The notes under the pieces: generated by a model | The model's database searches: none | Told to the model about the DNA's origin: nothing | Seen by the model: only the letters and a program-made list of their open reading frames with translations | Source of the DNA: Planctomycetaceae bacterium | GTDB taxonomy: Bacteria; Planctomycetota; Planctomycetia; Pirellulales; UBA1268 | NCBI GenBank assembly: GCA_947459185.1 | Contig: CANHCU010000001.1 | Location: forward strand, 14,463 to 78,462 | Direction of reading: 5' to 3' | DNA: 64,000 nucleotides | Position numbers and translations under genes: made by a program | Shown here: positions 1 through 64,000 of the stretch, one piece after another | Layout: each line of letters starts with the position of its first letter | How positions within the stretch are numbered: position 1 is the first letter of the stretch

Positions 1-1
1 G

Positions 2-316
2 ATCTTTCCATCGCGGGCCGAGGGATACGGCCTCCCGATCGTCGAGAGCCTGTCGCACGGCATGCGGGTCTTTGCGTCGGACATCCCGGCCCATCGCGAG
101 GTGGGCGGGCCGTGGTGCGTCTATTTCGCACCCGGTGACGTGGCAGGTCTGGCCGGGCAGATCGTCCGCTGGGAACGAGATGGCGTCTTTCCGGCGGCAC
201 AGCCGAAGGGAGCCTTTGCGTCCCCGACCTGGCAGCAGGCGACCGAACAGCTGATGCGGATTGTTTTTTCCGGGACATCGGTGGATGCCCTGCACGGAGA
301 GCGGGCGGCGGCCTGA
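2..316 (+). CDS. glycosyltransferase family 1, C-terminal fragment (5' end outside window)
   Basis: Frame 2 is open from the window edge. The translation IFPSRAEGYGLPIVESLSHGMRVFASDIPAHREV is the GT-B/GT1 C-terminal E-x7-E region. Confidence 0.7.
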   Translation: MFPSRAEGYGLPIVESLSHGMRVFASDIPAHREVGGPWCVYFAPGDVAGLAGQIVRWERDGVFPAAQPKGAFASPTWQQATEQLMRIVFSGTSVDALHGERAAA

Positions 317-387
317 CCACGATCCGCAGTTCGGGCGTCGGCAGCGGTGCCAACGCCATCGGAAACAAGACTCAAAGAGGCACGATC

Positions 388-2346
388 ATGGCGCGGGTGG
401 ATGAATTGCTGGGATCGATCACGGCGTGGCGGAATGGTGCCAATACCAGCACGCAGCGACCGAGCCGTGGCTCGGTGGCCCGGATCGACGTCGCCCGTTT
501 CCCGAAGGCTGACCCCACGATGCACGTGGGTGGCACTCGGCCGGACAAAACCCTCTCGTCGCTCTGCACGTTCGACCAGCTCGACAGCCCCCGGTTTCGT
601 CACTGGGCGGCGGCGATCCAGGAGCCGTGGCGAGCCCATCGCAAGCTCTGGGAACTCGCCTACATCTGCCAGACCCTCGACGAGCGGGGCATGCTCCAGC
701 CAGGCCGCCGCGGCCTCGGCTTCGCAGTGGGGGCGGAGAAGCTGCCGGCACTGTTTGCGGCCCGTGGCTGCAAAATCACCGCGACCGACCTCCCAGCCGA
801 GGACGAGCGAAACCAGGCCTGGGCGCAGACGGGCCAATGGGTCGGCAACCTCGCGTCGCTGAGCCACCCCGCCATCTGTCCCGAACAGGCCTTTCGCGAC
901 AACGTCAGCTACCGGCCCGTCGATATGAACGACATTCCGGCCGACCTCACCGGCTTCGACTTCACCTGGTCGACCTGCTCCTTCGAGCACTGCGGCAGCA
1001 TCGAGCTCGGCCTGCGGTTTCTCGAGGAGCAGATGCGGTGTCTTGCGCCTGGCGGCATCGCCGTGCACACCACGGAGTTCAATCTGTCTTCGAACGACGC
1101 CACGGTGATGGATGGTGGCTGCGTGATCTTTCGGCTCAAGGACATCGAGTGGATCGTCGCGGCGCTTCGCGACGCCGGTCACGATGTCGAGCCGCTGGAC
1201 CTCTCGACGGGCTCGCGGGAACTCGATCGCCATGTCGACACCGCGCCCTACAGCCAGGACCGGCACCTCCGGCTCGACCTCTGGGGCTATGCGTCGACAT
1301 CGATCGGCCTCATTATCCGTAAAAGCACGCAGGCCGATGCGTATGGGCATCTCTCCGCGGCTGAAAGCCGCCGTGTGCGGATGACGTTGTCATGCCGCGA
1401 TACCGATCCTCTCCCGAAGGTGCCAGAGGCAGGAGCGGTAGTCGAGCAGGATGGGCAGCGGGTGCAGATCATGCACGAGGGCACGCGGGTGATCGCCGAC
1501 GGCTACTACGGCGGCTGGATGACCGACGTGATCCGAGGTCTCCGCGGCCATCACGAGCCTCAGGAGGAACTCCTCTTCCACCACCTGCTCGCGCACGTGC
1601 GGCCGGGATCGCAATTTGTCGAACTCGGCGCCTACTGGGCCTACTACACGAACTGGTACCTCGGCGCCGTGCCAGGCTCGACAGCGCTCTGCGTCGAGCC
1701 CGACCCCGCCAATCTGGAGGTGGGTCGCCGGAATCTGGCGATCAATGGCCGCACCGCCACGTTCGTCCAAGCCTTCGTTGGCAGCTGCTCGGAGCGGTCA
1801 CGGGTCGGCCGCCTCGAGTCACTCGACATGGACGCCGTCCTCGCGCGGGTGGGCGGTCGGCCGATCGAGATGCTCCACATGGACGTGCAGGGGGCGGAGT
1901 TGCCGTTCATTGAGTCGATGCGGCGAGCGGTCGCGGAACGAAAGGTGCGGTTCATCGTGGTCTCCACCCACCATGAATCGGTGTACTCCACCTACCAGAA
2001 ATCGACCATCGGCTCGACGACCACGCACGAAGATTGTGTCAGGGCGCTTCAGTCACTCGGCGCGAAGGTGTTCGTGGACCACGATGTGTATGAGTCCTTC
2101 AGCGGCGACGGCCTGATCGTGGCGAGCTTTGCGGCCGAGGACAGGTCGATCGTGCTGCCGGCGATCAGCCGGAACGTGCGGGAGCGATCACTCTTCAGCG
2201 GCTGGATTTCGCGTGCTCCGAGCGCGGCAGCGGCCGCCAGTGTGGTCACGCCGCGGCAGAACGGTTGGTTGCACCGGCAGGTTTTGAAACTCCGCCGCTC
2301 ATACCGGAAGCGGTTCAAGGGCGGAGCCGCTCGGCGGGTTGCCTGA
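388..2346 (+). CDS. two-domain SAM-dependent methyltransferase (class I MTase N-half, FkbM-like C-half)
   Basis: 652-aa ORF. The N-half has a Gly-rich SAM motif (GLGFAVGAEKLPALFAARGCKITATDL). The C-half resembles FkbM-type MTases (FVELGAYWAYYTNWYL...CVEPDPANLEVGRRNLAINGR). Confidence 0.7.
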   Translation: MARVDELLGSITAWRNGANTSTQRPSRGSVARIDVARFPKADPTMHVGGTRPDKTLSSLCTFDQLDSPRFRHWAAAIQEPWRAHRKLWELAYICQTLDERGMLQPGRRGLGFAVGAEKLPALFAARGCKITATDLPAEDERNQAWAQTGQWVGNLASLSHPAICPEQAFRDNVSYRPVDMNDIPADLTGFDFTWSTCSFEHCGSIELGLRFLEEQMRCLAPGGIAVHTTEFNLSSNDATVMDGGCVIFRLKDIEWIVAALRDAGHDVEPLDLSTGSRELDRHVDTAPYSQDRHLRLDLWGYASTSIGLIIRKSTQADAYGHLSAAESRRVRMTLSCRDTDPLPKVPEAGAVVEQDGQRVQIMHEGTRVIADGYYGGWMTDVIRGLRGHHEPQEELLFHHLLAHVRPGSQFVELGAYWAYYTNWYLGAVPGSTALCVEPDPANLEVGRRNLAINGRTATFVQAFVGSCSERSRVGRLESLDMDAVLARVGGRPIEMLHMDVQGAELPFIESMRRAVAERKVRFIVVSTHHESVYSTYQKSTIGSTTTHEDCVRALQSLGAKVFVDHDVYESFSGDGLIVASFAAEDRSIVLPAISRNVRERSLFSGWISRAPSAAAAASVVTPRQNGWLHRQVLKLRRSYRKRFKGGAARRVA

Positions 2347-2354
2347 GGCCGTCG

Positions 2355-4670
2355 TCAGACCTTCGGAAAGACGACCAGGCCCTTGGCGGTGTTCAGCAGG
2401 TTGCGGGTGTTGCGGAACCATGTCGTGTAGCAGACGCCGGAACCGGTGCAGATGCCCAGGGCTTGGACACCGACCTGGTTGTACTGCACGATGTTGCCGA
2501 GGGCAGCGTTGTTGGCGACGCCAAAGAGGAAGTTCGTGGCGTTGATGAGCACCGCGCCGGTTTTGCTCGCCGTGAGTGTGTTCCGATAGAAGCCTGTGCC
2601 AGTTGAGTGGCCTGCCGCCCAGAGCCCGTTGCCCTGCGCCGCGGTGAGCGTGTTCCCGAAGCCCGCCGTTGAGCCCCCGACCGTCAGTCCGGTGGCGTTT
2701 TCCAGAACCATCGCGTTGCCACCCAGGGCACTGGCCGAGAAGATGTTGCCGGCGATCGTGGTGTTGGTCATCGTTCCGGCGGCGTAGAGGCCATGCACCG
2801 TGGAGGCGACGTAATTGCCCGCGCCATTACCAACCGTGGTGGCGGCCCCCCCCACGAAGAACGGCGTTGCCGAAGACGCTCCGGTCGCGTTGATCATCTG
2901 AATCCCGGTCGTCTGGCCGGTGATGGCATTGCCCGAGATCACCGAACTGGAGAGGTTGCCCACGGCCCGCACGCCGGTGGTGCCGCCGGCGATGGTGTTG
3001 CCGCCGCCGGCAGTTGCGCTGCCAAGGGACAGCCCCTGGGCATCGAGCAACGACACGCCCAGCGGATTGCCGGTCAGCGAATTGCCCTGAAACGTAGTGC
3101 CGGTGAGGGTGCCGGTGGCGAGCAGGCCGATTGTCTTGCTGCCGCTGATTGTGTTCTTGGAGGCGGTCGTCAGGCCGCCCACCGTCAGGTTGCTGGCGTC
3201 GGTGAGGTTGATGCCGATGCCGTTGCCGCGGATCGTGTTGCCGACGATCGTGGTGGAAGTGTAGTCGGCTTTCGAGCCGGCGATGCCGGAGCCGACATTG
3301 TCGGCAATGACGTTCGGTTCAGCGGTGGCGGTGCCACCGAGGGCGAATCCGGTCATCTTCTGTCCCGACGTTGCCAGGAAGTGAACGCCGTGTCGGCCGT
3401 TGGTCTGGATGACGTTCCCCTGGAGCGTGGTCGTGCTGAAGACTCCGGAGTTGAGGAGGACGCCGTCCATCTCGTTGCCCTGGATCGTGTTGCCGAGGTT
3501 CGGCCCGCCGACGAGCAGACCGGCGAACGCCGCGCCGCCACCCTGCAAGTTGATGCTCAGGCCGTTCGATGCGTTGTACTGGATTGCGTTGCCTTGGATG
3601 GTCGTGCCGGTGTAGGTGCCGCCGAAGGCGGCGAGGCCGTCGGCTCCGTTGCCCTGGAGAATGTTGCCCTGCCCGCTCTTGCCCACCGCGAGATTGGTGA
3701 GCGTCCTGCCCGCCGGCGCGAGTTCGATGCCATGGCGGCTGTTGCCGGAGATCAGGTTGCCGACGATGCTCGTGCCGGTGTAATCCCCCTGCGTCACGAG
3801 CACGCCGTTGGACGAGTTGGACTGGATGGAGTTCGCGGCGCTGGATGTCGCGCCACCGATCTGCAGGGCCGTGATGCCGCCACTTGTGGCGGTGAACGAG
3901 ATTCCGTCGCTCGTGTTTTGGAGGATCGAGTTTCCCTGGACGACGGTGTTTGTGTAGCTGCCAGAGCGGAACGCCAGGCCGTCGCCGTTATAGGCGAAGA
4001 GGTTTTGGGCGGCGGTCGTGGTGCCGCCGATCGTCAGGCCGGTGACGCCCCCGGCTGCGAGGAGGCCGTTGGACGAATTGGCGGTGATCGTGTTGCCGGA
4101 GATGACCGATCCGGTCATCGTGCCGCCCACTAGTTCGATCCCGTTGGTGTTGGCCGTCAGCGTCAGGCCGTTGATCGTGGAGCCGGTCGAACCACCCAGA
4201 AACCGCAGGCCGCTGTCGAAGCCCGTGAGCGTGAGGTTGAGCCCGTTCATCACGATCCCGTTGGCGCCGTTGGCGAACGCAAGGCCGTCGGCCGCCGACG
4301 TCGCCCCGCCGTCGAGCGTGATCGCGTTCGTGCCGGAGAATAAGAACGTCGTCCCGGCCGTATTCGTGATCGTCGGCAGGGCCGTGGCGAGCGCGATCGT
4401 GCCGACGGCCAAATTCTGAAACGTGATCGTGTTGGCGGTTCCAGCATAGGTGGTGTTCACATCGAGGATGGCCTGCCGCAGCGAACCGGTCCCGGCGTCG
4501 GCCAACGTCGTGACGTTGACGACGGCCAGCGCAAGCCGGGCCTCGAGCGATTCAAACGGGGCAAGTCGTGTCTGGCTCTGGCGTTGAGGGGCCGCGGGAC
4601 GAACGCGATTTCCGGAGACTCGTGTGATTCGACGGAACAACGTCTGGATGTTGGTACGGCTGCGGCTCAT
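2355..4670 (-). CDS. secreted right-handed beta-helix (PbH1) repeat protein
   Basis: The ORF runs 2355..4739, but I prefer the ATG at 4670 (MSRSRTNIQ...). It contains over 20 tandem units of about 22-25 aa of the type (I/V)xGNx(I/L)xxNxxxG(I/L). The Arg-rich N-terminus ends in FESLEARLALAV. Confidence 0.75.
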   Translation of the reverse strand: MSRSRTNIQTLFRRITRVSGNRVRPAAPQRQSQTRLAPFESLEARLALAVVNVTTLADAGTGSLRQAILDVNTTYAGTANTITFQNLAVGTIALATALPTITNTAGTTFLFSGTNAITLDGGATSAADGLAFANGANGIVMNGLNLTLTGFDSGLRFLGGSTGSTINGLTLTANTNGIELVGGTMTGSVISGNTITANSSNGLLAAGGVTGLTIGGTTTAAQNLFAYNGDGLAFRSGSYTNTVVQGNSILQNTSDGISFTATSGGITALQIGGATSSAANSIQSNSSNGVLVTQGDYTGTSIVGNLISGNSRHGIELAPAGRTLTNLAVGKSGQGNILQGNGADGLAAFGGTYTGTTIQGNAIQYNASNGLSINLQGGGAAFAGLLVGGPNLGNTIQGNEMDGVLLNSGVFSTTTLQGNVIQTNGRHGVHFLATSGQKMTGFALGGTATAEPNVIADNVGSGIAGSKADYTSTTIVGNTIRGNGIGINLTDASNLTVGGLTTASKNTISGSKTIGLLATGTLTGTTFQGNSLTGNPLGVSLLDAQGLSLGSATAGGGNTIAGGTTGVRAVGNLSSSVISGNAITGQTTGIQMINATGASSATPFFVGGAATTVGNGAGNYVASTVHGLYAAGTMTNTTIAGNIFSASALGGNAMVLENATGLTVGGSTAGFGNTLTAAQGNGLWAAGHSTGTGFYRNTLTASKTGAVLINATNFLFGVANNAALGNIVQYNQVGVQALGICTGSGVCYTTWFRNTRNLLNTAKGLVVFPKV

Positions 4671-4926
4671 CGAAGGGGCTCCGGGGCGTAAAAGGCGTGA
4701 AAAGCTGGACACGGCCGCAAGCCCGCTGTTCCAGCCCAAGCCGCCGACGCCGTCGCGGGGCGGTTTGGGAGAGATGCGCGAGGTATAGCGGTCGTGATGG
4801 GCTATCTCCGTTGCCCGGAAAAGCTATCACAGCCGCTGGCGAGACGTCTAACCGGCGCAGCGGGCGAGAGAATGTCCCGGCGATCAACGCTGCAGACTGA
4901 AGCCGCTGGCGATGCCCGCAAGGGGT

Positions 4927-5643
4927 TCAGGCGGCCGCCCGAAGGGGCTCCTGGCCGCGGATCATGAGGTGGACACCCTCCTCGTAATACCAGCGGAAGT
5001 GCCTGCGGACATCCGCCATCAGCGGCCCGGCCTCGTCCAGATACCGCTGGATATCGCGGCCTCCCGCCGAGCGGTTGAGCGACGGGAGCGGTCGGGCATG
5101 GCCGAGGCCGTTGTCGTCGCAGAACGCCTGAAGCGCCGGCTGCAGTGACTCGAAGTCGAGAAGTGTCGTGTTGTGCCAGAGCGGACCGCCGACGTCGAAG
5201 AACTGATCGTACGTGGGGATCCGGCCACCGATGACAGCGGCGGCGAGAAAATCGCGGAACGTATGGTGCTGTGTACAGCCAATAAAGGGATCGGTCGAAT
5301 CTGCGACGGCCGGATCGCGCTTCCAGAACTCGAACAACGACACCAGCATCTCAAACGGATCCCGAATCACGCCGACGATCCGCAGGGATGCGTGGAGCGG
5401 GCGAAAGCGATCCGCCAGCGTTGGCGACAGCAGTTTCAGGGAGCGGTGGGTGAATCGTCCGAGACGCCTTGGAATGCTATGCGGCCGCAGCAGGCTCAGG
5501 CTCAGATTGACCGGGTAGTGCGGATTGTCGGGAACGAGCAGGTCGGCATCCGGGCAGGTATCGATGAACCAGCGCTGCAGCGACGTACCGGCGGTCTTCG
5601 GGTAGTGGGCAAACGCGAGTTTGTGCGTGCGGCTGACGAGCAT
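4927..5643 (-). CDS. sulfotransferase family protein
   Basis: 238 aa. The N-terminal HYPKTAGTSLQRWF matches the PAPS 5'-phosphosulfate-binding loop of bacterial sulfotransferase families. Confidence 0.7.
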   Translation of the reverse strand: MLVSRTHKLAFAHYPKTAGTSLQRWFIDTCPDADLLVPDNPHYPVNLSLSLLRPHSIPRRLGRFTHRSLKLLSPTLADRFRPLHASLRIVGVIRDPFEMLVSLFEFWKRDPAVADSTDPFIGCTQHHTFRDFLAAAVIGGRIPTYDQFFDVGGPLWHNTTLLDFESLQPALQAFCDDNGLGHARPLPSLNRSAGGRDIQRYLDEAGPLMADVRRHFRWYYEEGVHLMIRGQEPLRAAA

Positions 5644-5993
5644 CGGCTCACTCCCAGATTCCCTCGGACGACATGCCTGTGCCGCTCGTGCCGGGGAGTG
5701 GTGGGTTGGCTCCCTGAACTTGTAGCGACGGCAACCAACGGAATCGACAGCTTTATCCGCACAGCTTGAATAATCTCCCCAAGCCGGAGTGGTTTCCGCA
5801 TCGCCAGGATCAATATGGTTTCGACCAAGGCCCCCTGCCTGCGCAGTCTTTCCATCTTTGCAACGAGCTGGCGACGCTGCCTGTGACGTTTAGTTTGCGG
5901 GGTGTGACGACCGATACAGCCACGGGGTAGTCGGAGTGCGTGCCAGCTGGTGTCAGCCGGTTTCCGCTCCGTGGTCTTGTGGCCTTCTCTTTC

Positions 5994-7172
5994 ATGGTCG
6001 CCAACCGGCTTTTCGCAGAGCGGACCTCCCAGCCGGCTCGGGCCGAACGGCCCCGCGTGGTGCTCGACCTCGAGAAGTTGCGTCATACCAACTGTGGGCT
6101 GGGGCGGTTCTGCCGGCATCTGGCCGAGGGGATCCTGGCGCTCGGCGAGCGGTCTTTCGATCCGGTGTTTTTCCTGCCGCAGACGCTTCCCCAGGAAACC
6201 GTCCGGCACTTCCGGGCTGAAGGCGTCGAGCAGATCGAGGTCAGCCCGTGGCGGAAGGAGACCTTCGCCAGCCTCTATCGGCCGTTCCTCGCGCCGTTCC
6301 AACGGCGGCACCGCTATGACCTCTGGCACGTCACGAACCAGACGAGCAAGTATCTGCCGCTCGATCCCACCGTGCCCGTCGTGCTGACGATCCACGACCT
6401 GAACTTCCTCCACGACGCCCGGCATCAGGATCGGCCTGCGGCCGTGGTCCGCAAGCTGGCCGATGTGCAGCGGAAGGTGGACCGGGCAACGGCCATCGTC
6501 ACCGACTCCCGCTATGTGGCCGATGACGTTGCAACGCACCTGCGGCTTGGCGGCAAGCCGGTGCATGTCGTGTCGCCAGGCCTCTCCGCTCCGCCCGTCG
6601 CGTCTGCTACGGCCCCGGTCTGGGCACCCCGCGGGAAGTTCATCCTGTCAATCGGCAACTGCCTGCCCCACAAGAATTTTCACGCACTCTTTGACTTGAT
6701 CGAGCGGCTGCCAGACTTTGCACTCGTGATTGCTGGCAAGCGGGAGACGCCCTACGGCGAACAGCTTTCCCGCGAAGTCGCCGCCCGGAATCTCGACGGC
6801 CGGGTGACGCTCACCGGGCAGGTGTCGGACGGCGACCGCCAGTGGCTCTACGAGCAGTGCGAAGCGTTTGCGTTTCCCTCGCTCACCGAAGGCTTTGGGT
6901 TTCCGGTGCTCGAGGCGATGCAGTGCGGTAAGCCCGTGTTCATGTCCCGTCGTACGAGCCTGCCAGAACTCGGCGGGTCGCTCGGCTTCTACTGGGACTC
7001 TTTCGGAGCGGAGCACATGGCCTCGGTCTTCCACGCCGGCATGGCCGCCGTGACCGCGATGCCGACCTTCGCGGCCGCGGCGAGGGCCCGGGCCGCGGAA
7101 TTTTCCTGGGAGAACGCCGCCCGCGGCTATCTGCAGGTCTACCGCTCGATTCTCGATCCGGCAACCGCCTGA
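5994..7172 (+). CDS. glycosyltransferase family 1 (GT4-type)
   Basis: EGFGFPVLEAMQCGKPVFMSRRTSLPELGG is the GT1 E-x7-E region. The start is ambiguous between GTG 5940 and ATG 5994. Confidence 0.8.
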   Translation: MVANRLFAERTSQPARAERPRVVLDLEKLRHTNCGLGRFCRHLAEGILALGERSFDPVFFLPQTLPQETVRHFRAEGVEQIEVSPWRKETFASLYRPFLAPFQRRHRYDLWHVTNQTSKYLPLDPTVPVVLTIHDLNFLHDARHQDRPAAVVRKLADVQRKVDRATAIVTDSRYVADDVATHLRLGGKPVHVVSPGLSAPPVASATAPVWAPRGKFILSIGNCLPHKNFHALFDLIERLPDFALVIAGKRETPYGEQLSREVAARNLDGRVTLTGQVSDGDRQWLYEQCEAFAFPSLTEGFGFPVLEAMQCGKPVFMSRRTSLPELGGSLGFYWDSFGAEHMASVFHAGMAAVTAMPTFAAAARARAAEFSWENAARGYLQVYRSILDPATA

Positions 7173-7237
7173 GCGGCAGCGTTTTCCGGGCAAGTTCACG
7201 TCCAAGCTGCTCTTCCGAAACCCCCCTGGGAATTGCT

Positions 7238-8269
7238 ATGACCCACGGCGCCATGTCCACCCTGACGATTCAGAAGCCTGTGTCCGCACGAAAGGCCCTC
7301 ATCTGTGGGATGGGCGGTCAGGATGGCAGCTATCTGGCGGCCCACCTTCTCGACCTTGGCTACACGGTCGTCGGCACGAGCCGCGACGCCCAGGCCGCCC
7401 GCTTCGACGGGCTCACGCGGCTGGGCATCCGCGACCGCGTCACGGTGGAGTCGATGTCGCTCGTCGACTTTCGTTCCACGATGCAGGTGCTCTCCCGCAC
7501 CCAGCCCGACGAGGTCTACAACCTCGCCGGCCAGACCTCCGTGGGGCTCTCGTTCAACCAGCCGGTGGAAACATTCGAGAGCATCGTCATCGGCACGGTG
7601 AACCTGCTCGAGGCGATCCGCATGCTCGGCCGTCCGATCCGGCTCTACAACGCCGGCAGCTCCGAGATGTTCGGCAACACCGGCGATCAGCCGGCCGGCG
7701 AGACCACTGTGCTGCGGCCCTGCAGCCCCTACGGCATCGCCAAGGCGACGTCGTTCTGGCAGATCGCCCAGTATCGTCAGGCCTATTCAATTGAGGCCTG
7801 CACCGGCATCCTCTTCAATCATGAGAGCCCGCTGCGGCCCGAGCGGTTCGTGACCCAGAAGATCGTGGCGGGCGCCTGCCGCGTGGCCGCTGGCGAGCAG
7901 GACGTGCTCAGCCTCGGCGACCTCTCCGTCCGTCGCGACTGGGGCTGGGCGCCGGAGTATGTCGTTGCCATGCACCGCATGCTGCAGACGGAGACGCTCG
8001 AGGATTTTGTCATCGCCACGGGCCAGACGACGAGCCTCGAGGACTTTGTCCGCGAAGTGTTCGCCAGCCTCGGCCTCGACTGGCGGAAACATGTTGTCCG
8101 CGACCCCGCGCTCACCCGCCCCAGCGAGATCCTCTCGGGCCAGGCCGACACATCGCATGCCACCGCTCGGCTCGGCTGGACGGCACGATCCCGCATGAAG
8201 GACGTCGCGCGGATGATGGTGGAGGCGCGGCGTGATTCGCAGGCTCCGGTAATTCGCCGCGCGGCCTAG
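7238..8269 (+). CDS. gmd: GDP-mannose 4,6-dehydratase
   Basis: KALICGMGGQDGSYLAAHLLDLGYTVVGTSRD is the Rossmann motif typical of Gmd. The SDR-type YxxxK region is present and the length (343 aa) fits. Confidence 0.9.
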   Translation: MTHGAMSTLTIQKPVSARKALICGMGGQDGSYLAAHLLDLGYTVVGTSRDAQAARFDGLTRLGIRDRVTVESMSLVDFRSTMQVLSRTQPDEVYNLAGQTSVGLSFNQPVETFESIVIGTVNLLEAIRMLGRPIRLYNAGSSEMFGNTGDQPAGETTVLRPCSPYGIAKATSFWQIAQYRQAYSIEACTGILFNHESPLRPERFVTQKIVAGACRVAAGEQDVLSLGDLSVRRDWGWAPEYVVAMHRMLQTETLEDFVIATGQTTSLEDFVREVFASLGLDWRKHVVRDPALTRPSEILSGQADTSHATARLGWTARSRMKDVARMMVEARRDSQAPVIRRAA

Positions 8270-8299
8270 CGGCTTGGCCGTCAGCGTGATGGGCGCCGG

Positions 8300-8435
8300 A
8301 TTCCCTTGCTTGCGCTGCGGGCTTGGATGAATGATCCCGGTTCCATGCAAGCCCGAAGCGCAAGCGAGAGGAAACCGCGACCTGTTGCCGTGAGGCCACC
8401 CGCGATTCCCTTGCTCGCGCTGCGGGCTTGGATGG
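8300..8435. repeat. intergenic palindromic repeat locus A (type1 +, type2 inverted, type1 +)
   Basis: ATTCCCTTGCTTGCGCTGCGGGCTTGGATG at 8300-8329, CCATGCAAGCCCGAAGCGCAAGCGAGAGGAA at 8343-8373 and ATTCCCTTGCTCGCGCTGCGGGCTTGGATGG at 8405-8435. The locus lies between the convergent gmd and lnt genes. Confidence 0.9.
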
Positions 8436-8445
8436 GGACGGGCTT

Positions 8446-10056
8446 CTATGGGACGGGTGTCCCGCGTGCTGTCTTGAGACGTCGCCGCACGCTTGCGAGG
8501 GCGATGGCGATCGCCAGCCCGCCGCAGACGACCGGAAAGGCTTGGCCGATCCGGCTGGCCAGCGTGCGGGTGTTGATCAGGGGCACCTCGGCGACGAGCA
8601 CGTCCTCCACATGGAGCGGCAGCCGCGCGGGGATGGTGCCCAGCGGCGAGACGACGCAGGTCTCGCCCGTTGCCGCGCACCGCAGCAGGCAGCGGCGGTT
8701 TTCCACGGCCCGCAACTGCGCGAGCAGGCGGTGCTGGAGGAGCGTAAGGGTCGCCTTGAACGACGAGCCATTGATCAGCGAGAGCAGCACATTGGCCCCA
8801 TTGTCGGCAAGCGATTCGGCGGCGCTTGGCACCATGTCTTCGTAGCAGAGCATCACGCCCAGCTTTGCCTTGTCGCCAAGCGCCAGCACGGTCGCCGCCG
8901 GACCGACATCGAGGTCGTCGTCCATCGGAAAGTAGTGCCGCAGTTCGGGCATGAACGCAGTGCCCGGGACATATTCGCCAAACGGCATCAGATGCCGCTT
9001 GTGGTAGCAGCCGATGATCTGCTCGGCATCGTCAACGAGGATCGCGGACTGGTAGAGGTCGTTGGGCCGTTCGGGATAGCCGCTGTAGATCTTGCCGCCA
9101 AACAGGAGCGGACAGGCAGGATCGGCCAGCGGCCGCAAGCCCCGCTGCGGTTCCCGCGACTCCGCAAAGATCCGCTCGGGATCGTTGAAGGCGGGGAGCT
9201 TTTCCGAGTAGGAGCCGCCGCTACATTCCGGCCAGCAGATCAGGTCGAAGGGCCTGTCGCGGCCGGCGCATGCCTCCCTCGAGAAACGCTGGAGGTCGTC
9301 GATCGAATCGTCACGGCTGGGATCGACCTGCACGAGCGCCACGCTGAGCTTCGGCGCCGCGGCCATCTGGGCCGACCAGAACTGCATCGCCCATGCGCCG
9401 TAGGCGAGGTTGGCCAGGCAGACCACGACCGCGGCCACGCCCGCTGCCGTCCAGGCCGGGCCGACCGCCGCGTGCCCGCGACGCCAACGGCGGAGCATCT
9501 CCACCACCAGCACGATCACGCCGGCATGGGCATAGAGCACGAAGGTGGCAGCCTCCGGGCCGAGTAGATCGACCGATTGCACGAGCACGGGCCAGGCGAT
9601 CTGGCTGTAGCCGAGTTTCCAGGGAAAGACGCTCGTGACGAAGGCCTCGGTCGCGACGGCGACGAGTGCCGCCGGGAGCCAGGCATTGCGAGGATCGGCG
9701 ACCGTGCGACTGACAAACCAAAAGGGCAGCGACAGCCGCAGGGCATCCCAGAGCACGATCGGCACGGTGAAGGCCAGGCCGATCCCGTAGCTCGACTGGA
9801 TCGCGTCGGCGAGCACGGTGGGTGACCAGTGAAACGCCGTGGCCAGGCTCGTCGCCGCCACGGCCAGCACGAGCGTTTCGCCCCGCCAGCCGCGGAGCGC
9901 GGGGAGACAGACAAGCGCAGCCGCCACACCCAGCCATTCACAGGGCACGAGGTCCTGCCAGAGCCACGGGGTCGCGATCAGCATCGCGATCACCGCCGCC
10001 CCCAGGGCATCCGCCCACCAGGCGGTCTCCGCTCGTTGCCGCTCGAAAACATTCAT
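8446..10056 (-). CDS. lnt: apolipoprotein N-acyltransferase
   Basis: A polytopic N-terminal membrane domain is followed by a CN-hydrolase domain with the E/K/C triad context (ICWPE, HKRHLMPFGEY, VMLCYED). Confidence 0.9.
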   Translation of the reverse strand: MNVFERQRAETAWWADALGAAVIAMLIATPWLWQDLVPCEWLGVAAALVCLPALRGWRGETLVLAVAATSLATAFHWSPTVLADAIQSSYGIGLAFTVPIVLWDALRLSLPFWFVSRTVADPRNAWLPAALVAVATEAFVTSVFPWKLGYSQIAWPVLVQSVDLLGPEAATFVLYAHAGVIVLVVEMLRRWRRGHAAVGPAWTAAGVAAVVVCLANLAYGAWAMQFWSAQMAAAPKLSVALVQVDPSRDDSIDDLQRFSREACAGRDRPFDLICWPECSGGSYSEKLPAFNDPERIFAESREPQRGLRPLADPACPLLFGGKIYSGYPERPNDLYQSAILVDDAEQIIGCYHKRHLMPFGEYVPGTAFMPELRHYFPMDDDLDVGPAATVLALGDKAKLGVMLCYEDMVPSAAESLADNGANVLLSLINGSSFKATLTLLQHRLLAQLRAVENRRCLLRCAATGETCVVSPLGTIPARLPLHVEDVLVAEVPLINTRTLASRIGQAFPVVCGGLAIAIALASVRRRLKTARGTPVP

Positions 10057-10146
10057 ACACCGGTTCTAATCACGAACCCGGGCCCGCACAAACCGCAGGT
10101 CGGCCGGACGTCCGTGTCGTTCCGTCTGGCATGGGACGGGGGCCGC

Positions 10147-10206
10147 AAAAACGAGCGAGCCGGACGGCACTGGCGGGACAAGGCCCACGCACGTGCTGTC
10201 CGGCTC
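10147..10206 (-). terminator. candidate intrinsic terminator downstream of the 10258..10644 gene
   Basis: 14-bp inverted repeat GAGCCGGACGGCAC (10157-10170) / GTGCTGTCCGGCTC (10193-10206) with one mismatch. On the minus strand a TTTTT run follows 5 nt later (10147-10151). The 22-nt loop is large, so this is tentative. Confidence 0.35.
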
Positions 10207-10257
10207 GTGATCTCGTCTGTTTTCAGGCCAGCATTCGGATGGAGGTCCGGACGACGA

Positions 10258-10644
10258 CTAGAAAATCTTCCCCGGGGGGGAGAAGGTCAGAGTCGACGTC
10301 GTCGCGTCGGCCGCAGCCAACAGGTAGACGTACTGGCTCTTCGGGAAGTTGAAGTCCAGCGTCTGCGACACGGCAGCAGTCTGATCCTGAACGAAGGCCT
10401 GGGCAGCCCCCTTCTTGATCGTGAACTGGGCCACGCCGTTGCCAGACACCGTCTTACCGCCCGCTGCCGTCGTAGCCGCACCATTCTTCGCATTCACGAG
10501 CGCCGGCGCGGTGCCGGTGTTCTTGATGCGAACGTACTGGTTGTTCGACTTCGAGCTACCGCCGCTCCGGCCGCCCGCAAACGCGGCGCTGGCCGAAACC
10601 ACCATGGCGACGACCGCCAGGGTGAGGAAAGAACTACGAATCAT
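10258..10644 (-). CDS. small secreted protein, function unknown
   Basis: Signal peptide MIRSSFLTLAVVAMVVSASAAFAGG. ATG 10644 is preferred over 10668 because an AAAGG sits upstream. The gene lies just downstream of the DUF1559 gene on the same strand. Confidence 0.55.
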   Translation of the reverse strand: MIRSSFLTLAVVAMVVSASAAFAGGRSGGSSKSNNQYVRIKNTGTAPALVNAKNGAATTAAGGKTVSGNGVAQFTIKKGAAQAFVQDQTAAVSQTLDFNFPKSQYVYLLAAADATTSTLTFSPPGKIF

Positions 10645-10780
10645 AGGAACCTTTCTTCGAAGAAACATTCACGTGATCACGATCGTGCTGGGCTCAGCAC
10701 GACCGACTACGGGTTGCCCCGCAATGTTGGTGGGCCGGGTCGCCCCGGCGGGTGTATTGGTGTGGGCGTGCCGTGAACTC

Positions 10781-11647
10781 TTAGTTGGCGGTCTCGGTCT
10801 CGGTCTCTCCGCCGGTGCGGGTGCAGATGGCAATCAGCACGCGAACATCGAGCCGGTCGCTGAGGAATGAAATGTGGCCGTCGCCATAGAGGCTGTTGAG
10901 CCCGCCGACGTGGTGACTCCGGAAGGCATCGACGCTTGGGTCGTTGATGACGCGGGAATTGAGCGGGAAGCAGTTGTAGCCGGCGGCCCAACAGGCGTCA
11001 CCGTCCGTGAGCGTGTCGGCACCGCCGGCCATCTCGCGATCGACTGCCTCGGCGACCAGCAGCGTCTTGGAAAGCCCGTCCGAGACCGACGCCGCGGTTG
11101 CCGACAGTTTGTATTCATGATCGGTCGCATAGAGGATCCCGCCGTGTTCATCGCGGGTGGTGAGCGGAACGATCGCCTCGCCGTTGGGCTTGATATAGGC
11201 GCCAAGAATGCCGCCGTAATCCTGCTTGCCGGGGAACTGCTTCACGCCGCTGGGGCAGACATAGGTCGGGATCGTGATGTCCACCTTGGACAGATTGCTG
11301 GCGGGATCATTCCAGGGCTTCGTGTAGTCAATGCGATCCGACACCGCCGACTGTTCCAGGAACGGCAGGATGAACGACGACCAGGCATGCCGGCGCTTGA
11401 TCTGATTGACTCCAAGCGGAAGTTGTTCGTCTCCAGGCGGGAACCGTTTCTTGGCCTGCTCGTAGTTGGTCAGCGCCACGCCCATCTGCTTGAGATTGTT
11501 GGCGCACTGCATCTTGCGGCCCGACTCGCGGGACCGCTGCACGGCTGGCAGCAGCAGGCCAATCAGCGTCCCGATAATGGCGAGTACCGCGAGCAGTTCG
11601 ACGAGTGTAAAGCCACTCGGTGTGAGGCGTTGGGCGGTGGTTTTCAT
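10781..11647 (-). CDS. DUF1559 domain protein with prepilin-type N-terminal cleavage/methylation motif
   Basis: GFTLVELLAVLAIIGTLIGLLLPAVQ is a type IV pilin-like N-terminus. The C-terminal H-x9-DG (HVGGLNSLYGDG) is the hallmark of the planctomycetal DUF1559 family. Confidence 0.9.
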   Translation of the reverse strand: MKTTAQRLTPSGFTLVELLAVLAIIGTLIGLLLPAVQRSRESGRKMQCANNLKQMGVALTNYEQAKKRFPPGDEQLPLGVNQIKRRHAWSSFILPFLEQSAVSDRIDYTKPWNDPASNLSKVDITIPTYVCPSGVKQFPGKQDYGGILGAYIKPNGEAIVPLTTRDEHGGILYATDHEYKLSATAASVSDGLSKTLLVAEAVDREMAGGADTLTDGDACWAAGYNCFPLNSRVINDPSVDAFRSHHVGGLNSLYGDGHISFLSDRLDVRVLIAICTRTGGETETETAN

Positions 11648-11874
11648 GGCTACATTTCTCGGGGCGGAAACGCCTCTGTTAAGATGCGTAGGATACGACG
11701 GCTATTGGGGGGGTCAAGCTCGCGGAACGGATTTCTCGTAAAACACGATGTTTAGCAGATTTTCATTTTGGCGAGGAGGCGAGCAAAATGCCCATCTGTC
11801 GAATCTAAGCTACGTGTCACCAATGACTTACGTACAGCATGAATGCCTTGAGCGGGCCCCAAGGCAAGGTCAGA

Positions 11875-12660
11875 TCAGATGATCCTGAAGCTGGTTGCGG
11901 CACCGGCAGCGAGCGGGTTGCCGGCCCGGTCCACAACGCCTGGCCTCACGAACGACAGGGTATAGGTTCCGGGCTCTGCGAGCGTGAGTTGTTCCTGGAA
12001 CGTAAATGTCCTTCCGTCAGGGGACTGGGACATTGTGATCAACCCGACGTAGGGCCGGGCACGCACGTCGTTGATGGCCACGTTGGGTATTGTGACTCCA
12101 GACTGCGTCCGGCCGGAAAGGATCAGGTTGGACGCCCGCACCCCTGACACGGGCTCGGAGAATGTCACTGTCGCGCGGCCATTGACCGAGTCGTAGGTCA
12201 GGCTCGCCGTGGGCGGAGTGGGATCGACGGCCATCCACATGGGAGTCGCCGTGCTCCAGACGCTCCCGGCACCGACCGCATACGCTGTCATTGTGTGGGC
12301 ACCGGTTGTGAGTTGCCGGGCTGCGGGCGTCGCCAGGCTCCAGGCCCCACGCACCGTGGCCGTGGTGATGCCGAGCAGCTGCCCATCGGCATAGACGACC
12401 ACGCTCGAACGAGGGGAGGCCGTGCCGGTAAACACAGGCCTTGCGAGTCGTGTGATGCCGTCACCCAAGACACCGGTATCGCTCGCTGCCGCCAGCCTGA
12501 TGGATGGCGCCGCCACCGTCAGCGCCATCCGCTGTTCGAGCGACTCAAGGCCCATCGTCGCTTCTCGGCTCCTCAGCCCGGCGGCGGCCCGATGTCGCCG
12601 AGCAGGCCTCGTGGCGGCGACACATGTGCGGACGATGGACTGCAGGAGAGACAACGGCAT
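11875..12660 (-). CDS. extracellular Ig-like domain protein
   Basis: The Arg-rich N-terminus ends in LESLEQRMALTV, followed by two beta-rich segments of Big/Ig-like character (TGTASPRSSVVVYADGQLLG...; TVTFSEPVSGV). Confidence 0.6.
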   Translation of the reverse strand: MPLSLLQSIVRTCVAATRPARRHRAAAGLRSREATMGLESLEQRMALTVAAPSIRLAAASDTGVLGDGITRLARPVFTGTASPRSSVVVYADGQLLGITTATVRGAWSLATPAARQLTTGAHTMTAYAVGAGSVWSTATPMWMAVDPTPPTASLTYDSVNGRATVTFSEPVSGVRASNLILSGRTQSGVTIPNVAINDVRARPYVGLITMSQSPDGRTFTFQEQLTLAEPGTYTLSFVRPGVVDRAGNPLAAGAATSFRII

Positions 12661-13072
12661 AGGGCACCTCAGGAATAGAAACGAGGTCGAGAACGGACTG
12701 GCTGCGAATATGGGTGGTCTGCGTGAACGGCGGAACCGATCCTACGGCAGACACCACCCCAAAGTTTGAGGTAGCAGCCATTTTCAACCGGGACAGGCCC
12801 AAGTCAAGGAACAGGCCACCCGATATTCCGGGGCAAAAAGCCCTGAAAAGCAGTTCTTTGTCGCAAGCGGGCCGTGCCGGTTTCCCTCCGGACACGTCGG
12901 GTGAATTGCTTCCAGCGACACGGTTTCGTCGGCAAATGGCTGTTTTTTCGCTGTGTTTGCAGGCAAAAGTGGCGAACGTATGATCGCCCTGCGGCATTTT
13001 CAGCGGCGATTCCCCCTCAAGCGATTCCCTTGATCTGGCGGCTTCCGGCCCGGATTTGGAACGGACACATTC

Positions 13073-14047
13073 ATGAACGTCCTCGTCACCGGCGGCGCCG
13101 GATTCATTGGCAGCCACATTGTCGATGGGCTCGTGGCGGCCGGACATCGCGTCGAGGTGCTCGACGACCTCTCCACCGGCTCGCGGGATAACCTGCCCGC
13201 TGGCGTGCCGCTGCATGTCGCCGACATCGTCGATCCGGCGGCCGTGGCCCGCGTGTTCGATGCGGCACGGCCCCATGCGGTCTGCCATCAGGCGGCGCAG
13301 ATGTCGGTCAGCCGGTCGGTCCGCGATCCGCTCTTCGACGCCCAGGTCAACTGCATCGGCCTGATCAACGTGCTCGAGGCTGCGGCTAGGCATCACTGCC
13401 GGCGGGTTGTCTTCGCTTCAAGCGGTGGCGTCCTCTATGGAGAGGTGACGGCGCCGGCACCCGAATCGACGCCTGCCAATCCGGTCAGCCCCTACGGCAT
13501 CACCAAGTGGGTGGGGGAGCGGTATCTGAAGTTCTTTGCCGAAGAGCACCGGATGGCGACGGTGGCCCTCCGCTATTCCAATGTCTACGGTCCGCGGCAG
13601 AACCCGCACGGCGAGGCGGGGGTGGTGGCGATCTTCTGCAAGAAGCTTCTGGCGGGCGAACCGGCCCGCGTCAACGGCGACGGCCATTACATCCGCGACT
13701 ATGTCTTCGGCCCTGACGTGGCCCGGGCCAACGTGCTGGCCCTGACGGCCGACCTGCCCACCGTGGTGCCGGGCACGCTCACGAGCCTCAACATTGGCAC
13801 CGGCCTCGGAGCCGACGTCAATGACCTCGAGGCGATGATTCGCACCGCTGTCGGCGACGCCCTCAGCCGTCGTGGTCGGCGGGTGACGCTGCCGCTTCCG
13901 GAGCACGGGCCGGCCCGACCCGGTGACCTGCGGACGAATCTCGTCGATGCGACCTCTGCCGGCGATCTGCTCGGCTGGAAGCCGACAGTCGGGCTCGCCG
14001 ATGGGCTAGCCCTGACGGCGGAGTGGTTCGCGGCCCAGACTGCCTAG
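13073..14047 (+). CDS. NAD-dependent epimerase/dehydratase (UDP-glucose 4-epimerase-like)
   Basis: MNVLVTGGAGFIGSHIVDGL Rossmann motif, YGITK catalytic region and the YSNVYGPRQ motif of extended SDRs. Confidence 0.85.
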   Translation: MNVLVTGGAGFIGSHIVDGLVAAGHRVEVLDDLSTGSRDNLPAGVPLHVADIVDPAAVARVFDAARPHAVCHQAAQMSVSRSVRDPLFDAQVNCIGLINVLEAAARHHCRRVVFASSGGVLYGEVTAPAPESTPANPVSPYGITKWVGERYLKFFAEEHRMATVALRYSNVYGPRQNPHGEAGVVAIFCKKLLAGEPARVNGDGHYIRDYVFGPDVARANVLALTADLPTVVPGTLTSLNIGTGLGADVNDLEAMIRTAVGDALSRRGRRVTLPLPEHGPARPGDLRTNLVDATSAGDLLGWKPTVGLADGLALTAEWFAAQTA

Positions 14048-14081
14048 TCGGCATGCACGGCAACTGGTCGTTGGGCAGTGG

Positions 14082-15128
14082 TCACTCGTTCGTCAGACCG
14101 TCCAACGCCCCGGTCGCCATCCGCTGACGGAGTGACGGCGACTCTATGTAGGGCGGAAAGCGATGGCTCTTGCCGACGATCGGCGCGGCATCGACCTGGA
14201 CGAACTCGATTCCCGGCGGAATCCAACGCGAGGGCATGTGCTCGTGCCCGAGGGCTTCGGCTCCCAGAGCAGGGTCGATGAATTCGAAGAATCGCAGGGC
14301 CTGATCCCGCGTGTTGTTCAAGAGCGTCAGCCGATTGACGCTACGCAGCACTTTCCGGTATTCGCCGCACGGCGCCAAAGCGTCTTGTTGCACCGCCGAC
14401 GCTACGAGCACGAGGTGCAGTCTCGCAGAGCGGTCGAGCCACGGCTGCAGGTTTGCGCGGCCCGACTGCTCGGCAGTGATGAGGTTGTCGAGAGCCTCCA
14501 GGGCGATCAGGCCACCGTAGCTGTAGGCCACGATTGCCACGGGCCGATCGGGCTCCACCTGACCGAGCAGCCACGCCAGGTAGTGCCCTTCCGTCATCGA
14601 TCGCTCGTATTTGGCACGACTGTCCCGCAGCAGGTGGCCCTCACGGGAACTCGGCCACGAGAAGATCACGGTGCGGGCGGCAGAAGCGTCGGGATGGCAG
14701 GCCGCCAGCCGGCGGGCCACGAGCAGCCCCTGCGACTTTGCGTCGGCCGACTCGTAGCGGTTGCCGTGGATGAAGACCACGAGCGGCCGCTGCGGTTCGT
14801 TAAGCAGGCTCGGCAGGTCAGAGGGCATCCAGCGGCTGCACGCCGCATCGCGAACGAGTCGCTCCACGCCGAATGTCACATTCGCTGGCGTGCGGCTGAT
14901 GTCGGGAAGACGTCGCGTGCTGACGACCCAGACGTCGTCGCCACCGCCCGCCGGGTTGTCTGCCGCGACGGGAACGTCGGCCGATGGAGACGCCTCGACC
15001 CTCATGCCGCAGCAGCACACGAAAACGACCGCCGTCAGGGCCAGGCATGGTTTGAATGCAGCGAAAAGACGCACGACAGCTACCGAATGTATGGAAGGCC
15101 AGCCCGAGCCGCGACGCGGCCTATTCAT
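14082..15128 (-). CDS. alpha/beta hydrolase (DUF900-like), membrane-anchored or secreted
   Basis: VVFIHGNRYESADAKSQG plus the nucleophile-elbow-like IVAYSYGG. The N-terminus has a hydrophobic segment. Confidence 0.6.
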   Translation of the reverse strand: MNRPRRGSGWPSIHSVAVVRLFAAFKPCLALTAVVFVCCCGMRVEASPSADVPVAADNPAGGGDDVWVVSTRRLPDISRTPANVTFGVERLVRDAACSRWMPSDLPSLLNEPQRPLVVFIHGNRYESADAKSQGLLVARRLAACHPDASAARTVIFSWPSSREGHLLRDSRAKYERSMTEGHYLAWLLGQVEPDRPVAIVAYSYGGLIALEALDNLITAEQSGRANLQPWLDRSARLHLVLVASAVQQDALAPCGEYRKVLRSVNRLTLLNNTRDQALRFFEFIDPALGAEALGHEHMPSRWIPPGIEFVQVDAAPIVGKSHRFPPYIESPSLRQRMATGALDGLTNE

Positions 15129-15419
15129 CGACTGTTCCCAACAATAGCACGTATTTTACGGCAGCGACCGCTGCCGAATCGCATGGCCGAATCGCACGGC
15201 CGACGGGCCGGGCCATCCAGCGCATTCGCTACGGCCGTATGCCATCGGCAGGGTCGGCGGAAAGGGCCGCGGCCGGCCGAGAAATTTTTTGGAGAAAGTG
15301 AGCCGCCGATCCGACCGAGCAGCGGATCGTGAGCTAGGTTTTGGCAGGCGTCGTCGCGGACGACGCATCGTGTCCGACTGCGGGGCTTCCTCGGCCCGGC
15401 GGTGGTGGAGATCCCAATC

Positions 15420-15719
15420 ATGTCCCGTACCCTGTGCCTCGTGATTGCCCTGGGCAGCCTCGCAGCCGCTCCGGGCTGCAGCAGTTGTTTTGGCGGTGCG
15501 AACAGCTGCCGTCGCCCGTCGTTCATGGAGTTCCGCTCGCCGTGTGCGGGAGGTGCCGCGCCCTGTGCGGCCCCGCAAGCTCAGCCCTGCCAGCCCGCCT
15601 GCGGGGCGCCGATGCAAGAGCCGGCATGTGGGCCAGCATGCGGCTCGTGCGGCGAAGGCGGGGGCATGATGTCGCCGTCGTCGTCGCCGGTCATGGTCGA
15701 GCCGGGGACATTTAGCTGA
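15420..15719 (+). CDS. small Cys/Pro/Met-rich lipoprotein
   Basis: Signal plus lipobox MSRTLCLVIALGSLAAAPGC, then 10 further Cys in PC/AC dipeptide contexts and a GGGMMSPSSSPVMVEPG tail. GGTGGAG lies upstream of the ATG. Confidence 0.5.
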   Translation: MSRTLCLVIALGSLAAAPGCSSCFGGANSCRRPSFMEFRSPCAGGAAPCAAPQAQPCQPACGAPMQEPACGPACGSCGEGGGMMSPSSSPVMVEPGTFS

Positions 15720-15922
15720 TCGATGACGGGGCGGTTCGGCCGCCCCTCCGGTGATGCGCCGCTCTTGCCGGCCAAGCGTCGGGCAAGCAGCACGCAGTGT
15801 GCCTGCTCCCGATTCGAGCGGCTCGTCACCGGCGGGGCGGTCGGCTCGGCACCACAGGTGCCGGCGCCCCCGTATTCCCGCGATTTCCATGATTACGCTG
15901 CGGGCGTCGATGGGCGGCATTC

Positions 15923-16012
15923 TCATGCAAGCCCGACGCGCGAGCGAGGGAATCCGCGTCACTTCCTCGTAACGCCCCGGCATTCCCTTGCTTGCGCTGC
16001 GGGCTTGGATGG
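15923..16012. repeat. intergenic palindromic repeat locus B (type2 inverted, type1 +)
   Basis: TCATGCAAGCCCGACGCGCGAGCGAGGGAAT at 15923-15953 and ATTCCCTTGCTTGCGCTGCGGGCTTGGATGG at 15982-16012, upstream of ffh. Confidence 0.9.
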
Positions 16013-16076
16013 AACCGGAAAAACGCTTCCGCCCCCGGTATACTCTCGGCTCACGTTTTCCCTTCACGGAGCCGCC

Positions 16077-17543
16077 ATGTTTGAGTCGCTGACCGCCTCG
16101 CTCTCCTCCGCCTTGAACACCCTGCGGGGCCGCGGCAAGCTCACCGAAGCGAACATGCGCGAGGGGCTCTCGGGGGTCCGGACGGCACTTTTGGAAGCGG
16201 ACGTCGCCTATGACGTCGTCGAGACATTTCTGTCGCGAGTGGTTGACGATGCGGTTGGGGCCAAGGTGCTCGAGTCACTCGATCCGGCCCAGCAGCTCGT
16301 CGGCATCGTGCACCAGGAACTGGTCAATCTGATGGGACCGGTGGACCACTCGCTCCACCTCCAGCCGGGCAAGACCACCATCCTGATGCTCTGCGGTCTA
16401 CAGGGCTCGGGCAAGACGACCTCCTGCGGCAAGCTGGCGAAGCGGATCAAGGAGCAGGGGCGGGGCGTGATGCTCGTCGCTGCCGACCTTCAGCGTCCGG
16501 CGGCCATCGAGCAGTTGGCGGTGCTGGGCCGGCAGATCGGCGTGCCGGTGCACGTGCCGGACGGGGTCACCGATCCGGTGGCTGTCTGCCGCGCTGGCGT
16601 GGATCGTGCGGAGAAAGAAGGCATCTCCGTTGTCATCCTCGACACGGCCGGCCGCCTCTCGATCGACGAGGCCCTGATGCAGGAACTCACGAAAATCGAC
16701 CGCACCGTGGGCCCCGACCAGGTCTACCTCGTGGTCGATGCCATGACCGGGCAGGATGCCGTGAAAAGCGCCAAGGCCTTTAACGAAGCGCTCGAACTCG
16801 ACGGCGTCATCATGACGAAGCTCGACGGCGACGCCCGCGGCGGAGCCGCCTTGTCGGTGAAGACCGTGACAGGGGTGCCGATCAAGTTTGTCGGCACCGG
16901 CGAGCAGATCGACGCCCTGGAGGATTTTCACGCCGAGCGGATGGCGGGGCGGATTCTCGGCATGGGTGACGTCGTCACGCTCGTCGAAGAAGCGCAGCGG
17001 AAGTTTGACCAGGACGAGATGAAGCGGCAGGAGGAACGGCTCCGCGCGGGTGAATTCACGCTCGACGACTTCAAGAAGGTGCTCATGCAGACCCGCCGCC
17101 TGGGCCCACTGGGCAAGGTGCTCGGCATGATCCCCGGTATGGGCGGCATGCAGGAGATGCTCGCAGGCAACGACCTCGACAAGGACGTCAATCGTCTCTT
17201 CGGCATCATCGATGCGATGACGCCTGCCGAGCGGCGGAACCCATCGCGCGTGGTCGATCAGTCGCGCCGCCGCCGCATCGCCGTAGGGGCGGGCGTCGAT
17301 CCGCGAGAGGTGAGCGATCTGGTCAAGCAGTTTGATGGCATGAGCGCGATGATGAAGGGCATGGCTGGGCTGGGCATGCGAGACCGTCTGCGTGAGGTGC
17401 AGCGGCTGCAGACGCAGTTGACCAATCCCGCCGGGCGGCTCGGCAGGCCGAAGGGTGACACGGGTAAGCGGCTCACCGCCGATGAACGCCGCAAGCAGAA
17501 GAAGCAGCGCGAGAAGGACGCCCGCCGCAAAAAGCGAGGGTAG
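16077..17543 (+). CDS. ffh: signal recognition particle protein Ffh
   Basis: [28 protein letters not shown]-domain, [10 protein letters not shown]1 motif, DTAGR motif and a Met-rich M domain. The upstream in-frame extension (15723-16076) reads through repeat units and is rejected. Confidence 0.95.
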
Positions 17544-17553
17544 GTCGCTCCCT

Positions 17554-17585
17554 CCCATGCAAGCCTGAAGCGCGAGCGAGGGAAT
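17554..17585. repeat. intergenic repeat locus C (single type2 unit, inverted)
   Basis: CCCATGCAAGCCTGAAGCGCGAGCGAGGGAAT lies 11 nt after the ffh stop. Confidence 0.85.
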
Positions 17586-17831
17586 CGGTATTCGGGCAGC
17601 CGGGATCGGCGGAAGCTCGAGGAGCTTTTGGATTTTTCGCCCTGATCGGGAAAGCACGACCAACGCCCTTGATGGCGAAAAAGCCACCGCGACGAGACTT
17701 CTGCCGATCCCGGCGGCGTCGATTCCCGCAAAAACACCGGAAAAACCGGGGTCTGCAAGGTGGGCTTGGGTTCCGGCGCCGGTCGGGTACGCTAAGGGGC
17801 TCGATCAATCATTTCCGAGGAGACTCTGACC

Positions 17832-18320
17832 GTGGCTGTGGCGATTCGAATGAAGCGGATGGGCCGGAAGAACCGTGCCTTCTACAGAATCTGTGCGACC
17901 GACCGGCGGAGCCCGCGAGACGGCCGCGTCATCGAGGTGCTCGGCACCTACGATACGTCCGTTCCCGATACCGATGCCCGCTGTCTGCTCGACAACGACC
18001 GCGTGGCCTACTGGCTGAGCGTTGGCGCCCAGCCGAGCGATGCCGTCCGCGTGCTCGTGAAGAAGTACGGCAAGAACGGCACGCGGCTCAAGGAAATGGA
18101 GCAGGCCCGCGCCAAGCTCTCCATGCCCAGGATTGTGCCCGAAGCCGGTGAGCCGGTGTTTGTGCCCGAGCCCAAGTCGGTGCCGGGTGCGGCCGCTCCG
18201 GTTGCGGAAGCCGCGGCACCTGTCGAAGCTGCCCCCGAATCGATTGCAGATGTCCCGGTGGCCGAAGCGTCCAGCCCCGCTGTCGAAGGTGGTGGGGAAA
18301 CGCAGCCGGAGCAAGCCTGA
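17832..18320 (+). CDS. rpsP: 30S ribosomal protein S16 with Pro/Ala/Glu-rich C-terminal extension
   Basis: GTG start preceded by GAGGAG. (M)AVAIRMKRMGRKNRAFYRICATDRRSPRDGRVIEVLGTYD is the S16 core. About 75 extra low-complexity residues follow. Confidence 0.9.
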   Translation: MAVAIRMKRMGRKNRAFYRICATDRRSPRDGRVIEVLGTYDTSVPDTDARCLLDNDRVAYWLSVGAQPSDAVRVLVKKYGKNGTRLKEMEQARAKLSMPRIVPEAGEPVFVPEPKSVPGAAAPVAEAAAPVEAAPESIADVPVAEASSPAVEGGGETQPEQA

Positions 18321-18398
18321 CCAAGCCGGGCCACGCCATTTGCTGTTCTCTCTCCTGCCGTTGTTTCCCCTGCCGTTTCTGTGGCCTCTGCGATTCTC

Positions 18399-19094
18399 AT
18401 GCGCATCGACATCCTCACCCTGTTTCCCGAGATGTTCACGGGCTTTCTCGACGGAAGCCTGCTCGGTGAGGCGCGCCGTGCGCGGCTGATCGATGTCTGT
18501 CTGACAAACATCCGCGACTTCGCCGAAGGCGTGCATCGGCAGGTGGACGACAGGCCCTATGGCGGTGGTCCTGGCATGCTCCTCATGCCGGGACCGGTGG
18601 TGTCGTGCGTCGAGGCGGTGCAGCAGCAGGCCGATGCCCCTGGCCATCTGGTGATGCTGACGCCCGGCGGAAGGCGGCTCGATCAGGCCGGTGTCGAGGA
18701 ACTCGCCCGCAAGCAGCGCATCGTGCTCGTGTGTGGCCGCTACGAGGGCTTCGACGACCGTGTTCGCGAAACGCTCCAGCCCGATGAGATCTCCATCGGC
18801 GACTATGTGCTCTCCGGCGGCGAGGTGGCGGCGATGGTGATCGTCGACGCAGTCGCCCGCCTGCTGCCTGGCGTGCTGGGCGACGAGGAGAGTGCCCGTC
18901 AGGATTCCTTCTCCGGCGCCGACCGCCTGGTGGAAGGCCCTCAATACACCCGGCCGCGGGAGTTTCGCGGCCTGCGCGTGCCCGACGTGCTGTTGTCGGG
19001 CGACCATGGCCGGATCGCAACGTGGCGGCATGAACAGGCCGTCGATGCGACCCGTCGCCGTGTCCCAGCCAATCTTTCCCCAAACCGTTCCTGA
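18399..19094 (+). CDS. trmD: tRNA (guanine37-N1)-methyltransferase
   Basis: [14 protein letters not shown]-terminus, [11 protein letters not shown] and [11 protein letters not shown] motifs. Confidence 0.9.
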
Positions 19095-19104
19095 AGGAGC
19101 CGTC

Positions 19105-19518
19105 GTGAGTCAGCAAATCCTCGCCAAAGTTGAAGCCTCCAGCCTCAAGTCGGAGGTGCCGCAGTTCGCCATCGGCGATACCGTTGACGTGCACACCCGC
19201 ATCCTCGAAGGCGAGAAGGAACGCGTCCAGATTTTCAATGGCGTGGTCATCGCCAAGAGCGGCTCCGGGAGCCGGGAGACCTTCACCGTCCGGCGCATCG
19301 TGGCGGGCGAGGGCGTCGAGCGGAAGTTCCCTATCCACTCACCCAAGATCGCCAAGGTCGAGGTGAAGCGGTCGGGCGTGTCGCGGCGGGCCAAGCTCTA
19401 TTACCTCCGCGATCGCGTCGGCAAGTCGGTCCGACTCCGCGAGAAGCGTGACGACGTCGCCGCCGCCGAGGCAACGGCGAAGAAGGCGGCCAGCAAGAAG
19501 GCAGCGGCCAAGGCCTGA
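19105..19518 (+). CDS. rplS: 50S ribosomal protein L19
   Basis: GTG start 5 nt after AAGGAG. FAIGDTVDVHTRILEGEKERVQIFNGVVIA...RRAKLYYLRDRVGK is typical L19. Confidence 0.9.
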   Translation: MSQQILAKVEASSLKSEVPQFAIGDTVDVHTRILEGEKERVQIFNGVVIAKSGSGSRETFTVRRIVAGEGVERKFPIHSPKIAKVEVKRSGVSRRAKLYYLRDRVGKSVRLREKRDDVAAAEATAKKAASKKAAAKA

Positions 19519-19536
19519 CGAAGTTCGGCATTCTCC

Positions 19537-19932
19537 GTGTCTTGGGTGGCCATGACATCGCGTGATCCACGGCAGGCGGTCGGGCTCCGTGGCGAGGCCG
19601 AGGCGGAGCAGTTCCTCCGGGGCTTGGGCTACCGGATCGTCGGCCGGCGGGAGCGGGTGCTCCGCGGAGATATCGACCTCGTCGCCCTCGACGGCCGCAC
19701 GGTGGTATTCGTCGAGGTGCGGTCGCGGACCGACACCACCCACGGGCATCCGGCTGAAACCGTCGGCTTTCAGAAGCAGCGGCGGATCGCCGAACTGGCT
19801 ACCGCCTACATCCGCCGGCACCGGCTGGAGGACTGCCAGGTGCGGATCGACGTGGTGACTGTCACGTTCGGCGCCGAGGGGTCACGTCCGGTCGTCGAGC
19901 ATTTTCAAAATGCATTCGACAGCCCCATGTAG
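19537..19932 (+). CDS. yraN: YraN family (UPF0102) endonuclease-like protein
   Basis: GLRGEAEAEQFLRGLGYRIVGRRERVLRGDIDLVALDGRTVVFVEVRSR has the PD-(D/E)xK-like core of UPF0102. Confidence 0.8.
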   Translation: MSWVAMTSRDPRQAVGLRGEAEAEQFLRGLGYRIVGRRERVLRGDIDLVALDGRTVVFVEVRSRTDTTHGHPAETVGFQKQRRIAELATAYIRRHRLEDCQVRIDVVTVTFGAEGSRPVVEHFQNAFDSPM

Positions 19933-19941
19933 CTGGCACTT

Positions 19942-19988
19942 CATCCAAGCCCGCTCTCTATCCAAGCCCGCAGCGCAAGCAAGGGAAT
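19942..19988. repeat. intergenic repeat locus D (type1 unit in reverse orientation plus partial)
   Basis: Partial CATCCAAGCCCGC at 19942-19954 and TATCCAAGCCCGCAGCGCAAGCAAGGGAAT at 19959-19988, between the convergent yraN and AAA ATPase genes. Confidence 0.85.
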
Positions 19989-20020
19989 ACGGATGGCCTG
20001 CACAACCCGTCCCCATTTTC

Positions 20021-21352
20021 CTACGACAGATACCGTCGGCGGTTGACAGCGGCCTGCCAGCGGCCGGTCTTTGTGATGTCGAGGATCTGGGCCTGGGTGA
20101 AGTGTTCGCCGTATTCGAGCACCGCGCGGCGTACTACTTCCTTGACGTCCGCTCCGGTGGCCCCTTCCAGCGACTGCGCCACCGCGTCGTAGTCGATCGC
20201 CAGCCCGAGCGGCCCGAGATGACGCTCGAGGATGCGGGTCCGTGATGCCTCGTCGGGCATCGGCAGGGTGACGACCATGTCGAACCGCGACGACCGCTGG
20301 GCGGCGGGGTCGAGGGCTTTGGGGTCGTTCGTGGTGGCGATCGTGAGGATCGCCTCCCGTTCGAGCACGCCATCGAGCGTTGCCAGGAAGTCGGCCAAGG
20401 CACCATTGTCGCCATTGGAATCGCGGTGGCCCAGCACCAGATCGATGTCGTCGAGTACGACGAGCGTGGGACCGAACGTCTCCGACGAGCCGTAGAGTTC
20501 GGCGATCATGTGCCGCATGGCGTTGGCATCGGCGAGGATCGTCGTGTAGCGGTCGCCCAGTTCGCTGGCGATCACGCGGACGAGGTGCGTTTTGCCGACG
20601 CCGGGCGGCCCGGCCACGAGCATGCCGCGGTTGGTACCCAGGCCCAGACGCCGCATGATCTCCCGGCGGCTCGTGGCCGCGGCGAGAAACACGTCCACCT
20701 CCGCCCAGACCTCTGCCGGTAGGATCAGGCTGTCACGCGGGTTGGCCAGCGCCGGCGTGATGCCGAGCTTGAGGCAGCCCTCGACGACCGTGGCCTCGAG
20801 CACCCGCCCCCGGAGCGGATTCTCCGCGGTCTTGAGCCGATCGCAGAACCGCTTGAGCACCAGTTCCGCGGCCGGCTTGCCGGCGGAACTCGAGAGGATG
20901 GCAAATTCCCGGCTCCAATGCCGGTCGTCCACGAGTACGCAGAGAGGCTCGGAGTCGAGCGTGCCCGCGGGGAAGAAGGCGATGAGACGCCCCGGCACCG
21001 AGACCTTTTCGTCGATCCCAAGGTCGAGCTGCGACCAGGTGGGCGGCAGGCCGTCGCCGGGAGAGCCGATGATGACACCGCCCGAGTGGCGTTCCATTTC
21101 GATCCGCAGCAGGTTGCCCAGGATCGCCAGCGACGTGCTGGGACCGGAATACTTGGTGCTCGCGAGAAGCGTGGCATCGACGCCCAGATGGACAATCGCA
21201 AACGAGGTCGGCGACAGGGCCGACGCCGGCTGCTGTCCCAGGATTTCTCCCAGCACGCCGATCGTTGCCCGTGTCTCGGCACTGGCGTTGGCCAGGATGG
21301 CGTCGAGCGTGCGGCCGTCAGCGGCGGTGCGGTGGGACTCGTGTATCATCAT
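20021..21352 (-). CDS. AAA+ family ATPase with uncharacterised ~220-aa N-terminal domain
   Basis: Walker [11 protein letters not shown], Walker B LVVLDDID, second region of homology [20 protein letters not shown]. Confidence 0.8.
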
Positions 21353-21444
21353 GCGTGCCTTTTGTGGTGTGGCCGGCTGAATCGAGGACGCCGGCGGTTG
21401 CAGAGGTGTTCGGGATCTGCGTGATCGTGGGGAGCCTGCCGACG

Positions 21445-21774
21445 ATGTCTTGGTTGTACCTGATGATCGCGATCGTGGCCGAAGTGGTTGGCACGAGCTT
21501 TTTGCGGGCCTCGCAGGGGTTCACCAAACCGCTGCCCAGCGTCATGGTGGTGCTCGGCTACGGACTGGCGTTCTTCTTTCTGTCGCTGACGCTCAAGGAC
21601 ATTCCGGTGGGGATCGCCTATGCGGTCTGGAGCGGCGCGGGGGTGACGCTGATCGCCGCAATCGGCTGGCTCTTTCTGGGGCAGAAGCTTGACGCCGCGG
21701 CGATCCTCGGCATGTCGCTGATCATCGCCGGCGTCGTCGTGCTCAACCTGTTTTCGAAGGCTGGCGGTCACTGA
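21445..21774 (+). CDS. small multidrug resistance (SMR/EmrE-type) transporter
   Basis: 109 aa with four TM segments. [23 protein letters not shown] carries the conserved membrane-embedded Glu. [10 protein letters not shown] motif is present. Confidence 0.85.
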
Positions 21775-21808
21775 GACGGCTCGCGCATGATCCGCGATAT
21801 CGTCCCGC

Positions 21809-22010
21809 ATTCCCTTGCTTGCGCTGCGGGCTTGGATGGAGAGCGGGTTCCCATGCAAGCCCGAAGCGCAAGCGAGAGGAATCCGCATGGCATTCCCGTG
21901 AGGCAATCCGCATTCCCTTGCTTGCGCTGCGGGCTTGGATGGAGAGCGGGCTTGGATGAGGACGGGGCTTGGGTGGAGAGCGGGCTTGGATGAGGACGGG
22001 GCTTGGATGG
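21809..22010. repeat. intergenic palindromic repeat locus E (type1 +, type2 inverted, type1 +, then 34-bp x2 tail)
   Basis: Units at 21809-21839, 21851-21882 and 21912-21942. A tandem GGAGAGCGGGCTTGGATGAGGACGGGGCTTGG(G/A)T follows at 21941-21974 and 21975-22008. The locus lies between the convergent SMR and TauE genes. Confidence 0.9.
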
Positions 22011-22026
22011 AGCGCGGGCCGTTCGA

Positions 22027-22794
22027 TCACAATCCCAGCGGCCGGCCGAGCAGCTTCATGCTCGCAAACGCGAGCACGGCCGCCATCAGCAGCCGCAGGA
22101 TTCGCGCCGGCAGGCGGAACGCACCGAAGTGCGAACCGATCACGCCGCCGACTGCCGCGGCCGCGATCACGGGCAGGCCGGCGGCCGGAAACGGGCGACC
22201 GGCGAGCAGGCCGCCACTCAGGCCCGCGAGCGAATTGACGAGAATGAAGGGCGCCGTCACGGCGGCGATGGTCTTCACCGGCGCCGCACCAACCGCCAGC
22301 AGCGCCGGCGTCAGAAACACGCCACCACCCACCCCCGTGAGCCCCGACAAGAGTCCGACGCCGCCGCCGAGTGCTCCCAGCACCGCGGGCGTGAGCCAGG
22401 GCCTCGCCGGCATGGTTGGCGAAATCGTATCGTGGTCGGAAGCCGGCCGCCGGGCATCGAGCAGCATCCGCACCGCCGACACGAGCAACACGCCGCCGAG
22501 CACCGCCTCGAACGCGACTGTGGGCAGCGTGAGCGTGCCGCCGATAAACGCGCAAGGCACGCTCGCCAGGGCCAGCGGCCAGAAGAGCCGGGGACTGAAG
22601 TGACCGGCGCGGATGAATTGGACGCTCGCGATCGTCGCCACGATCACGTTGAGCGACAGTGCCGTCGGCCGAATCACCGCGGCTGGCATGCCCAGGAGCG
22701 TCATCACTGCGATGTAACCCGTCGCCCCGGCATGCCCTACCGAGGCATAGAGCAGGGCAACGAGTCCGATCGCCAAGGGCAGGATCGCGTGCAT
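22027..22794 (-). CDS. TauE/SafE family sulfite/anion exporter
   Basis: 255 aa, polytopic. LLYASVGHAGATGYIAVMTLLG and the internally duplicated 4-TM architecture are typical of TauE/SafE. Confidence 0.8.
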   Translation of the reverse strand: MHAILPLAIGLVALLYASVGHAGATGYIAVMTLLGMPAAVIRPTALSLNVIVATIASVQFIRAGHFSPRLFWPLALASVPCAFIGGTLTLPTVAFEAVLGGVLLVSAVRMLLDARRPASDHDTISPTMPARPWLTPAVLGALGGGVGLLSGLTGVGGGVFLTPALLAVGAAPVKTIAAVTAPFILVNSLAGLSGGLLAGRPFPAAGLPVIAAAAVGGVIGSHFGAFRLPARILRLLMAAVLAFASMKLLGRPLGL

Positions 22795-22806
22795 GCGGCT
22801 GCGTGC

Positions 22807-23217
22807 TCAGACGGACGTCACGGCGTGCTTCTTGAGCAGTTCGAAGGGCACGACCTCGAGCGACTTCTCATGCGTCGCCTCGAGCACCACCGGCGGCGCC
22901 CGACCCTCCCGCGCCGCCTCCAGCCAGCGGGAGGCGCAGAGGCACCAGCGATCCCCCTCGACGAGTCCGGGAAAGCCCCATTCAGGTCGAGGCGTGACCA
23001 GGTCGTTCCCCGCGGCGACGGTGAACTTCAGGAAGTCCTTGGTCATCAGGGCACAGACCGTGTGTTGGCCCACGTCGTCTGGCCCGGTGCGGCAGCAGCC
23101 GTCCCGAAAGAACCCGGTGAGCGGCTCGCGGGAACACGGGGCCAGCGGCAGCCCGAGCACGTTGCGGTCGGGTTTCTTGCCGGGGTGGGCATCGGCAGGA
23201 CGGTCGAAGGCGATCAT
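22807..23217 (-). CDS. DUF2237 family protein
   Basis: PLTGFFRDGCCRTGPDDVGQHTVCALMT...GDRWCLCASRWLEA is the conserved DUF2237 core. ATG 23217 is chosen. The stop lies 12 nt before the TauE start. Confidence 0.75.
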   Translation of the reverse strand: MIAFDRPADAHPGKKPDRNVLGLPLAPCSREPLTGFFRDGCCRTGPDDVGQHTVCALMTKDFLKFTVAAGNDLVTPRPEWGFPGLVEGDRWCLCASRWLEAAREGRAPPVVLEATHEKSLEVVPFELLKKHAVTSV

Positions 23218-23314
23218 GCGGCTGGTTCCGGCGTGATGGGAAAGGGAGCGGGGGCCTGAAGTGGCACAGCCAGTATGATGCCCTCTTTCACTCCGCCCCG
23301 CCATCCACGCTGCC

Positions 23315-23890
23315 ATGCTCAGCCTGCAATCCGCCTCCGACGCCCGCTGGCTCGCCCAGGTCGACGCTCACCTCGACGACATCCTCATCGACCACGCCCA
23401 CTGCGAAAAGAAGGCGGCAGGCGTGGCGATGAACCTGCTTTTTTCGTATGTCGATCATGTCCGACTGGCCCGTGCGATGACGGAGATCGTCAACGAGGAG
23501 CTGGCGCATTTTCAGCTCGTGCTCGATCTGCTCGAACGACGGGGCATCCCCTTCCGAAAGCTGTCGCCGTCGAGCTACGGCCAACGGCTCCACGCAATCG
23601 TCCGCAAGGAGGAGCCGGCCAGAGCGGTCGACCGGCTGCTGGTGGCCGGACTGATCGAGGCCCGCAGTTGCGAGCGGTTTGCGGTCTTGCGCGACTATGT
23701 GGCCGATGCAGAGCTGCGGGAATTCTATGGCAGCCTGTTTGAATCGGAGGCCCGCCACCACGCCACGTATGTCCGCCTGGCCTGTGACGTGGCCCCGGAG
23801 GAAACCGTCCGCGAACGGCTTCATTGGCTCGCGGCCGAGGAAGCCGCGATCATTGCCCAGGGCGATCCGGTCGCCCGCATGCATAGCTGA
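23315..23890 (+). CDS. miaE: tRNA-(ms2io6A37)-hydroxylase
   Basis: LIDHAHCEKKAAGVAMNLL and ARSCERFAVL...ESEARHH are the di-iron ExxH motifs of MiaE. 191 aa. Confidence 0.8.
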   Translation: MLSLQSASDARWLAQVDAHLDDILIDHAHCEKKAAGVAMNLLFSYVDHVRLARAMTEIVNEELAHFQLVLDLLERRGIPFRKLSPSSYGQRLHAIVRKEEPARAVDRLLVAGLIEARSCERFAVLRDYVADAELREFYGSLFESEARHHATYVRLACDVAPEETVRERLHWLAAEEAAIIAQGDPVARMHS

Positions 23891-23945
23891 CCTGAAACAG
23901 TGACATTCTCGAGGAGTATGCGACGCAGCATGTGTTCGCCCCAAA

Positions 23946-24140
23946 ATTTCCCTTTCTTGCGCTGCGGGCTTGGATGAAGAACGATCCCATACAAGCCCGA
24001 AGCGCAAGCGAGAGGAATCCGCGTCGCATTTCTGCAAGGCCACGTTTATCCCCTTTCTTGCGCTGCGGGCTTGGATGAAGAAGGCGGGCATGGATGAGGA
24101 GGGGGCATGGATGCCCGTCTGGTTCCCCATGCAAGCCCTG
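23946..24140. repeat. intergenic palindromic repeat locus F (type1 +, type2 inverted, type1 +, degenerate tail)
   Basis: Units at 23946-23977, 23987-24018 and 24048-24078, GGGCATGGATG iterations at about 24086-24112, and a partial type2 unit at 24125-24140. The locus lies between miaE and the P-type ATPase. Confidence 0.9.
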
Positions 24141-24177
24141 TCCACTGTTCAGTCCGTCCACTCACAGCACCCAACCC

Positions 24178-26151
24178 ATGAGCACACCCACGACGTCCCA
24201 GCATTCGGTCGCTCAGGCAGCCCGTCCGCTGCCGATCAATGAATTGATCGCGGTCGGGGCACTGCTGTCCCTGGCTGCCTGGGCCCTCATTACCTGGTCG
24301 GGCCGAGGCGGAGAGCCGCTGCCGCTCGGGCCTCTCGATCCTGCCCGTTGGTTTCCCGGCCGCGGGCTCACGCTGGCCGACCTGCCACTGGTGGTGATGC
24401 TCGTGGCGGGGGGTGTGCCATTGGTCTGGGATCTGCTGCGCAAGCTCTGTGCCGGCACGTTTGGATCCGACCTGTTGGCCGGCCTGTCGATCATCACGAG
24501 CATTCTCCTGGGTGAATACCTCGCCGGTGTGCTCGTCGTGCTGATGCTCTCGGGGGGCGAGGCGCTCGAATCGCGTGCCATCAGCCGGGCCGGCGACGTG
24601 CTCAATGCCCTGGCCCGGCGGATGCCGACGCTCGCCCATCGCAAGACCGCCGCCGGCCTGACCGACATCGTGCTCTCCGAGGTGGCCGTTGGCGACCTGA
24701 TCGTCGTGTTGCCACACGAGATCTGCCCGGTGGACGGCACGGTGGTGTCGGGCCGCGGGTCGATGGACGAGAGCTACCTCACCGGCGAGCCCTACCGGAT
24801 GGCGAAGGCCCCTGGGTCGGCCGTGCTCTCCGGCGCGATCAACGGGCAGGCCGCGCTCGAAGTCCGCACCGACCGCGTCGCCGGCGATAGCCGCTACGCC
24901 AAGATCATGGACGTGCTCCGCTCGAGTGAGGAGAAGCGGCCGCAGCTGCGGCGGATGGCCGACAGGCTCGGCGCCTTCTACACGCCGCTGGCCGTGGCGA
25001 TCGCTGCGGCGGCCTGGTGGTTCAGCGGCAGTGCCACGCGGTTTCTTGCCGTGCTCGTCGTTGCCACCCCCTGCCCGCTCCTGATCGCGATCCCGGTGGC
25101 GATCATCGGCGCCGTGTCGCTGGCCGCCAAGCGCGGCATCGTGATCCGCGATCCCGCCATCCTCGAAAGGCTCGACACCTGCCGAATCGCGATCTTCGAC
25201 AAGACGGGCACGCTTACCTACGGTGAGCCCATCCTCACCGATGTCGTGCTCCTCGGCGGGCTGTCACGGGCGGATGTGCTGTCGCTGGCCGCCAGCCTCG
25301 AAACCTATTCGAAGCACCCGCTCTCCACCGCCGTGGTGCAGGCAGCCGAGAAGGAATCGCTCCGTGTGCTCGAGGTCGATGCCTTGGCCGAGAAGCCCGG
25401 CCAGGGGCTTGTCGGCAGCGTGAAGCAATTGAACGGCGCGAGCACCGTCCACGAGGTGGTGATCACCAGCCGTCAGAAACTCCCCAACGTCGATGCCGCC
25501 GGGGTCGCGAAACTGCCGCCCGTGGCCGGCGGCCTCGAATGCGTGGTGGTGGTGGATGGCACAACTGAGGCCCTGCTCCGTTTCCGCGACTCGCCGCGGG
25601 CCGACGGCCGGCCATTCGTCAGCCACTTGAAACCTGCCCACGGGCTCTCCCGCGTGATGCTCGTCTCCGGAGACCGCGAGAGCGAAGTGCGGTGGCTCGC
25701 CGATCTGGTCGGCATCACCGAGGTGCATGCCGGCATCCAGCCTGAGGGCAAGCTGAAGATCGTGGAGGAGGCAACGGCCGAGGCGCCGACCCTATTCGTC
25801 GGCGATGGCATCAATGACGCGCCGGCGCTCGCGGCGGCGACCGTTGGCATCGCAATGGGGGCAGCCAGCGACGTGACGAGCGAGGCGGCCGGGGCCGTCG
25901 TGATGGACACGGCCCTCGAACGCATCGACGAACTGCTCCACATCGGCCGCCGGCTGCGGTCGATCGCACTCCAGAGTGCCGTCGGGGGCATGGCGGCCAG
26001 TTTGATCGGTATGGGCTTCGCCGCGGCGGGCTTCCTGTCGCCCGCGATGGGGGCGCTGCTCCAGGAGGCGATCGACGTGGTGGCGGTACTCAACGCCCTT
26101 CGCGTCTCATGGACTCCCGGCCCGCTTACCGACTACCGCGAACGCGGCTGA
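24178..26151 (+). CDS. heavy-metal (P1B-type) P-type ATPase without N-terminal metal-binding domain
   Basis: DKTGTLT phosphorylation site, [12 protein letters not shown] hinge and a TM6 motif ATPCPL. ATG 24178 is chosen because the upstream extension runs into the repeat locus. Confidence 0.85.
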
Positions 26152-26900
26152 CGCTGAACGGCAGCTGTCGCCATCTTCGTGGCCAGCCCTCCGCCCGCCC
26201 AGACCGCGGCTCCCGCAAGCGCCCCGGCGATCACGCCGCCCGGCCCCGCGGGAAGACCGGCGAGGCCGCATGCCGCGGCGGAGGTGGCGAGCCCGGCTGC
26301 CTCCCCGGCCCGGCGGCTGTCGGCGGCAGACCGTCCGGCCTGGTGGGCCGTCCACTCAGCGGCCAGCGCCGCGGCTTCGCCGGCGATGGCCGCCGGCACG
26401 AGCGTCCGCAGTCCAAGCCGCACCGTGGTGCCAAGTGCTGTTCGCACAGCGATGCGTTCGACGGCACCGACCGCAGAGGCCGAAACGACCCGCCGGGCAG
26501 ACACCGCCGCGAGCACCCGTGCCGCCGCACCGCCGATCCTCGCCATCACGATGTCGACCTGCCGGCTCGCTCGCTCACCAGTCGCACACCAGGTCGCGAA
26601 GTGCTCGCAGTTGTCAACCACCGGGCAGTAGCCCTCTCTCCCGACATGATCGAGCGCCCGTGCGACGACGTCGTCCGGCGGATACGCAGCCGGCGGTTCC
26701 GTCGTCACAAGCACCGTGCCGCCGCCGGCAAACTCCGCCAGACTCGTCTGCTCCACACGGCCGCCCGCCAGCGGGCTGCGGAAGTCGTCGGGCCGCGCAT
26801 GCACGACCGTGCCGTCACCGACGTCGATACCGTGGTGCATGTACACCACGGTCGAGCCGGCCAGTCGTCGTTCCACCCGCAGTCGATCGCCACGCGCCAT
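26133..26900 (-). CDS. LRAT/NlpC-P60 superfamily (H-REV107-like) domain protein with Gly/Ala-rich C-terminal region
   Basis: [18 protein letters not shown] plus [10 protein letters not shown] is the His...NCEHF catalytic signature of the LRAT family. The C-terminal half is Ala/Gly-rich with glycine-zipper-like hydrophobic stretches. Confidence 0.6.
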
Positions 26901-27187
26901 CCGTCAGTGCTCCGTACCGTGCTTCCTCCGGGGGTCCGTCTCAAGACTCCCGTTGACTGCCTGTCAGCGGCCGTCATCCACCTCAGACTCTACGCACCGC
27001 CATCGGCCTCGGTTCGCCTTCGCTGGTTCGTCTGCTCAACCGCAAATGCCATGCGGGTCACACCAAACCCTCACAGTATGAGATTTTTATGCGGTTTTCT
27101 CCGCCGCTTGTGTCGGCATCAGGACCCCCGTAGTTTTAGGGGCCACGCTTGGATCGACCCTTCTGTCACGCAGAAAGCAACTTTCCC

Positions 27188-28741
27188 ATGGAAATCATGG
27201 AAGTTTTCAACACGCTCGGCACCGGGCAACTCTTTCTGCTTTTGATTGCCCTGACGATCGCATTCGGATTCGAGGTCATCAACGGCTTCCACGACACGGC
27301 CAATGCCGTGGCCACGGTGATCTACACCAAGTCGATGAAGCCGACTCCCGCCGTCATCTGGTCGGGGATCTGGAACTTCATCGGCGTGCATGCCGGCGGC
27401 ATCGGCGTTGCCTTCAGCATCGTGCACCTGCTGCCGGTCGATCTCCTGGTCAACATCAAGACGGGCCGTGGCCTGGCGATGGTGCTCTCGCTGCTCGGCG
27501 CCGCCATCATCTGGAACTTTGCCACCTGGTACCGCGGTCTGCCCGCCTCGAGCTCCCATTCGCTGATCGGCTCGATCATGGGCGTCGGCATGATGAACGC
27601 CCTCATGGAGCATGGCTCGATGGCACGCGGCATCAACTGGCACAAGGCCACCGAGGTGGGCATCGCCCTGCTCCTCTCGCCGGCGATCGGCTTTGGCCTG
27701 GCGGCGTTGCTGCTGCTCCTCAGCAAGAAGCTGATTCCGGCCAAGGAACTCTACGAACCGCCCCACGGCGACCGGCCGCCGCCATGGTGGATTCGCGCGC
27801 TCTTGATCGGCACCTGCACCGGCGTGAGCTTTGCCCACGGCTCCAACGACGGCCAGAAGGGGATGGGCCTGATCATGCTCGTGCTGATCGGGATCGTGCC
27901 GGCGGCCTACGCCCTCAACATGAACTCCTCGACGGCCGATCTCACCGCCACCGTTGCGGCGGCCCAGAAACTGGAACAGGAGCTTTCCGATCCAGAGATA
28001 GCTGGTCTGATGTCGGCCCTCAAGGATCGGCATCTTGCCGAATCGAAGGTCGAGCGGCTGACGCGGAGCGACATTGTCTCGGCTGCGGAGGTGACCGAGG
28101 CGAGCCTGGTGGACGACGTCGTCAATCCCTATCCGTCTAATGACATCGTGCTGGCCACGCTCGACCCGCTGCCGCTGGTGCAGGGCGTGCTGGCGAGCCT
28201 GAAGGGCCGTGAGAGCTTCAAGGACCTGCAGACCGATGAACGGTGGCAGCTACGGACGAATTTGGTCGAACTGGGCGCCTCCGTCCGCACGCTGCTCAGG
28301 CAGTTTGGCGACCGGATGGCGGAGGACCGCCGCAAGGTGCTCAAGAGCCTGGCCGGGCAACTCTCCAAGCCGGTGGAATACGTGCCGGAATGGGTGGTGA
28401 TGGGCGTGGCCCTCTGCCTCGGTATCGGCACGATGTTTGGCTGGGAGCGGATCGTGAAGACGGTAGGCGAGAAGATCGGCAAGACCCACCTTACCTACGC
28501 CCAAGGGGGCGCGGCCGAACTGGTCGCCGCCACCACGATCGCGATGGCCGATCATCTCGGCATGCCTGTGAGCACGACGCACGTGCTCTCCAGCGGCGTG
28601 GCGGGCACGATGTGGGCCAACAAGTCGGGCATCCAGGCGGAGACGGTCCGCGAGATCGCCCTGGCCTGGGTCCTCACGCTGCCGGTGGCGATGGCCCTCT
28701 CGGGCGGCCTCTACTGGCTGGCAACGTGGTTCGTGGGGTAG
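27188..28741 (+). CDS. inorganic phosphate transporter, PiT family
   Basis: FEVINGFHDTANAVAT and the duplicated FAHGSNDGQKGMG signature. The start is ATG 27188; TTG 27149 is also open. Confidence 0.9.
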   Translation: MEIMEVFNTLGTGQLFLLLIALTIAFGFEVINGFHDTANAVATVIYTKSMKPTPAVIWSGIWNFIGVHAGGIGVAFSIVHLLPVDLLVNIKTGRGLAMVLSLLGAAIIWNFATWYRGLPASSSHSLIGSIMGVGMMNALMEHGSMARGINWHKATEVGIALLLSPAIGFGLAALLLLLSKKLIPAKELYEPPHGDRPPPWWIRALLIGTCTGVSFAHGSNDGQKGMGLIMLVLIGIVPAAYALNMNSSTADLTATVAAAQKLEQELSDPEIAGLMSALKDRHLAESKVERLTRSDIVSAAEVTEASLVDDVVNPYPSNDIVLATLDPLPLVQGVLASLKGRESFKDLQTDERWQLRTNLVELGASVRTLLRQFGDRMAEDRRKVLKSLAGQLSKPVEYVPEWVVMGVALCLGIGTMFGWERIVKTVGEKIGKTHLTYAQGGAAELVAATTIAMADHLGMPVSTTHVLSSGVAGTMWANKSGIQAETVREIALAWVLTLPVAMALSGGLYWLATWFVG

Positions 28742-28989
28742 GGCACGCTGTGTGGCGCCGCCAGGGTGTCGCTATGCCGGATTGGTTCGCCGGCTGCGGC
28801 ATGCTCGTCGCCGGCGGATTCTGCTACAGGATGCTCTTGGACGAATCGTGTATCGCTCGTGAGTCGCAGAATTCACCGGCTCCTGCGCGTGCCTCCGACC
28901 GGCTCCTCAAGCGCAACCCCAGCAATCTATCACAACGAGTCGGGGTCTCCGTGAGGGGCATGGGCAGCCCCGGACCGCGCGGCGCGGCC

Positions 28990-30744
28990 TCAACCTCTCC
29001 CGCGTTGGCGGAAGTATTTCAGGCCTGGCACGAAGAAGCAGATGCCGCTCACGACGCCGAAGACGACGTGCGAGATATCGCGGGCCACGCACATCACCAG
29101 TGCCGTGGCGAAGAGCACGGCGGCCTGAATGTAGAAGGCACCGGAAAGAATGCCCGCCTTGGCGAAGAAGATAAGGCCGGCCAGCAGGGCAAGCACCGGG
29201 GAGAGCGTGAGCACCGGCAGATCGAGCAGTGCCTCGACCCAGAAGAGCATCACGCTGGCGATCACGCTGCCCCCCCAGATGTGCGCGATCTGCCTCTCGA
29301 CAGCGGTCACGGGGCCGGACCGTTGCCGCAACGCCCAGAAGATCGGCGCCCAGAGTGCCAGGCCGCCAGCCCAGAGTATGAGATAAGGCCAACGGGTCGT
29401 CACGCCCTGCCAGGCCAGCACGTCGGTCGTCACGCAGAGCGCGAGGATCACGACCGAGTGCCACATCCAAAGCAGTCCCCAGTTCTCCAGGACCACGGCG
29501 TGGTGGGTTTCGCGGAACAGACGGGCGAACATGTCGGCAAAGCCGCCGTGCCGCGCGGCCACGGGCTCGCCTGCTAGAAAGGCCCGCAGGTCGGCCGCCA
29601 GTTCAGCCGCGGAGCCGTAGCGGAGTTCCTGCGGTTTCTGCAGCGACTTCAGCGCGATCATCTCGAGGTCGCGGTCCACCTGCCGGTCGATCGACCGGGG
29701 CACGGGCGGATCCGACTCGAGCACCGCCAGGAGCGTATCCATCGGGCTCGATGCCTGGAACGGCGGCCGGCCGGTGAGCATCTGGTAGAGGATCGCGCCG
29801 AGGCTCCAGACATCGCTCGTCGGCCCGACATCACCGCGGCTCCCGGCCGCCTGCTCGGGCGACATGTAGCAAGGCGTGCCGAGGATGGCGCCGGTGTGGG
29901 TGACCGACTCGTCCGCCTCCAGCCGCTTGGCTAATCCAAAGTCGGAGACGTGGGGCTCGCCCCCTGCATCGATGAGAATGTTCGAGGGCTTCAAGTCGCG
30001 ATGGAGCACGCCCCGCGTGTGGGCCACCTGCACCGCATCGGCCACCTTCGCCAGCAGGGCGGCGGCCTCACGGGCAGGCAGGGGCCCCTGCAGCAGCCGC
30101 TTGGCAAGCGTCGTCCCCTCCACCAACTGCATGCTGTAGAAAGGGTGTCCGTCGAACTCGCCGACCTCGAAGATCGAGACGATGCCGGGATGGTCGAGTC
30201 GCGCGGCGGCCTCCGCCTCGCTGCGGAATCGCGAAAGATCAGCGGGCGACGCCAGATCCCGTCGGAGCAGCATCTTGATGGCCACTGTGCGGCCCAGGCT
30301 TTTCTGAACCGCCCGGTAGACCACGCCCATGCCGCCGCGGCCGATCTCCTCGATCAGTTCATAGTCGCCGAACGTGGCCGGGAGCGGCGTGACGCCCGGC
30401 AGCATGCCGGTGCCCGCCGTCGGCCACGACGCGGAAAATGATGACCCGCTGCCACTCCCACGGTCGGATCCGCGGCCATCGCGGGCAAAGATCGTTGACT
30501 GCTCGGCGACCGCATCAGTCACCAACATGGCCGCAAACAGCTCGCGAAGCTGGCCGGCCAGCCGCGGGTGGTCGGCGGCGAGCTGTACGAGCGCCGTCTG
30601 GGCCTCGGGCCCCCGGAGTTCGGAAAGCTCCTCGACCAACGTCGCCAGCAGTTCCTCGTCGTCGGCCGAGAGGGGAGTGTCCACGGCACGGGTGCGGAGT
30701 GCGGTAGTGGGTGTCATGCCGTGCCTCTGCATCATGATAGGCAT
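28990..30744 (-). CDS. Ser/Thr protein kinase with C-terminal polytopic membrane domain
   Basis: GRGGMGVVYRAVQ...AIKML (subdomains I-II), HRDLKPSNILI, DFGLAK and SPEQ. About 200 C-terminal residues form 5-6 TM helices. Confidence 0.9.
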   Translation of the reverse strand: MPIMMQRHGMTPTTALRTRAVDTPLSADDEELLATLVEELSELRGPEAQTALVQLAADHPRLAGQLRELFAAMLVTDAVAEQSTIFARDGRGSDRGSGSGSSFSASWPTAGTGMLPGVTPLPATFGDYELIEEIGRGGMGVVYRAVQKSLGRTVAIKMLLRRDLASPADLSRFRSEAEAAARLDHPGIVSIFEVGEFDGHPFYSMQLVEGTTLAKRLLQGPLPAREAAALLAKVADAVQVAHTRGVLHRDLKPSNILIDAGGEPHVSDFGLAKRLEADESVTHTGAILGTPCYMSPEQAAGSRGDVGPTSDVWSLGAILYQMLTGRPPFQASSPMDTLLAVLESDPPVPRSIDRQVDRDLEMIALKSLQKPQELRYGSAAELAADLRAFLAGEPVAARHGGFADMFARLFRETHHAVVLENWGLLWMWHSVVILALCVTTDVLAWQGVTTRWPYLILWAGGLALWAPIFWALRQRSGPVTAVERQIAHIWGGSVIASVMLFWVEALLDLPVLTLSPVLALLAGLIFFAKAGILSGAFYIQAAVLFATALVMCVARDISHVVFGVVSGICFFVPGLKYFRQRGRG

Positions 30745-30780
30745 CAGGCCCGGATGGGGAACCGTCTGCGACGGACCTCG

Positions 30781-31551
30781 TCAACGCTGCGTCCTGGCCT
30801 GCTCGATGGCCAGCGAATCGAAGCCGCCGTCAAGGAGGACTCGCAGCCGGCGCATCGCCCGCAGATACCGCATTCCCGCGGCGGGCTTCGTCAGCCCCAG
30901 CGTGTCGGCGGCCTCCGCCGTGGAGAGGTGTTCGAAGTGCCGCAGTAGCACGATCTTTCGGTCGTCCTCATCGAGTTGCTCCACCGCCGCGGCAAACCGG
31001 CGCTCCAGTTCGTGCCAGGTCGCGGCCGCCGCCGGAGTGAGCTCCCGGTCGGCGAGTTGGCCCATCAGGTCGGCCTGTGAATGATCCGGCCCCGCAGGCA
31101 CCGTCAGCGACACCTCGCGGTCGAGACTGCGATTGGCGGCGACTCGGTGCCGGCGGTGGGCGTCGATGAGACGATCCCGGGCCATGTGCCGCAGCCAGAG
31201 CTGGAATGGCATGGTCGGATTGGCAAGATAATCGCCGAGGCGGCGATTGGCCTCGATCATCACGTCCTGCACGATGTCGCTGGCATCGACCCGCCGCTGC
31301 ACGACCCGATCCATCCGCTGATCGATCATCCGGCGGATCGCCGCGCGATGGCGTTGGAGCAGGCCGTTGATCGCCGCCCCGTCCCCTTGTCGGACCCGGT
31401 CGAGCAGCACCAGCGTCGGCTGCGGGTCGGATGTGGCCGCGTTCGCGGTGGCCATCGGGCTGCCGGAAGAGTCTGCCGCCTGCGTGGCCGAGGGGCCTGC
31501 GACGGTAGCGTTTGGGTCGGACGTGCTGTTCGTGCTGTTTGTGCGGGCCAT
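30781..31551 (-). CDS. ECF-type sigma-70 family RNA polymerase sigma factor
   Basis: Region 2 is ASDIVQDVMIEANRRLGDY...FQLWLRHMARDRLIDAHR. Region 4 is LLRHFEHLSTAEAADTLGLTKPAAGMRYLRAMRRLR. ATG 31551 is chosen. The stop lies 36 nt upstream of the kinase start. Confidence 0.85.
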   Translation of the reverse strand: MARTNSTNSTSDPNATVAGPSATQAADSSGSPMATANAATSDPQPTLVLLDRVRQGDGAAINGLLQRHRAAIRRMIDQRMDRVVQRRVDASDIVQDVMIEANRRLGDYLANPTMPFQLWLRHMARDRLIDAHRRHRVAANRSLDREVSLTVPAGPDHSQADLMGQLADRELTPAAAATWHELERRFAAAVEQLDEDDRKIVLLRHFEHLSTAEAADTLGLTKPAAGMRYLRAMRRLRVLLDGGFDSLAIEQARTQR

Positions 31552-31770
31552 TACAGGTGCCGTTGAAGCCTCTCGAGCTGGATTCCATAGTACCAAGGTG
31601 TCGCCTGGGTGTGTTGCGCAGGAGGTGGATGGCAGCTGCCTCCGGGTTTCCGTGGCCCCTCTGCGTGATCCCTCCGGTGGCCGGAAAAAATCTGTGGCCG
31701 GGAAGGCCGCGATTTTTTGACCGCCGTCTGAACGTGATCCATAATCGCGAGCGGTCAACGGAGAGACCGC

Positions 31771-33600
31771 ATGCCTGCCGCGCCGGAATGCGGCCTTGCG
31801 AACGGATTGCCGTCAGTGACCGTCGTCACCCCATCGACGTGTGGCCAAGTCTGGGTCCGCCCGGACGACAACTGGGTTCGCCCGGGTCTTCCCTGCTCCC
31901 GCCGGATCAGTCGCCACGCGGCCCGCCTGCTGGCCTTCGTGCACCTAGTGGTGGCGATCGGGCTGGTGATTGCGGGCGGCGACGCCATGGCGGTGGAGCC
32001 TGCCGTCGGCAGTGCCCCCGATTCGGTCCGCGCTCCAGGGCTGGCTGGACCGCAGGATGACCTCCTGGTCCGGTCCACCATGCTCGAACGCGAGCAGCGA
32101 TGGGCTGACGTGGTGTCGCTCTGCGAGTCAGCGGCCCGCCAGGGGGTCCTCGCGCCCGAACTGCACCAGCGGTATGACCTGGCCAAGATTCATTGCGATC
32201 TGTCCCGCCGGCACTGCGAACGCGCCTTCCGCACGCAGTTGGTCAAACTCGCCGAGACCGACGCCCGCCGGCTCTACGCAGAGGTGCTCGGGCGGATCGG
32301 CTCGCATCACGTGGAGGCCCCGCAATTCGCCCGACTCGTCTCGCGGGGTTGCCTGACGATGGACGTGGCGATCGACGATCCGACGTTCGTGTCGCTCTAT
32401 GCTCAGCACGCAACGCCCGAACGGAGAGTGCTCTACCGCGATCAGGTGGCGCGGATCACCGCGGGCCGATCCATCACGTCGCTGGTCGAGGCGGAGACGC
32501 TGGCTGCCTGGGTGGCGAGGGCCGGCCACGCGACGCTCGGCATCCCGCCGGCGGTGACGCTGATGGAGATGACTGCCGCAGCGGTCGGCGGCCTCGATGA
32601 GTATTCGGCCTTCCTCACCAACGGCCAACTCGACGATCTCTACGCCCAGATCGAGGGCAACTTCGTGGGCCTTGGTGTGGAACTGAAGAGTGCCGAAGAC
32701 GGGCTGCTGGTGGTCCACGTGATTCCCGCGAGCCCTGCGGAGCGGGCGGGGATCCGGGCCGGTGATCATCTGGTGGCCGTCGGCGGTCGCGGCCTCGGCG
32801 GCATGAATGTCGATGAGGCTGCCCAACTGCTTCAGGGGCCTGAAGGCTCGGTCGTGACGCTCGCGGTGCTGCGGGCCCCCGCCCCCGCCCGGGCCGTGAC
32901 GGTGCGTCGCGAGCATGTCGAGGTGCCGAGCATCGAGAACGTGCGGATGCTCGATCCCTCCACTGGCGTCGGCTATCTGAAGATTTCCTCGTTCCAAAAG
33001 ACCACCGCCGCCGACCTGGAAGCCGCGCTGCGTCGGCTCGATGTCGCCGGCATGCGGTCGCTGGTCGTCGATCTCCGCGGCAACCCCGGGGGACTGTTGT
33101 CGTCGGCGGTTGACGTCTCCGACCTGTTCCTCGAACGGGGCCTGGTGGTGGCCACCCGCGGCCGCAGCCCCGAGGAGGATTTCAACTATTCGGCCAGCCG
33201 GCCCGGCACGTGGCGGATGCCGCTGGTCGTGGTGATTGACGGCGAGTCGGCCAGTTCGAGCGAGATTTTTGCCGGTGCCATGCGGGACCACGGCCGGGCC
33301 ACGATCGTCGGCACCCGCAGCTACGGGAAGGGTTCCATCCAGGGCATCTTCCCGCTGGAAGTGGGTGGCGTCGGCATGCGGCTGACGACTGCGAAGTTCT
33401 TCTCGCCGAAGGGCCTGCCGTATAGCCGAGTGGGTGTCGAACCCGACCTGCAGGTGCAGTCAGTGGCCCGGCCCGCCGCGGGTGTGTTCGTGGCGCAGGC
33501 GGGCGACCCGTTTCTCGATGCGGCACTCGAGGTGGCCCGCCGGTCGGTGGCGGCCCGCCCTGTGGCCAAGCCCGTCAGCCGCACCACGGTCGCGCGGTAG
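31771..33600 (+). CDS. S41 family C-terminal processing peptidase with PDZ domain
   Basis: PDZ is GVELKSAEDGLLVVHVIPASPAERAGIRAGDHLVAV. The catalytic region is DLRGNPGGLL...SASSSEIFAGA. GGAGAG lies 5 nt upstream of the ATG. Confidence 0.85.
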   Translation: MPAAPECGLANGLPSVTVVTPSTCGQVWVRPDDNWVRPGLPCSRRISRHAARLLAFVHLVVAIGLVIAGGDAMAVEPAVGSAPDSVRAPGLAGPQDDLLVRSTMLEREQRWADVVSLCESAARQGVLAPELHQRYDLAKIHCDLSRRHCERAFRTQLVKLAETDARRLYAEVLGRIGSHHVEAPQFARLVSRGCLTMDVAIDDPTFVSLYAQHATPERRVLYRDQVARITAGRSITSLVEAETLAAWVARAGHATLGIPPAVTLMEMTAAAVGGLDEYSAFLTNGQLDDLYAQIEGNFVGLGVELKSAEDGLLVVHVIPASPAERAGIRAGDHLVAVGGRGLGGMNVDEAAQLLQGPEGSVVTLAVLRAPAPARAVTVRREHVEVPSIENVRMLDPSTGVGYLKISSFQKTTAADLEAALRRLDVAGMRSLVVDLRGNPGGLLSSAVDVSDLFLERGLVVATRGRSPEEDFNYSASRPGTWRMPLVVVIDGESASSSEIFAGAMRDHGRATIVGTRSYGKGSIQGIFPLEVGGVGMRLTTAKFFSPKGLPYSRVGVEPDLQVQSVARPAAGVFVAQAGDPFLDAALEVARRSVAARPVAKPVSRTTVAR

Positions 33601-33809
33601 CCGTGTCGATGCCCCCTGCAGGGCCCGGCTACTTGAACTGGCCCGCTCGCGCCGTTAATCTGCGAAGGTTTCGCGGAAATTCAGCGGTCCGTGGGTTCCT
33701 TCTTCTGGCAACGGTCTGCTTGATTTTTAAGTTGATTTTCTGAGTGGTTTTCAACCAACACCTTTCCTTGCGCGTCCTTTGCGCAGTCTTTAAGAAGAAG
33801 GATCACGTC

Positions 33810-35981
33810 ATGACCAGTGCCCGTGCCAATGCCATCTCCGCCATCAACAGCTACAAGTCGAATGGTCAGGCGTGGAATTTCCGTGAGACGCCCACCAGCG
33901 AAATCTTCGGCGCCAACGTGTTCGGCGACGCCGCGATGAAGGATCGGTTGCCTAAGAGCGTTTACAAGGCGATGCAGGCCACCATCAAGCAGGGCAAGCC
34001 GCTTGATCCTGGCATCGCCGACGCGGTGGCTCTGGCGATGAAGGATTGGGCGATCGAGAAGGGTGCCACGCACTACGCCCACGTCTTCTACCCGCTCACG
34101 GGCATCACGGCCGAGAAGCACGACAGCTTCCTCTCCCCGACCGGCGACGGCCATGCGATGGCCGAGTTTTCTGGCAAGGAACTGATTCAGGGTGAGCCGG
34201 ATGCCTCGAGCTTCCCGTCCGGCGGCCTCCGCGCCACGTTCGAAGCCCGCGGGTACACCGCGTGGGATCCGACCAGCCCGGCCTACATCCTCGACAACCC
34301 CAACGGCACCACGCTCTGCATCCCGACCGCCTTCTGTTCGTGGACGGGCGAGGCGCTCGACAAGAAGACGCCGCTGTTGCGGTCGATGCAGGCGATCGAC
34401 AAGCAGGCTCGCCGCGTGCTCGCGCTGTTTGGCCACAAGGATGTCGGCCAGGTGACGGCGTCGGCCGGTCCGGAGCAGGAATACTTTCTCATCGATCGAA
34501 ACTTCTTCTTCGCCCGCCCTGACCTCGTGGTCACCGGCCGAACGCTCTTTGGTGCCAGGCCGCCCAAGGGACAGGAGTTCGAAGACCAGTATTTCGGCGC
34601 GATCCCCGAGCGGGTGCTCGCCTGCATGCTCGAAGGAGAGCGTGAGCTCTTCAAGCTCGGTGTGCCCGTGAAGACGCGGCACAATGAGGTCGCGCCTTCG
34701 CAATACGAGATCGCGCCGATCTATGAGAACGCCAACATCGCCACCGACCACCAGCAGACGATCATGCAGACGCTGCTGCGGGTGGCGCAGAAGTACGGCA
34801 TGGCGTGCCTGCTGCACGAGAAGCCTTTCGCGGGCATCAACGGCTCGGGCAAGCACGTCAACTGGTCGATCGGCTGCAAGCTCGGCAACCTGCTCGAGCC
34901 GGGCGAGACGCCCCATGCCAACATGCAGTTCCTCGTGTTCTGTGCGGCGGTGATCCGGGCGGTCCATCTCCACGGCGACCTGCTGAGGTCGGTCGTCGCG
35001 GCCAGCGGCAACGACCATCGGCTGGGAGCCAACGAGGCGCCGCCGGCGATCATCTCGATCTTCCTCGGCGACCAGCTCTCCGACGTCTTCGAGCAGATCG
35101 AAAAGGGGAAGGCCACCAGCAGCAAGTTGAGCGGTACGCTTTCGGTGGGTGTCGATACGTTGCCGCCGCTGCCGAAGCATGCCGGCGACCGCAACCGCAC
35201 GAGCCCGTTTGCCTTCACTGGCAACAAGTTCGAGTTCCGCGCGGTCGGTTCCAGTCAGTCGATCGCCGGGCCGCTCGTGGCCCTCAACACGATCGCGGCG
35301 GAGAGTCTCGACTACATCGCGACCGAACTGGAGAAGGCAACCGGTGGCGACGCCTCCAAACTCAACGCCGCCATTGAGACGTTGCTCCAGCAGATCATTG
35401 CCGAACACAAGGCGGTGATCTTCAACGGCAACGGCTACTCGGCGGAGTGGCAGGAGGAGGCGAAGCGGCGAGGCCTTCCCAACCTGAAGGCCACTCCCGA
35501 GGCGCTCGACGTGCTTGTCACGCCGACGAACATCGCCCTCTTCGAAAAGTACGGCGTGCTCTCGGAGCGTGAGATGCGCAGCCGCTACGAAATCTATCTG
35601 GAACGCTACTGCAAGGACATCAATGCCGAGGCAAATTCGGCCGTGCAGATCGCCAAGACGATGATCCTGCCGGCGGGCTATCGGTATCAGGGTGAACTGG
35701 TCGATACGGCGTCGAAGCTCAAGAGTATTGGCCAGACGGTGCACATGGGCACGCTCGACAAACTCACGAAACTGGTCGGCGCGTTCGAGCAACGGATCGA
35801 GGCCCTGGAGACGGCCCTTGCCCACGGGGGCCATGATCTTCGTGCCGAGGTCACGCACTTCCATGACGACGTGATCCCGGCGATGGTGTCGCTGCGGGAA
35901 ACGGCAGACCAGATCGAGTCGATCCTGCCGGACGATCTCTGGCCGCTGCCGACCTACCGCGAGATGCTGTTCATCAAGTGA
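33810..35981 (+). CDS. glnN: glutamine synthetase type III
   Basis: About 720 aa. [26 protein letters not shown] and [19 protein letters not shown] are GS-III signatures. The long antisense ORF 33681..36059 is rejected. Confidence 0.9.
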
Positions 35982-36682
35982 CCGATCCGGAACCGTCTCG
36001 GGCAGACCTCGCATCTGCAGTCGCCGCTGAATGCGAGCGGCTCGGTCTGGGCGTATCATCCGATGCCGTGCCGAGGCTCGCCGCGTATGCGGCGAGCCTC
36101 TGGTCTTGGAACGAACGGCTGAACCTCACCCGGCACACCGACGTGGAGAAATTCGTCTCCCGCGACGTGGCCGATGCCGTGGCGATCGCGCCTCATCTCG
36201 AGACCGGTGCCCACGTGCTCGACGTCGGCACCGGTGGGGGCGTGCCCGGCGTGCTTCTGGCGATCCTGCGGCCCGATCTACGGGTCGAACTCTGCGACAG
36301 CGTGGGCAAACGCGCCCGGGCTGTGCGGGAGATCGTCGCGGAGATTGGCCTGACGACTCCGGTGCACGAGGGGGCCGCCCAGCAACTGGTGGCGGCTGCG
36401 GCAGAGGCTGGTGAGCGGGGCGGCAGTCCGGGACGGTTTGACGTGCTCGTGGTACGGGCGGTGGCACCGCTCTTGAAACTCCTCGGCTGGTTCGAGCCGC
36501 TGTGCGATGCCTATGGGCGGATGCTCGTCATCAAGGGACCGCGGTGGGAGGAGGAGAAGGGCGAGGCCCGGCACCGCGGCTTCGTAAAGAAGGTGGGGGT
36601 GCGGCGGATCGCGGCCTGGCCGATTCGTGGCAGCGACAACGAGAGCGTGCTCTTGGAAGTGAAACGTCGCGAGCCGGCGTAG
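35978..36682 (+). CDS. rsmG: 16S rRNA (guanine527-N7)-methyltransferase
   Basis: [24 protein letters not shown] and [17 protein letters not shown]. The GTG start overlaps the glnN TGA stop (GTGA). Confidence 0.85.
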
Positions 36683-36844
36683 CTGAGGTGGGGGTGGTCT
36701 GTGTCGGTCGGGGCTGCCCATGCCCCGTCGCCGGACGTTCGCTACGGCCATCCATGGCCTTCGCTCACTCGATGCTGACTGCGCTCCGGCATCCTGCCTG
36801 CGCTGGTCAGCAACGCCGGCTCTCGGGGCATGGGCAGCCCCTCG

Positions 36845-36868
36845 CATCCCCTTGCTTGCGCTGCGGGC
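36845..36868. repeat. intergenic repeat locus G (truncated type1 unit)
   Basis: CATCCCCTTGCTTGCGCTGCGGGC lies between the convergent rsmG and the 36983..37474 gene. Confidence 0.7.
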
Positions 36869-36982
36869 GCGGAGCCTGCCCGCGTTGGTTTGCATGGCAG
36901 GATGCCATGCGCAGCACCAGCAAACTGCGTTTGCCAAGAAAAAACGACAGGAAGTCGTGTTTTTCGTGAATACAGCCTCGCC

Positions 36983-37474
36983 CTACAGGTTCATGCCGAG
37001 GAAGCCGCCGCTGGCGTCGCTGGCGGCCTGCTCACGGGCCAGGCGTTCCTCGGCGCGGGCCAGGTCGCCCGCGGCGATGTAGCGGTCAAACTCCGTTTCG
37101 ACGGCGTGCTTGACCGAGAGCGTCAGCCACTGCACCGCCGGCTGCGTGAGCCAGTCGCAGGTTTCCTTGTCGAGCCTGACGGTCAGATCGCTGCCGACCG
37201 TCTTTGTGTCGGCCTCGTCGGTGAGCACCGTTCCTTCGACCGCGAACCGCACCCACCCCAGGTCGGGATCGTTTGTAAACTGAAACGTGCAGAAGCCGTT
37301 GGTGAGATAGTAGGTGTTGCGCGTGCCGTGCTGGCTGATCGCTCGCTGCACTCGTTCCAGTCGGCTGCGGTAAGCGGGTGAGGCTTCTGATGGAATGGAG
37401 ACCTGTCGAACGCTCCGCAAGGGCGTGCATTCGAAACTGATCGCCACGATCGGACGGGATGGTTGATCGCTCAT
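36983..37474 (-). CDS. hypothetical cytoplasmic protein (163 aa)
   Basis: Balanced, non-shadow-like amino-acid composition (MSDQPSRPIVAISFECTPLRSV...FLGMNL). I recognise no family. Its ATG overlaps the apbE ATG on the other strand. Confidence 0.5.
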   Translation of the reverse strand: MSDQPSRPIVAISFECTPLRSVRQVSIPSEASPAYRSRLERVQRAISQHGTRNTYYLTNGFCTFQFTNDPDLGWVRFAVEGTVLTDEADTKTVGSDLTVRLDKETCDWLTQPAVQWLTLSVKHAVETEFDRYIAAGDLARAEERLAREQAASDASGGFLGMNL

Positions 37475-38600
37475 GACAAGAAGATTCTATCGCGCAGCGG
37501 CTGCCAAGGCGGTCTGGCTGGTTGTTCTGACGGCGGGTTGCAGACCGCCAGCCGCGCCAACTGTGCCAGCCGCGCCACCTGCGCCAGCCGGCACTACCGC
37601 CGACACGTCGGCTCCGGCTGGCGCGCGCCACGCCGAGCGGGTGAGCCAGACGCAGCGGCTCATGGGCGTGCCGTGGACGATCACGCTGTATGCGGAAACA
37701 GCGGCCGTCGGCCGCACGGCGATCGCTGCCGGATTTGCGGAGGTGGCGCGACTCGAGCAGATTCTCTCCGACTACGATCCCCAGAGCGAGCTCTCCCGGC
37801 TGTCTGCGGCGGCTCCGACCGCTGTTCCCGAGCCCGTGAGCGACGACCTGTGGCAGGTGCTCGCGCGTGCCGTCGAGATTCGCGACGCCACGGACGGCGC
37901 ATTTGACCCCACGGTCGGTCCGCTGACGAGCCTCTGGCGGCAGGCCCGCCGTTCGGGCCGACTGCCGCTGCCCGGGAAACTGGCAGCCGCCCGCGAGGCG
38001 GTTGGGCAGGACACGCTCCGCCTCGTGCCCGCCAGCCGGGAATTGCTGCTCACTCGGCCGGCCATGCGGCTCGATCTGGGTGGCATTGGCATGGGCTATG
38101 CGGTCGATCGGGCCGTGGCGGTGCTCAATCACCAAGGCATCACGGCGGCCATGGTCGATGCGTCAGGCGACATTGCCGTCACCGCACCGCCGCCCGGCAC
38201 TGCGGGCTGGAGGATCGCGGTGTCGCCGCTGCCGGACACCGGTGACGGCACTGCTGCACGCGATACCGGCGAGTACCTCCTGCTCACGCATGCGGCGGTG
38301 ACAACATCCGGCGATGCCTTTCAGGCGGTGGAGATCGATGGCCGACGCTACAGCCACATTGTGGATCCGCGGACCGGCATCGGCGTGGCGGGGCCGGCGG
38401 CGGTCACGGTCGTGGCGGCCGACTGCACGACGGCCGACGCGCTGGCCACGGCCGCCAGCGTTCTGGGACCGGAGAAGGCTGCCGCAGTCATCGCGGCCAC
38501 GCCGGACTGCGCCGCCAGGTTCGTCTCGATGGCGGATGGGCAGCTGCAGCACTCGCAGACACCACGCTGGCCTTCCCAGCCTTCCCAGAGTCCCCGCTAA
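37473..38600 (+). CDS. apbE: FAD:protein FMN transferase (ApbE family) lipoprotein
   Basis: Lipobox LVVLTAGC. LMGVPWTITLYA, FDPTVGPL and LDLGGIGMGYAVD are ApbE motifs. Confidence 0.85.
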   Translation: MTRRFYRAAAAKAVWLVVLTAGCRPPAAPTVPAAPPAPAGTTADTSAPAGARHAERVSQTQRLMGVPWTITLYAETAAVGRTAIAAGFAEVARLEQILSDYDPQSELSRLSAAAPTAVPEPVSDDLWQVLARAVEIRDATDGAFDPTVGPLTSLWRQARRSGRLPLPGKLAAAREAVGQDTLRLVPASRELLLTRPAMRLDLGGIGMGYAVDRAVAVLNHQGITAAMVDASGDIAVTAPPPGTAGWRIAVSPLPDTGDGTAARDTGEYLLLTHAAVTTSGDAFQAVEIDGRRYSHIVDPRTGIGVAGPAAVTVVAADCTTADALATAASVLGPEKAAAVIAATPDCAARFVSMADGQLQHSQTPRWPSQPSQSPR

Positions 38601-38844
38601 CAGCCCTTGGCTGGCTGGCTGGTCGTGCGGGTTGCGCAGAACATGACGGTTCTTCCAAGTTTGCGGACTCGGTGGCCGATATCTCCAGAGCCGTCGCTGC
38701 GCCTTGGCGTACGTGTTGCGGGTACGGAGTCGGGGGGCACCGTGCCGGGCTGGGTCGCACAAAACGTGTGACTCCACCCCTTGGGCGCAGCGGCGGCGAT
38801 TTGAACAACGACTGAGTCCACACCACCGCCTTGCGGAAGCCCCC

Positions 38845-40989
38845 GTGCCGCGAACTGCCAGACAACTCTGGGTAGCCCTGACGAGCATCTCGCTCCTCGC
38901 GAGCGGATGTGCGCCCCAGCAGCCGTTCTACTTTTTCGAGGACGGCGACCTGTCGCACTACGTCGGCGCCATCCAGAAGCTCGAATATCCTGACAGCTGC
39001 GAAGAACCGCTCGACGAGTCGGCTGGCACGAACGAGCCGCTGATGCTCTCGAACGCCCGCTTCGACCAGATTTGGGAACTGTCGCTCGAAGAGGCGATCC
39101 GCACGTCACTCGAAAACGGCAAGGTGCTCCGCAATCTGGGCGGCCGTTTCCAGAGCTTCGGCGGTCCCCGACCACAGACGGGCGAGCCGGCTGTTTCTCT
39201 GCTCACGGCCCCCTCGGCGACACCCACGATCTACGACCCGGCGATTGCCGAGACCGATCCTTTCCGCGGTGTGGAGAGCGCGCTTTCGCTGTTCGACGCG
39301 CAGCTCTCCAGTTCGCTCACCTGGGAGCGGCAGAACCGTCCGCAGAACATCGGTGGTTTCATCGGAACGTCGGTGTTCCAGCAGCAGTTCCTCGGCGACA
39401 CCGGCAACTGGACGACCGGCATCCAGAAACGGACGGCAACCGGTGCCACCGTGGGTGTTTCCAACACCACGCTCTACGACAACAACAACTCGCCGATTCG
39501 TCAGGATGGCGTGCCCTCGACGTTCACGACGAACTACGACTTCACGCTCAGTCAGCCGCTGTTGCAGGGTGCGGGCGTCACCTACAACCGGATCGCCGGG
39601 CCCGACCCGTTCGACAACATCTATGGCCGGCCGCTTTTCCGCGGCGTGTTGCTGGCCCGCATCAATGCCGACATTTCGCTGGCCGAGTTCGAGGCGGGCG
39701 TCCGCAATCTCGTCAGCGACACGGAGCAGTCCTACTGGGAACTCTACTTCGCCTACCGGAACCTTGAATCCCGCAAGGCGGGCCGTGACAGCTCGCTCGA
39801 GGCCTGGCGGAAGGTCCACGCGCTTTATGTCGAACAGTCGCGTGGTGGTGAGGCCGACAAGGAGGCACAGGCCCGCGAACAGTATTTCTTCTTCCGCAGC
39901 GAGGTCGAACAGGCGCTCACCGACGTCTACCGCTGCGAGAATCGCCTCCGATTCATGATGGGCATCTCGGCCAGCGACGGCAGGCTGATTCGGCCTGCCG
40001 ATGAGCCGACCACCGCCCGCATCTCGTTTGATTGGCAGCAGTCGCTGGTCGAGGCCCTGTCGCGGTCGGCGGAACTCCGCCGGCAGAAGTGGGTGATCAA
40101 ACAGAAGGAGCTGGAGCTAACAGCGGCCAAGAACATGGTCCTGCCCCGGCTCGACCTCGTGGGCCGCTGGCGGTTCCTCGGCATGGGCCAGGAACTCATC
40201 AATCAGAACTACGCGGCGTACAACGCCAATGGTAGTGACCCGCTCAACGGCACCGACGCCTACTCGACCCTCCTGAGCGGCCAGTTCCAGGAGTGGCAGG
40301 CCGGCGGACAGTTCCTGATGCCGCTCGGCTTCCGCCGCGAACTCGCCACGGTGAGGAACTACCAGCTGCAGCTGGCCCGCGAGCGGGCCCGTCTGCAGGA
40401 CGAGGAACTCGAGGCCTCGCACGCGCTGGTCGAGGCGGTGCGAAACGTAGACACGAATTTTGCGCTGGCCCAGACGAATTTCAACCGCCGCGTCGCCGCC
40501 GAGCGGCAGGTGGAGGCGGTGCAGGCTGCCTACGACGCCGGCACGGTGACGCTCGACCAACTCCTCGACGCCCAGCGGCGGCGGGCCGAGGCGGAGAGTT
40601 CCTACGCCCGCGCAGTCGTGGATTACAACCGCTCCATCTCGTCGCTCCACTTCCGCAAGGGATCGTTGCTCGAATACAACGGCGTCTTCCTCGCGGAGGG
40701 GCCGTGGCCTGGCAAGGCCTACTTCGACGCCCACCGCCGGGCGCGGCAGCGGGATGCCAGCCTCTACCTCAACTACGGCCATTCCCGTCCGGGCGTCTTC
40801 AGCCGTGGGTCGATCACACAGAGCTTCGAATCGATCGGGGCCGATACCCCGGTGACGCAGCTGCCACCGCGGGATCCTGCCACCAAGGAAGATTACGACG
40901 AGAAGAAGGCCCCGCCTGCGCCGGGCACAACGCCGGGGCAGGATACGCGTCCGGGCGTCCCCGAGATGCTGCCGTCACCCCGAGGGTGA
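38845..40989 (+). CDS. TolC-family outer membrane efflux protein (lipoprotein)
   Basis: The ORF is open from TTG 38704. GTG 38845 gives (M)PRTARQLWVALTSISLLASGC (signal plus lipobox) with GGAAG upstream. Two long coiled-coil/beta repeats are typical of OEP/TolC proteins. Confidence 0.75.
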   Translation: MPRTARQLWVALTSISLLASGCAPQQPFYFFEDGDLSHYVGAIQKLEYPDSCEEPLDESAGTNEPLMLSNARFDQIWELSLEEAIRTSLENGKVLRNLGGRFQSFGGPRPQTGEPAVSLLTAPSATPTIYDPAIAETDPFRGVESALSLFDAQLSSSLTWERQNRPQNIGGFIGTSVFQQQFLGDTGNWTTGIQKRTATGATVGVSNTTLYDNNNSPIRQDGVPSTFTTNYDFTLSQPLLQGAGVTYNRIAGPDPFDNIYGRPLFRGVLLARINADISLAEFEAGVRNLVSDTEQSYWELYFAYRNLESRKAGRDSSLEAWRKVHALYVEQSRGGEADKEAQAREQYFFFRSEVEQALTDVYRCENRLRFMMGISASDGRLIRPADEPTTARISFDWQQSLVEALSRSAELRRQKWVIKQKELELTAAKNMVLPRLDLVGRWRFLGMGQELINQNYAAYNANGSDPLNGTDAYSTLLSGQFQEWQAGGQFLMPLGFRRELATVRNYQLQLARERARLQDEELEASHALVEAVRNVDTNFALAQTNFNRRVAAERQVEAVQAAYDAGTVTLDQLLDAQRRRAEAESSYARAVVDYNRSISSLHFRKGSLLEYNGVFLAEGPWPGKAYFDAHRRARQRDASLYLNYGHSRPGVFSRGSITQSFESIGADTPVTQLPPRDPATKEDYDEKKAPPAPGTTPGQDTRPGVPEMLPSPRG

Positions 40990-41016
40990 GACGGCCGACC
41001 TGTATCCCCCGGCTCG

Positions 41017-41242
41017 CGCCGGGGGCTTGTATGGGATGTCATGCGAGCGCGAAGCGTGCGCCGGGGGCTTGTATGGGATGTCGTGCGAGCGCGAAGCGTG
41101 CGCCGGGGGCTTGTATGGGATGTCGTGCGAGCGCGAAGCGTGCGCCGGGGGCTTGCATGGGATGTCGTGCGAGCGCGAAGCGTGCGCCGGTGGTTTGTAT
41201 GGGGTGTGCATGCAAGCCCTGAGCGCGAGCGACGGGATTCCC
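41017..41242. repeat. 42-bp tandem repeat array (4 near-identical copies plus 1 diverged), derived from the interspersed repeat family (locus H)
   Basis: CGCCGGGGGCTTGTATGGGATGTC(A/G)TGCGAGCGCGAAGCGTG at 41017-41058, 41059-41100, 41101-41142 and 41143-41184. A diverged copy ending in a type2-like unit (TGCATGCAAGCCCTGAGCGCGAGCGACGGGATTCC) occupies 41185-41242. Confidence 0.9.
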
Positions 41243-41272
41243 CGACGTAGGTCCAGGCTTTCGCCACGGCCA

Positions 41273-42445
41273 TTAGCGGGCCGCTGGCAACGCTGCCGCG
41301 TCGAGGGCCTGTTTGAGCATGCCGGGGTTTTGCCGTCCGATCCGCTCGAGTTCCTGTCGTGCAGCGGGAAGCGGGCAGGCTGCGAGATATCCGGCCACGG
41401 CGCGGCGGATGAGTGGGTCGTCGGTTCCGAGCGTGTCCCAGAGCCGGGAGACATCGGCCACCGTCTCCCAGGCCTGATACCGGGCCAGATCGACCGTGGC
41501 ATCGGCCGCCACGGCGGGGCTTGCCAGCAGGGCTGCCGTCGCGGCAATGATCCGCTCCCGCGGGATCGCCTCGGTGAGGCTTTCTCCGGCAAATCGCACC
41601 GCGGCGAGCAGATGGCGCTGATCGAGGGCCCGCGCTTCCCGGCCAAACAGGCCGCGGCGCTCGAGAGAATCGAGGCCGGCCTGCCCCTCCGCCACGAGCA
41701 CCCCCGCCAGAACTCCATCGAATCCAGCACGAAAATCGTCGGCGGGAGCCTCGACGGCCCGATGCAGGGCGTCGAGGCAGTCTCGTGCCACCGCGGGATC
41801 GTCCGTGGTGGCGGCGGCCACTCCCAGTAAGAGTCCATAGAGCCCGCGGCGGCGGGCGTCGATCCCCGGCTCGCTCACCCAGGCCCGGAGCCGGGCCGGG
41901 TCGAGCCCGCTCGCTGCAGCACGCACGGCGGTGAACGGCGACAGGCCAAACTCCGTGAACGCATCGGCGGCGATCGCCGGATCGGGGTGCTCCAATCGGG
42001 CGGCGAACCATCGCAGCCGCTCGGCCGCCGGGAGCGTGATCGCCGGTGCGGCCGTCACATAGCCCAGAAGCGATTCGTCGGCCGCGACCGCCGACCAGGA
42101 GCGACCATTTCCCGCGGCCTGTGGGCCTGCCGCCATGACCGTGCCAAAGAGCACGGCTGTTCCGGCGATCGGCCCGGCCACGCGGGCCGGCACGGTCTCG
42201 CCGGCGACGGCGGCGTGGGCCGTGTCGCGGAGCACTTGGTCGATGCGAAATCGCTGTGCGAGAAAACCGCTCGCATCTGGCGCTGCCGTACCCTCCGCTT
42301 CAGCGACCGCCACGGCGTCCGCCGCGTCGCGCCGCTGCGCGAGCGACTGCCCAACCGTGCCGCAGAACGGGCATGCCGATGCCAGCGGCACGGCCAGCAC
42401 GATCACGAGGAACGCGGCCAGGATGGCCGAGCCCGACGTGAACAC
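41273..42445 (-). CDS. exported CPFC-motif helical-repeat protein (paralogue of 46739..48409)
   Basis: GTG 42445 gives (M)FTSGSAILAAFLVIVLAVPLASACPFCG. It aligns with the 46739 protein along its length (RLEHPDPAIAADAFTEFG / HLEDPDETLARDAYDEFA; DLARYQAW / DLARWQDW; YLAACPLP / YLRACPLP). The upstream part of the ORF reads through repeat units. Confidence 0.55.
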   Translation of the reverse strand: MFTSGSAILAAFLVIVLAVPLASACPFCGTVGQSLAQRRDAADAVAVAEAEGTAAPDASGFLAQRFRIDQVLRDTAHAAVAGETVPARVAGPIAGTAVLFGTVMAAGPQAAGNGRSWSAVAADESLLGYVTAAPAITLPAAERLRWFAARLEHPDPAIAADAFTEFGLSPFTAVRAAASGLDPARLRAWVSEPGIDARRRGLYGLLLGVAAATTDDPAVARDCLDALHRAVEAPADDFRAGFDGVLAGVLVAEGQAGLDSLERRGLFGREARALDQRHLLAAVRFAGESLTEAIPRERIIAATAALLASPAVAADATVDLARYQAWETVADVSRLWDTLGTDDPLIRRAVAGYLAACPLPAARQELERIGRQNPGMLKQALDAAALPAAR

Positions 42446-42447
42446 GG

Positions 42448-42518
42448 ATTCCCTCGCTCGCGCTTCGGGCTTGCATGGGAGCCCAGTTGCATCCAAGCCC
42501 GCAGCGCACGCAAGGGAG
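42448..42518. repeat. intergenic palindromic repeat locus I (type2 +, type1 inverted)
   Basis: ATTCCCTCGCTCGCGCTTCGGGCTTGCATGG at 42448-42478 and CATCCAAGCCCGCAGCGCACGCAAGGGAG at 42490-42518. Confidence 0.9.
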
Positions 42519-42564
42519 ATGCACGAGTGCGCACGTCGCGTGCCGAACACTCCCGCCGCCGGCC

Positions 42565-43233
42565 TCACTCGGAACCCCAGCCCGCGCGTTCCCGCTGCAT
42601 CCGCGCCCGCCAGTAGGGAACGGTGCACAAGATCAGCTTGCCCGTGCCCTTGTAGACGTAGGCCCGCTTCTGACCCGAGAGCCAGTAGCTGAGGAGGTTC
42701 TTCGCAGGCCGTTTGATCTGCATCGAAATGCCTTGTGTCCGCGCAACCACGAATGGTCCATCGGTGACGAGCGTGTCGTCTTTGAGTTCCATCTCCTGCA
42801 CCGGGCCATCGACCGTAAGCACGACCTGCCCTTCCCCCTTGAGGGCGGTCTTGTACCACAACAGTCCCTCACCGGCCCAGAAGGACGTGAACATCGGTTC
42901 GCGATGGATCGAGAGTTTGACCTCGCCGTCGCTTGCCCAGAAGCACCGGGTGTCGAGCACCCAGCGTTCTCCGGCCGCCAGCTTCATGATGTGGTAGCCG
43001 CCGAGCGTGGAATCGAGATAGACGGTCCCGGTCCCGCTGTAGCGGGGCCGCACCACCGACTCGTCGGAAAAGAGCGACACCCACCAGGCCTTCAGTGTGG
43101 GCAGCGGCACATCCATCGTGATCGCGCCGAGCATGTGGTTGAGCGCACCCCGCTCTGCCCGCATGCGGTCGTCGTCGAGATCGACCTTCACCCACCGCAT
43201 TCCCTCGGAGCTTTCGACCTTAAATCTCGCCAT
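42565..43233 (-). CDS. AIM24 family (DUF124) protein
   Basis: 222 aa. GALNHMLGAITMD...GTGTVYLDS...GERWVLDTRCFWASDGEV...GEGLLWYKTALKGEGQVVL is the AIM24/TIGR00266 pattern. Confidence 0.8.
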   Translation of the reverse strand: MARFKVESSEGMRWVKVDLDDDRMRAERGALNHMLGAITMDVPLPTLKAWWVSLFSDESVVRPRYSGTGTVYLDSTLGGYHIMKLAAGERWVLDTRCFWASDGEVKLSIHREPMFTSFWAGEGLLWYKTALKGEGQVVLTVDGPVQEMELKDDTLVTDGPFVVARTQGISMQIKRPAKNLLSYWLSGQKRAYVYKGTGKLILCTVPYWRARMQRERAGWGSE

Positions 43234-44545
43234 CGATCAAGACCTCCGGGCCGCGAGTGATGCCCCCCTTCGTCCAGTCACAGCTCCAGCCCGGGAAGGC
43301 GATCTGCGGATAGGGGTCGGGCTCGATGGGGGCGTCCGACTGGTGCACGATGTCAAACTGGTGGTCGGCGCGGATGCGTCCCACGCGAAAATAGCGGGTG
43401 CAGTGCTGCGTCTTGGGGTCGAGCCGCACGGTGCCACCCGGACCGGCGAACGACAGGCCGTCGCAGAAGGCCTGCCGCACCGCCTCCGTTTCAAACGTCC
43501 CCGCCTTCTCCACGGCCGCCTTCCAGAGATGCACGAGACACCAGTCGGGCTCCATGGGATCGCCCGTGACGCGGTCGAAGCCAAACTCACGGCGGAACCC
43601 GGCGATCCATTCCCGGTTGGCCGCGGTGTCGAGGCTCTGGAAATAGGACGAGATGGCGTAGTGTCCCTGGACCTGATGCGGCAGGAGGCTCCGCAGTTCG
43701 TCCTCGGCGATGCTCGTCGAGACCACAGGCAGTTTCGTGGGGTCGATCTTGGCGTCGGCCAGCGCCTGAAAGAGGCCGAGATTGCTGTCGCCGTTGACCG
43801 TGTTGAGCACACAGTCGGCGTTGGAGAAAAGGATCTGTTGGACTGCCGCCGAGAAATCCTGATGTCCGAGCGGCAGATACACCTCGCCGGCGGCCCGAAG
43901 ATCCTTGGCGGCGAGGTACTTCTTGGCGATGAAGTTGGCGGTTCTTGGAAACACGTAGTCGGAGCCGAGCAGGAAGATCTTCTTCTTCGACCCGCCGTCC
44001 GGGCCTGTGAGCCAGTCGATCGCCGGCATGATCTGCTGATTCGGAACGCTGCCTCCGTAGACACAATACTTCGAAGACTCGTTGCCCTCGTACTGCACGG
44101 AGTACAACAGCAGCTTCTTGTATTGCTCAAATATCGGCAGCACAGCCTTACGGCTCGTGCTCGTCCAACAGCCGAACACTGCGACGACTCCAGCCTCGAG
44201 CAACTGCGTTGCCCGCTTGACGAACAGGTCGGGTCGCGAACGCGGGTCCGGCGCCTTCGCTTCGAGTTGGTAGCCCAACAGGCCGCCCGAGCCGTTGATC
44301 TGCTCGATGGCATGCAGTTCGATGTCGCGAAGGGATGTCGCGCTGATCGCCATCGTGCCGGTCTGCGAGTGGAGAAGGCCGACCGGCACGGGTTTTCCGC
44401 GGGAGCGGATGCCGAGCGAGCATCCCACGAAGAGCGAGGGGGCAAGGGCACGGGCGGCTGCGAGTGTGGCTGCCGTGCCGTGGGCCAGAGCCCGCCGCCG
44501 TGAGACGGCGCCGTGACGCGGAGCCATCGGATGTTCAGGGATCAT
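43220..44545 (-). CDS. periplasmic urea/short-amide-binding-type (UrtA/AmiC-like, type I SBP) lipoprotein
   Basis: ATG 44545 gives a twin-Arg plus lipobox signal (SRRRALAHGTAATLAAARALAPSLFVGC). VGLLHSQTGTMAISATS...AVFGCWTSTSRKAVLP...LLGSDYVFPR resembles UrtA/AmiC. No permease or ATPase genes adjoin it. Confidence 0.75.
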   Translation of the reverse strand: MIPEHPMAPRHGAVSRRRALAHGTAATLAAARALAPSLFVGCSLGIRSRGKPVPVGLLHSQTGTMAISATSLRDIELHAIEQINGSGGLLGYQLEAKAPDPRSRPDLFVKRATQLLEAGVVAVFGCWTSTSRKAVLPIFEQYKKLLLYSVQYEGNESSKYCVYGGSVPNQQIMPAIDWLTGPDGGSKKKIFLLGSDYVFPRTANFIAKKYLAAKDLRAAGEVYLPLGHQDFSAAVQQILFSNADCVLNTVNGDSNLGLFQALADAKIDPTKLPVVSTSIAEDELRSLLPHQVQGHYAISSYFQSLDTAANREWIAGFRREFGFDRVTGDPMEPDWCLVHLWKAAVEKAGTFETEAVRQAFCDGLSFAGPGGTVRLDPKTQHCTRYFRVGRIRADHQFDIVHQSDAPIEPDPYPQIAFPGWSCDWTKGGITRGPEVLIDGEI

Positions 44546-44547
44546 CG

Positions 44548-45342
44548 TCAATCCTCGTTCATGCGGCGGTAGAGTGTCTCGAAGGCCTCCGGCGTGATGC
44601 TCACGTCGCCCCGGAACGGCTGGTTCATGTCGATGATGAGATACATCATCGTGCCGAGATAGCTGGCGAGGATGCCGCCGAGCACGAGGTGCGCGATGAA
44701 TTTCATGTCGAACATCCAGCACATCACGATGGTGAGAATCGACCCAAGGACCATCACGTACCACATCGACGCCGGCAGCGCCGACTTCACCGAAAACAGC
44801 CGCATTCGCCGGCACTCGAGGAAGTGATTGAACTGACGCAGGGCCTCGGCGTGCAGAATTTCCTGTGATGGCGTGCGGGGCTCGAAGTCGAGAAGCCTGT
44901 CGTTGAACGCCTCGGCGCGGATCGTCCCCTCCTCCGGGATGATGCCCCGCTGTTGGAGCGGCCAGGCATACTTGATGACGTAACGCGTGTAGTCCCGCAG
45001 CAGCCATCGCAGGTTTTGCCCATGGGGCTCCGGATAGCGGGAAACGTCTTCATAGAGTGCCGAGAGGGCGGCGGCCTCGCGGGTGACGTTCGATCCGGCC
45101 TCGGAGACGTTCTGGTAGGCGGTGACGGCGATGAGGCCGAGCAACAGGCCGTAGAAGACGCAGAAGCAGGAAAGGATGTAGCCGACGATGTCGTTGGCGG
45201 CCGGCGTGTTCTTGACGAACTGCCTGAGGATCGGCCGGATGAAGATCAATCCGAGCCAGTAGAAGCCGACGAACAACGCGATCGACAGCAGTGCCAGTCT
45301 GGCCGGTGGGATGTCGTAGATCCAGAAGAAGTCGGTGTCCAT
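44548..45342 (-). CDS. DUF4239 family membrane protein
   Basis: ATG 45342 (MDTDFFWIYDIP...). Two N-terminal and two C-terminal TM helices flank a soluble helical region, as in DUF4239. The stop abuts the SBP start. Confidence 0.6.
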   Translation of the reverse strand: MDTDFFWIYDIPPARLALLSIALFVGFYWLGLIFIRPILRQFVKNTPAANDIVGYILSCFCVFYGLLLGLIAVTAYQNVSEAGSNVTREAAALSALYEDVSRYPEPHGQNLRWLLRDYTRYVIKYAWPLQQRGIIPEEGTIRAEAFNDRLLDFEPRTPSQEILHAEALRQFNHFLECRRMRLFSVKSALPASMWYVMVLGSILTIVMCWMFDMKFIAHLVLGGILASYLGTMMYLIIDMNQPFRGDVSITPEAFETLYRRMNED

Positions 45343-45441
45343 GATCGATCGCCCCCCAGCGAAGGCGACAAAAGAATACGGGTTCGATGACGGTGGACGC
45401 TCTCGGGAGCACCTCCCCGCGATCGTACCAACGACCACGAA

Positions 45442-46041
45442 TCACTGCACATCTTCGCCATCTAGGGCGTAGATCGCCAGGTGCCGGCCGTCCGGACCCC
45501 GCAGTTCCTCCACTCGGAAGGTGCCGGTGACGGCCACCGGCCGGATCGAAAAAGAGGCTGTTTTCCCAGGTTTCATCCGGACCAAGACGCAGTCGTGGAG
45601 CAGCGCGCCGGGCCCAAAACAGCACTCCATGTTGTCCCGGACCAGCACGAACTGGGTCAGGCCGGTCTGCTGGAAACTCGGCAGGATGTAGCCGCGGATG
45701 CGGATCGGGGTCGTCTCCAGGGCCGTCACCCGGGCGGGCAGCAGGTCGCGGGAGAACGGGTCCCCCTTCTTGAGGTCGAGCTTGATGTCGTCGAACGAGA
45801 TGTCGCGAGGGGTGGCCGGGCGGCCGGTCAGGGGCGTGGGAGCGGCCGGGGCCGGCGGCACCGACTGGGTCGCGACGGCGGGCCGGTCGGTAAGCGCAAC
45901 GGCAGGCGCGGGCTGAGGCTCCACCTCAGCTGGCGCCCCGCACCCGACCAGGCAGCAGGCCATCACGACGTGGCAGAACCGTTTATGGCACCGCTTATGA
46001 CAGTGCGCGTGCAGAACCGCGAGGCTATCTCGCAAAGGCAT
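45442..46041 (-). CDS. DUF3299 domain lipoprotein
   Basis: ATG 46041 gives MPLRDSLAVLHAHCHKRCHKRFCHVVMACCLVGC (lipobox). The C-terminal IRIRGYILPSFQQTGLTQFVLVRDNMECCFGPG is DUF3299-like. The longer ORF to 46140 would overlap the upstream gene by 116 nt. Confidence 0.65.
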   Translation of the reverse strand: MPLRDSLAVLHAHCHKRCHKRFCHVVMACCLVGCGAPAEVEPQPAPAVALTDRPAVATQSVPPAPAAPTPLTGRPATPRDISFDDIKLDLKKGDPFSRDLLPARVTALETTPIRIRGYILPSFQQTGLTQFVLVRDNMECCFGPGALLHDCVLVRMKPGKTASFSIRPVAVTGTFRVEELRGPDGRHLAIYALDGEDVQ

Positions 46042-46726
46042 CCTCGAGGTGATAGAGCACGCCGCCATCCATGCCGGGCGCGGCCATGGGACGGATGGCA
46101 AACCTGCCGGCGATCTTGGTGAGCCGGGACGAAAAATCAATCCCCTTGGGATGGCCGGGGTCTTTCAACTGCACGAGCACCCGATCGGTGATCTTGGGAT
46201 TGCCGCCGAAGCAGCAGTCGCCCTGATCGCGCACGAGCAGGAACTGCGTGATGCCGGTCTGCTGCTTGCCCGGATACATGTATCCCTTGAGCAGCACGTT
46301 GCGACCGTCCATCGTGCGGGCGGTGTCGGGCACCGCATCGGTCGGATCACCGGGCAACGGCTGGAGCAGGCCGTAGTTGAGACGTTCGTAGCCCTCCGGG
46401 AGTTCGGCTGCATACGCCCGCGACAGGGTGACGAGGCCGGCGATGAGCGAGACCGCCGATACCACGATCGCGCCGACGGCCAGCGGCCGTCCGGTGAACT
46501 CCTCGGGCCGCTGCGTGATCGTGCGGTAGGCCAGCGTGCCGAGCACCACGCCCAGGATCGGCACGACGACCAGCGACCAGTCGAGAAACGCCAGCGGCGA
46601 CAGGGCGGCTGCGACCGCAGCGGCAATCGCCGTGCCGGCGACGGCGCGGTAGCGGCCCTCCACCTCCTGACCATCGGCATGGTCGAGCGGTTCCTGTCCG
46701 GCGGTGTCGAAGAGACCTGCTGGCAT
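46025..46726 (-). CDS. membrane-anchored (3 TM) DUF3299 domain protein
   Basis: Three N-terminal TM helices are followed by VLLKGYMYPGKQQTGITQFLLVRDQGDCCFGGN, paralogous to the 45442 gene. Confidence 0.7.
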   Translation of the reverse strand: MPAGLFDTAGQEPLDHADGQEVEGRYRAVAGTAIAAAVAAALSPLAFLDWSLVVVPILGVVLGTLAYRTITQRPEEFTGRPLAVGAIVVSAVSLIAGLVTLSRAYAAELPEGYERLNYGLLQPLPGDPTDAVPDTARTMDGRNVLLKGYMYPGKQQTGITQFLLVRDQGDCCFGGNPKITDRVLVQLKDPGHPKGIDFSSRLTKIAGRFAIRPMAAPGMDGGVLYHLEDAFAR

Positions 46727-46738
46727 GGGCTGTGTCTG

Positions 46739-48409
46739 TTAGCGGTCGGAAGGCCCGGCTCCCGCAGCCCGCAGTCTGGACCACGAGACGACTGCGATCA
46801 GAAGCAGGACCGCGGCTCCGAGCAGCCATTTCGCAATGTCGGAGCCGCCATTGGCTGGTGGGCGAGCAGCGGCCGGCGGGAGGGTGGGGCTGGCTGCCTG
46901 CTGCTTCGAAGGGTCGATCCCGGGAGCGTTGTCGGTGGCCTCTTCGTCGGCGAGCACCGCCGGTATGCGGGACGCGATGGCCGCTTCGGCTTCGGTGGCC
47001 GGCGGGGCTGGCATGGACGGAGCCGCTCCAGTGGGGGCAGCAGCCGACGCCCGGGCCATGCTGGGATCGCCCGGATCGCCGTCGTCGTCGTTCGCACCGG
47101 TCTGGCCACTGCCTGTCGCTGTCGGAGCGGACGTGGTGTCGCCGGGCGTGGCCCCCACCGCTCCTGCAAAGGCCGCCAGCGTGGCGGCGCGGCGGACCGC
47201 CTCGGGATCGATCTTCTCAAGGGTGGCTATTGCCGCTGCCGCCTGCGGCAGCGGGCAGGCCCGCAGATAGTTCACGATCGGTTCGCGGACGAAGATGTTG
47301 TCGGCCTCGGCCTTCTCGAAGAGTTCCACGAGCCGGTCGATCACCGACCAGTCCTGCCAGCGGGCGAGATCGGCGATCACCAGATCGGCAAGCTTCGGCT
47401 CCGCCAGAAGCAGCCGCAGCGACGCGAGCACGCGTTCCCGCGGCACGCTCTGCGACTCCTCACCGAGAAATCGCAGCGCCATCACCGCGGCATAGGTTTC
47501 AGTGAAGGGAATCTCGCGGCCGCGACGGTTCAGGAAGAGTTCATCGATCAGGTCGAGCCCGTCGGGCCCCTTGAGCGTGACATAACACGCGATCAGAGCA
47601 TCCAGACCACTGCGAACCTCCGCCTTCTCCGGGCCGAGGTCCTGATTGGCGAGGATCGCACCAATGCGTTCGGCGTCGGCCTTGGTGCCGCAGACGCCGA
47701 GCATGGTGGCATAGAGCCGGCGGCGGTTGGCCTGCACCTTGGGGTTCTCGATCCATCCGAGCAGTTGCGTCGGATCCATCCGGTCAGCCAGACCGCGAAC
47801 GTCGGCGTAGGGAGCGACGGCAAACTCGTCATAGGCATCGCGGGCCAGCGTCTCGTCGGGGTCTTCGAGGTGCTGTTGAAAGAAGGCCAGGCGATCGGGC
47901 CCCTTCTCGGGAAGCGTGGAAAGTTTTCGGAGGTATTGGACGGCCCGCTCGCTGACCGGGATCGGACTCGACCAGACGATCTTCGGAGGCTCGATGCCCA
48001 TGAGCAGGAAGAGCGTGCCCACCGGCTTCTCCTCCAGCAGGATCGTTTCGATCGGCGTGCCGTCAGCACCCGCGTGCCCGGCCTCGGCGATCAGGTCGCC
48101 CCCCTTGATCGCCTCGACGACGACGAATTTGCCCTTGGGCAGCGGCCCCTCGGCACGCGGTGACAAGGCCCCCGCCGGCGGCGGCTCCACGAGCCGGACG
48201 ATCGCGGCTGCCTGGCTCTGCGCGATCTCCTGGGCGAACGTGAGCGACACGGCCGAACAGAATGGGCAGGCCTGCGCCTGCTGTGCCGGTCCGATGAGGA
48301 GCCCGATCCCCAGCAGGGCCACGATCCAGTGTCGGAAGAGCATGTTTCGCATGAGCCTCATTCTAGCGGCAAACATGCCGCCAACGCACGGCGTCAGGAC
48401 GACAGCCAT
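46739..48409 (-). CDS. exported CPFC-motif helical-repeat protein with Pro/Ala-rich linker and C-terminal TM anchor
   Basis: Signal ...HWIVALLGIGLLIGPAQQAQA then CPFC. A helical-repeat-like body follows, with a C-terminal WLLGAAVLLLIAVVSW anchor. The start is ambiguous (ATGs at 48409, 48376, 48361, 48352, 48343). The antisense ORF 46049..48163 is rejected. Confidence 0.65.
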   Translation of the reverse strand: MAVVLTPCVGGMFAARMRLMRNMLFRHWIVALLGIGLLIGPAQQAQACPFCSAVSLTFAQEIAQSQAAAIVRLVEPPPAGALSPRAEGPLPKGKFVVVEAIKGGDLIAEAGHAGADGTPIETILLEEKPVGTLFLLMGIEPPKIVWSSPIPVSERAVQYLRKLSTLPEKGPDRLAFFQQHLEDPDETLARDAYDEFAVAPYADVRGLADRMDPTQLLGWIENPKVQANRRRLYATMLGVCGTKADAERIGAILANQDLGPEKAEVRSGLDALIACYVTLKGPDGLDLIDELFLNRRGREIPFTETYAAVMALRFLGEESQSVPRERVLASLRLLLAEPKLADLVIADLARWQDWSVIDRLVELFEKAEADNIFVREPIVNYLRACPLPQAAAAIATLEKIDPEAVRRAATLAAFAGAVGATPGDTTSAPTATGSGQTGANDDDGDPGDPSMARASAAAPTGAAPSMPAPPATEAEAAIASRIPAVLADEEATDNAPGIDPSKQQAASPTLPPAAARPPANGGSDIAKWLLGAAVLLLIAVVSWSRLRAAGAGPSDR

Positions 48410-49740
48410 TTGGCGACGTCGGTGCGGTAGGCGGTCAGGGCGGGAATCAGGGCCGCCAGGATGGCCAGCACCACCAGGAACGGCACCAGGAGCAGTTCCG
48501 CCCCCGGGGCCGCCGAGAAGATGCTCGCGGAGACGCCGGCGTTGGTCGTGATCAGCGGGGCGATCGCCCCCACGAGCAGGTGCCCAAGCACCCAGCCGGC
48601 GAGCCCGCCGCCGACAGCCAGTAGCACCGCCTCGATCAGCACGACGGCGAGCACGTGCGACCGCCGGGCCCCGAGCGCCCGCATGATGGCGACGTCGCGG
48701 CTGCGTTCCAGCGACGAGCCCACCATGCTCACGAGGATGCCGATCGCCGAAACGATCACGACGAGCGTCGTCACCAGAAGCAGGAGCAGTTCGAGCGGCC
48801 GCACAAACAGGTCGAGCAGCTGGCGGATCTCGGCGATCGGCAGGGCGGCCTGCCCGTCGCGGCCCTCGTTGATCGCGGTCCGCAGGCCCATCGCCATCAG
48901 CTCCGGCGGCAAGCCCGGCAGAGAGGCTGTATCGAGCAAAAGCGCGGTCACCTCCCGCTGCGCGAATGGCAGCGGCACCGGCCCCTTGGTGCCGTGGTCA
49001 TGTGAGCCATCGGCATCCTTTCCACCTGCTGCGTTCGGGCTTCCGTTCTCCGCTCCCTCCACCGGCTTCGCGTGTCCGTCCTGGAGATAAAACCCCTCCA
49101 TGTTGACGAACACACCTCGATCGACGGGCGTGTCGGTGCGGGCCAGGATGCCGGTCACCGTGAACGGATCATGCACCTTGCCATCGTCGGCACCATGCGT
49201 GGGGGCGAATGGATCACCCGGCTTGAGACCGAGCTTGGCGGCCACCGTCGCCCCCAGCACGCCGCCGAAGAATTCGTCATCCCGAAAGTTCCGGCCGGCG
49301 GAAAAAGCGAAGGGCCGGCCGTCGCCGATCGTGAGCCGGTCGAAGTAGGCCGTGTTGGTGCCGATCACGCGAAACCCGCGGTAGTAGTCCCCCATGCAGA
49401 TCGGCACGGCGGTCTTCGTGCTGGCGGCGAATGTGCCGTCCACGCCGTCGGGCCGTTCGGCCGCGGGCAGGAACTGCTGGTAGAAGTCCCAGGAGATGTT
49501 TTCGATCGGCTTGCTGATGAGATAGACGCTGTTGAGCACCAGTTGGAGCGGGCTCCCCTTCGCGCCGACGATCATGTTGTAGCCCAGGCCGGAGCCAGAC
49601 TCGAACGCCTGCTTCACGATGCCGCCGGTCACGAGCGTGGCCACGACGAGCGCCACGCCGAGTGCCAGGGAGAGGGCGGTGAGCAGGCTGGTGAGCAGCC
49701 GCTGCCGGATGTTGCGCCAGGCGATGCCGAGAAGGGTCAT
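48394..49740 (-). CDS. ABC transporter permease, FtsX/MacB-like (4 TM with large periplasmic domain)
   Basis: One TM helix, a ~250-aa periplasmic domain and a C-terminal FtsX-type 3-TM bundle (MRALGARRSHVLAVVLIEA). The ATG overlaps the ATPase stop (ATGA). Confidence 0.85.
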   Translation of the reverse strand: MTLLGIAWRNIRQRLLTSLLTALSLALGVALVVATLVTGGIVKQAFESGSGLGYNMIVGAKGSPLQLVLNSVYLISKPIENISWDFYQQFLPAAERPDGVDGTFAASTKTAVPICMGDYYRGFRVIGTNTAYFDRLTIGDGRPFAFSAGRNFRDDEFFGGVLGATVAAKLGLKPGDPFAPTHGADDGKVHDPFTVTGILARTDTPVDRGVFVNMEGFYLQDGHAKPVEGAENGSPNAAGGKDADGSHDHGTKGPVPLPFAQREVTALLLDTASLPGLPPELMAMGLRTAINEGRDGQAALPIAEIRQLLDLFVRPLELLLLLVTTLVVIVSAIGILVSMVGSSLERSRDVAIMRALGARRSHVLAVVLIEAVLLAVGGGLAGWVLGHLLVGAIAPLITTNAGVSASIFSAAPGAELLLVPFLVVLAILAALIPALTAYRTDVAKWLSS

Positions 49741-50426
49741 GAGCCATGCCCCGTGGCTGCGCGGTTGAAGTCTTCGAGGCGGATGCGACGAGGAAACTGC
49801 CCGGCGACGTCGGCGGCATGCGTCACGACCAGGAGCGCCACCCCCTGCTCGGTGCAGGTGGTCCGCAGGAGGTCGATCACCTGCTGCTGGTGGGCGGGAT
49901 CGATGCTGGCGGTGGGTTCGTCGGCGAGCACCGCCCGGGGCCGGTTGGCGAGTGCCCGGGCCACGGCTACCCGCTGCTGCTGCCCGACGCTCAGTTCGGC
50001 CGGCTTGTGGTCGAGCCTGTGGCCAAGCCCCACGGCGTCGAGGAGCCGCATCGCCCGCCCGCGGTCGGGGCGGCCCGAGCCGAACGTCATCGCCACGAGC
50101 ACGTTCTCGATCGCTGTGAACCCCGGGAGCAGGTTGAACTGTTGAAAGACGAGGCCGAGCTTGTCGGCCCGCACGCGGTCGCGGCGGGCCTCGTCGAGCC
50201 GGGCGATGTCCTTGCCGTCGATGATCACCCGGCCGGCGTCGGGCCGCATGATCCCGGAGATCACATTGAGCAGCGTTGACTTCCCGGAGCCGCTGCGGCC
50301 CTCCAGGGCGCAGTGTTCGTCCGCGGCGAGCTGGAACGAGTCGATGTCGAGGATGCTCACCTGCTCGCCGCCGGGCATCGTGAACGACTTGCGGACGCCG
50401 ATGAGTTCGAGAACGGGTGTGGCCAT
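49737..50426 (-). CDS. ABC transporter ATP-binding protein (MacB/LolD-like)
   Basis: Walker A GRSGSGKSTLLN, signature LSVGQQQRVAVARAL, Walker B VLADEPT. Confidence 0.9.
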   Translation of the reverse strand: MATPVLELIGVRKSFTMPGGEQVSILDIDSFQLAADEHCALEGRSGSGKSTLLNVISGIMRPDAGRVIIDGKDIARLDEARRDRVRADKLGLVFQQFNLLPGFTAIENVLVAMTFGSGRPDRGRAMRLLDAVGLGHRLDHKPAELSVGQQQRVAVARALANRPRAVLADEPTASIDPAHQQQVIDLLRTTCTEQGVALLVVTHAADVAGQFPRRIRLEDFNRAATGHGS

Positions 50427-50602
50427 GGACGGTATCGTATCCGGTGGGGGCGGTCGGTGGTCAAAAACGGGCGTTTTCGTCCGCCGATTGAGCGGCTGGA
50501 GCGCCGCGGTGTATATTCCGCCGCCCCCCTTGGAGCAGCCGCCCGACCGCAGTGTCGCGGGGCGGCAGCGCTCGTTCGACGTCCCGCCTCAGGAGATTCG
50601 CC

Positions 50603-51619
<1,017 letters not shown>

Positions 51620-51640
51620 GCCTGATCGTCAAGCGTCTCG

Positions 51641-52744
51641 TTACGGGGCGTCGCCGGACTGCTGCTGTGGCTTTACCGCCACGGTGCAGTCGGTCTGGAA
51701 TGCCGCGGCTTCGAAGGTGGTGAGCGCCACCTGCACCCGCACGTGTTCCCCTCGGGGCAGCGGCCCCGGCCACCGGAGCACGAAGTGCAGGCCGCGGTTG
51801 CGCGTCGTGCGTCGGAAGTGGCCGATCGCCTCGCGGGCGGGAATATCCCAGCGTGCCACCGGCCCCTCACCGGTCGGCCCGCCTGGATCAAAGACCGAGA
51901 TCGACACATCGCCAGCCGCGGGAACGAGTCGCTCATCACCGTCCCGCGGCTCGATGACGATGACCAGTCCATCACTGATGCCGTCACCATCCCCATCGAA
52001 GCAGGCGGTTCGTGCCGAGTTGACGACCAGGTGCGAAATGCGACCGGAGTCGGCGAGGCTTTCCTCGTGAGAGAGTTGGCGGCCCGTCGGCGGCTCCGCG
52101 GCCGGATCGGCCCACGGAGTGATCGGCCGCGCCGCGGCGTCGATCGCCATCGGGGCGGGAGCAGCGACGCCGGCATCGGCCGTGGCCACCGCAGCCGCCG
52201 CCGGCGTCGGCGCGGCCGACGACGACCGGCCCGGGGCCCCGCTGCCGGGAAACCGCGGTTCGGCTGGCAGCGGCGGGATGCCGTCGAGTTTCGGAGGGGC
52301 TACCGTACCCGGCGCAGGCAGGCTGGCCGGAGGCGGAGTCATGGATCCACCGGCCGGTGGCCGGACGCCGGGGATGTCGATTGCTGGCGGTGCGAGGAGG
52401 GGCTGGCCCGGCCCGCTGCGGGCTGCCGGGGCCGGCTGACCGGCCGGCAGGCTGAGCCCACGACGAGGGGCGGGCGCATCGGACTCGGCGAACCCGAGCT
52501 GTTTCTTCAGGCTCGAGTTCTCCCCGGCCGTCCGCTCCAGCCGGGCACATTTGTCCTGCAGTTCGTCCTGCAACTGATAGATCTGATCCTCCTGCATCCG
52601 CAGTTCGCGCTCGAGCAGTTGCTGGCTGAGGTCGCTCCTGCAGCCCAGGCAGCAAAGCACCACGCCCATCATCGCAAAGATGGGACTGAAACGCGGGAAG
52701 AGCTCCGCGAAAACGGCAGCGGTCAGGCCTCTGAACCGTGTCAT
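51641..52744 (-). CDS. lipoprotein with coiled-coil and Pro-rich regions, function unknown
   Basis: Lipobox VVLCCLGC, heptad-like LLERELRMQEDQIYQLQDELQDK, a long Pro/Ala-rich linker, and a C-terminal beta-rich domain with a DGDGDGISDG motif. Confidence 0.55.
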   Translation of the reverse strand: MTRFRGLTAAVFAELFPRFSPIFAMMGVVLCCLGCRSDLSQQLLERELRMQEDQIYQLQDELQDKCARLERTAGENSSLKKQLGFAESDAPAPRRGLSLPAGQPAPAARSGPGQPLLAPPAIDIPGVRPPAGGSMTPPPASLPAPGTVAPPKLDGIPPLPAEPRFPGSGAPGRSSSAAPTPAAAAVATADAGVAAPAPMAIDAAARPITPWADPAAEPPTGRQLSHEESLADSGRISHLVVNSARTACFDGDGDGISDGLVIVIEPRDGDERLVPAAGDVSISVFDPGGPTGEGPVARWDIPAREAIGHFRRTTRNRGLHFVLRWPGPLPRGEHVRVQVALTTFEAAAFQTDCTVAVKPQQQSGDAP

Positions 52745-52827
52745 GACGCGCCTCCTTGCGCCTCATTCCTGGGTCTCATTGCGGCCCATCACGGGCCGCC
52801 ACCATCCGATCACTGTTCCGTCAGACG

Positions 52828-53430
52828 TCAGCCGACTGCCTTGTCGGTCGGCATGCGGTCGATCACCTCGTCGATCAGCTTGTATTCGAGCGCCTCCTGC
52901 GCCGACATGAAGCGATCGCGATCCGTGTCCTGCTCGATCTTTTCCAGGGGATGCCCCGTGTGCTTGAGCAGGATCGCGTTGAGCTTGTGCTTGATGTTCT
53001 TGAACTCCTTGGCATGGATCATGATCTCCTCTGCCGTGCCCTCCATGCCCGCCAGCGGCTGGTGGATCATGATCCGCGCGTTGGGCAGCGCTCGACGCTT
53101 CCCCTGCGCGCCGGCGGTGAGCAGCACCGCGCCCATCGACGCGCACTGGCCGATGCAGTAGGTGGCGACGTCGCAGGTCACGAACTGCATCGTGTCGTAG
53201 ATGGCAAGGCCGGCCGTGACGCTGCCGCCAGGAGAGTTGATGTAGAGGTGAATGTCTGACTTCGGGTCATCGGACTGGAGAAAAAGCAACTGGGCAACGA
53301 TGGCATTGGCCACCTCGTCGTTGACCTGCGAGCCGAGAAAGACGATGCGATCCTTCAGCAAGCGGCTGTAGATGTCCATCGCCCGCTCTTCGCGGCCACT
53401 CTTTTCGATGACGAACGGGATCAGCGGCAT
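52828..53430 (-). CDS. clpP: ATP-dependent Clp protease proteolytic subunit
   Basis: [33 protein letters not shown]. Ser (GQCASMGA), His (MIHQP) and Asp (DTDRDRF) triad. Confidence 0.95.
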
Positions 53431-53512
53431 GGGGGCTTCTCGGCGGGGGCTGGAACGGGGAGGGGGAAGAGGACGGGCCGGATCGGCCCGGGTTGGGACC
53501 GGGATCGGAAGG

Positions 53513-54169
53513 CTAGTCCTTGCTGTCGTCTTCCGCCGCTACCGGCGGCTTGGTGAGCACGTCATCGACCAAGCCATACTCCTTGGCCTCGGTGGCTGTG
53601 AGATAGCGGTCGCGATCAGTATCTTTGGCGATGCGGTCGATGGGCTGGCCGGTGTGCTGGGCCAGGATCTCATTGAGGATCGCGCGAGTCTTGATGATCT
53701 CGTCGGCCTGGATTTCGATGTCACTCACCTGCCCGCCGACCTGGCCGTAGGGCTGGTGGATCATCACCTTCGCGTGGGGCAGGGCGAATCGTTTCCCCTT
53801 CGCTCCGCCGGCGAGCAGAACGGCGCCGCCGCTGGCCGCGAGCCCCACGCAGTAGGTTGCGACCTGGCAGGAGAGAATCTGCATCGTGTCGTAGATCGCC
53901 ATCGTGGCCGTCACGCTGCCACCGGGCGAGTTGATGTAGAAGTGAATGTCCTTGCGGCGGTTTTCGCTCTGCAGGTAGAGCAGTTTCATCACCAGTTCGT
54001 TGGCGTTGCCGTCGTAGATCTCCCCCTGCAACAGGATGATCCTGTTCTCCAGCAGGAGGTCGCCCAGCGTCATCTGCCGCTGCCGTTGGTAGTCGCGTGA
54101 GGCGCTCGAGGCCTGCGGACTGGAGGCCTCCGGAACACTGGCCCGCGGAACGAAGGAACGATTCAACAT
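53513..54169 (-). CDS. clpP: ATP-dependent Clp protease proteolytic subunit, second paralogue with N-terminal extension
   Basis: ATG 54169. [31 protein letters not shown]. The triad is retained ([20 protein letters not shown]). Confidence 0.9.
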
Positions 54170-54275
54170 GTCAGGTCTCGGTTGGGCTGTGAAAATCGGC
54201 GGTGGTTGGTGACACGATGCCGGGGTGACACGGTGTTCGACGGCAGAGGGTGGATGCAGGCATCCGGCCCGCAAC

Positions 54276-55772
54276 TCACGACCGCCGCGGGCTGCCGGCA
54301 TCCGGCTGGGTGGCGGTCGGGATTTCCTCCTCGCCGACGACGGAGCCGCAGACCGCATGGTCCACCGCCTCGGCATCGCGTTTCTGGAACTCGAACGGGG
54401 TGTCGGTGAACTTCGCGTGGGACGTGATCAGGTCGATGGTCTTCCGCTCGATGATCTGGTTGCGGAGCACGTCCATCAACCCACGCTTCTCGAGGTTGGC
54501 CCGCACGCGACGCGGCGACTCGCCCGACTGAGCGGCAATGGCACGAATCTCCTCGTCGTAGTCGGCCGCGGCATCGGCGATCGACTGGTCTTCGGCGATC
54601 CGCTCCAGGATGAAGTGCTCCTTGAGGGCCGCGGCCGTGCTGCCCATGACCGACTGCCGCAGTTCGTTGACGTGCCGCCGGATGGAATCGTCATCGAAGC
54701 CACTCCGCCGCAGTTCAAGAATCGACCGCTCCAGTTCCCGGAGGCTCTGGCGACGGAGCAGATCCGGGGGCAGGTCCCAGCTGGCCGAGGCCGTCAGCGC
54801 GCTCGACACCTGCTGCCGCACCTGCCGTCGGCGGTGCCATTCGAGCTGGTTTTCGAGCTGCTTTCGCACGGCCGCCCGCAGGTCATCCGGCGACTCGAAC
54901 GAGCCGATTTCATCGAGCAGTTCGGGCGTAAGCTCCGGCAGTTCGAGGTGCTTGACATCCACAACAGTCAGTTCGAGCGTGACATCCTTGCCGCGGAGCG
55001 ACTCGACGGCCGCCTCGTCCGAGACCTTGATCGTGGCGGTCACCGGCGTGCCGGTGCGGGCCTTGGCGACGAGCTTGTCAAAGCCTTCCAGTTCGGCGTC
55101 GGCAAAGGAGAGCTTCGGCCGCACGATCAACTCGAGATCGGTGGCCTCCGAGAGCAACGTGTCTCCGTCGAGAAACCGCAGGTTGGCCACGATCAGGTCA
55201 CCTGGCTTGGCCGAGCCTTCGTGGGGTACGAACCTCGCCCGTTCCCGCAGGAGGTTGGTGAGCGACTCTTCCACGTCGTCGTCCGAGATCGTGCGGGAGG
55301 GCCGCCGGATCGACAGACCCTTCCATTCGGGCAGGTCGAACTCCGGTCGCACCTCGATCTTGAACTCGAACGTCATCGGCCCATCAGCCGGCACCAAGAC
55401 CGCATTGACGTCGAGTTCGGGTTCGCTGATGGGGGAGAGTTTCTCCTGCTCCGACACCTGCGTCATGGCGTCGGCCAGCAGTTTGCTGCGGATCTGGTCG
55501 GAAAGCTCCGACTTGAAGCGGCTGCTCACGAGCCGCCGCGGGGCGCGGCCGGGCCGGAATCCGGGCAGCATCGCGGCGGGCATCATTTCGCCGATCGCAT
55601 CGTCGCGGTAGCGGTCGATGTCTTCACGCGGGATCGAAACCCGCACGCGTCGCTCGCAGGCCGAGAGTTTGTCGATGGCAACACCGAGTTTCAGGGCCAC
55701 AACGGCCGCATCGTCGCCAGCGGAATCAGGAGTTGCCAAGGCGGTCGCGGATGGATCACTGGAAGAAGACAT
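54276..55772 (-). CDS. tig: trigger factor
   Basis: 498 aa with N-terminal ribosome-binding, central PPIase-like and C-terminal arm architecture, placed directly upstream of clpP as in many bacteria. The antisense ORF 54225..55982 is rejected. Confidence 0.9.
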
Positions 55773-55920
55773 GGCTGGTTCCGACGGGAGCGGGAGAGCT
55801 GTGCAAAAACGGGCGAACGACGATCGCTCGCAGCAGATTCGACCTACCCCGCACCGACTTCTCGAGGAGGTCGAACAGGGACAGTGCCGTCTGGCCGGCT
55901 GGAATGGGAAAAAAACGGAG

Positions 55921-55993
55921 AGCGGGTGATGAGATTCGAACTCACGACAACCACGTTGGCAACGTGGTGCTCTACCAACTGAGCTACACCCGC
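55921..55993 (-). tRNA. tRNA-Gly (anticodon GCC)
   Basis: The reverse complement folds as a cloverleaf: acceptor GCGGGTG/CACCCGC, D arm GCTC-AGTTGGTA-GAGC, anticodon arm CCACG-TTGCCAA-CGTGG, T arm GTGAG-TTCGAAT-CTCAT. CCA is not encoded. Confidence 0.85.
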
Positions 55994-56253
55994 ACGACTG
56001 TGCCTCGACGATCTCGCGACGTCCAAAAATCGGGACGGACTCGAGTTGTCTAGGAACGCCGGATTATAAGGGCCCCGGAAGTGGCCGCAAGGTCATCCTC
56101 TGGGGAAACCGGGTTTCCTGGGGGGGATGGGAGGTTGCGTTTGGAAACCACCGTCGCCGGATTACGATTTCTCGTGACGCTTGAATCAGGCATTTTTGGT
56201 CGCCAGTTCACGCCGCGGCATTCAGCACCCCTCCGTTGACATCGTCGTTGGTC

Positions 56254-56772
56254 ATGGTCGTTCGCTTTGAAGTCGTCGCCCCCGTCGCCAAGAAGCGGAC
56301 ATTTACCGTGCGGCTGCCGATCCTGCTCGGCCGCGGCGAAGAGGCGAAGTTTCGGATCCAGCACGATCTGGTCAGCCGCAGGCACTGCGAGTTTTTCGAG
56401 CGGCATGGGCAGGTGTGCGTCCGTGATCTGGGGTCTACCAACGGCACGTTCCTCAACGACGAGCAGGTACCTGCGAGCACCAAGACCGTCGTTCCCCCCG
56501 GCGGCGTCGTGCGAGTGGGCGGACTTTCCTTCGCGGTGGAGTATCAGCCGCTGACGGCCCCCGACGCCCCCGCGGTTGGCGAGGACCATCGCCATCAGGA
56601 TGGCACTGGTACGGCAGAGAGCCGCGTGGAGGGGAGCAACGAGTCTCCCTCGGAAGAGCAAACTGACTTCCAGGTGATGCACGAAGAGGAAGAATCCCCT
56701 CCGGCTCCCGGGGACGTGGCGGATGTCTCCGACGATGATCAGCTCAACAGCTTCTTCAAGAGCCTCAAGTAG
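56254..56772 (+). CDS. FHA domain-containing protein with acidic C-terminal tail
   Basis: LGRGEEAKFRIQHDLVSRRHCEFFERHGQVCVRDLGSTNGTFLN carries the FHA G-R...S-x-x-H...N-G signature. Confidence 0.8.
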   Translation: MVVRFEVVAPVAKKRTFTVRLPILLGRGEEAKFRIQHDLVSRRHCEFFERHGQVCVRDLGSTNGTFLNDEQVPASTKTVVPPGGVVRVGGLSFAVEYQPLTAPDAPAVGEDHRHQDGTGTAESRVEGSNESPSEEQTDFQVMHEEEESPPAPGDVADVSDDDQLNSFFKSLK

Positions 56773-56783
56773 CGGGCGGAAAC

Positions 56784-56856
56784 GTCCCTCGCTTGCGCGT
56801 CGGGCTTGGATGGGAGCTGGGCGGATTCCCTCGCTTGCGCGTCGGGCTTGGATGGG
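56784..56856. repeat. intergenic repeat locus J (two direct type1-variant units, 41-nt period)
   Basis: GTCCCTCGCTTGCGCGTCGGGCTTGGATGGG at 56784-56814 and ATTCCCTCGCTTGCGCGTCGGGCTTGGATGGG at 56825-56856, between the convergent FHA gene and the 56884 gene. Confidence 0.9.
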
Positions 56857-56883
56857 AGCGACGCGGCTTCTGCGCTCGTCGGT

Positions 56884-57594
56884 TTATTTGGCCGGCCGTT
56901 TTGACCCGCGGTTTTTGGTCGGTGGTGTCAGGGGATTCGCCAGCGTGATCGAGAGCGTCGTGGCCTGGAGTTGGCCCTTTTGGATGTAGAGCCCCTCCAC
57001 CTCGACCTCATCACCCGGGGTCGCCAGCGTGTAGTTGGTCGTCTTCACCAGCAGTTCGGTTTCAGGGGGGACTGTGATCTCGAATCGATCCCTGCCCGCC
57101 TGCACGGTGACCACGTCGTCGGCCACGAGCTTGATTGGACCGGAGACCAGATAGGTGCCGGCCTCTCGCTTGCCCGGCACCCGCTTGGCACCAGGCTCGG
57201 CGAGTCCCAGGCCACCGGCGACCACGCCGGGCAGGCCGCCGCCGGGAAACGTGATCTGGGCCGCGGGGGCCGCAACCTTGCCGAATTCATCGAGCATCAG
57301 GGAGCACGACACAAACTGTCCCGGCTGCAGCATCTCGCGGGCCGCGGTGCCGACCACCGAGACCCGAGCATTCGGTGCCGGCACCACGTTCCAGAACTCG
57401 CCCCCCTTCAGTCGCAGGCGGATCATGCCGGGCATCACGGCATCCACCGTGCCCTTGCCGTCTTCGGCGGAGAGCGTCTTTGGCTGCGGCCTCGGCTGGG
57501 CCACGGCTGGGCCCGGCCAGACAGCCATGGCGAGCAGACCGGCTGCGAATACGGCCCAGCGAGAAGATGGGGTGGGCCTCCGAGACAGCCGCAT
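56884..57594 (-). CDS. secreted protein, function unknown
   Basis: Signal peptide MRLSRRPTPSSRWAVFAAGLLAMAVWPGPAVAQ, a beta-rich body and a basic C-terminus. I recognise no family. Confidence 0.5.
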   Translation of the reverse strand: MRLSRRPTPSSRWAVFAAGLLAMAVWPGPAVAQPRPQPKTLSAEDGKGTVDAVMPGMIRLRLKGGEFWNVVPAPNARVSVVGTAAREMLQPGQFVSCSLMLDEFGKVAAPAAQITFPGGGLPGVVAGGLGLAEPGAKRVPGKREAGTYLVSGPIKLVADDVVTVQAGRDRFEITVPPETELLVKTTNYTLATPGDEVEVEGLYIQKGQLQATTLSITLANPLTPPTKNRGSKRPAK

Positions 57595-57708
57595 CTGGCG
57601 ATTCCTCCGTGTGCCGACAGCAGTTGCATCTGAGAAGATGCCGCCAGCCCGACGGCAAATTATATATTCAAGCGTCCCTCCCCCGAAGCCCCTGGCCCAT
57701 CATCCGCC

Positions 57709-58509
57709 ATGACCGACCCAGCCCGCCGTGTGACCGTTCTCGATCTTGCGGCCGCCAAACGCGACCGCCGTCCATGCACGATGGTCACGGCGTACGACTG
57801 GCCTACCGGCCAGCTGGCCGATGCCGCCGGCGTGGACTGCGTGCTCGTGGGAGACAGCGTGGCGATGGTTGTTGCCGGTCGGTCCTCCACCATTCCCGCC
57901 ACGCTCGACCAGATGATCTACCACGGCGAGATCGTCTCCCGCGCCGTGTCGCGGGCGATGGTTGTCGTTGACCTGCCATTCCCGTTGCAGCATCTGGGAG
58001 TGCGGACGGCGGTCGAGTCGTGCGGCCGGATCCTCAAGGAGACCGGTTGTCAGGCCGTGAAGCTCGAGGGTACCGCCGGTCAGGCGGACGTGATCGCCGG
58101 GATCGCGGCCGCCGGCATTCCGGTGATGGGGCACGTCGGCCTCCGCCCGCAGGCCGTGCACCAACTCGGCGGCTACCGCATGCAACGGGACATCGACCGG
58201 CTGATGGCCGATGCGGAGGCCGCGGCCCATGCCGGCGCGTGTGCCGTCATCCTCGAATGCGTGCCACAGGAGGTCGCAGCGACGATCACGCGATCGCTCA
58301 CCGTGCCCACCATCGGCATCGGGGCTGGCCCGCACTGCGATGGACAGGTGCTGGTGATGCACGACCTCATCGGCCTCTCGACCGGCAGGGTGCCCCGGTT
58401 CGTGAGAGCCTACGCCGACGTCAAGACCTCGATCGGCGACGCGCTCGCCCGCTGGCGGCACGATGTCGAGCAACACCGTTTTCCCGGACCAGGCGAGACG
58501 CTCGGCTGA
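57709..58509 (+). CDS. panB: 3-methyl-2-oxobutanoate hydroxymethyltransferase
   Basis: MVTAYDWPTGQLADAAGVDCVLVGDSVAMV and GHVGLRPQ motifs. 266 aa. Confidence 0.9.
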   Translation: MTDPARRVTVLDLAAAKRDRRPCTMVTAYDWPTGQLADAAGVDCVLVGDSVAMVVAGRSSTIPATLDQMIYHGEIVSRAVSRAMVVVDLPFPLQHLGVRTAVESCGRILKETGCQAVKLEGTAGQADVIAGIAAAGIPVMGHVGLRPQAVHQLGGYRMQRDIDRLMADAEAAAHAGACAVILECVPQEVAATITRSLTVPTIGIGAGPHCDGQVLVMHDLIGLSTGRVPRFVRAYADVKTSIGDALARWRHDVEQHRFPGPGETLG

Positions 58510-58536
58510 GATTGCGGCGTCGGGTGCCTTCAAGCC

Positions 58537-59034
58537 TTACGGCAGCACGACCTCGTCGGAGATGACCACCGGCCGACTGCTGGTCACCGAGGCAGGGGTA
58601 GGCATGCCCGCACTCGGGCCAGGTGAGCCGCCCGGGCCGACAGGGAGCGGCCCTGCTCCGGCCGGCACGCCTGGCGACATGATCGTCCCCGAATGCATGC
58701 CGCCCTCGACCACGCCACCCTGACACGAGTTGCAGTTGTCACCTGCCATGCCTGCCATCGGCGACCCGACCACATGGTCAGCACCACCGCCGCATGGAGC
58801 CCCCTGGCACGGCGCTGCCTGACCGCACGGTCGCGCGGCAGGAGCCGCCGCTTGCATGGCTCCTGGAGGCACGAATCCCGGTGGCAAGTGACCGAAGAGT
58901 TTTTCGTACTTCCAGACTTCCAGGGCGATGTATTTCTCGGTCATCGACTTGCAGCCGGACAGACTGGCTGCCGCGATCAACATCACCACTGGAAGGCATC
59001 GCGCCGCTGCACGGTACCAGGAATTTGCACGCAT
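58537..59034 (-). CDS. Cys/Gly/Pro/Met-rich lipoprotein
   Basis: ATG 59034 lies 9 nt after AAGGAG and gives MRANSWYRAAARCLPVVMLIAAASLSGC (lipobox). The Cys-rich ARPCGQAAPCQGAPCGGG...DNCNSCQGG and the Met/Pro/Gly tail resemble the 15420 gene product. Confidence 0.5.
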   Translation of the reverse strand: MRANSWYRAAARCLPVVMLIAAASLSGCKSMTEKYIALEVWKYEKLFGHLPPGFVPPGAMQAAAPAARPCGQAAPCQGAPCGGGADHVVGSPMAGMAGDNCNSCQGGVVEGGMHSGTIMSPGVPAGAGPLPVGPGGSPGPSAGMPTPASVTSSRPVVISDEVVLP

Positions 59035-59236
59035 CGAAGGCATCTCCTTGCCGGGGTCAAGCGGATCGCGACCGACTGTCGTCGCGATCCAAGCAAAACT
59101 ACCCCACGCCAGAGGCGCGGCAAGGAAACCCGGAATGCATCTGGGCGGATCGGATCACGCCGCCGTGAAGCTGTGCGGGTCATGCCGAAACGCACGACCC
59201 GGCGACGCATTTCGCGGGGAGACGGCCGACATGCCA

Positions 59237-59326
59237 TCAGCCCTTTCGATGGCGGATGCGGGCTCGCATGCGGCGCTTCTTCTGACCCAGCTTGCGGCGG
59301 CCCTTGCCGGTTTTCTTGACTCCCAT
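59237..59326 (-). CDS. 29-aa highly basic small protein (not in the supplied ORF track)
   Basis: The reverse strand reads GGAGGAAAGC-ATG then MGVKKTGKGRRKLGQKKRRMRARIRHRKG-stop. A strong SD sits at ideal spacing. The composition resembles small Lys/Arg-rich ribosome-associated-type peptides. Confidence 0.5.
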   Translation of the reverse strand: MGVKKTGKGRRKLGQKKRRMRARIRHRKG

Positions 59327-59478
59327 GCTTTCCTCCAGGTGGTAACTGATCCAGAATCTCAGGAAGGTTGTAAGATGGGTTTCCTAGTGATTGCAAGCAC
59401 CAACCCGCATCACGCGTGGCTGCGGCACGGCTTCCGGTCGTGCCACCGGCGGCAGCGCCCTGGTCGCGGTCCGGCCGC

Positions 59479-60540
59479 ATGATCGAATTTTTCCCCACCT
59501 ACGCACGGCGTCTTCCCGGTGAAAAGCGGTGGCAGGCCACCGTTGCCGGCATGATCTCCCGTCCGTTGCCCCCGAAGAGCCATCGCCGCAGTCTGGCGGT
59601 TGGGGTGATCAAGCGGCTGCTGGATCTCGATGAAACCCAGCTGCAGTCGGAGGTATTTCAGCGGCGGGCAGACGCTTTCCTGTTTCAGCGGGTGGCGGGC
59701 GAGCGGGTGAGCATCACGCTTGGTGGACGGAGGATCGATGCTGGACAGTCGGACCGGGTTGGACATTTTCAGCATCTGATCGAACTGGATGATGCGGATG
59801 TCGATGCCCTGGCCGAGCTGAGTGGCTCCGCCGGGAAGGGCGGCGGGTGCCGTTGGCTCTCCTACGCCGCGGCGATTGCAGCCGACGACGATGGCGGCGT
59901 CGGTCTGACGGCGTCGGCCGCGGCCGCGACGGGCTCGATCCAAGTGATCGATGAGGATGGCCTGTCGGTGATCTCCGACATCGACGACACTGTGAAGGTG
60001 ACGAACGTCGCCAACCGGAGAGAACTCCTCGCCAACACGCTGCTGCGTGAATTCTCAGCTGTACCTGGCATGGCGGAGATCTACCGTCACTGGCAGGCGT
60101 CGGGCACCGCCTTTCACTACGTGTCAGCGAGTCCGTGGCAGTTGGCCAATTGCCTGGGCGGATTCATGCGCGACGCCGGCCTCCCGGCGGGGTCGATGCA
60201 CCTCAAACTCTTCCGGCTCAAGGATTCCACGCCGCTGGGTCGGCTGCCTTCCCGCAAGCGTTCGAAGCGGCGGAGCGTCGAAAACATCGTCGCTGATTTT
60301 CCCAGACGGAGGTTCCTGCTGGTGGGTGACTCCGGCGAACGCGATCCGGAGGTCTACGCCGAGGTGGCCCGCCGTCATCCCGACCGGGTGGCGGGCGTCG
60401 CCATTCGGCAGGTGGAGGGAAAGCAGTCGGCGGACAAGGTGCGGGCACGGCTCGAGCGGCTTGCCCGGCGGGTTCCCGGCGGCCGCTGGCATGTGTTCAC
60501 CGATCCGGCAGAGCTCGCCGCCATCGAGCCAGGCGGCTGA
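59479..60540 (+). CDS. App1-family (DUF2183) phosphatidate phosphatase-like protein
   Basis: ISDIDDTVKVTNV (DxDxT), HYVSASPWQL and LVGDSGERDPEVY are the HAD-like App1/DUF2183 motifs. Confidence 0.7.
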   Translation: MIEFFPTYARRLPGEKRWQATVAGMISRPLPPKSHRRSLAVGVIKRLLDLDETQLQSEVFQRRADAFLFQRVAGERVSITLGGRRIDAGQSDRVGHFQHLIELDDADVDALAELSGSAGKGGGCRWLSYAAAIAADDDGGVGLTASAAAATGSIQVIDEDGLSVISDIDDTVKVTNVANRRELLANTLLREFSAVPGMAEIYRHWQASGTAFHYVSASPWQLANCLGGFMRDAGLPAGSMHLKLFRLKDSTPLGRLPSRKRSKRRSVENIVADFPRRRFLLVGDSGERDPEVYAEVARRHPDRVAGVAIRQVEGKQSADKVRARLERLARRVPGGRWHVFTDPAELAAIEPGG

Positions 60541-60687
60541 CTGCCTCTGAAAAAGCCGGCCGGGCGGGTGGGAACCAGGGCGGGACATGGCTACGGTTTA
60601 GCCTTGGTCGGCGATGGGACTTCTGCTACGGTCCCCGTCGCCGTGCGCCCGCAGAGGGCCTGCGGAAAACTCAGGGGCTGAACGTCC

Positions 60688-61533
60688 ATGCAGATCGAAG
60701 CCTTGCGTGCCGTGCCGCTGACGACCATCGTGCGGCTGGTTCTGTCGTGGTTTCTGCTAGCTGTCTGCGGGGCGTCGGCAGCGCAGGCCGCCGAGGAACG
60801 CGGGTTTCGCGTGGAGAGCGAGGTCTTCGCCAACAGCGCGGAGGAGCCGATCGCGCGGAGCCTGACGCTGTTTCGCGACGGGATCGCCTGGGACTTTCTC
60901 GAGCCAGCCGCGTCCAAGGAGGGCGGCAAAGCGGCTTGCGAGATCGTGCTTCACGATCCCGCCCGCGAGCGGGTTGTGCTGGTCGATCCGGCACGCAATC
61001 TGAAGACCCAGATCGATTCGATCCGGCTCGAGCGGCTGAGCGTGTCGCTTGCGTCGTGGGCGAGAAAGTCGGACGACCGGCTGGTGCGGTGGGCCGGAGG
61101 CCCCGACTTTGGCGAGGGGATGACGGAGTCAGACGACCGCATCGAACTGGTGGGTCCGCGGGTCCGTTACGCGATCGAGTTCGCTCCACCGCCGACGCCG
61201 GAGGCGGCCGGCCTCTATCGGCGGTTTGCCGACACCGCGATTCTGCTCAAGGCGCTGATACGTCCCGGTGGCCTGCCGCCGTTTCCGCGGTTGGCCATCA
61301 ATCGCCGCGTGGCGGCGGCGGGTGGCATTCCCACCGAGGTGTCACTCGAGATCGACTCGCGGGTGGCGCTCGTCACGGGCCGGGCCGACAGCCTGCGGTG
61401 CGTGCACAAGTTTCATCCCCGACTGCTCGCCGGCGACCTCTCGCGAATCGAAGAGGCGGAGAGCCGTGTGGCAGTGGCCACGCAGGTCGAACTCGCCGAG
61501 TTCGCGGCCGCGCCGGCGGCGGACGTCGAGTAA
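60688..61533 (+). CDS. secreted protein, function unknown
   Basis: Signal-like TTIVRLVLSWFLLAVCGASAAQA. Protein-like composition. I recognise no family. Confidence 0.5.
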   Translation: MQIEALRAVPLTTIVRLVLSWFLLAVCGASAAQAAEERGFRVESEVFANSAEEPIARSLTLFRDGIAWDFLEPAASKEGGKAACEIVLHDPARERVVLVDPARNLKTQIDSIRLERLSVSLASWARKSDDRLVRWAGGPDFGEGMTESDDRIELVGPRVRYAIEFAPPPTPEAAGLYRRFADTAILLKALIRPGGLPPFPRLAINRRVAAAGGIPTEVSLEIDSRVALVTGRADSLRCVHKFHPRLLAGDLSRIEEAESRVAVATQVELAEFAAAPAADVE

Positions 61534-61601
61534 TTCGCCGCCCGAAGCCATCGGGGGATGCGGACGAGGCTTCCGCAGCGAGTGGTGTGATGCCACATTC
61601 G

Positions 61602-61632
61602 ATTCCCTTGCTTGCGCTGCGGGCTTGGATGG
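61602..61632. repeat. intergenic repeat locus K (single type1 unit)
   Basis: ATTCCCTTGCTTGCGCTGCGGGCTTGGATGG lies about 70 nt after the stop of the 60688 gene. Confidence 0.9.
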
Positions 61633-61874
61633 ATAGGCGGGCTCGTTCTTGAGTCTGCTTTCGCGGGCGGCGGAACCGCTGTCCTGCGAACAGGCCGTAC
61701 CACAGCCCCGCGCTGCACAATGCGTCCAGTCGGTGTCTGCCAGAGTGCGGCCAAGAAAGTCTGCCTGACCGGACGATGTTTCCCTTGTCGCAAAGTCAGC
61801 CAGCTCGACTCAGATCTCGCAGGACCGCGGTCAGTCAGGAAACCGCGCGGGAGCGGATCGTGGCCGAAGCAAGG

Positions 61875-61904
61875 TTGACATTTGTATAGCACATCCCATA
61901 CATT
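61875..61904 (+). promoter_or_regulatory. candidate sigma-70-type promoter of csrA
   Basis: TTGACA (61875-61880), an 18-nt spacer, then TACATT (61899-61904), in a locally AT-rich stretch about 36 nt upstream of the csrA ATG. Confidence 0.3.
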
Positions 61905-61939
61905 CATTTCCACACATTCATTTGGAACGGAGGCCCTCG

Positions 61940-62161
61940 ATGCTGGTGCTGTCCCGCAAGCAGAACGAACGGATTCGGGTTGGGGATTCAGTGGTGGTCA
62001 CGGTGGTCCGCGTCAGTGGCGACAAGGTCCGGATCGGGATCGAGGCACCGCCGAACGTGCGGGTGCTGAGGGATGAGTTGGAGCTGGAGTTGCCCGGGGA
62101 TGTGACCCTGGAAACGTCTGCTGAACTGCCGATCCCGCGGTTATTGGGCCTGACGGGCTAG
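61940..62161 (+). CDS. csrA: carbon storage regulator CsrA
   Basis: MLVLSRKQNERIRVGDSVVVTVVRVSGDKVRIGIEAPPNVRVLRDEL is the canonical CsrA fold sequence. GGAACGGAGG lies upstream. Confidence 0.9.
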   Translation: MLVLSRKQNERIRVGDSVVVTVVRVSGDKVRIGIEAPPNVRVLRDELELELPGDVTLETSAELPIPRLLGLTG

Positions 62162-62310
62162 AGGTGGTTTCAAAACCTGGGGGGAACGGCTCCAATCTGG
62201 CTCCAGACTCCGAAGGCTTCGGCGGCCACGGAGTCTGCGGTTGCCACGAAGGAATTGGTGTTCGTCCCCCCGCTGGCGGCTGGAATGGTGTCGCCCGGTG
62301 TGCCGCCGTG

Positions 62311-62366
62311 TGTATCGCCCAAGTTGTATCGCCCAAGTTGTATCGCACAAGTTGTATCGCACAGGG
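62311..62366. repeat. 14-nt tandem repeat x4
   Basis: TGTATCGCCCAAGT x2, then TGTATCGCACAAGT, then TGTATCGCACAGGG. The array ends 36 nt upstream of the GTG of the 62402 gene. Confidence 0.85.
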
Positions 62367-62401
62367 TCTGAAACGCGGCTGAGCATGGGTGGCCTCCTGT
62401 C

Positions 62402-63148
62402 GTGAAGCAAACATCGTGGCGGCGACTGCGAAGTACCCTGCTGGCCTGCCTGGGTGGTCTGGGGCTGCTGCTCCTCGTCGTCGCGGCACTGTTGAAATAC
62501 GAGCCCGGCTTCTACCGGCAGCTTGTGAGCCCCACCGCGATGGTCTCCGGGAACACGGTGTCCGGCGGAGGCGTTGACGCTGTCGAGGCTTTAGCGCGGC
62601 GGGCAGTCACAAAGGCCTCGGCATGGCATGCCTCCATCTCGCGGTCGGGCGGCTGGGAGACGGCCGTGACCGCCGACGAACTCAATGCCTGGCTGGCGGT
62701 AGACCTGCCGCGGAATCATCCGCGCTGGCTGCCGCCGGGCGTCTCCCAGCCACGGCTGGCGTTTCGGTCCCGGCATGTGGTGCTGGGCGCGCGGGTGGGC
62801 TATGGCCCGCTGACGGCCGTGGCCTGGCTCGACGGCGAAGTTCTGCTGCGGGATGTCAACCATCTGGCGATCGTGTTGGAGCAGGCGTGGTTGGGGGCGA
62901 TTCCCGTCCCGCGGACGCCGATTCTGCGGGAACTCGCCCGCCGGATCAGCAAGCTGGGGATGGTCGCTGACCTACGGATGCTGGACGGACGGATGGTGCT
63001 CATGGTCTACATACCATCGACGCACGATGCGGGAGCCACGAGCTACTGGCTGGAGTCACTGTCGATCGGTGACGGCGAACTGCTCATGGCTGGTGAGACA
63101 CGCTCATCACACGACATCCGCGAGCGTCCGACCCCACCGTCTCCATGA
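62402..63148 (+). CDS. N-terminally membrane-anchored protein, function unknown
   Basis: GTG start. RRLRSTLLACLGGLGLLLLVVAALL signal-anchor followed by a soluble domain. I recognise no family. Confidence 0.5.
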   Translation: MKQTSWRRLRSTLLACLGGLGLLLLVVAALLKYEPGFYRQLVSPTAMVSGNTVSGGGVDAVEALARRAVTKASAWHASISRSGGWETAVTADELNAWLAVDLPRNHPRWLPPGVSQPRLAFRSRHVVLGARVGYGPLTAVAWLDGEVLLRDVNHLAIVLEQAWLGAIPVPRTPILRELARRISKLGMVADLRMLDGRMVLMVYIPSTHDAGATSYWLESLSIGDGELLMAGETRSSHDIRERPTPPSP

Positions 63149-63229
63149 CCCGATCACCGCTCGAACACCACCTCTGTCATCCGCCCCATCATCAGTCCAC
63201 TCCATTATCAATCATTCGGAGATCCCATC

Positions 63230-64000
63230 ATGGCACCACAGCGCGAGGCTCCCCACGACGGAGCCAGCATCACTTTTCTTGGCGCGGCGGGTACGGTGTC
63301 GGGTTCTCGTCATCTGCTCGATGTGGGCGGCTCCCGCGTGCTGGTCGATTGCGGACTGTTTCAGGGTGAGAAGCATCTGCGCGAGCGGAATTGGGACCGT
63401 TTTCCAGTGCCTGCCGACACGATCGACGCGGTCGTGCTCACGCACGGCCACATCGACCATTCGGGCTGGCTGCCCCGGCTGGCCCGGGAGGGATTCAAGG
63501 GCCCCATCCTCACCTCTCCCGCCACGGCCGACCTGCTCGGGCTGCTGCTCTACGATTCCGCCAAGTGCCAGGACGAGGACGCCGCGTATGCCAATCGCAA
63601 GGGATATTCGAAGCACCAGCCGGCCTTGCCGCTCTACGACGAGCGGGATGTCGATCGTGCGTTGCGGCTGGTAAAGGCGGTGGCCCGCGACACCTGGTTC
63701 GAGCCGGCACCGGGAATCCGTTGTCGCTTCCACGATGCCGGTCACATGCTTGGCAGTTCGTTCATCGAAGTGGAGGTGGCCACGGACGCCGGCCTGCGGC
63801 GGCTCGTCTTTTCGGGGGATGTCGGCCGCTACAACGCGCCGCTCTACCACGATCCCGTGCCCGCTCCCGCCTGCGACTACCTCGTCTGTGAGAGCACCTA
63901 TGGCGACCGCGATCACTCCGCCAGCCGACCGCTCGACGAGTTGGAGGCGGTCACGAAAGAGTCGTTGGCCAGGGGGGGCATGATGCTCGTGGCATCGTTT
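63230..64000 (+). CDS. MBL-fold metallo-hydrolase of the beta-CASP (RNA-processing) type, 3' end outside window
   Basis: It is absent from the ORF track because the frame stays open to the window end. ITFLGAAGTVSGSRHLLDVGGSRVLVDCGLFQG, THGHIDHSG (HxHxDH) and HDAGHMLGS motifs are present. Confidence 0.75.
   Translation, partial: MAPQREAPHDGASITFLGAAGTVSGSRHLLDVGGSRVLVDCGLFQGEKHLRERNWDRFPVPADTIDAVVLTHGHIDHSGWLPRLAREGFKGPILTSPATADLLGLLLYDSAKCQDEDAAYANRKGYSKHQPALPLYDERDVDRALRLVKAVARDTWFEPAPGIRCRFHDAGHMLGSSFIEVEVATDAGLRRLVFSGDVGRYNAPLYHDPVPAPACDYLVCESTYGDRDHSASRPLDELEAVTKESLARGGMMLVASF

Follow-up and report, generated by a model that had tools for sequence, protein, structure and literature searches.

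The short repeats scattered through the analysed stretch of DNA (64 kb, called the window below) constitute a BIME-like mosaic of two alternating unit types, T1 and T2. The family is organised like known BIME/REPIN mosaics and behaves as mobile DNA; it represents no new kind of system. Its copies are best explained, with a probability of roughly 0.55, as a short non-autonomous interspersed element, BIME/REPIN-like or resembling the 'TIR repeats', which is mobilised in trans.

The original prediction described a repeat unit of ~31 nt at 11 intergenic loci of the window. All of the claimed copies (21/21) were recovered within ±1 nt when each listed coordinate was relocated by an nhmmer profile made from the window copies. 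The minus-strand copy at 41209 was detected at E=2.6e-4, that at 24121 (minus strand) is weak and partial, and that at 36843 (plus strand) is partial. A consensus scan of the window with <=3 mismatches found 10 sites of type 1 and 3 of type 2, versus 0 for each in shuffled sequence. The window and at least 109 other loci, belonging to at least 16 Planctomycetota MAG species, hold at least 273 copies in total. No T1/T2 copies were found in 70 loci from remoter relatives; the ~24-nt core of the unit occurs in remoter genomes with 52-59% GC. The source organism is an uncultured freshwater planctomycete in which the family is abundant, and the density of T1/T2 units here is ~0.3 per kb.

The building block is non-palindromic, and its ~24-nt core is CTYGCTYGCGCNNCGGGCTTGNATG. 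T1 has the form …TG…GGATG, and T2 the forms …TT/GT…GCATG. The division into two types in alternating orientation holds for the main units and is a simplification, since five variants exist at the diagnostic sites: TG..G (93 copies), TT..C (45), GT..C (27), TT..G (19) and GT..G (12). At loci A, E and F the unit's 3' 'tail', GGGCTTGGATG, is tandemly reiterated, and a related 42-bp unit is repeated at locus H (coordinates below). Identification of the unit as a REP was rejected: a lone unit has no fold of its own (z=+0.7) and lacks the GTAG/CGTC tag. Sequence similarity between the unit and enterobacterial REPs was not found.

Units are assembled into clusters, 145 in the window and the other loci, comprising 50 singles, 35 +- pairs, 30 -+ pairs, 12 +-+ trimers and some longer arrays. 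Among 62 pairs of inverted neighbours, 57 combine different types and 5 the same type (different-type expectation 47%; p=1e-13); direct (same-strand) neighbours share their unit type. Two linkers are conserved in length and motif, one of ~12 nt joining units tail to tail and one of ~22-30 nt, containing CCGTGAGGC, joining them head to head. The resulting composite period of ~102 nt is found whole, reiterated, or cut down to dimers and singles. The predicted BIME/REP-like organisation therefore stands as regards alternating types, conserved linkers, the range from singles to arrays and intergenic positions near 3' ends; the unit itself is no REP.

Trimers are found at three loci on the plus strand. 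Locus A (8296..8457), between convergent GDP-mannose dehydratase and Lnt genes, is composed of T1(+) 8300-8330, T2(-) 8343-8374 and T1(+) 8405-8435, with the head-to-head linker at 8375-8404 and reiterated tails at 8423-8457. Locus E (21809..22019), between convergent SMR and TauE genes, comprises T1(+) 21809-21839, T2(-) 21851-21882, T1(+) 21912-21942 and a tail array of 17/34-nt repeats (21929-22019). Locus F (23947..24138), flanked by miaE and a P-type ATPase gene, contains T1(+) 23947-23977, T2(-) 23987-24018, T1(+) 24048-24078, tail repeats (24065-24113) and, as its last element, the partial T2(-) (24121-24138). Locus B (15887..16017, plus strand) occupies the spacer of a divergent gene pair, 59 nt ahead of the ffh start, and comprises a decayed T1(+) 15887-15913, a GT..C-type T2(-) 15920-15958 and T1(+) 15982-16012.

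Single units are represented by locus C (17555..17585, minus strand), a T2-like unit 7 nt past the ffh stop codon; by locus D (19938..19988, minus strand), with T1(-) 19958-19988 and an extra tail copy (19938-19954) between convergent genes; and by locus K (61602..61632, plus strand), a T1(+) 66 nt past the upstream gene's stop codon. The truncated T1(+) of locus G (36843..36868, plus strand) adjoins an unrelated 136-nt structured repeat (36707-36844). Locus H (41016..41240, no strand assigned), also between convergent genes, carries 4.6 copies of the 42-bp tandem repeat (41016-41207), each with a GGGGCTTGTATGG tail, followed by T2(-) 41209-41240. Locus I (42448..42517, no strand assigned) is a tail-to-tail dimer, T2(+) 42448-42478 and T1(-) 42488-42517, situated downstream of AIM24 in the spacer of two minus-strand genes. 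Locus J (56785..56855, plus strand) is a GT..G direct doublet (56785-56816 and 56825-56855) between convergent genes.

Under the gene model used here the copies at 11/11 window loci are intergenic and 6/11 loci are convergent, as predicted. Of the 120 clusters that could be classified, only 4 overlap a predicted gene (97% intergenic), despite a coding share of 84% of the DNA. The statement that every copy lies 3' of a gene fails at locus B (15920-16017, upstream of ffh), where the flanking genes are divergently transcribed, and at ~11% of all clusters. Clusters are over-represented in convergent spacers and under-represented in divergent ones: 47 are convergent, 56 tandem and 13 divergent, compared with 99, 334 and 100, respectively, for all spacers of the same DNA. 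The median distance from the upstream stop codon to the cluster is ~40 nt.

This placement could suggest a host cis-element selected in place, i.e., a terminator or mRNA-protecting hairpin of the 3' UTR, or a sequence bound by a nucleoid or topology protein, with its spread incidental. E. coli BIMEs are bound by gyrase and IHF. The high stability of the hairpins in either orientation is consistent with this explanation. Adjacent T1(+)/T2(-) pairs of the window form a stem of ~30 bp that is interrupted by two mismatches and a bulge (-37 kcal/mol, z=-8.6). The length and the mismatches agree with the original prediction; the bulge, taken there as constant, is confined to the CCTCTC sub-variant of T2, which is a minority of T2 overall and dominant in the window, whereas most T2 copies outside the window have a T.G wobble at this position. 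The hairpin of the T1-sense strand is ~5 kcal/mol more stable than that of the complementary strand, with G.T wobbles on that strand.

Further properties argue against a host cis-element, which is considered unlikely. A T-run follows none of the hairpins; at locus C the repeat lies upstream of a canonical terminator-like hairpin (17610-17630). Orientation relative to transcription has no detected bias (26 vs 22 for T1, 15 vs 15 for T2), contrary to what a strand-specific RNA signal would lead one to expect. The 13 divergent clusters occupy promoter regions.

Comparison of orthologous spacers bears on the same question. The TauE/SMR spacer (locus E), where the window has 250 nt of repeats, measures 1 nt in relative L118 and 11 nt in L117; it holds one unit in L112, a different element in L110 (TauE 94% identical) and other small repeats in other relatives. 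The locus D site is empty (0 nt) in L112, and that of locus F is empty in both L110 and L112 (spacer of 87 nt vs 317 nt in the window). Since orthologous sites in close relatives are empty, poorer in units or occupied by other small elements, the family turns over as mobile DNA; that near relatives get by with such spacers speaks against a host element kept in place. Where orthologous units are retained, they are 97% identical (369/380), versus 78% (507/651) for the remaining spacer (p=8e-20). This conservation fits the preferred reading and, like the ~24-nt core in remoter genomes, also favours a host function; however, the same degree of conservation is seen in direct doublets and in single units, which have no fold. 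The locus J doublet, incapable of forming a hairpin, is kept in MAG CAMCQY01 with 53/54 identical bases in the units and 41/58 in the spacer. Gene conversion among copies could maintain sequence constancy without any binding protein.

Another mobile origin could be a classical MITE, in which T1 and T2 represent the terminal inverted repeats at the left and right ends of a DDE-type IS that has undergone deletion, and the dimer (~75-100 bp) is moved by the IS transposase. Inverted T1/T2 pairs do enclose conserved internal linkers, head-to-head dimers in L002 recur with 88-94% identity over ~91-100 nt, and the constant mismatches would follow automatically from copying of the dimer as a unit. This origin is nevertheless considered unlikely, since one third of the clusters are single units, and a transposon moving from TIR to TIR leaves direct tandems and reiterated half-units unexplained. 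Target-site duplications were undetected, the flanks of singles, dimers and trimers being no more alike than permuted flanks in a comparison whose reach lies above a 2-bp duplication. A parent IS or DDE transposase was found neither in the window nor in 1.65 Mb of repeat-rich DNA.

The dimers also resemble attC sites, the folded-strand substrates of a cassette-shuffling tyrosine recombinase, being imperfect palindromes of 75-100 nt with fixed unpaired mismatches and one better-folding strand. L002 carries five co-oriented head-to-head dimers at intervals of 0.55-1.0 kb; the ORFs between them are small and low in GC, and one matches DUF4258 weakly (E=3e-4, short of the Pfam threshold). The attC core is RYYYAAC/GTTRRRY with conserved AAC/GTT, but the outer motifs of the dimers are ...CCAAG/CTTGG.... 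Moreover, L002 is the sole such array among the 109 loci compared and the orientation of its ORFs is mixed, the window repeats flank housekeeping genes in mixed orientation (ffh, rpsP, trmD, miaE and clpP neighbours), and an integrase is absent. An attC-like function is thus very improbable.

The family enters, and disappears from, short spacers near gene 3' ends. According to the preferred reading, a non-autonomous element mobilised in trans, its spread and sequence maintenance would be driven by a sequence-specific protein whose gene would lie elsewhere in the genome. The likeliest candidate may be a domesticated HUH/Y1 tyrosine transposase of the RAYT/TIRYT type, with the imperfect hairpin of the T1-sense strand as putative substrate. 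The undetected target-site duplications, the lack of an orientation bias and the greater stability of the T1-sense hairpin are hints in favour of this reading. Dimers within 3' UTRs are predicted to form RNA hairpins of ~-50 kcal/mol, and on this ground some copies probably also protect mRNA 3' ends, as a side effect and not as the cause of the family's existence. As originally stated, the window contains no RAYT/IS200-like gene: its ~54 predicted proteins have no transposase or recombinase domain. Repeat-flanked ORFs and multi-copy ORF clusters yielded no transposase, and phmmer with E. coli RayT together with an HUH...Y motif scan gave none in the 1.65 Mb examined. RAYT recognises a small stem-loop with a GTAG tag; the T1/T2 unit has neither, which counts against a RAYT. 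A lagging-strand ssDNA mechanism might be expected to leave a strand bias, and the lack of correlation of orientation with local GC skew, itself a weak strand proxy, also counts against a transposase. Essentially no covariation is seen in the hairpin (3/23 pairs, with a single sequence each), and selection on structure is therefore not demonstrated. Two origins account equally well for the constant mismatches: a dimeric master copy from which the dimers descend, or selection that disfavours perfect palindromes.

REP families and non-REP 'TIR repeats', arranged as singles, dimers and groups, are tied to Y1 transposases (PMC3733652). Rhodopirellula baltica is a planctomycete rich in Y1 transposase genes, for which REP and Y1 systems are reported (PMC3733652), and so the phylum Planctomycetota is not unexplored. 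The earlier view that no such family was described for it is valid for T1/T2 itself, which matched nothing in Rfam, in plasmid and viral collections or in the literature searched, and does not extend to such systems in general.

Among known systems, Correia/NEMIS elements of Neisseria and ERIC MITEs have a comparable size (~75-150 bp), long terminal inverted repeats, intergenic positions, co-transcription with neighbours and presence/absence at orthologous sites. T1/T2 differs from them by having no detected target-site duplication or parental IS, and by many copies being single half-elements or direct tandems. Enterobacterial BIMEs, in E. coli and others, are built from Y and Z REP/PU units. 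They share with T1/T2 two alternating unit types, distinct conserved head-to-head and tail-to-tail linker motifs, dense copies as singles, pairs and tandem mosaics, and intergenic, 3'-end-biased positions. The T1/T2 unit, in contrast, is no palindrome, has no stem-loop of its own, no GTAG tag and no REP similarity, and its tail half-unit is tandemly reiterated.

REPINs with RAYT (Pseudomonas fluorescens) likewise consist of two inverted units with a short spacer, forming a long imperfect hairpin as the apparent propagation unit, without a transposase inside the element. Copies of both are clade-confined and decay in lineages without intact ones; a T1/T2 remnant survives in L116. REPIN halves are REP palindromes, whereas those of T1/T2 are not palindromes and are systematically of different types, and RAYT was not found for T1/T2. 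From TIR repeats/TIRtrons with TIRYT, T1/T2 differs in that membership is there set by repeats flanking a TIRYT gene, none of which was found here, and in that the GGGGWSAS motif common to some TIRs is absent from T1/T2 units. TIR repeats are otherwise similar, being moderately abundant non-REP inverted repeats in singles, dimers and groups (PMC3733652); their mobilisation by RAYT-like Y1 transposases was proposed (Di Nocera et al. 2013, PMC3733652), and related systems are reported in the planctomycete R. baltica (PMC3733652).

All units of the two forms of the ~31-nt repeat, T1 and T2, were recovered within 1 nt of their original positions by a profile built from the copies, giving about 20 units at 11 loci (A-K) and a copy density of ~20 units per 64 kb. 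With up to 3 mismatches allowed, one consensus unit matches 10 sites in the window and the other matches 3; no match was obtained in dinucleotide-preserving shuffles of the same DNA. Tandem copies of the 3' part of the unit (tail, GGGCTTGGATG) follow one another at 8423-8457, 21929-22019 and 24065-24113. At 41016-41207, between convergent genes, a 42-bp unit is repeated in tandem (4.6 copies, 96% matches); each of these units contains a T2-like tail (GGGGCTTGTATGG), and the array terminates in a T2 unit of minus orientation, T2(-).

The lone T1 and T2 consensus units fold at -2.3 and -1.8 kcal/mol, respectively (z=+0.7), no better than shuffled sequences; therefore, the unit is not a palindrome. 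For the T1(+)/T2(-) pair a fold of about -37 kcal/mol (z=-8.6) is predicted, and it contains two internal mismatches. The stem originally predicted for such pairs retains its two mismatches, but its one-base bulge is not a general trait, being confined to the CCTCTC sub-variant of T2, which is a minority overall yet dominant in the window. The hairpin of the T1 sense strand, in which G.T wobbles are used, is ~5 kcal/mol more stable than that of the complementary strand. Almost no compensatory change was detected in an alignment of 27 dimers because the hairpin arms hardly vary, and compensatory change therefore neither supports nor refutes the hairpin.

The main variants at the diagnostic positions, counted over the window and the matches listed, are TG..G (T1, 93), TT..C (45), GT..C (27), TT..G (19) and GT..G (12). 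The same DNA contains 145 clusters, namely 50 singles, 35 tail-to-tail dimers, 30 head-to-head dimers and 12 trimers, with a few longer arrays among the remainder. Inverted neighbours differ in type in 57 cases and share it in 5 (expected differing share 47%, p=1e-13), which bears out the proposed alternation of two types in orientation; direct neighbours are of the same type. Tail-to-tail units are joined by a conserved linker, mostly of 11-13 nt (GGAAC...). At head-to-head junctions the core-to-core distance is mostly 44-47 nt, and the motif CCGTGAGGC recurs. Trimers and tandem arrays such as that of locus L001 are explained by a composite (T1, linker, T2, linker) with a period of ~102 nt. 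Another arrangement is seen at L002 1485-4804 (contig of MAG CAYSPN01, 61% G+C), where small ORFs with little coding potential lie between five head-to-head T1/T2 dimers, all of the same orientation and spaced at intervals of 0.55-1.0 kb. A weak similarity to DUF4258 (E=3e-4, below the Pfam threshold) is found in one of these ORFs. No second array of this cassette-like kind is present among the 109 matches listed.

Species-representative genomes were scanned once with the degenerate core GCTYGCGCNNCGGGCTTGSATG, which returned at least 109 loci. Nearly all of the matches listed originate from Planctomycetota MAGs, mostly labelled Pirellulales or Planctomycetia, and together with the window they hold at least 273 profile copies. 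The closest genome among them is MAG CAMCQY01 (95% identity across 8 kb); the window itself is matched at 99.5-100% identity by contigs of several ENA, JGI and Logan assemblies. A ~24-nt core with different flanks is also present in a few genomes of 52-59% G+C. Viral contigs and the plasmid collection gave no T1/T2 match. Three MAGs among the matches listed are titled 'Candidatus Kuenenia' (loci including L001, L004 and L102; sources CAMCQY01, CAYSPN01 and CAZOMJ01; at most 95% identity to the window); they have ~66% G+C and carry DUF1559-type planctomycete genes. The G+C content of Kuenenia is far below 66%, and the label on these MAGs looks wrong.

Short-read assemblies of these organisms break at the repeats, and several contigs terminate there. 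T1/T2 repeats are frequent start or end points of metagenome contigs (L200, L203-L207, L110); JGI contig Ga0620610_0000025 starts at window position ~36828, and five metagenome contigs end in the region of locus E, at 21977-22024.

Genes were called by codon usage, with training on the same DNA, and the calls were concordant with Pfam scans. As predicted, all 11 window loci are intergenic and six of them lie between convergent genes. The accompanying claim that the copies are always located 3' of a gene does not strictly hold, since the repeats at 15920-16017 (locus B, 15887-16017) lie between divergent genes, immediately upstream of ffh. Coding potential is weak in the 1-kb gap at 15075-16076 between a DUF900 hydrolase gene and ffh. 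In public gene calls this gap contains an ORF of 275-303 aa without a Pfam match, the 5' end of which would cross the repeats at 15920-16017. The flanking genes in the window are housekeeping ones (GDP-mannose dehydratase, lnt, ffh, rpsP, trmD, miaE, rsmG, clpP, tig, panB and others). Over the window and the matches listed, 116 of 120 classifiable clusters are intergenic and four overlap a predicted gene, in DNA that is 84% coding. Of the clusters, 47 lie in convergent, 56 in tandem and 13 in divergent contexts, compared with 99, 334 and 100 for all spacers of the same DNA.

In tandem contexts the repeats lie at a median of ~40 nt past the upstream stop codon, with no transcription-strand bias (T1, 26 sense and 22 antisense; T2, 15 and 15). 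Likewise, there was no replication-strand bias: unit orientation and local GC skew were uncorrelated (Fisher p=1.0 and 0.76). No terminator (hairpin plus T-run) was called at any repeat locus within 7500-25000. The sole call nearby (17610-17630) lies downstream of the locus C unit (17555-17585), which places this unit within a 3' UTR.

Filled and empty orthologous sites could be compared around locus E (21809-22019), which adjoins the TauE gene. A metagenome scan with the TauE protein gave 80 loci that are syntenic or homologous. Only L111, L112, L115 and L178, all among the closest relatives, have intact repeats, and L116 retains one decayed remnant; 75 of the 80 loci lack any copy, including all 70 with TauE identity of 77% or less. 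In L118 and L117 the spacer between the convergent stop codons of TauE and SMR measures 1 and 11 nt, respectively; in the window this spacer holds ~250 nt of repeats. It contains one unit in L112 and three units, with differing tail copy numbers, in L111 and L115; in L110 (94% TauE identity) it is filled by an unrelated 136-nt element. Other small repeats occupy this spacer in L113, L114, L121 and L123. Locus D (19938-19988) is cleanly absent from L112, and L115 has a different small element at the site orthologous to 19938-19993. An example of the sequences of these other small elements is ...GGCGGCACGTTTTCAACTTGCCGAATGCGGCCCCAAGCCCAACAAGAT... The spacer of locus F (23947-24138) is 87 nt long in L110 and L112 and 317 nt in the window. 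This variable occupancy of the sites of loci D, E and F indicates that the spacers are insertion hot spots and that the family turns over between genomes only ~5-10% diverged. Several families of elements use convergent-gene spacers as general landing sites in this clade.

Two apparent strain polymorphisms were rejected as artefacts. The difference between L195 and L196 is a scaffold gap of Ns. In the Logan contig L203, exactly 101 nt of locus F are missing between two identical T1 stretches of 32 nt; this 'deletion' is probably an assembly collapse, since the assembly used k=31 and a 32-nt exact repeat flanks the missing segment. L110, the closest relative at the TauE locus, carries a 2.2-kb insertion (1368-3596) between TauE and DUF2237, with genes for a DUF1559 and a GYF_2 protein and without a transposase.

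Where units are retained at orthologous sites, 369 of 380 positions are identical, compared with 507 of 651 in the rest of the same spacers (p=8e-20). The same constancy is seen in a direct doublet, in which the hairpin is impossible; the unit sequence itself, and not pairing alone, is therefore under constraint or homogenisation. An explanation by which the repeats are host cis-elements selected in place is regarded as improbable.

The 136-nt element (36707-36844, abutting locus G) is unrelated to T1/T2 and is closed by a 17-bp inverted repeat, GGGGCTGCCCATGCCCC...GGGGCATGGGCAGCCCC. In the DNA examined it has 42 copies, including some in distant relatives without T1/T2 (L058, L090, L010, L003, L076, L071, L081, L089, L106, L132, L150, L180, L140, L147, L122 and others carry the element). 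RNAalifold predicted 45 pairs, 13 with compensatory changes, from only 10 sequences; no match was found in Rfam, and orientation relative to genes is unbiased (8 sense, 6 antisense). AGGAU is present in two hairpin loops of the minus strand. The right flank has the consensus ...GGGCAGCCCCTCACGG, and the head-to-head motif of the T1/T2 family (21890-21905, 8385-8397) is similar to the sequence abutting the terminal repeat of this element (CCGTGAGGGGCTGCCC on the other strand). The likeness may reflect a common target or cleavage motif, or coincidence. A CsrA decoy was suggested by GGA motifs, which occur both in the T1 tail and in loops of the 136-nt element, together with csrA at 61922-62161; this idea was dropped because neither element shows orientation bias relative to transcription. 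Between csrA and the next gene there is a 14-nt tandem repeat, TGTATCGCCCAAGT (62311-62360, 3.6 copies, 97% matches).

Pfam scans of the window genes detected no Y1/HUH or other transposase or recombinase, in agreement with the predicted lack of a RAYT in the window. No transposase was found in the 10-kb extensions on either side, and no transposase or recombinase among repeat-flanked ORFs and multi-copy ORF families. When 11,802 six-frame ORFs were searched by phmmer with E. coli RayT as query, no hit had an E-value below 0.6, and a scan of 1.65 Mb for the motif HUH...Y(x)NP gave no matches. Among candidate proteins (all window genes, repeat-flanked ORFs, representatives of multi-copy clusters and the L110 insertion), Pfam detected only ordinary planctomycete and housekeeping families. 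RAYTs are usually single-copy, and since only a few per cent of any genome was covered, these negative results are weak.

The origin of the repeats as DDE-type MITEs is unlikely. No target-site duplication was detected, the longest substring common to left and right flanks of singles, dimers and trimers being equal to that of permuted flanks, a comparison that does not exclude duplications of up to 3 bp; nor, in the DNA examined, did a search for a parental IS reveal a transposase adjacent to the repeats or in the intervals separating them. The repeats could hardly be attC-like sites: their outer motifs (ATCCAAG/CTTGGAT) lack the AAC/GTT of the attC core (RYYYAAC...GTTRRRY), an integrase is absent from the window, and the flanking genes there are housekeeping genes.

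A rather doubtful alternative is that the family is not RAYT-driven, and that non-palindromic units pairing strictly with the different type could form the recognition structure of a hitherto undescribed protein. The G.A and G.G mismatches that such pairing always leaves on the better-folding strand would be comparable to the extrahelical bases of attC; the protein could be a recombinase or a nucleoid protein acting on folded single strands, and the cassette-like array of L002 would possibly be one of its products. If true, Planctomycetota would possess a mobile or structural element of a mechanistically new class, dependent on hairpins, and only a mobilising protein other than a RAYT would open a new biological question. 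The favoured explanation, with a probability of about 0.55, regards T1/T2 as a mosaic element of the BIME/REPIN/TIR-repeat kind, non-autonomous and mobilised in trans.

The filled and empty orthologous sites document a dense BIME-like family in an uncultured freshwater Pirellulales clade, which in the window fills approximately one in five intergenic spacers. The repeats offer a tangible starting point for identifying the enzyme responsible in Planctomycetota and could be used as strain markers in lake time-series metagenomes.

At the gathering threshold, Rfam identified only a tRNA-Gly in the window, and a permissive scan of the composite gave only generic miRNA-like hairpins far below threshold. 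The original view that no such family had been described stands for the T1/T2 sequence, for which no description was found in the literature searched, but not for the kind of element, which is well known. REP families and non-REP 'TIR repeats', occurring as singles, dimers and groups, have been linked to RAYT-like tyrosine transposases, and Rhodopirellula baltica has been named as rich in RAYT-like genes and flanking repeats (PMC3733652); these systems are a close precedent for T1/T2.

The family resembles REPs in its high copy number and extragenic location, and to this extent the term 'REP-like' is appropriate. Membership among REPs fails on two defining features: a REP requires a palindromic unit, whereas T1 and T2 have no stem-loop of their own, and at most 2 of 218 copies carry the tetranucleotide tag GTAG/CTAC within 12 nt of either end (CGTC, at most 6 of 218). 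As the building block is not a classical REP, a wider range of sequences is able to build such mosaics. The analogy with BIMEs holds for organisation, placement and behaviour: as in BIMEs, two unit types alternate in orientation, head-to-head and tail-to-tail junctions have their own linker motifs, and the sites are intergenic.

Follow-up and report, generated by a model that had tools for sequence, protein, structure and literature searches.

A repeated inverted module in a Pirellulales genome is probably part of a BIME-like repeat array linked to a class 3 TnpA_Y1 gene

Background

Three loci in a 64,000-nt stretch of DNA from a bacterium of the order Pirellulales (hereafter, the window) carry the same composite module: a unit of type A, a short loop, an inverted unit of type B, a linker of 29-31 nt, and a second A unit in the orientation of the first. 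As the central B unit is complementary to both A units, a transcript of the module could fold into either of two mutually exclusive hairpins. A previous sequence-only reading of the window described this topology as switch- or attenuator-like, took the whole ~135-nt module as the repeated entity, and suggested either a structured RNA family or a MITE-like mobile module. What, then, is the module: a regulatory RNA, a mobile element, or a part of something larger?

Head-to-head and tail-to-tail REP dimers and clusters have been described in general (Di Nocera et al. 2013; PMC3733652). Quentin et al. 2018 (BMC Genomics 19:475; PMC6006769) described a small and rare 'class 3' of TnpA_Y1 proteins, whose hosts are mainly Planctomycetes, Acidobacteria, and Proteobacteria. 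The class 3 proteins are ~178 aa long, with the motifs NHVH, W[TA], and YV[VI][AENY]EQ (Y----Q) and an extended N-terminal conservation, and their genes are bordered by weak structures of an atypical kind, with CnGA as the 5' foot, that reach up to ~600 copies (PMC6006769). According to these authors, class 3 is 'reminiscent of a REPtron' and may represent an intermediate form between IS200 and RAYTs (PMC6006769).

Methods

The window is contained in a Pirellulales MAG (G000) of 4.09 Mb in 226 contigs, with a G+C content of 65.6%. For the census, units were located with the pattern GCGC-N3-GGGCTTG-N-ATG, with one mismatch allowed per block. Genes were called with a crude GC3-based caller at several thresholds, of which a stringent one covered 56% of the genome and the one used covers 80%. 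In the covariation test, partner arms were scored for identity, equivalent to Watson-Crick pairing within the hairpin, and compared with shuffled partners in 62 tail-to-tail and 45 head-to-head A/B pairs.

Results

Repeat units in the window

The common order A(+), short loop, B(-), linker, A(+) was confirmed at 8300-8434, 21809-21941, and 23946-24077. The partial copies were also found much as they had been reported, namely the right two-thirds of the module at 15879-16020 and the hairpin of opposite orientation at 42444-42520 (Table 1). The focal array at 21809 is located between the convergent SMR (+) and TauE (-) genes. The iterated tails noted at 21941-22008 and at about 24086-24112 are real, with TRF periods of 17 and 19, respectively; the focal tail (21929-22019) can alternatively be described with a period of 34 (x2.6, 94% matches, TRF), and the tails of the 8300 and 23946 arrays extend over 8423-8457 (period 16, x2.2) and 24065-24113 (period 19, x2.7). 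A 20-mer core of the units occurs 17 times in the window with up to 3 mismatches, against 0.02 occurrences expected.

The tandem array at 41016-41207 belongs to a second REP family (GATCCCCCGGCTTGCGCCGGGGGCTT.TATG, with a perfect 8-bp palindrome) and is cognate to a second class 3 gene on contig C196. Two further repetitive features were observed in the window. A 14-nt tandem at 62311-62360 (TGTATCGCCCAAGT, x3.6, 97% matches) is unrelated to the REP family. An internally repetitive coding sequence at about 2700-4100, read on the minus strand (direct-repeat families D5, D6, D8, and D10), is probably a gene for a large repeat-rich (beta-helix-like) protein.

Table 1. Repeat units and arrays in the window, and the two Y1 genes of the same genome
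Feature	Position	Strand	Remarks
Unit A1 (type 1), ATTCCCTTGCTTGCGCTGCGGGCTTGGATG	21809..21838	+	identical to A2 over 43 nt (100%, direct-repeat family D1)
Loop, 13 nt; tail-to-tail junction joining the 3' ends of A1 and inverted B	21839..21851	+	
Unit B (type 2), inverted	21852..21882	-	
Linker, 29 nt; head-to-head junction joining the 5' ends of B and A2	21883..21911	+	
Unit A2 (type 1)	21912..21941	+	
Tail, 17-nt tandem x5.4: last 11 nt of unit A (GGGCTTGGATG) plus 6 nt	21929..22019	+	TRF
Second array, A><B A>, with 16-nt tail	8300..8457	+	GDP-mannose dehydratase gene (+) / CN_hydrolase gene (-)
Third array, A><H A>, with 19-nt tail	23946..24113	+	miaE (+) / P-type ATPase gene (+)
Degenerate A, then <F, linker, A> array	15879..16020	+	FA junction at C1 30385
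Tail-to-tail doublet of opposite orientation: B-type unit (+), then A-type unit (-)	42444..42520	+	
Lone A unit, inverted, with one tail iteration	19956..19989	-	
Two direct units of the GTC/G variant, 42 nt apart	56779..56863	+	
Lone A unit	61598..61640	+	
C-type units in direct orientation	41016..41207	+	42-nt tandem x4.6, 96% matches (TRF)
Class 3-like Y1 gene, P0001, 170 aa	G000 C69:7794-8306		
Paralogous Y1 gene, 51% identical to P0001	G000:C196:2305-2796		bracketed by its own C/D family

Units and arrays in the genome

With the census pattern, we found ~558 units of ~31 nt in the genome, including a sister family (C/D/E); depending on the pattern used, the count ranged from 346 to 558. 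Unit A is GCGC-TGC-GGGCTTGGATG, and B and its relatives are GCGC-TTC/GTC-GGGCTTG-C/G/T-ATG. The fixed differences of B from A are TTC for TGC, GCATG for GGATG, and one extra base. Subtype A (TGC/G) has 140 copies, B (TTC/C) has 58, and the sister family has ~180; the subtypes F, G, H, and I are close to B. The unit consensus does not contain GTAG, that is, it has no conserved 5' GT[AG]G tetranucleotide. On the opposite strand beside the core, B-type units have CCGA and A units have CCGC. The C unit of the sister family forms a perfect 8-bp palindrome, CCCCCGGC-TTGC-GCCGGGGG.

The units are arranged in 288 clusters, of which 122 are singlets, 103 doublets, 35 triplets, and 19 quadruplets, and the largest has 7 units. 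Orientation within the clusters alternates strictly, and the period of the arrays is 99-105 nt. Further copies of the composite thus exist, as the 35 triplets show, and either phase is found among them (A><B A> and <B A><B). What is repeated is not the ~135-nt triplet as such, which represents one length and phase among alternating arrays of 1-7 units.

At the head-to-head junction (a linker of ~30 nt), the core-to-core spacing is 52-61 nt, with a mode of 54-55. The similarity of the linkers of the three loci, which had been taken to unite them, survives only partly when more copies are compared: the length is tightly kept, and the sequence at the center is moderately conserved (consensus ..CCGCGTtgCATtcCCGTgAgGCcaCCCGC..). 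Loops at the tail-to-tail junction are 10-15 nt, about 22-32 nt, or about 45 nt long, and they lengthen by 16-17 nt with each iteration of GGGCTTGGATG plus 6 nt; most of the loops of 27-31 nt hold one extra iteration of the 11-mer. The genome has 152 orphan copies of this 11-mer (GGGCTTGGATG), about 45 of which lie 15-19 nt from another copy.

The identity between A units was 0.742 within arrays and 0.715 between arrays, a difference that was not significant (p = 0.27), and 4 of 18 within-array pairs reached 0.86 or more. Judging from their sequences, some arrays clearly appear to have grown by recent local duplication; the A units at 21809 and 21912 are identical, and so are the array periods on contig C131. 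At contig ends of the assembly, we observed 44 of the 288 clusters. As the repeats fragment MAG assemblies, the unit copy numbers are lower bounds.

Location and borders of the clusters

With the gene caller that covers 80% of the genome, 13.6% of the units were located inside called coding sequences and ~86% outside them. Among 213 placed clusters, 96 were in convergent, 88 in tandem, and 29 in divergent gaps, compared with 391, 1128, and 376, respectively, for all 1895 intergenic gaps. The clusters therefore preferentially occupy convergent gaps (45% of those placed). No excess of direct words was found in the flanking 14-mers (3.43 vs 3.46 +/- 0.06 with shuffled partners), so the module borders show no target-site duplication. 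Reading the sequence at the three arrays of the window, we saw no T-runs following the hairpins.

Folding and covariation

Whole modules were predicted to fold at -31 to -41 kcal/mol (z = -2.9 to -5.1), with the hairpin of A and inverted B dominating. A single A unit gave -4.1 kcal/mol (z = -0.57), and single A and B units appear to be poor palindromes. Two alternative hairpins per module are possible, as had been proposed: both helices are thermodynamically feasible, and the ensemble is split between them. Owing to the differences between A and B, the stem has a bulge and conserved mismatches of the G.A and G.G kinds.

Neither helix of the composites showed compensatory changes between its two arms. 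The number of identical cells was 1358 in the 62 tail-to-tail pairs, against 1360.2 +/- 3.1 with shuffled partners, and 1006 in the 45 head-to-head pairs, against 1008.7 +/- 2.5. At the most variable position of the stem, the observed pairing was 0.44 and the expected pairing 0.46. The arms are thus complementary because both belong to one sequence family, and not because of selection on either helix; likewise, the choice between two hairpins arises from the geometry of units in alternating orientation and is not a selected switch. At the gathering threshold, Rfam matched only a tRNA in the whole window. A permissive Rfam scan of 21700-22100 gave sub-threshold look-alikes of eukaryotic miRNA and snoRNA hairpins, which we treated as noise.

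A Y1 gene bracketed by the units

A search of the genome with Pfam Y1_Tnp gave two borderline matches, on contigs C69 and C196 (Table 1). The gene on C69 encodes P0001. On its upstream side are A> and a diverged <B, and on its downstream side <x-linker-A> ... <B, with the same type of linker as in the modules of the window. A search for exact inverted repeats around this gene found none, because the A and B types differ. Two paralogous genes, each in its own repeat family, are the REPtron pattern of 'one enzyme, one repeat family'.

The score of P0001 was 21.9 bits against Pfam Y1_Tnp, narrowly below the cut-off of 23; it was 25.2 bits against the NCBIfam model of IS200 (NF033573; cut-off 55) and 21.8 bits against that of RAYT (NF047646; cut-off 80). 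In an alignment of 22 sequences, H95-V96-H97, Y160, and Q165 are invariant. The residue preceding HVH is N in 11 of the 22 proteins and Q, T, or K in the rest, with Q in P0001. The tyrosine motif of P0001 is YVTECQ, and no NP follows the tyrosine. The N-terminal block FFLTWTTYGSWLPGD.RGW is invariant or nearly so, and the homologues are 151-185 aa long. The AlphaFold (AF2) model of P0001 had a pLDDT of 90.7, and the top 30 Foldseek matches to the model were all TnpA proteins of IS200, IS608, or ISDra2 or the E. coli RAYT 4er8, with E-values of 1e-5 to 3e-4 against 2xm3, 2vjv, 2f4f, and 4er8 and nothing else below 0.02. A profile search of PDB sequences agreed weakly with this placement among TnpA and RAYT proteins. 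On the strength of the model, P0001 is predicted to have the HUH/Y1 endonuclease fold.

The gene on C69 lies between msrB and argF in G000, G004, and G011, in the last two of which we found its orthologues; in G004, the class 3 gene is split over two contigs. The shared synteny indicates a single-copy, vertically inherited gene, like a RAYT gene and unlike an IS. No ORF of the size of tnpB adjoins the P0001 gene. We considered and rejected two more familiar assignments. P0001 is not a canonical class 2 RAYT, as it scores 21.8 against a cut-off of 80 and lacks the YxxxNP motif. Its gene is not an IS200/IS605 insertion sequence, as the score is 25.2 against 55, there are only two paralogues, 51% identical, the gene is syntenic, and no ORF of tnpB size is next to it.

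Distribution and polymorphism within the genus

The A core was present in 14 of 19 genomes of the same genus, in 0-306 copies per genome. Outside the genus, it was nearly absent, with one match (1 mismatch) in the 21 genomes searched. The genomes with a P0001 orthologue (81-100% identical) had the most copies (182 in G000, 293 in G004, and 306 in G011). Several other members of the genus had tens of units and no detected orthologue in their incomplete MAGs. That copy number tracks the presence of the orthologue is suggestive only, as it is based on three related genomes, and the MAGs are incomplete.

In agreement with the idea of a mobile or dynamic element, presence, absence, and array length were polymorphic at all three orthologous sites of sister genomes. 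At site 21809, G011 has an array with a near-identical linker and fewer tail iterations, G002 and G017 have empty gaps of 20-25 nt, G001, G010, and G014 have 40-60 nt without the repeat, and other species have unrelated palindromic elements or a C/D pair. At site 8300, an orthologous array with extra tails is present in G004, the site is empty in G003 (18 nt), and a different small palindrome is found in G015 and G011. At site 23946, one A unit is found in G004 and G011, which is exactly one period of ~101 nt fewer; G015 and G003 have no unit, and none of the other genomes has the triplet. These differences show that units are gained and lost, that arrays change by whole periods, and that tails change by steps of 16-17 nt.

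Other palindromes occupy the convergent gaps of sister genomes that correspond to ~21790-22020 (loci L083, L086, and L088 in G015, G007, and G012) and ~8270-8450 (L097 and L099 in G015 and G011). One of them is (G)GGCAAGTT-(GAAA/AAAA/TTCA)-AACTTGCC(C), in one or two copies, and another is an inverted repeat of ~130 nt, GGGGCTGCCCATGCCCCGTCGCCGGACGTTCGC...GGGGCATGGGCAGCCCC. For several repeat families, both gaps are hot spots of insertion.

Some of the related loci (L014, L019, L055, and L013; CAMCQY01, CAMDDA01, and CAYSPN01) come from MAGs labelled 'Candidatus Kuenenia'. The sequences of L013, L014, and L055 are 83-96% identical to the high-G+C genome G000, and its other close relatives are labelled Pirellulales; the labels on these MAGs look like misassignments.

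A core conserved across Planctomycetota

A 16-nt core, GCTTGCGC-N3-GGGCT, adjoins homologues of P0001 in 33 of 51 loci from Planctomycetota (L013-L063), with 114 matches near the homologues and 0 for the reversed control. The homologues beside the core are 38-54% identical to P0001 and belong to Pirellulales, Planctomycetales, Isosphaeraceae, and Phycisphaerae, and the gene usually has an inverted pair of cores on either side. Of five distant genomes, four carry dispersed copies of the core as well (matches/control, 399/35, 117/27, 104/16, and 87/21); in the fifth, it had 57 matches against 49 for the control. TGC and TTC units also alternate in one Pirellulaceae MAG. Such conservation across a phylum is unusual for REP sequences, which as a rule turn over far more rapidly.

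Discussion

The observations above make it very probable that the module consists of three successive units of a BIME-like array, which belongs to a REP/BIME-like family that forms a REPtron with a class 3 TnpA_Y1 gene. Three other explanations were weighed. In the first of these, the module is a cis-regulatory RNA of the attenuator or riboswitch kind, toggling between the A1:B and B:A2 helices. This view has largely been refuted already, and we see next to no chance that it is correct, even though both helices are feasible with an ensemble divided between them, and the module at 23946 is found upstream of the co-directional P-type ATPase gene. The other two modules lie between convergent genes and thus cannot be 5' leaders, and 45% of the placed clusters are in such gaps; arrays occur at all lengths between 1 and 7 units and start in either phase; and arm identity equals the shuffled expectation in the 62 + 45 pairs. 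The stem keeps its G.A and G.G mismatches and its bulge, no Rfam family matches at threshold, and close relatives that retain both flanking genes have no module at the orthologous site. Location, lack of covariation, mismatches, and the Rfam result speak in the same way against a structured RNA family. The MITE-like mobile module suggested in the previous reading was right insofar as the elements are high-copy, intergenic, polymorphic, and non-autonomous, and wrong as to kind, since they lack target-site duplications, have an HUH Y1 partner gene, and resemble REPs, BIMEs, and REPINs. Classical MITEs, that is, deletion derivatives of a DDE-transposase IS with TIRs and target-site duplications, are a very improbable explanation. 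In favor of MITEs, the modules are short, non-coding, high in copy number, and polymorphic for presence and absence, and the outer arms are inverted in doublets. In triplets, the outer arms are direct; moreover, array length varies, no signal of target-site duplication was found, and no DDE IS with these ends was seen, the HUH/Y1 enzyme gene being the sole type of gene bracketed by the units.

It is improbable, though less so than the two preceding explanations, that the units are host-selected elements of gene 3' ends (terminators, mRNA-stabilizing hairpins, or protein-binding sites) spread by recombination and duplication only, with the Y1 gene being incidental. The strong enrichment of clusters downstream of genes, in convergent gaps, the stability of the long GC-rich hairpin, and the evident local duplication (the A units at 21809/21912, identical over 43 nt, and the identical periods of C131) would all suit such a role, and E. 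coli REPs are established to act so (reviewed in PMC6006769). This view leaves unexplained how the units came to occupy about 288 unlinked sites that share no flanking homology, why each Y1 paralogue lies inside its own repeat family, and why the core is found beside homologous genes across a phylum, in 33 of 51 loci with 0 control matches; in addition, the hairpins are not followed by T-runs. A secondary function for the host is in any case compatible with the REP/BIME explanation and not an alternative to it.

Judged by sequence motifs, length, and flanking structures, P0001 and its relatives appear to fit class 3 TnpA_Y1. Shared features are the planctomycete host, a protein of ~170 aa with (N/Q)HVH and Y-x4-Q (YV.E.Q), the W-T/S motif and extended N-terminal conservation of the P0001 family, and a single- or low-copy gene flanked by several weak 'atypical' structures, of which there are hundreds of copies. 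A CCGA foot is found on the B-, F-, G-, H-, and I-type units, and flanking and dispersed units carry CCGA(A/C)GCGC. The dominant A unit, in contrast, has CCGC and not CnGA, and P0001 departs from the class consensus in two motifs (QHVH for NHVH and WS for W[TA]). The alternating unit types, the fixed linker, the 17-nt tails, and the dynamics of the arrays are not described in PMC6006769.

The system is also similar to the BIMEs of E. coli (Y and Z REPs with defined linker motifs) and the REPINs and RAYTs of Pseudomonas, in that two alternating inverted units are joined by characteristic junctions, the repeats are extragenic at gene 3' ends without target-site duplication, the repeats flank their cognate Y1 gene, which exists in one copy and is inherited vertically, and the family and its copy number are genus-specific. 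It differs from them in that the units lack the GTAG tag, A and B individually do not appear to be good palindromes, P0001 is not a class 2 RAYT and has Y-x4-Q instead of YxxxNP, and the core is kept across the phylum rather than turning over between genera. With IS200/IS605 elements and PATEs, the system shares the HUH/Y1 fold (the best Foldseek matches are the TnpA proteins of ISDra2, IS608, and a Sulfolobus IS200), the class 1-like Y-x4-Q, and the lack of target-site duplication. Unlike in those elements, the P0001 gene is not multicopy and keeps the same chromosomal context in three species, the repeats far outnumber the gene and form arrays, and no adjoining tnpB was seen.

As for the mechanism of the REP/BIME-like family, P0001 would, by analogy with the TnpA of IS200/IS605 and TnpA-REP of E. 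coli, bind single-stranded unit DNA and cleave and rejoin it. This action would seed or expand copies without target duplication, and copies would persist mainly downstream of genes, where harm is small. Slippage, unequal exchange, or local duplication would add or remove tails and periods, and any use by the host, e.g., as 3'-end hairpins, would be secondary. The A and B units differ exactly at the position of the 5' foot of Quentin et al. (CCGC vs CCGA). We tentatively raise, as a rather unlikely extension, the idea that the A and B units are counterparts of the left and right ends of IS200/IS605, that <B-linker-A>, the head-to-head doublet of fixed length, is the minimal single-stranded unit excised and reinserted in trans by the class 3 enzyme, and that the system is a living intermediate on the way from IS to domesticated REP/RAYT systems, with a recognition core frozen across the phylum.

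Conclusions

The regulatory-RNA candidacy of the module fails, which removes a false lead. The link of the repeat family to a class 3 gene is added knowledge, of a kind that is known but poorly characterized. The repeats also break MAG assemblies. Class 3 TnpA_Y1 systems, which have been sparsely described, gain a detailed anatomy, with two alternating unit types, a head-to-head linker of fixed length, 17-nt tails that can expand, two paralogous enzymes with their own repeat families, interspecies polymorphism, and a core found from Pirellulales to Phycisphaerae. With graded copy numbers (0 to ~300) and the gene either present or absent, the genus is a natural test bed for the idea that class 3 is an intermediate.

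Follow-up and report, generated by a model that had tools for sequence, protein, structure and literature searches.

A Pirellulales gene cluster joining a Zrg/PA4063-PA4066-type ABC transporter to duplicated DUF3299 proteins and a new family of CPFC proteins

The 64,000-nt stretch of Planctomycetaceae bacterium DNA analysed here (the window) contains five tightly packed, co-directional genes on its minus strand, all of which were recovered by translation where the initial annotation had placed them. They encode an ABC ATPase subunit of the PA4064/Zrg type (229 aa, 49737..50426), a MacB/FtsX-type permease (448 aa, 48394..49740), an exported protein with a CPFC motif that we call CPFC-A (46739..48409), a DUF3299 domain carried by a three-helix membrane anchor (TM-DUF3299 or gene 4, 46025..46726) and a DUF3299 lipoprotein (gene 5, 45442..46041). 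The permease ATG overlaps the ATPase stop codon, since four nucleotides are common to both coordinate ranges. The five genes are real, but as a unit they are incomplete: most genomes have six members, the overlooked one being CPFC-B (41273..42445, minus strand, GTG start), a 390-aa paralogue of CPFC-A (28% identity, E 4e-35). Three inserted genes separate CPFC-B from the remaining cluster genes in the lineage of the window, and it lies immediately after the second DUF3299 gene in nine other loci (L045, L046, L062, L063, L067, L081, L082, L083 and L086).

The order ATPase, permease, CPFC-A, TM-DUF3299, DUF3299 is conserved outside this genome. It was found in 80 close loci and again in six distant ones (45-50% identity) whose flanking genes differ, which argues for a functional linkage of the cluster genes. 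CPFC-A and TM-DUF3299 adjoin in every locus that is long enough and are never apart, while the ABC pair is inverted or about 7 kb from the CPFC-DUF3299 genes in L019, L032, L057, L048, L061 and L078. The cluster is thus conserved and uncharacterised, as first proposed, and the absence of a membrane-fusion partner also held up: Pfam gave no HlyD match in the cluster and the neighbours examined in the window, nor in the annotated neighbourhoods of the six distant loci. The cluster also lacks a conserved gene for an outer-membrane channel, and no TolC-like gene was seen there. Hydrolases, proteases or similar enzymes are not conserved across close and distant loci, and the cluster has no DsbD, CcdA or other partner that could supply reductant. 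Within the 125 bp upstream, the one conserved element that we identified is a promoter-like site oriented towards gap.

The ATPase matches ABC_tran at 112.8 bits, and the stretches GRSGSGKST, LSVGQQQR, LADEPT and VTH can be picked out by eye in its translation. Its best NCBIfam matches are the LolD, YbbA, DevA and MacB NBDs, all under their equivalog cut-offs, with FtsE also among the top ones, and it aligns over its full length with PA4064 (42% identity, E 7e-53). The permease scores above the cut-offs for both MacB_PCD (PF12704, 46.8 vs. 27 bits) and FtsX (PF02687, 57.5 vs. 25.5 bits). A hydropathy scan places four membrane-spanning regions at residues 19-37, 319-337, 358-397 and 416-434, the first two being separated by some 280 residues that make up the periplasmic domain. 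The solved structures of MacB, LolF, LolE and FtsX match it solely in the C-terminal membrane region (residues ~300-445), and PA4065 aligns with residues 1-447 (32% identity, E 1e-50), while a Phaeobacter homologue also aligns over its full length, at 34% identity (E 7e-52). Judged by sequence, the two proteins form a split type VII (MacB/FtsX-fold) ABC transporter.

Both DUF3299 proteins are, by alignment, divergent members of PF11736 related to PA4066. Gene 5, with a lipobox (LVGC) and the motif ECCFGPG...HDC, scores 21.5 bits over the whole protein and 22.9 bits when the domain is taken by itself (cut-off 22), and matches PA4066 (PDB 4hsp) with an E-value of 4.6e-4 alone or 5.5e-5 as a profile. 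Most of the 26 N-termini of its orthologues that were printed carry a lipobox-like L-x-G-C. Gene 4 begins with three hydrophobic helices resembling DUF4190 (33.8 bits, slightly below the cut-off of 35), followed by a predicted periplasmic domain containing GDCCFGGN. This domain reaches only 15.8 bits with PF11736 (21.8 bits for its L081 orthologue), and we assign it to DUF3299 because of its paralogy with gene 5 (37% identity, E 4e-18). PF11736 is matched by 13 of 14 planctomycete DUF3299 domains. The vicinal cysteine motifs reported earlier, NMECCFGPG and QGDCCFGGN, are both present and are kept in 65 of 67 and 73 of 75 orthologues, respectively, from the 80 close loci. The Cys/His/Pro-rich stretch attributed earlier to proteobacterial DUF3299 proteins was also correct, PA4066 having GACIHVPPPP at the same position. 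The Cys-x-His/Pro-rich motif that follows the central beta-strand in PF11736 was not found in the planctomycete DUF3299 alignment: the first Cys aligns with that of PA4066, but the planctomycete sequence (ECCFGPG or DCCFGGN) puts Phe where the His would be and lacks the row of prolines. The duplication of DUF3299, with a vicinal Cys-Cys in place of the proteobacterial Cys-x-His, is a new feature of this cluster.

CPFC-A has the architecture initially described, i.e. an N-terminal hydrophobic segment leading into ACPFC, a repeat-like body with a weak HEAT_2 match in Pfam, some 110 aa of Pro/Ala-rich linker and, at the C-terminus, a hydrophobic anchor (residues 525-543). Its true start is probably a later ATG, at about 48343-48376, because orthologues begin some 25-30 residues ahead of the Cys. 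CPFC-B likewise has a signal peptide, ACPFC and a further motif, ACPLP, which holds the conserved third Cys in the body of CPFC-A; it lacks the linker and the anchor. The family comprises 2,231 clusters at 50% identity, all source names seen being planctomycetal. It has an AxA-type cleavage context, the CPFC tetrad in 115 of the roughly 130 representatives with a complete N-terminus, the third Cys in 201 of 239 and the anchor in 173 of 201. Cleavage at the predicted signal-peptidase I site would leave Cys as residue 1.

The AlphaFold2 model of CPFC-A (pLDDT 92.7, pTM 0.88) shows an OB/NTR-like domain, with a five-stranded OB barrel and flanking helices, joined to an ARM/HEAT-like solenoid that bears the third Cys. 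The best Foldseek matches of the N-domain are NTR modules, with agrin NtA (TM 0.53-0.56) ahead of TIMP-1, TIMP-2 and C3 C345C, and are weak (E 3.6e-3 or worse), without similarity in sequence (8-14% identity). The likeness to the NTR/TIMP module, limited to the OB barrel and the predicted mature N-terminal Cys, is one of fold only: NTR modules have three disulfides (six Cys), a pattern absent from the CPFC N-domain since only two cysteines are conserved there, and the CPFC protein is bacterial, periplasmic and fused to a solenoid. As modelled, the CPFC proteins constitute a new family with an OB/NTR-like barrel followed by an ARM/HEAT solenoid, one member being tethered and the other anchorless. 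We rejected CPFC-A as a membrane-fusion protein, its predicted fold not being adaptor-like in either AlphaFold or Foldseek analyses. The description of the CPFC segment as glutaredoxin-like was not supported either. The segment is modelled as a low-confidence coil (pLDDT about 57-61) at the predicted mature N-terminus, before the barrel, and none of the 50 Foldseek matches listed has a thioredoxin fold. The one hint from sequence is a sub-threshold match of the N-domain profile to Grx2 (E 0.11), starting exactly at the CxxC. In a thioredoxin fold the CxxC stands at the beginning of helix 1, after strand 1; here it lies at the extreme N-terminus with no beta-strand before it.

MacB-type transporters had been assumed normally to work with an HlyD-type adaptor, a premise that proved too broad. 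The clusters of Pseudomonas aeruginosa and Phaeobacter encode a DUF2796 protein, an ATPase, a permease and a DUF3299 protein with no adaptor, and the adaptor-less ZrgABCDE/PA4063-PA4066 class has already been described as Zur-regulated (PMC9817125, PMC11481552). The Phaeobacter cluster lies on a plasmid, next to a Fur-family regulator. Since the closest relatives of our permease are adaptor-less members of this described class, the core of the cluster appears to be of a known kind rather than the new envelope machine that had been proposed. We base its membership in the Zrg/PA4063-PA4066 class on pairwise alignments, namely the full-length PA4065 match, the 42% identity between ATPase and PA4064, the PF11736 and 4hsp matches, and the order ATPase, permease, DUF3299 without a membrane-fusion protein that is common to PA4063-PA4066 and the planctomycete cluster. 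Homology to PA4065 runs end to end, including the periplasmic domain (32%, or 34% with Phaeobacter). The OB-fold protein PA4066 is homologous too; it is a single soluble protein with Cys-Ile-His-Val-Pro-Pro-Pro-Pro, whereas the planctomycetes have two membrane-attached copies with Cys-Cys-Phe-Gly. PA4063 (DUF2796) has no counterpart: a tblastn search of the window and L081-L086 with the DUF2796 proteins of P. aeruginosa (PA4063) and Phaeobacter revealed no DUF2796 gene, and the planctomycete cluster instead adds the two CPFC OB-plus-solenoid proteins. The only tblastn match was compositional, to a His-rich permease loop.

The likeness to ZrgABCDE of V. cholerae and V. parahaemolyticus is drawn from published descriptions of an ATPase, a four-helix permease resembling MacB, and ZrgE, a DUF3299 protein with no established role (PMC9817125, PMC9820375). 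The His-rich zinc binder ZrgA (DUF2796) and ZrgD (DUF2607) are both without planctomycete counterparts. The Vibrio operon is Zur-regulated. Next to the planctomycete clusters, including the six distant loci, neither a Zur/Fur or other metal regulator nor a Zur box was identified. MacAB-TolC has in common with the cluster a MacB/LolD-type ATPase and the domains MacB_PCD and FtsX, but here the ATPase is a separate polypeptide, the similarity to MacB is C-terminal only, and MacA/HlyD and TolC-like genes are missing. What is new in the planctomycete clusters is the absence of the DUF2796 subunit, the duplication of DUF3299, the addition of the CPFC proteins and, in four of five distant loci, the large His-rich loops of the permease, the ABC core and DUF3299 being known.

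The earlier suggestion of metal chemistry gains independent support from these comparisons. In Proteobacteria, zinc represses the homologous operons through Zur, and these operons influence how Zn or Co is handled (PMC9817125, PMC9820375, PMC11481552). Zinc import has been proposed as the function in one case (PMC9820375) and pyochelin-cobalt export in another (PMC11481552), and these conflicting accounts leave the function of the Zrg/PA4063-PA4066 systems in dispute. Deletion of PA4064/65 or of the Zrg ATPase and permease changes metal or metallophore content (PMC11481552, PMC9820375). Four of five distant permease orthologues (L081, L082, L083 and L085) have His/Asp/Glu-rich periplasmic loops, with inserts of more than 100 aa in L081, L082 and L085, that resemble the His-rich loops of PA4063 and ZrgA. 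The His-rich stretch that ZrgA holds is thus carried by the permease itself in several Pirellulales. These loops sit in the subunit that is left when DUF2796 is absent.

Other observations count against the link to metal. The fifth distant permease (L084) has no His-rich loop, the loop of the window permease (residues ~219-256) is short with 3 His, and those of its own lineage are similarly short (1-5 His). PA4066 shows no evident zinc binding (PMC11481552), a single zrgE deletion has no phenotype (PMC9820375), and the conserved periplasmic cysteines, instead of binding metal, could form structural disulfides or be redox-active. The failure to identify a Zur box or metal regulator beside the clusters, the dispute over the proteobacterial systems and the low confidence of the modelled CPFC segment weigh on the same side. 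From the alignments of the core, the conserved gene order, the Zur-repressed homologues, the Fur-family neighbour in Phaeobacter, the His-rich permease loops and the near-invariant Cys motifs, we infer, with a probability of roughly 0.55, that the cluster is the Pirellulales version of the Zrg/PA4063-PA4066 class and acts as a periplasmic metal-handling machine, its substrate and direction being part of that inference.

In such a machine, ATP hydrolysis would move the periplasmic domain of the permease, and this movement would drive the loading or unloading of a metal ion or metal chelate as thiophilic cargo. Ligand exchange might relay this cargo between the CxxC proteins and the DUF3299 domains with their Cys-Cys. 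MerP, a periplasmic CxxC protein, passes Hg to the vicinal Cys-Cys of the membrane-tethered MerT in a comparable way. The analogy is mechanistic only; the folds and the transporter are unlike those of the planctomycete system and homology is not expected. A tentative extension, rather unlikely as a whole, is that the CPFC proteins are periplasmic metallochaperones of a new class. A Cys hook at the N-terminus (free amine plus two thiolates) on the NTR-like OB barrel would capture a soft metal and hand it to the vicinal Cys of DUF3299; DUF3299 would then be the subunit that really loads the substrate in Zrg-type MacB transporters.

The initial annotation had the DUF3299 proteins and the CxxC protein replace or complement the adaptor. 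In a rival reading built on this idea, the two DUF3299 proteins and both CPFC proteins would take the adaptor's place and bridge the permease to the outer membrane, for export of a non-metal cargo (toxin, antibiotic, lipid or peptide). Besides the lack of a nearby HlyD-type gene, this has in its favour that PA4064/65 have been argued to be an exporter (PMC11481552) and that DUF3299 occurs as three-helix-tethered and lipoprotein copies, CPFC as linker-tethered and untethered ones, pairs that would suit a periplasm-spanning relay. We nevertheless consider it unlikely: the two folds show no likeness to an adaptor domain, the cluster has no conserved outer-membrane channel, the ABC pair is inverted or distant in six loci, and His-rich permease loops with invariant Cys motifs favour metal chemistry over a bulky organic cargo.

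CP[FY]C is the classical active-site tetrad of glutaredoxins, and vicinal cysteines can form strained, redox-active disulfides. The cluster might accordingly be a thiol-redox module in which the CPFC proteins, as periplasmic thiol-disulfide oxidoreductases, set the redox state of the DUF3299 Cys-Cys and the transporter delivers or clears a small redox-active molecule. The weak Grx2 match from the CxxC onward fits this idea, but it is not significant, the predicted fold is an OB/NTR-like barrel with the CxxC in the wrong place for a thioredoxin, and the cluster has no DsbD/CcdA-type supplier of reductant, making it more doubtful still.

Type VII ABC proteins also include non-transporting members such as FtsEX. 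A signalling role, where mechanotransmission moves no substrate and switches the conformation or activity of periplasmic partners, would sit well with the FtsX matches, weak as they are, and with the ARM/HEAT solenoids, typical scaffolds for protein-protein interaction. It is less probable again, given the altered metal or metallophore content of the PA4064/65 and Zrg pair mutants (PMC11481552, PMC9820375). A further point against FtsEX-like signalling is that no hydrolase, protease or similar enzyme is conserved in the cluster. Lastly, TIMPs have Cys as residue 1 and chelate the catalytic zinc of metalloproteases with it, and the NTR matches and predicted N-terminal Cys recall this, but CPFC proteins are very improbable as such inhibitors, since the matches are weak, the six-Cys pattern is absent, no protease gene is linked and the invariant partners are the DUF3299 proteins and the ABC transporter.

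Zinc starvation strongly induces the Zrg/PA4063-PA4066 systems of Vibrio and Pseudomonas, and the mechanism of these systems, including import vs. export and the role of DUF3299, is unsettled. The planctomycete variant offers comparative clues to the class, with concrete proteins and residues for testing. In DUF3299, Cys-x-His has given way to a Cys-Cys that is near-invariant in this lineage, which might be expected of a ligand site, and the His-rich element can reside in the permease without needing a DUF2796 protein of its own. The CPFC proteins, a large and uncharacterised family, can now be assigned to Zrg-type machinery. If the metallochaperone reading were true, the natural Cys-Cys and Cys-x-His variants, together with a His-rich loop that has moved out of DUF2796 and into the permease, would reveal how this disputed class of transporters handles metal.

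The translated window contains five minus-strand ORFs, laid out as the initial annotation had described them. The product of the first (49737-50426) is a typical ABC ATPase, scoring 112.8 bits against ABC_tran, and that of the second (48394-49740) is a permease that exceeds the Pfam cut-offs for both MacB_PCD and FtsX; the permease's hydropathy profile has four membrane-spanning regions, the first two separated by about 280 residues. The third gene (46739-48409) encodes a protein we call CPFC-A after its N-terminal CPFC tetrad, with an N-terminal hydrophobic segment, the sequence ACPFC, a Pro/Ala-rich tail, a C-terminal hydrophobic anchor and a weak match to HEAT_2 in Pfam. The fourth (TM-DUF3299, 46025-46726) combines three hydrophobic helices with a C-terminal domain sharing 37% identity with the product of the fifth (45442-46041; E 4e-18). 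In Pfam, the latter protein scores right around the DUF3299 cut-off of 22 bits (21.5 for the whole protein, 22.9 for the domain alone), and a lipobox-like L-x-G-C is present in most of the orthologous N-termini printed. All the accessory proteins carry export or membrane-anchor signals. The spacing of the genes (4-nt and 17-nt overlaps and one 12-nt gap) is compatible with a single operon, and no convincing internal terminator was found in the cluster.

A paralogue of CPFC-A, overlooked in the initial annotation, is encoded on the same strand at 41273-42445. This protein, CPFC-B (390 aa, GTG start), is 28% identical to CPFC-A (E 4e-35) and keeps the ACPFC and ACPLP motifs without the linker or anchor. 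It is separated from the cluster by three minus-strand genes (42565-45438), encoding a bestrophin-like protein (44548-45438), a Peripla_BP_5 binding protein (43220 to about 44540) and an AIM24 protein (42565-43233).

Scanning one genome per species, we obtained more than 500 relatives and examined the best 80 of these (72-98% identical); nearly all are titled as planctomycetal MAGs, many as Pirellulales. The order in these close loci is ATPase, permease, CPFC-A, TM-DUF3299 and lipoprotein DUF3299, usually followed by the bestrophin-like, Peripla_BP_5 and AIM24 genes and then CPFC-B. The close set alone is weak evidence of linkage, because gap, the gene divergent from the ABC operon, stays adjacent too. 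The exceptions are more informative than the shared order. The ATPase-permease pair is inverted across gap in three loci (L019, L032, L057), and displaced by about 7 kb in three others (L048, L061, L078) and by about 3 kb in L066. CPFC-A, TM-DUF3299 and DUF3299 are never separated in the 80 loci. In five loci (L045, L046, L062, L063, L067), the middle three genes are missing and CPFC-B directly follows the lipoprotein gene. Five MAG records (L001, L016, L041, L073, L079) are titled Candidatus Kuenenia stuttgartiensis, with up to 98% protein identity at the locus; these titles look like taxonomy errors, since the window has 64-69% G+C and most other loci of similar identity have titles naming Pirellulales, Planctomycetia or Planctomycetota.

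To look beyond this set, we took more distant relatives (45-53% identity) from a profile search and examined six in their contigs, where the flanking genes differ (SmpB, lipoate synthesis). All five loci in which the upstream side is visible again have ABC_tran, MacB_PCD/FtsX, CPFC-A and DUF4190/DUF3299 genes; of the six loci, five have the second DUF3299 gene and four an adjacent CPFC-B. The minimal set, in L084, consists of ATPase, permease, CPFC-A and TM-DUF3299. The gene order is therefore kept beyond the source genome, both in close loci and in distant ones with other flanks. The bestrophin-like, Peripla_BP_5 and AIM24 genes are absent from this position in all the distant loci, as in the five close loci lacking them, and so look like a lineage-specific insertion. 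CPFC-B is a sixth member of the cluster, directly adjoining the second DUF3299 gene in many genomes. In the otherwise intact cluster of L081, the ATPase gene (7536-8206) was called as separate pieces of 50 and 173 aa, suggesting either a frameshift or misassembly. Every source name seen among the relatives was Pirellulales, Planctomycetia or Planctomycetota, bar a few record titles that are likely mislabelled.

The cysteine motifs singled out in the initial annotation are likewise kept among orthologues. In the 80 close loci, CPFC is found in 79 (ACPFC in 77), the GDCCFGG-type motif in 73 of 75 orthologues and the ECCFG-type motif in 65 of 67, the misses being probably for the most part truncated ORFs. 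The lipoprotein-type DUF3299 has a further conserved cysteine in (H/Y)DC. Linkage and cysteine conservation persist to about 50% sequence divergence. The pairing of a CxxC with a Cys-Cys motif recalls MerP and MerT.

The CPFC proteins are a large, previously uncharacterised family, every source name seen being planctomycetal (2,231 clusters at 50% identity with a cut-off of E≤1e-3, 647 with E≤1e-30). Of about 130 cluster representatives with a complete N-terminus, 115 have the tetrad. The first cysteine, at median position 29, is preceded by Ala in 199 of 239 sequences and has Ala, Val or Ser at position -3 in 205, with position -2 variable. This pattern is more like signal-peptidase I cleavage than a lipobox, and CPFC is accordingly the predicted mature N-terminus. 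The third cysteine (ACPLP) is found in 201 of 239 sequences and the C-terminal anchor in 173 of 201.

An AlphaFold2 model of the CPFC protein (99-sequence alignment, pLDDT 92.7, pTM 0.88) has a low-confidence N-terminal coil containing CPFC, a short helix followed by a five-stranded barrel, and an all-helical repeat from residues 110 to 375. Foldseek found nothing in the PDB at E≤1e-3; the helical part is like generic ARM/HEAT solenoids. The top matches of the N-domain, modelled separately (pLDDT 89.4), were NTR modules (agrin NtA, TM 0.53-0.56; TIMP-1; TIMP-2; C3 C345C), followed by generic OB folds. A glutaredoxin-like nature, as first suggested for CPFC, did not hold up: the domain is not a thioredoxin fold, with none among the Foldseek matches listed, and its profile matches glutaredoxin-2 only below the threshold (E 0.11). 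A cryptic DUF3299 was likewise rejected, with no detectable relationship (hhalign probability 0.45%; the PA4066 structure, 4hsp, is not among the Foldseek matches listed). The model and the Foldseek searches also rule out an ordinary membrane-fusion protein, in keeping with the original reading.

Homology places the core in a known class, that of ZrgABCDE in Vibrio and PA4063-PA4066 in P. aeruginosa. Residues 1-447 of the window permease align with PA4065 (32% identity, E 1e-50), and a Phaeobacter permease is 34% identical (E 7e-52); the solved MacB, LolF, LolE and FtsX match the C-terminal membrane region only (E 6e-11 or worse). Identity between the ATPase and PA4064 is 42%. PF11736 was matched by 13 of 14 planctomycete DUF3299 domains, which also match 4hsp (E 4.6e-4 alone, 5.5e-5 as a profile), an OB-like structure of unknown function (PMC8561739). 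A lead to DUF1980_C, matched by one of the 14 domains (E 0.0016), was dropped when the literature offered nothing useful. The order DUF2796, ABC ATPase, ABC permease, DUF3299 is found in a P. aeruginosa record and on a Phaeobacter plasmid in the plasmid collection, the latter with a Fur-family regulator upstream. The type VII ABC core thus belongs to the Zrg/PA4063-66 class and, as this class is adaptor-less, the lack of an HlyD gene is no anomaly but what one would expect. Of the proposed uncharacterised envelope machine, the cluster and its conserved cysteines stand, but the core is explained by this known class.

The planctomycete systems nevertheless differ from the Zrg/PA4063-66 class in several respects. 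Neither the window nor any of the six distant loci has a DUF2796 (PA4063/ZrgA) homologue. DUF3299 occurs in two copies, both attached to the membrane, and two CPFC proteins are added. The proteobacterial DUF3299 sequence GACIHVPPPP is replaced by ECCFGPG or DCCFGGN; the first cysteine aligns, while the histidine is lost. Finally, four orthologous permeases (L081:8203-9825, L082:8442-9950, L083:6506-7864, L085:6245-7909) have an insert rich in His, Asp and Glu within the periplasmic domain, flanked by NMEGF and PLP..REVT and exceeding 100 residues in L081, L082 and L085. The L084 permease is without it, and permeases of the window lineage have only a short loop with 1-5 His, a remnant reading GKDADGSHDHG.

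In the 125-bp intergenic region upstream of the ATPase gene, the only conserved element identified across 13 related loci was a promoter-like TTGAGC-18-TATATT (50488-50517, plus strand) facing gap; no promoter for the ABC operon was recognised there. Nor did we find a metal regulator next to the planctomycete clusters. Two distant loci (L081:7351-7700 and L083:5596-5845) have in common a stretch of about 28 nt upstream of the ATPase gene, GCGATAACCT(A/T)(A/T)TA(C/G)GATGTAACGC, which could be a regulatory site and has no obvious Fur or Zur-type palindrome. Further along the window, tandem minus-strand ORFs (52828-53430 and 53513-54376) appear by eye, from their translations, to be ClpP protease subunit-like; the N-terminal extension of about 100 residues in the second, as listed, may only reflect a mechanical ORF start.

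The proteobacterial homologues are Zur-regulated and have metal-related phenotypes (PMC9820375, PMC11481552). Because of this, and of the His-rich permease loops and the CxxC and Cys-Cys pairing, we infer that the cargo would be a metal or metal chelate, handled via thiolate ligands. The direction of transport by these homologues is disputed (zinc import in V. cholerae, PMC9820375, vs. pyochelin-cobalt export in P. aeruginosa, PMC11481552), PA4066 has no evident zinc binding (PMC11481552) and deletion of zrgE (the DUF3299 gene) alone gives no phenotype (PMC9820375). The core is accounted for by a known class; the accessory proteins and the motif changes of the planctomycetes bear on its unsettled mechanism.
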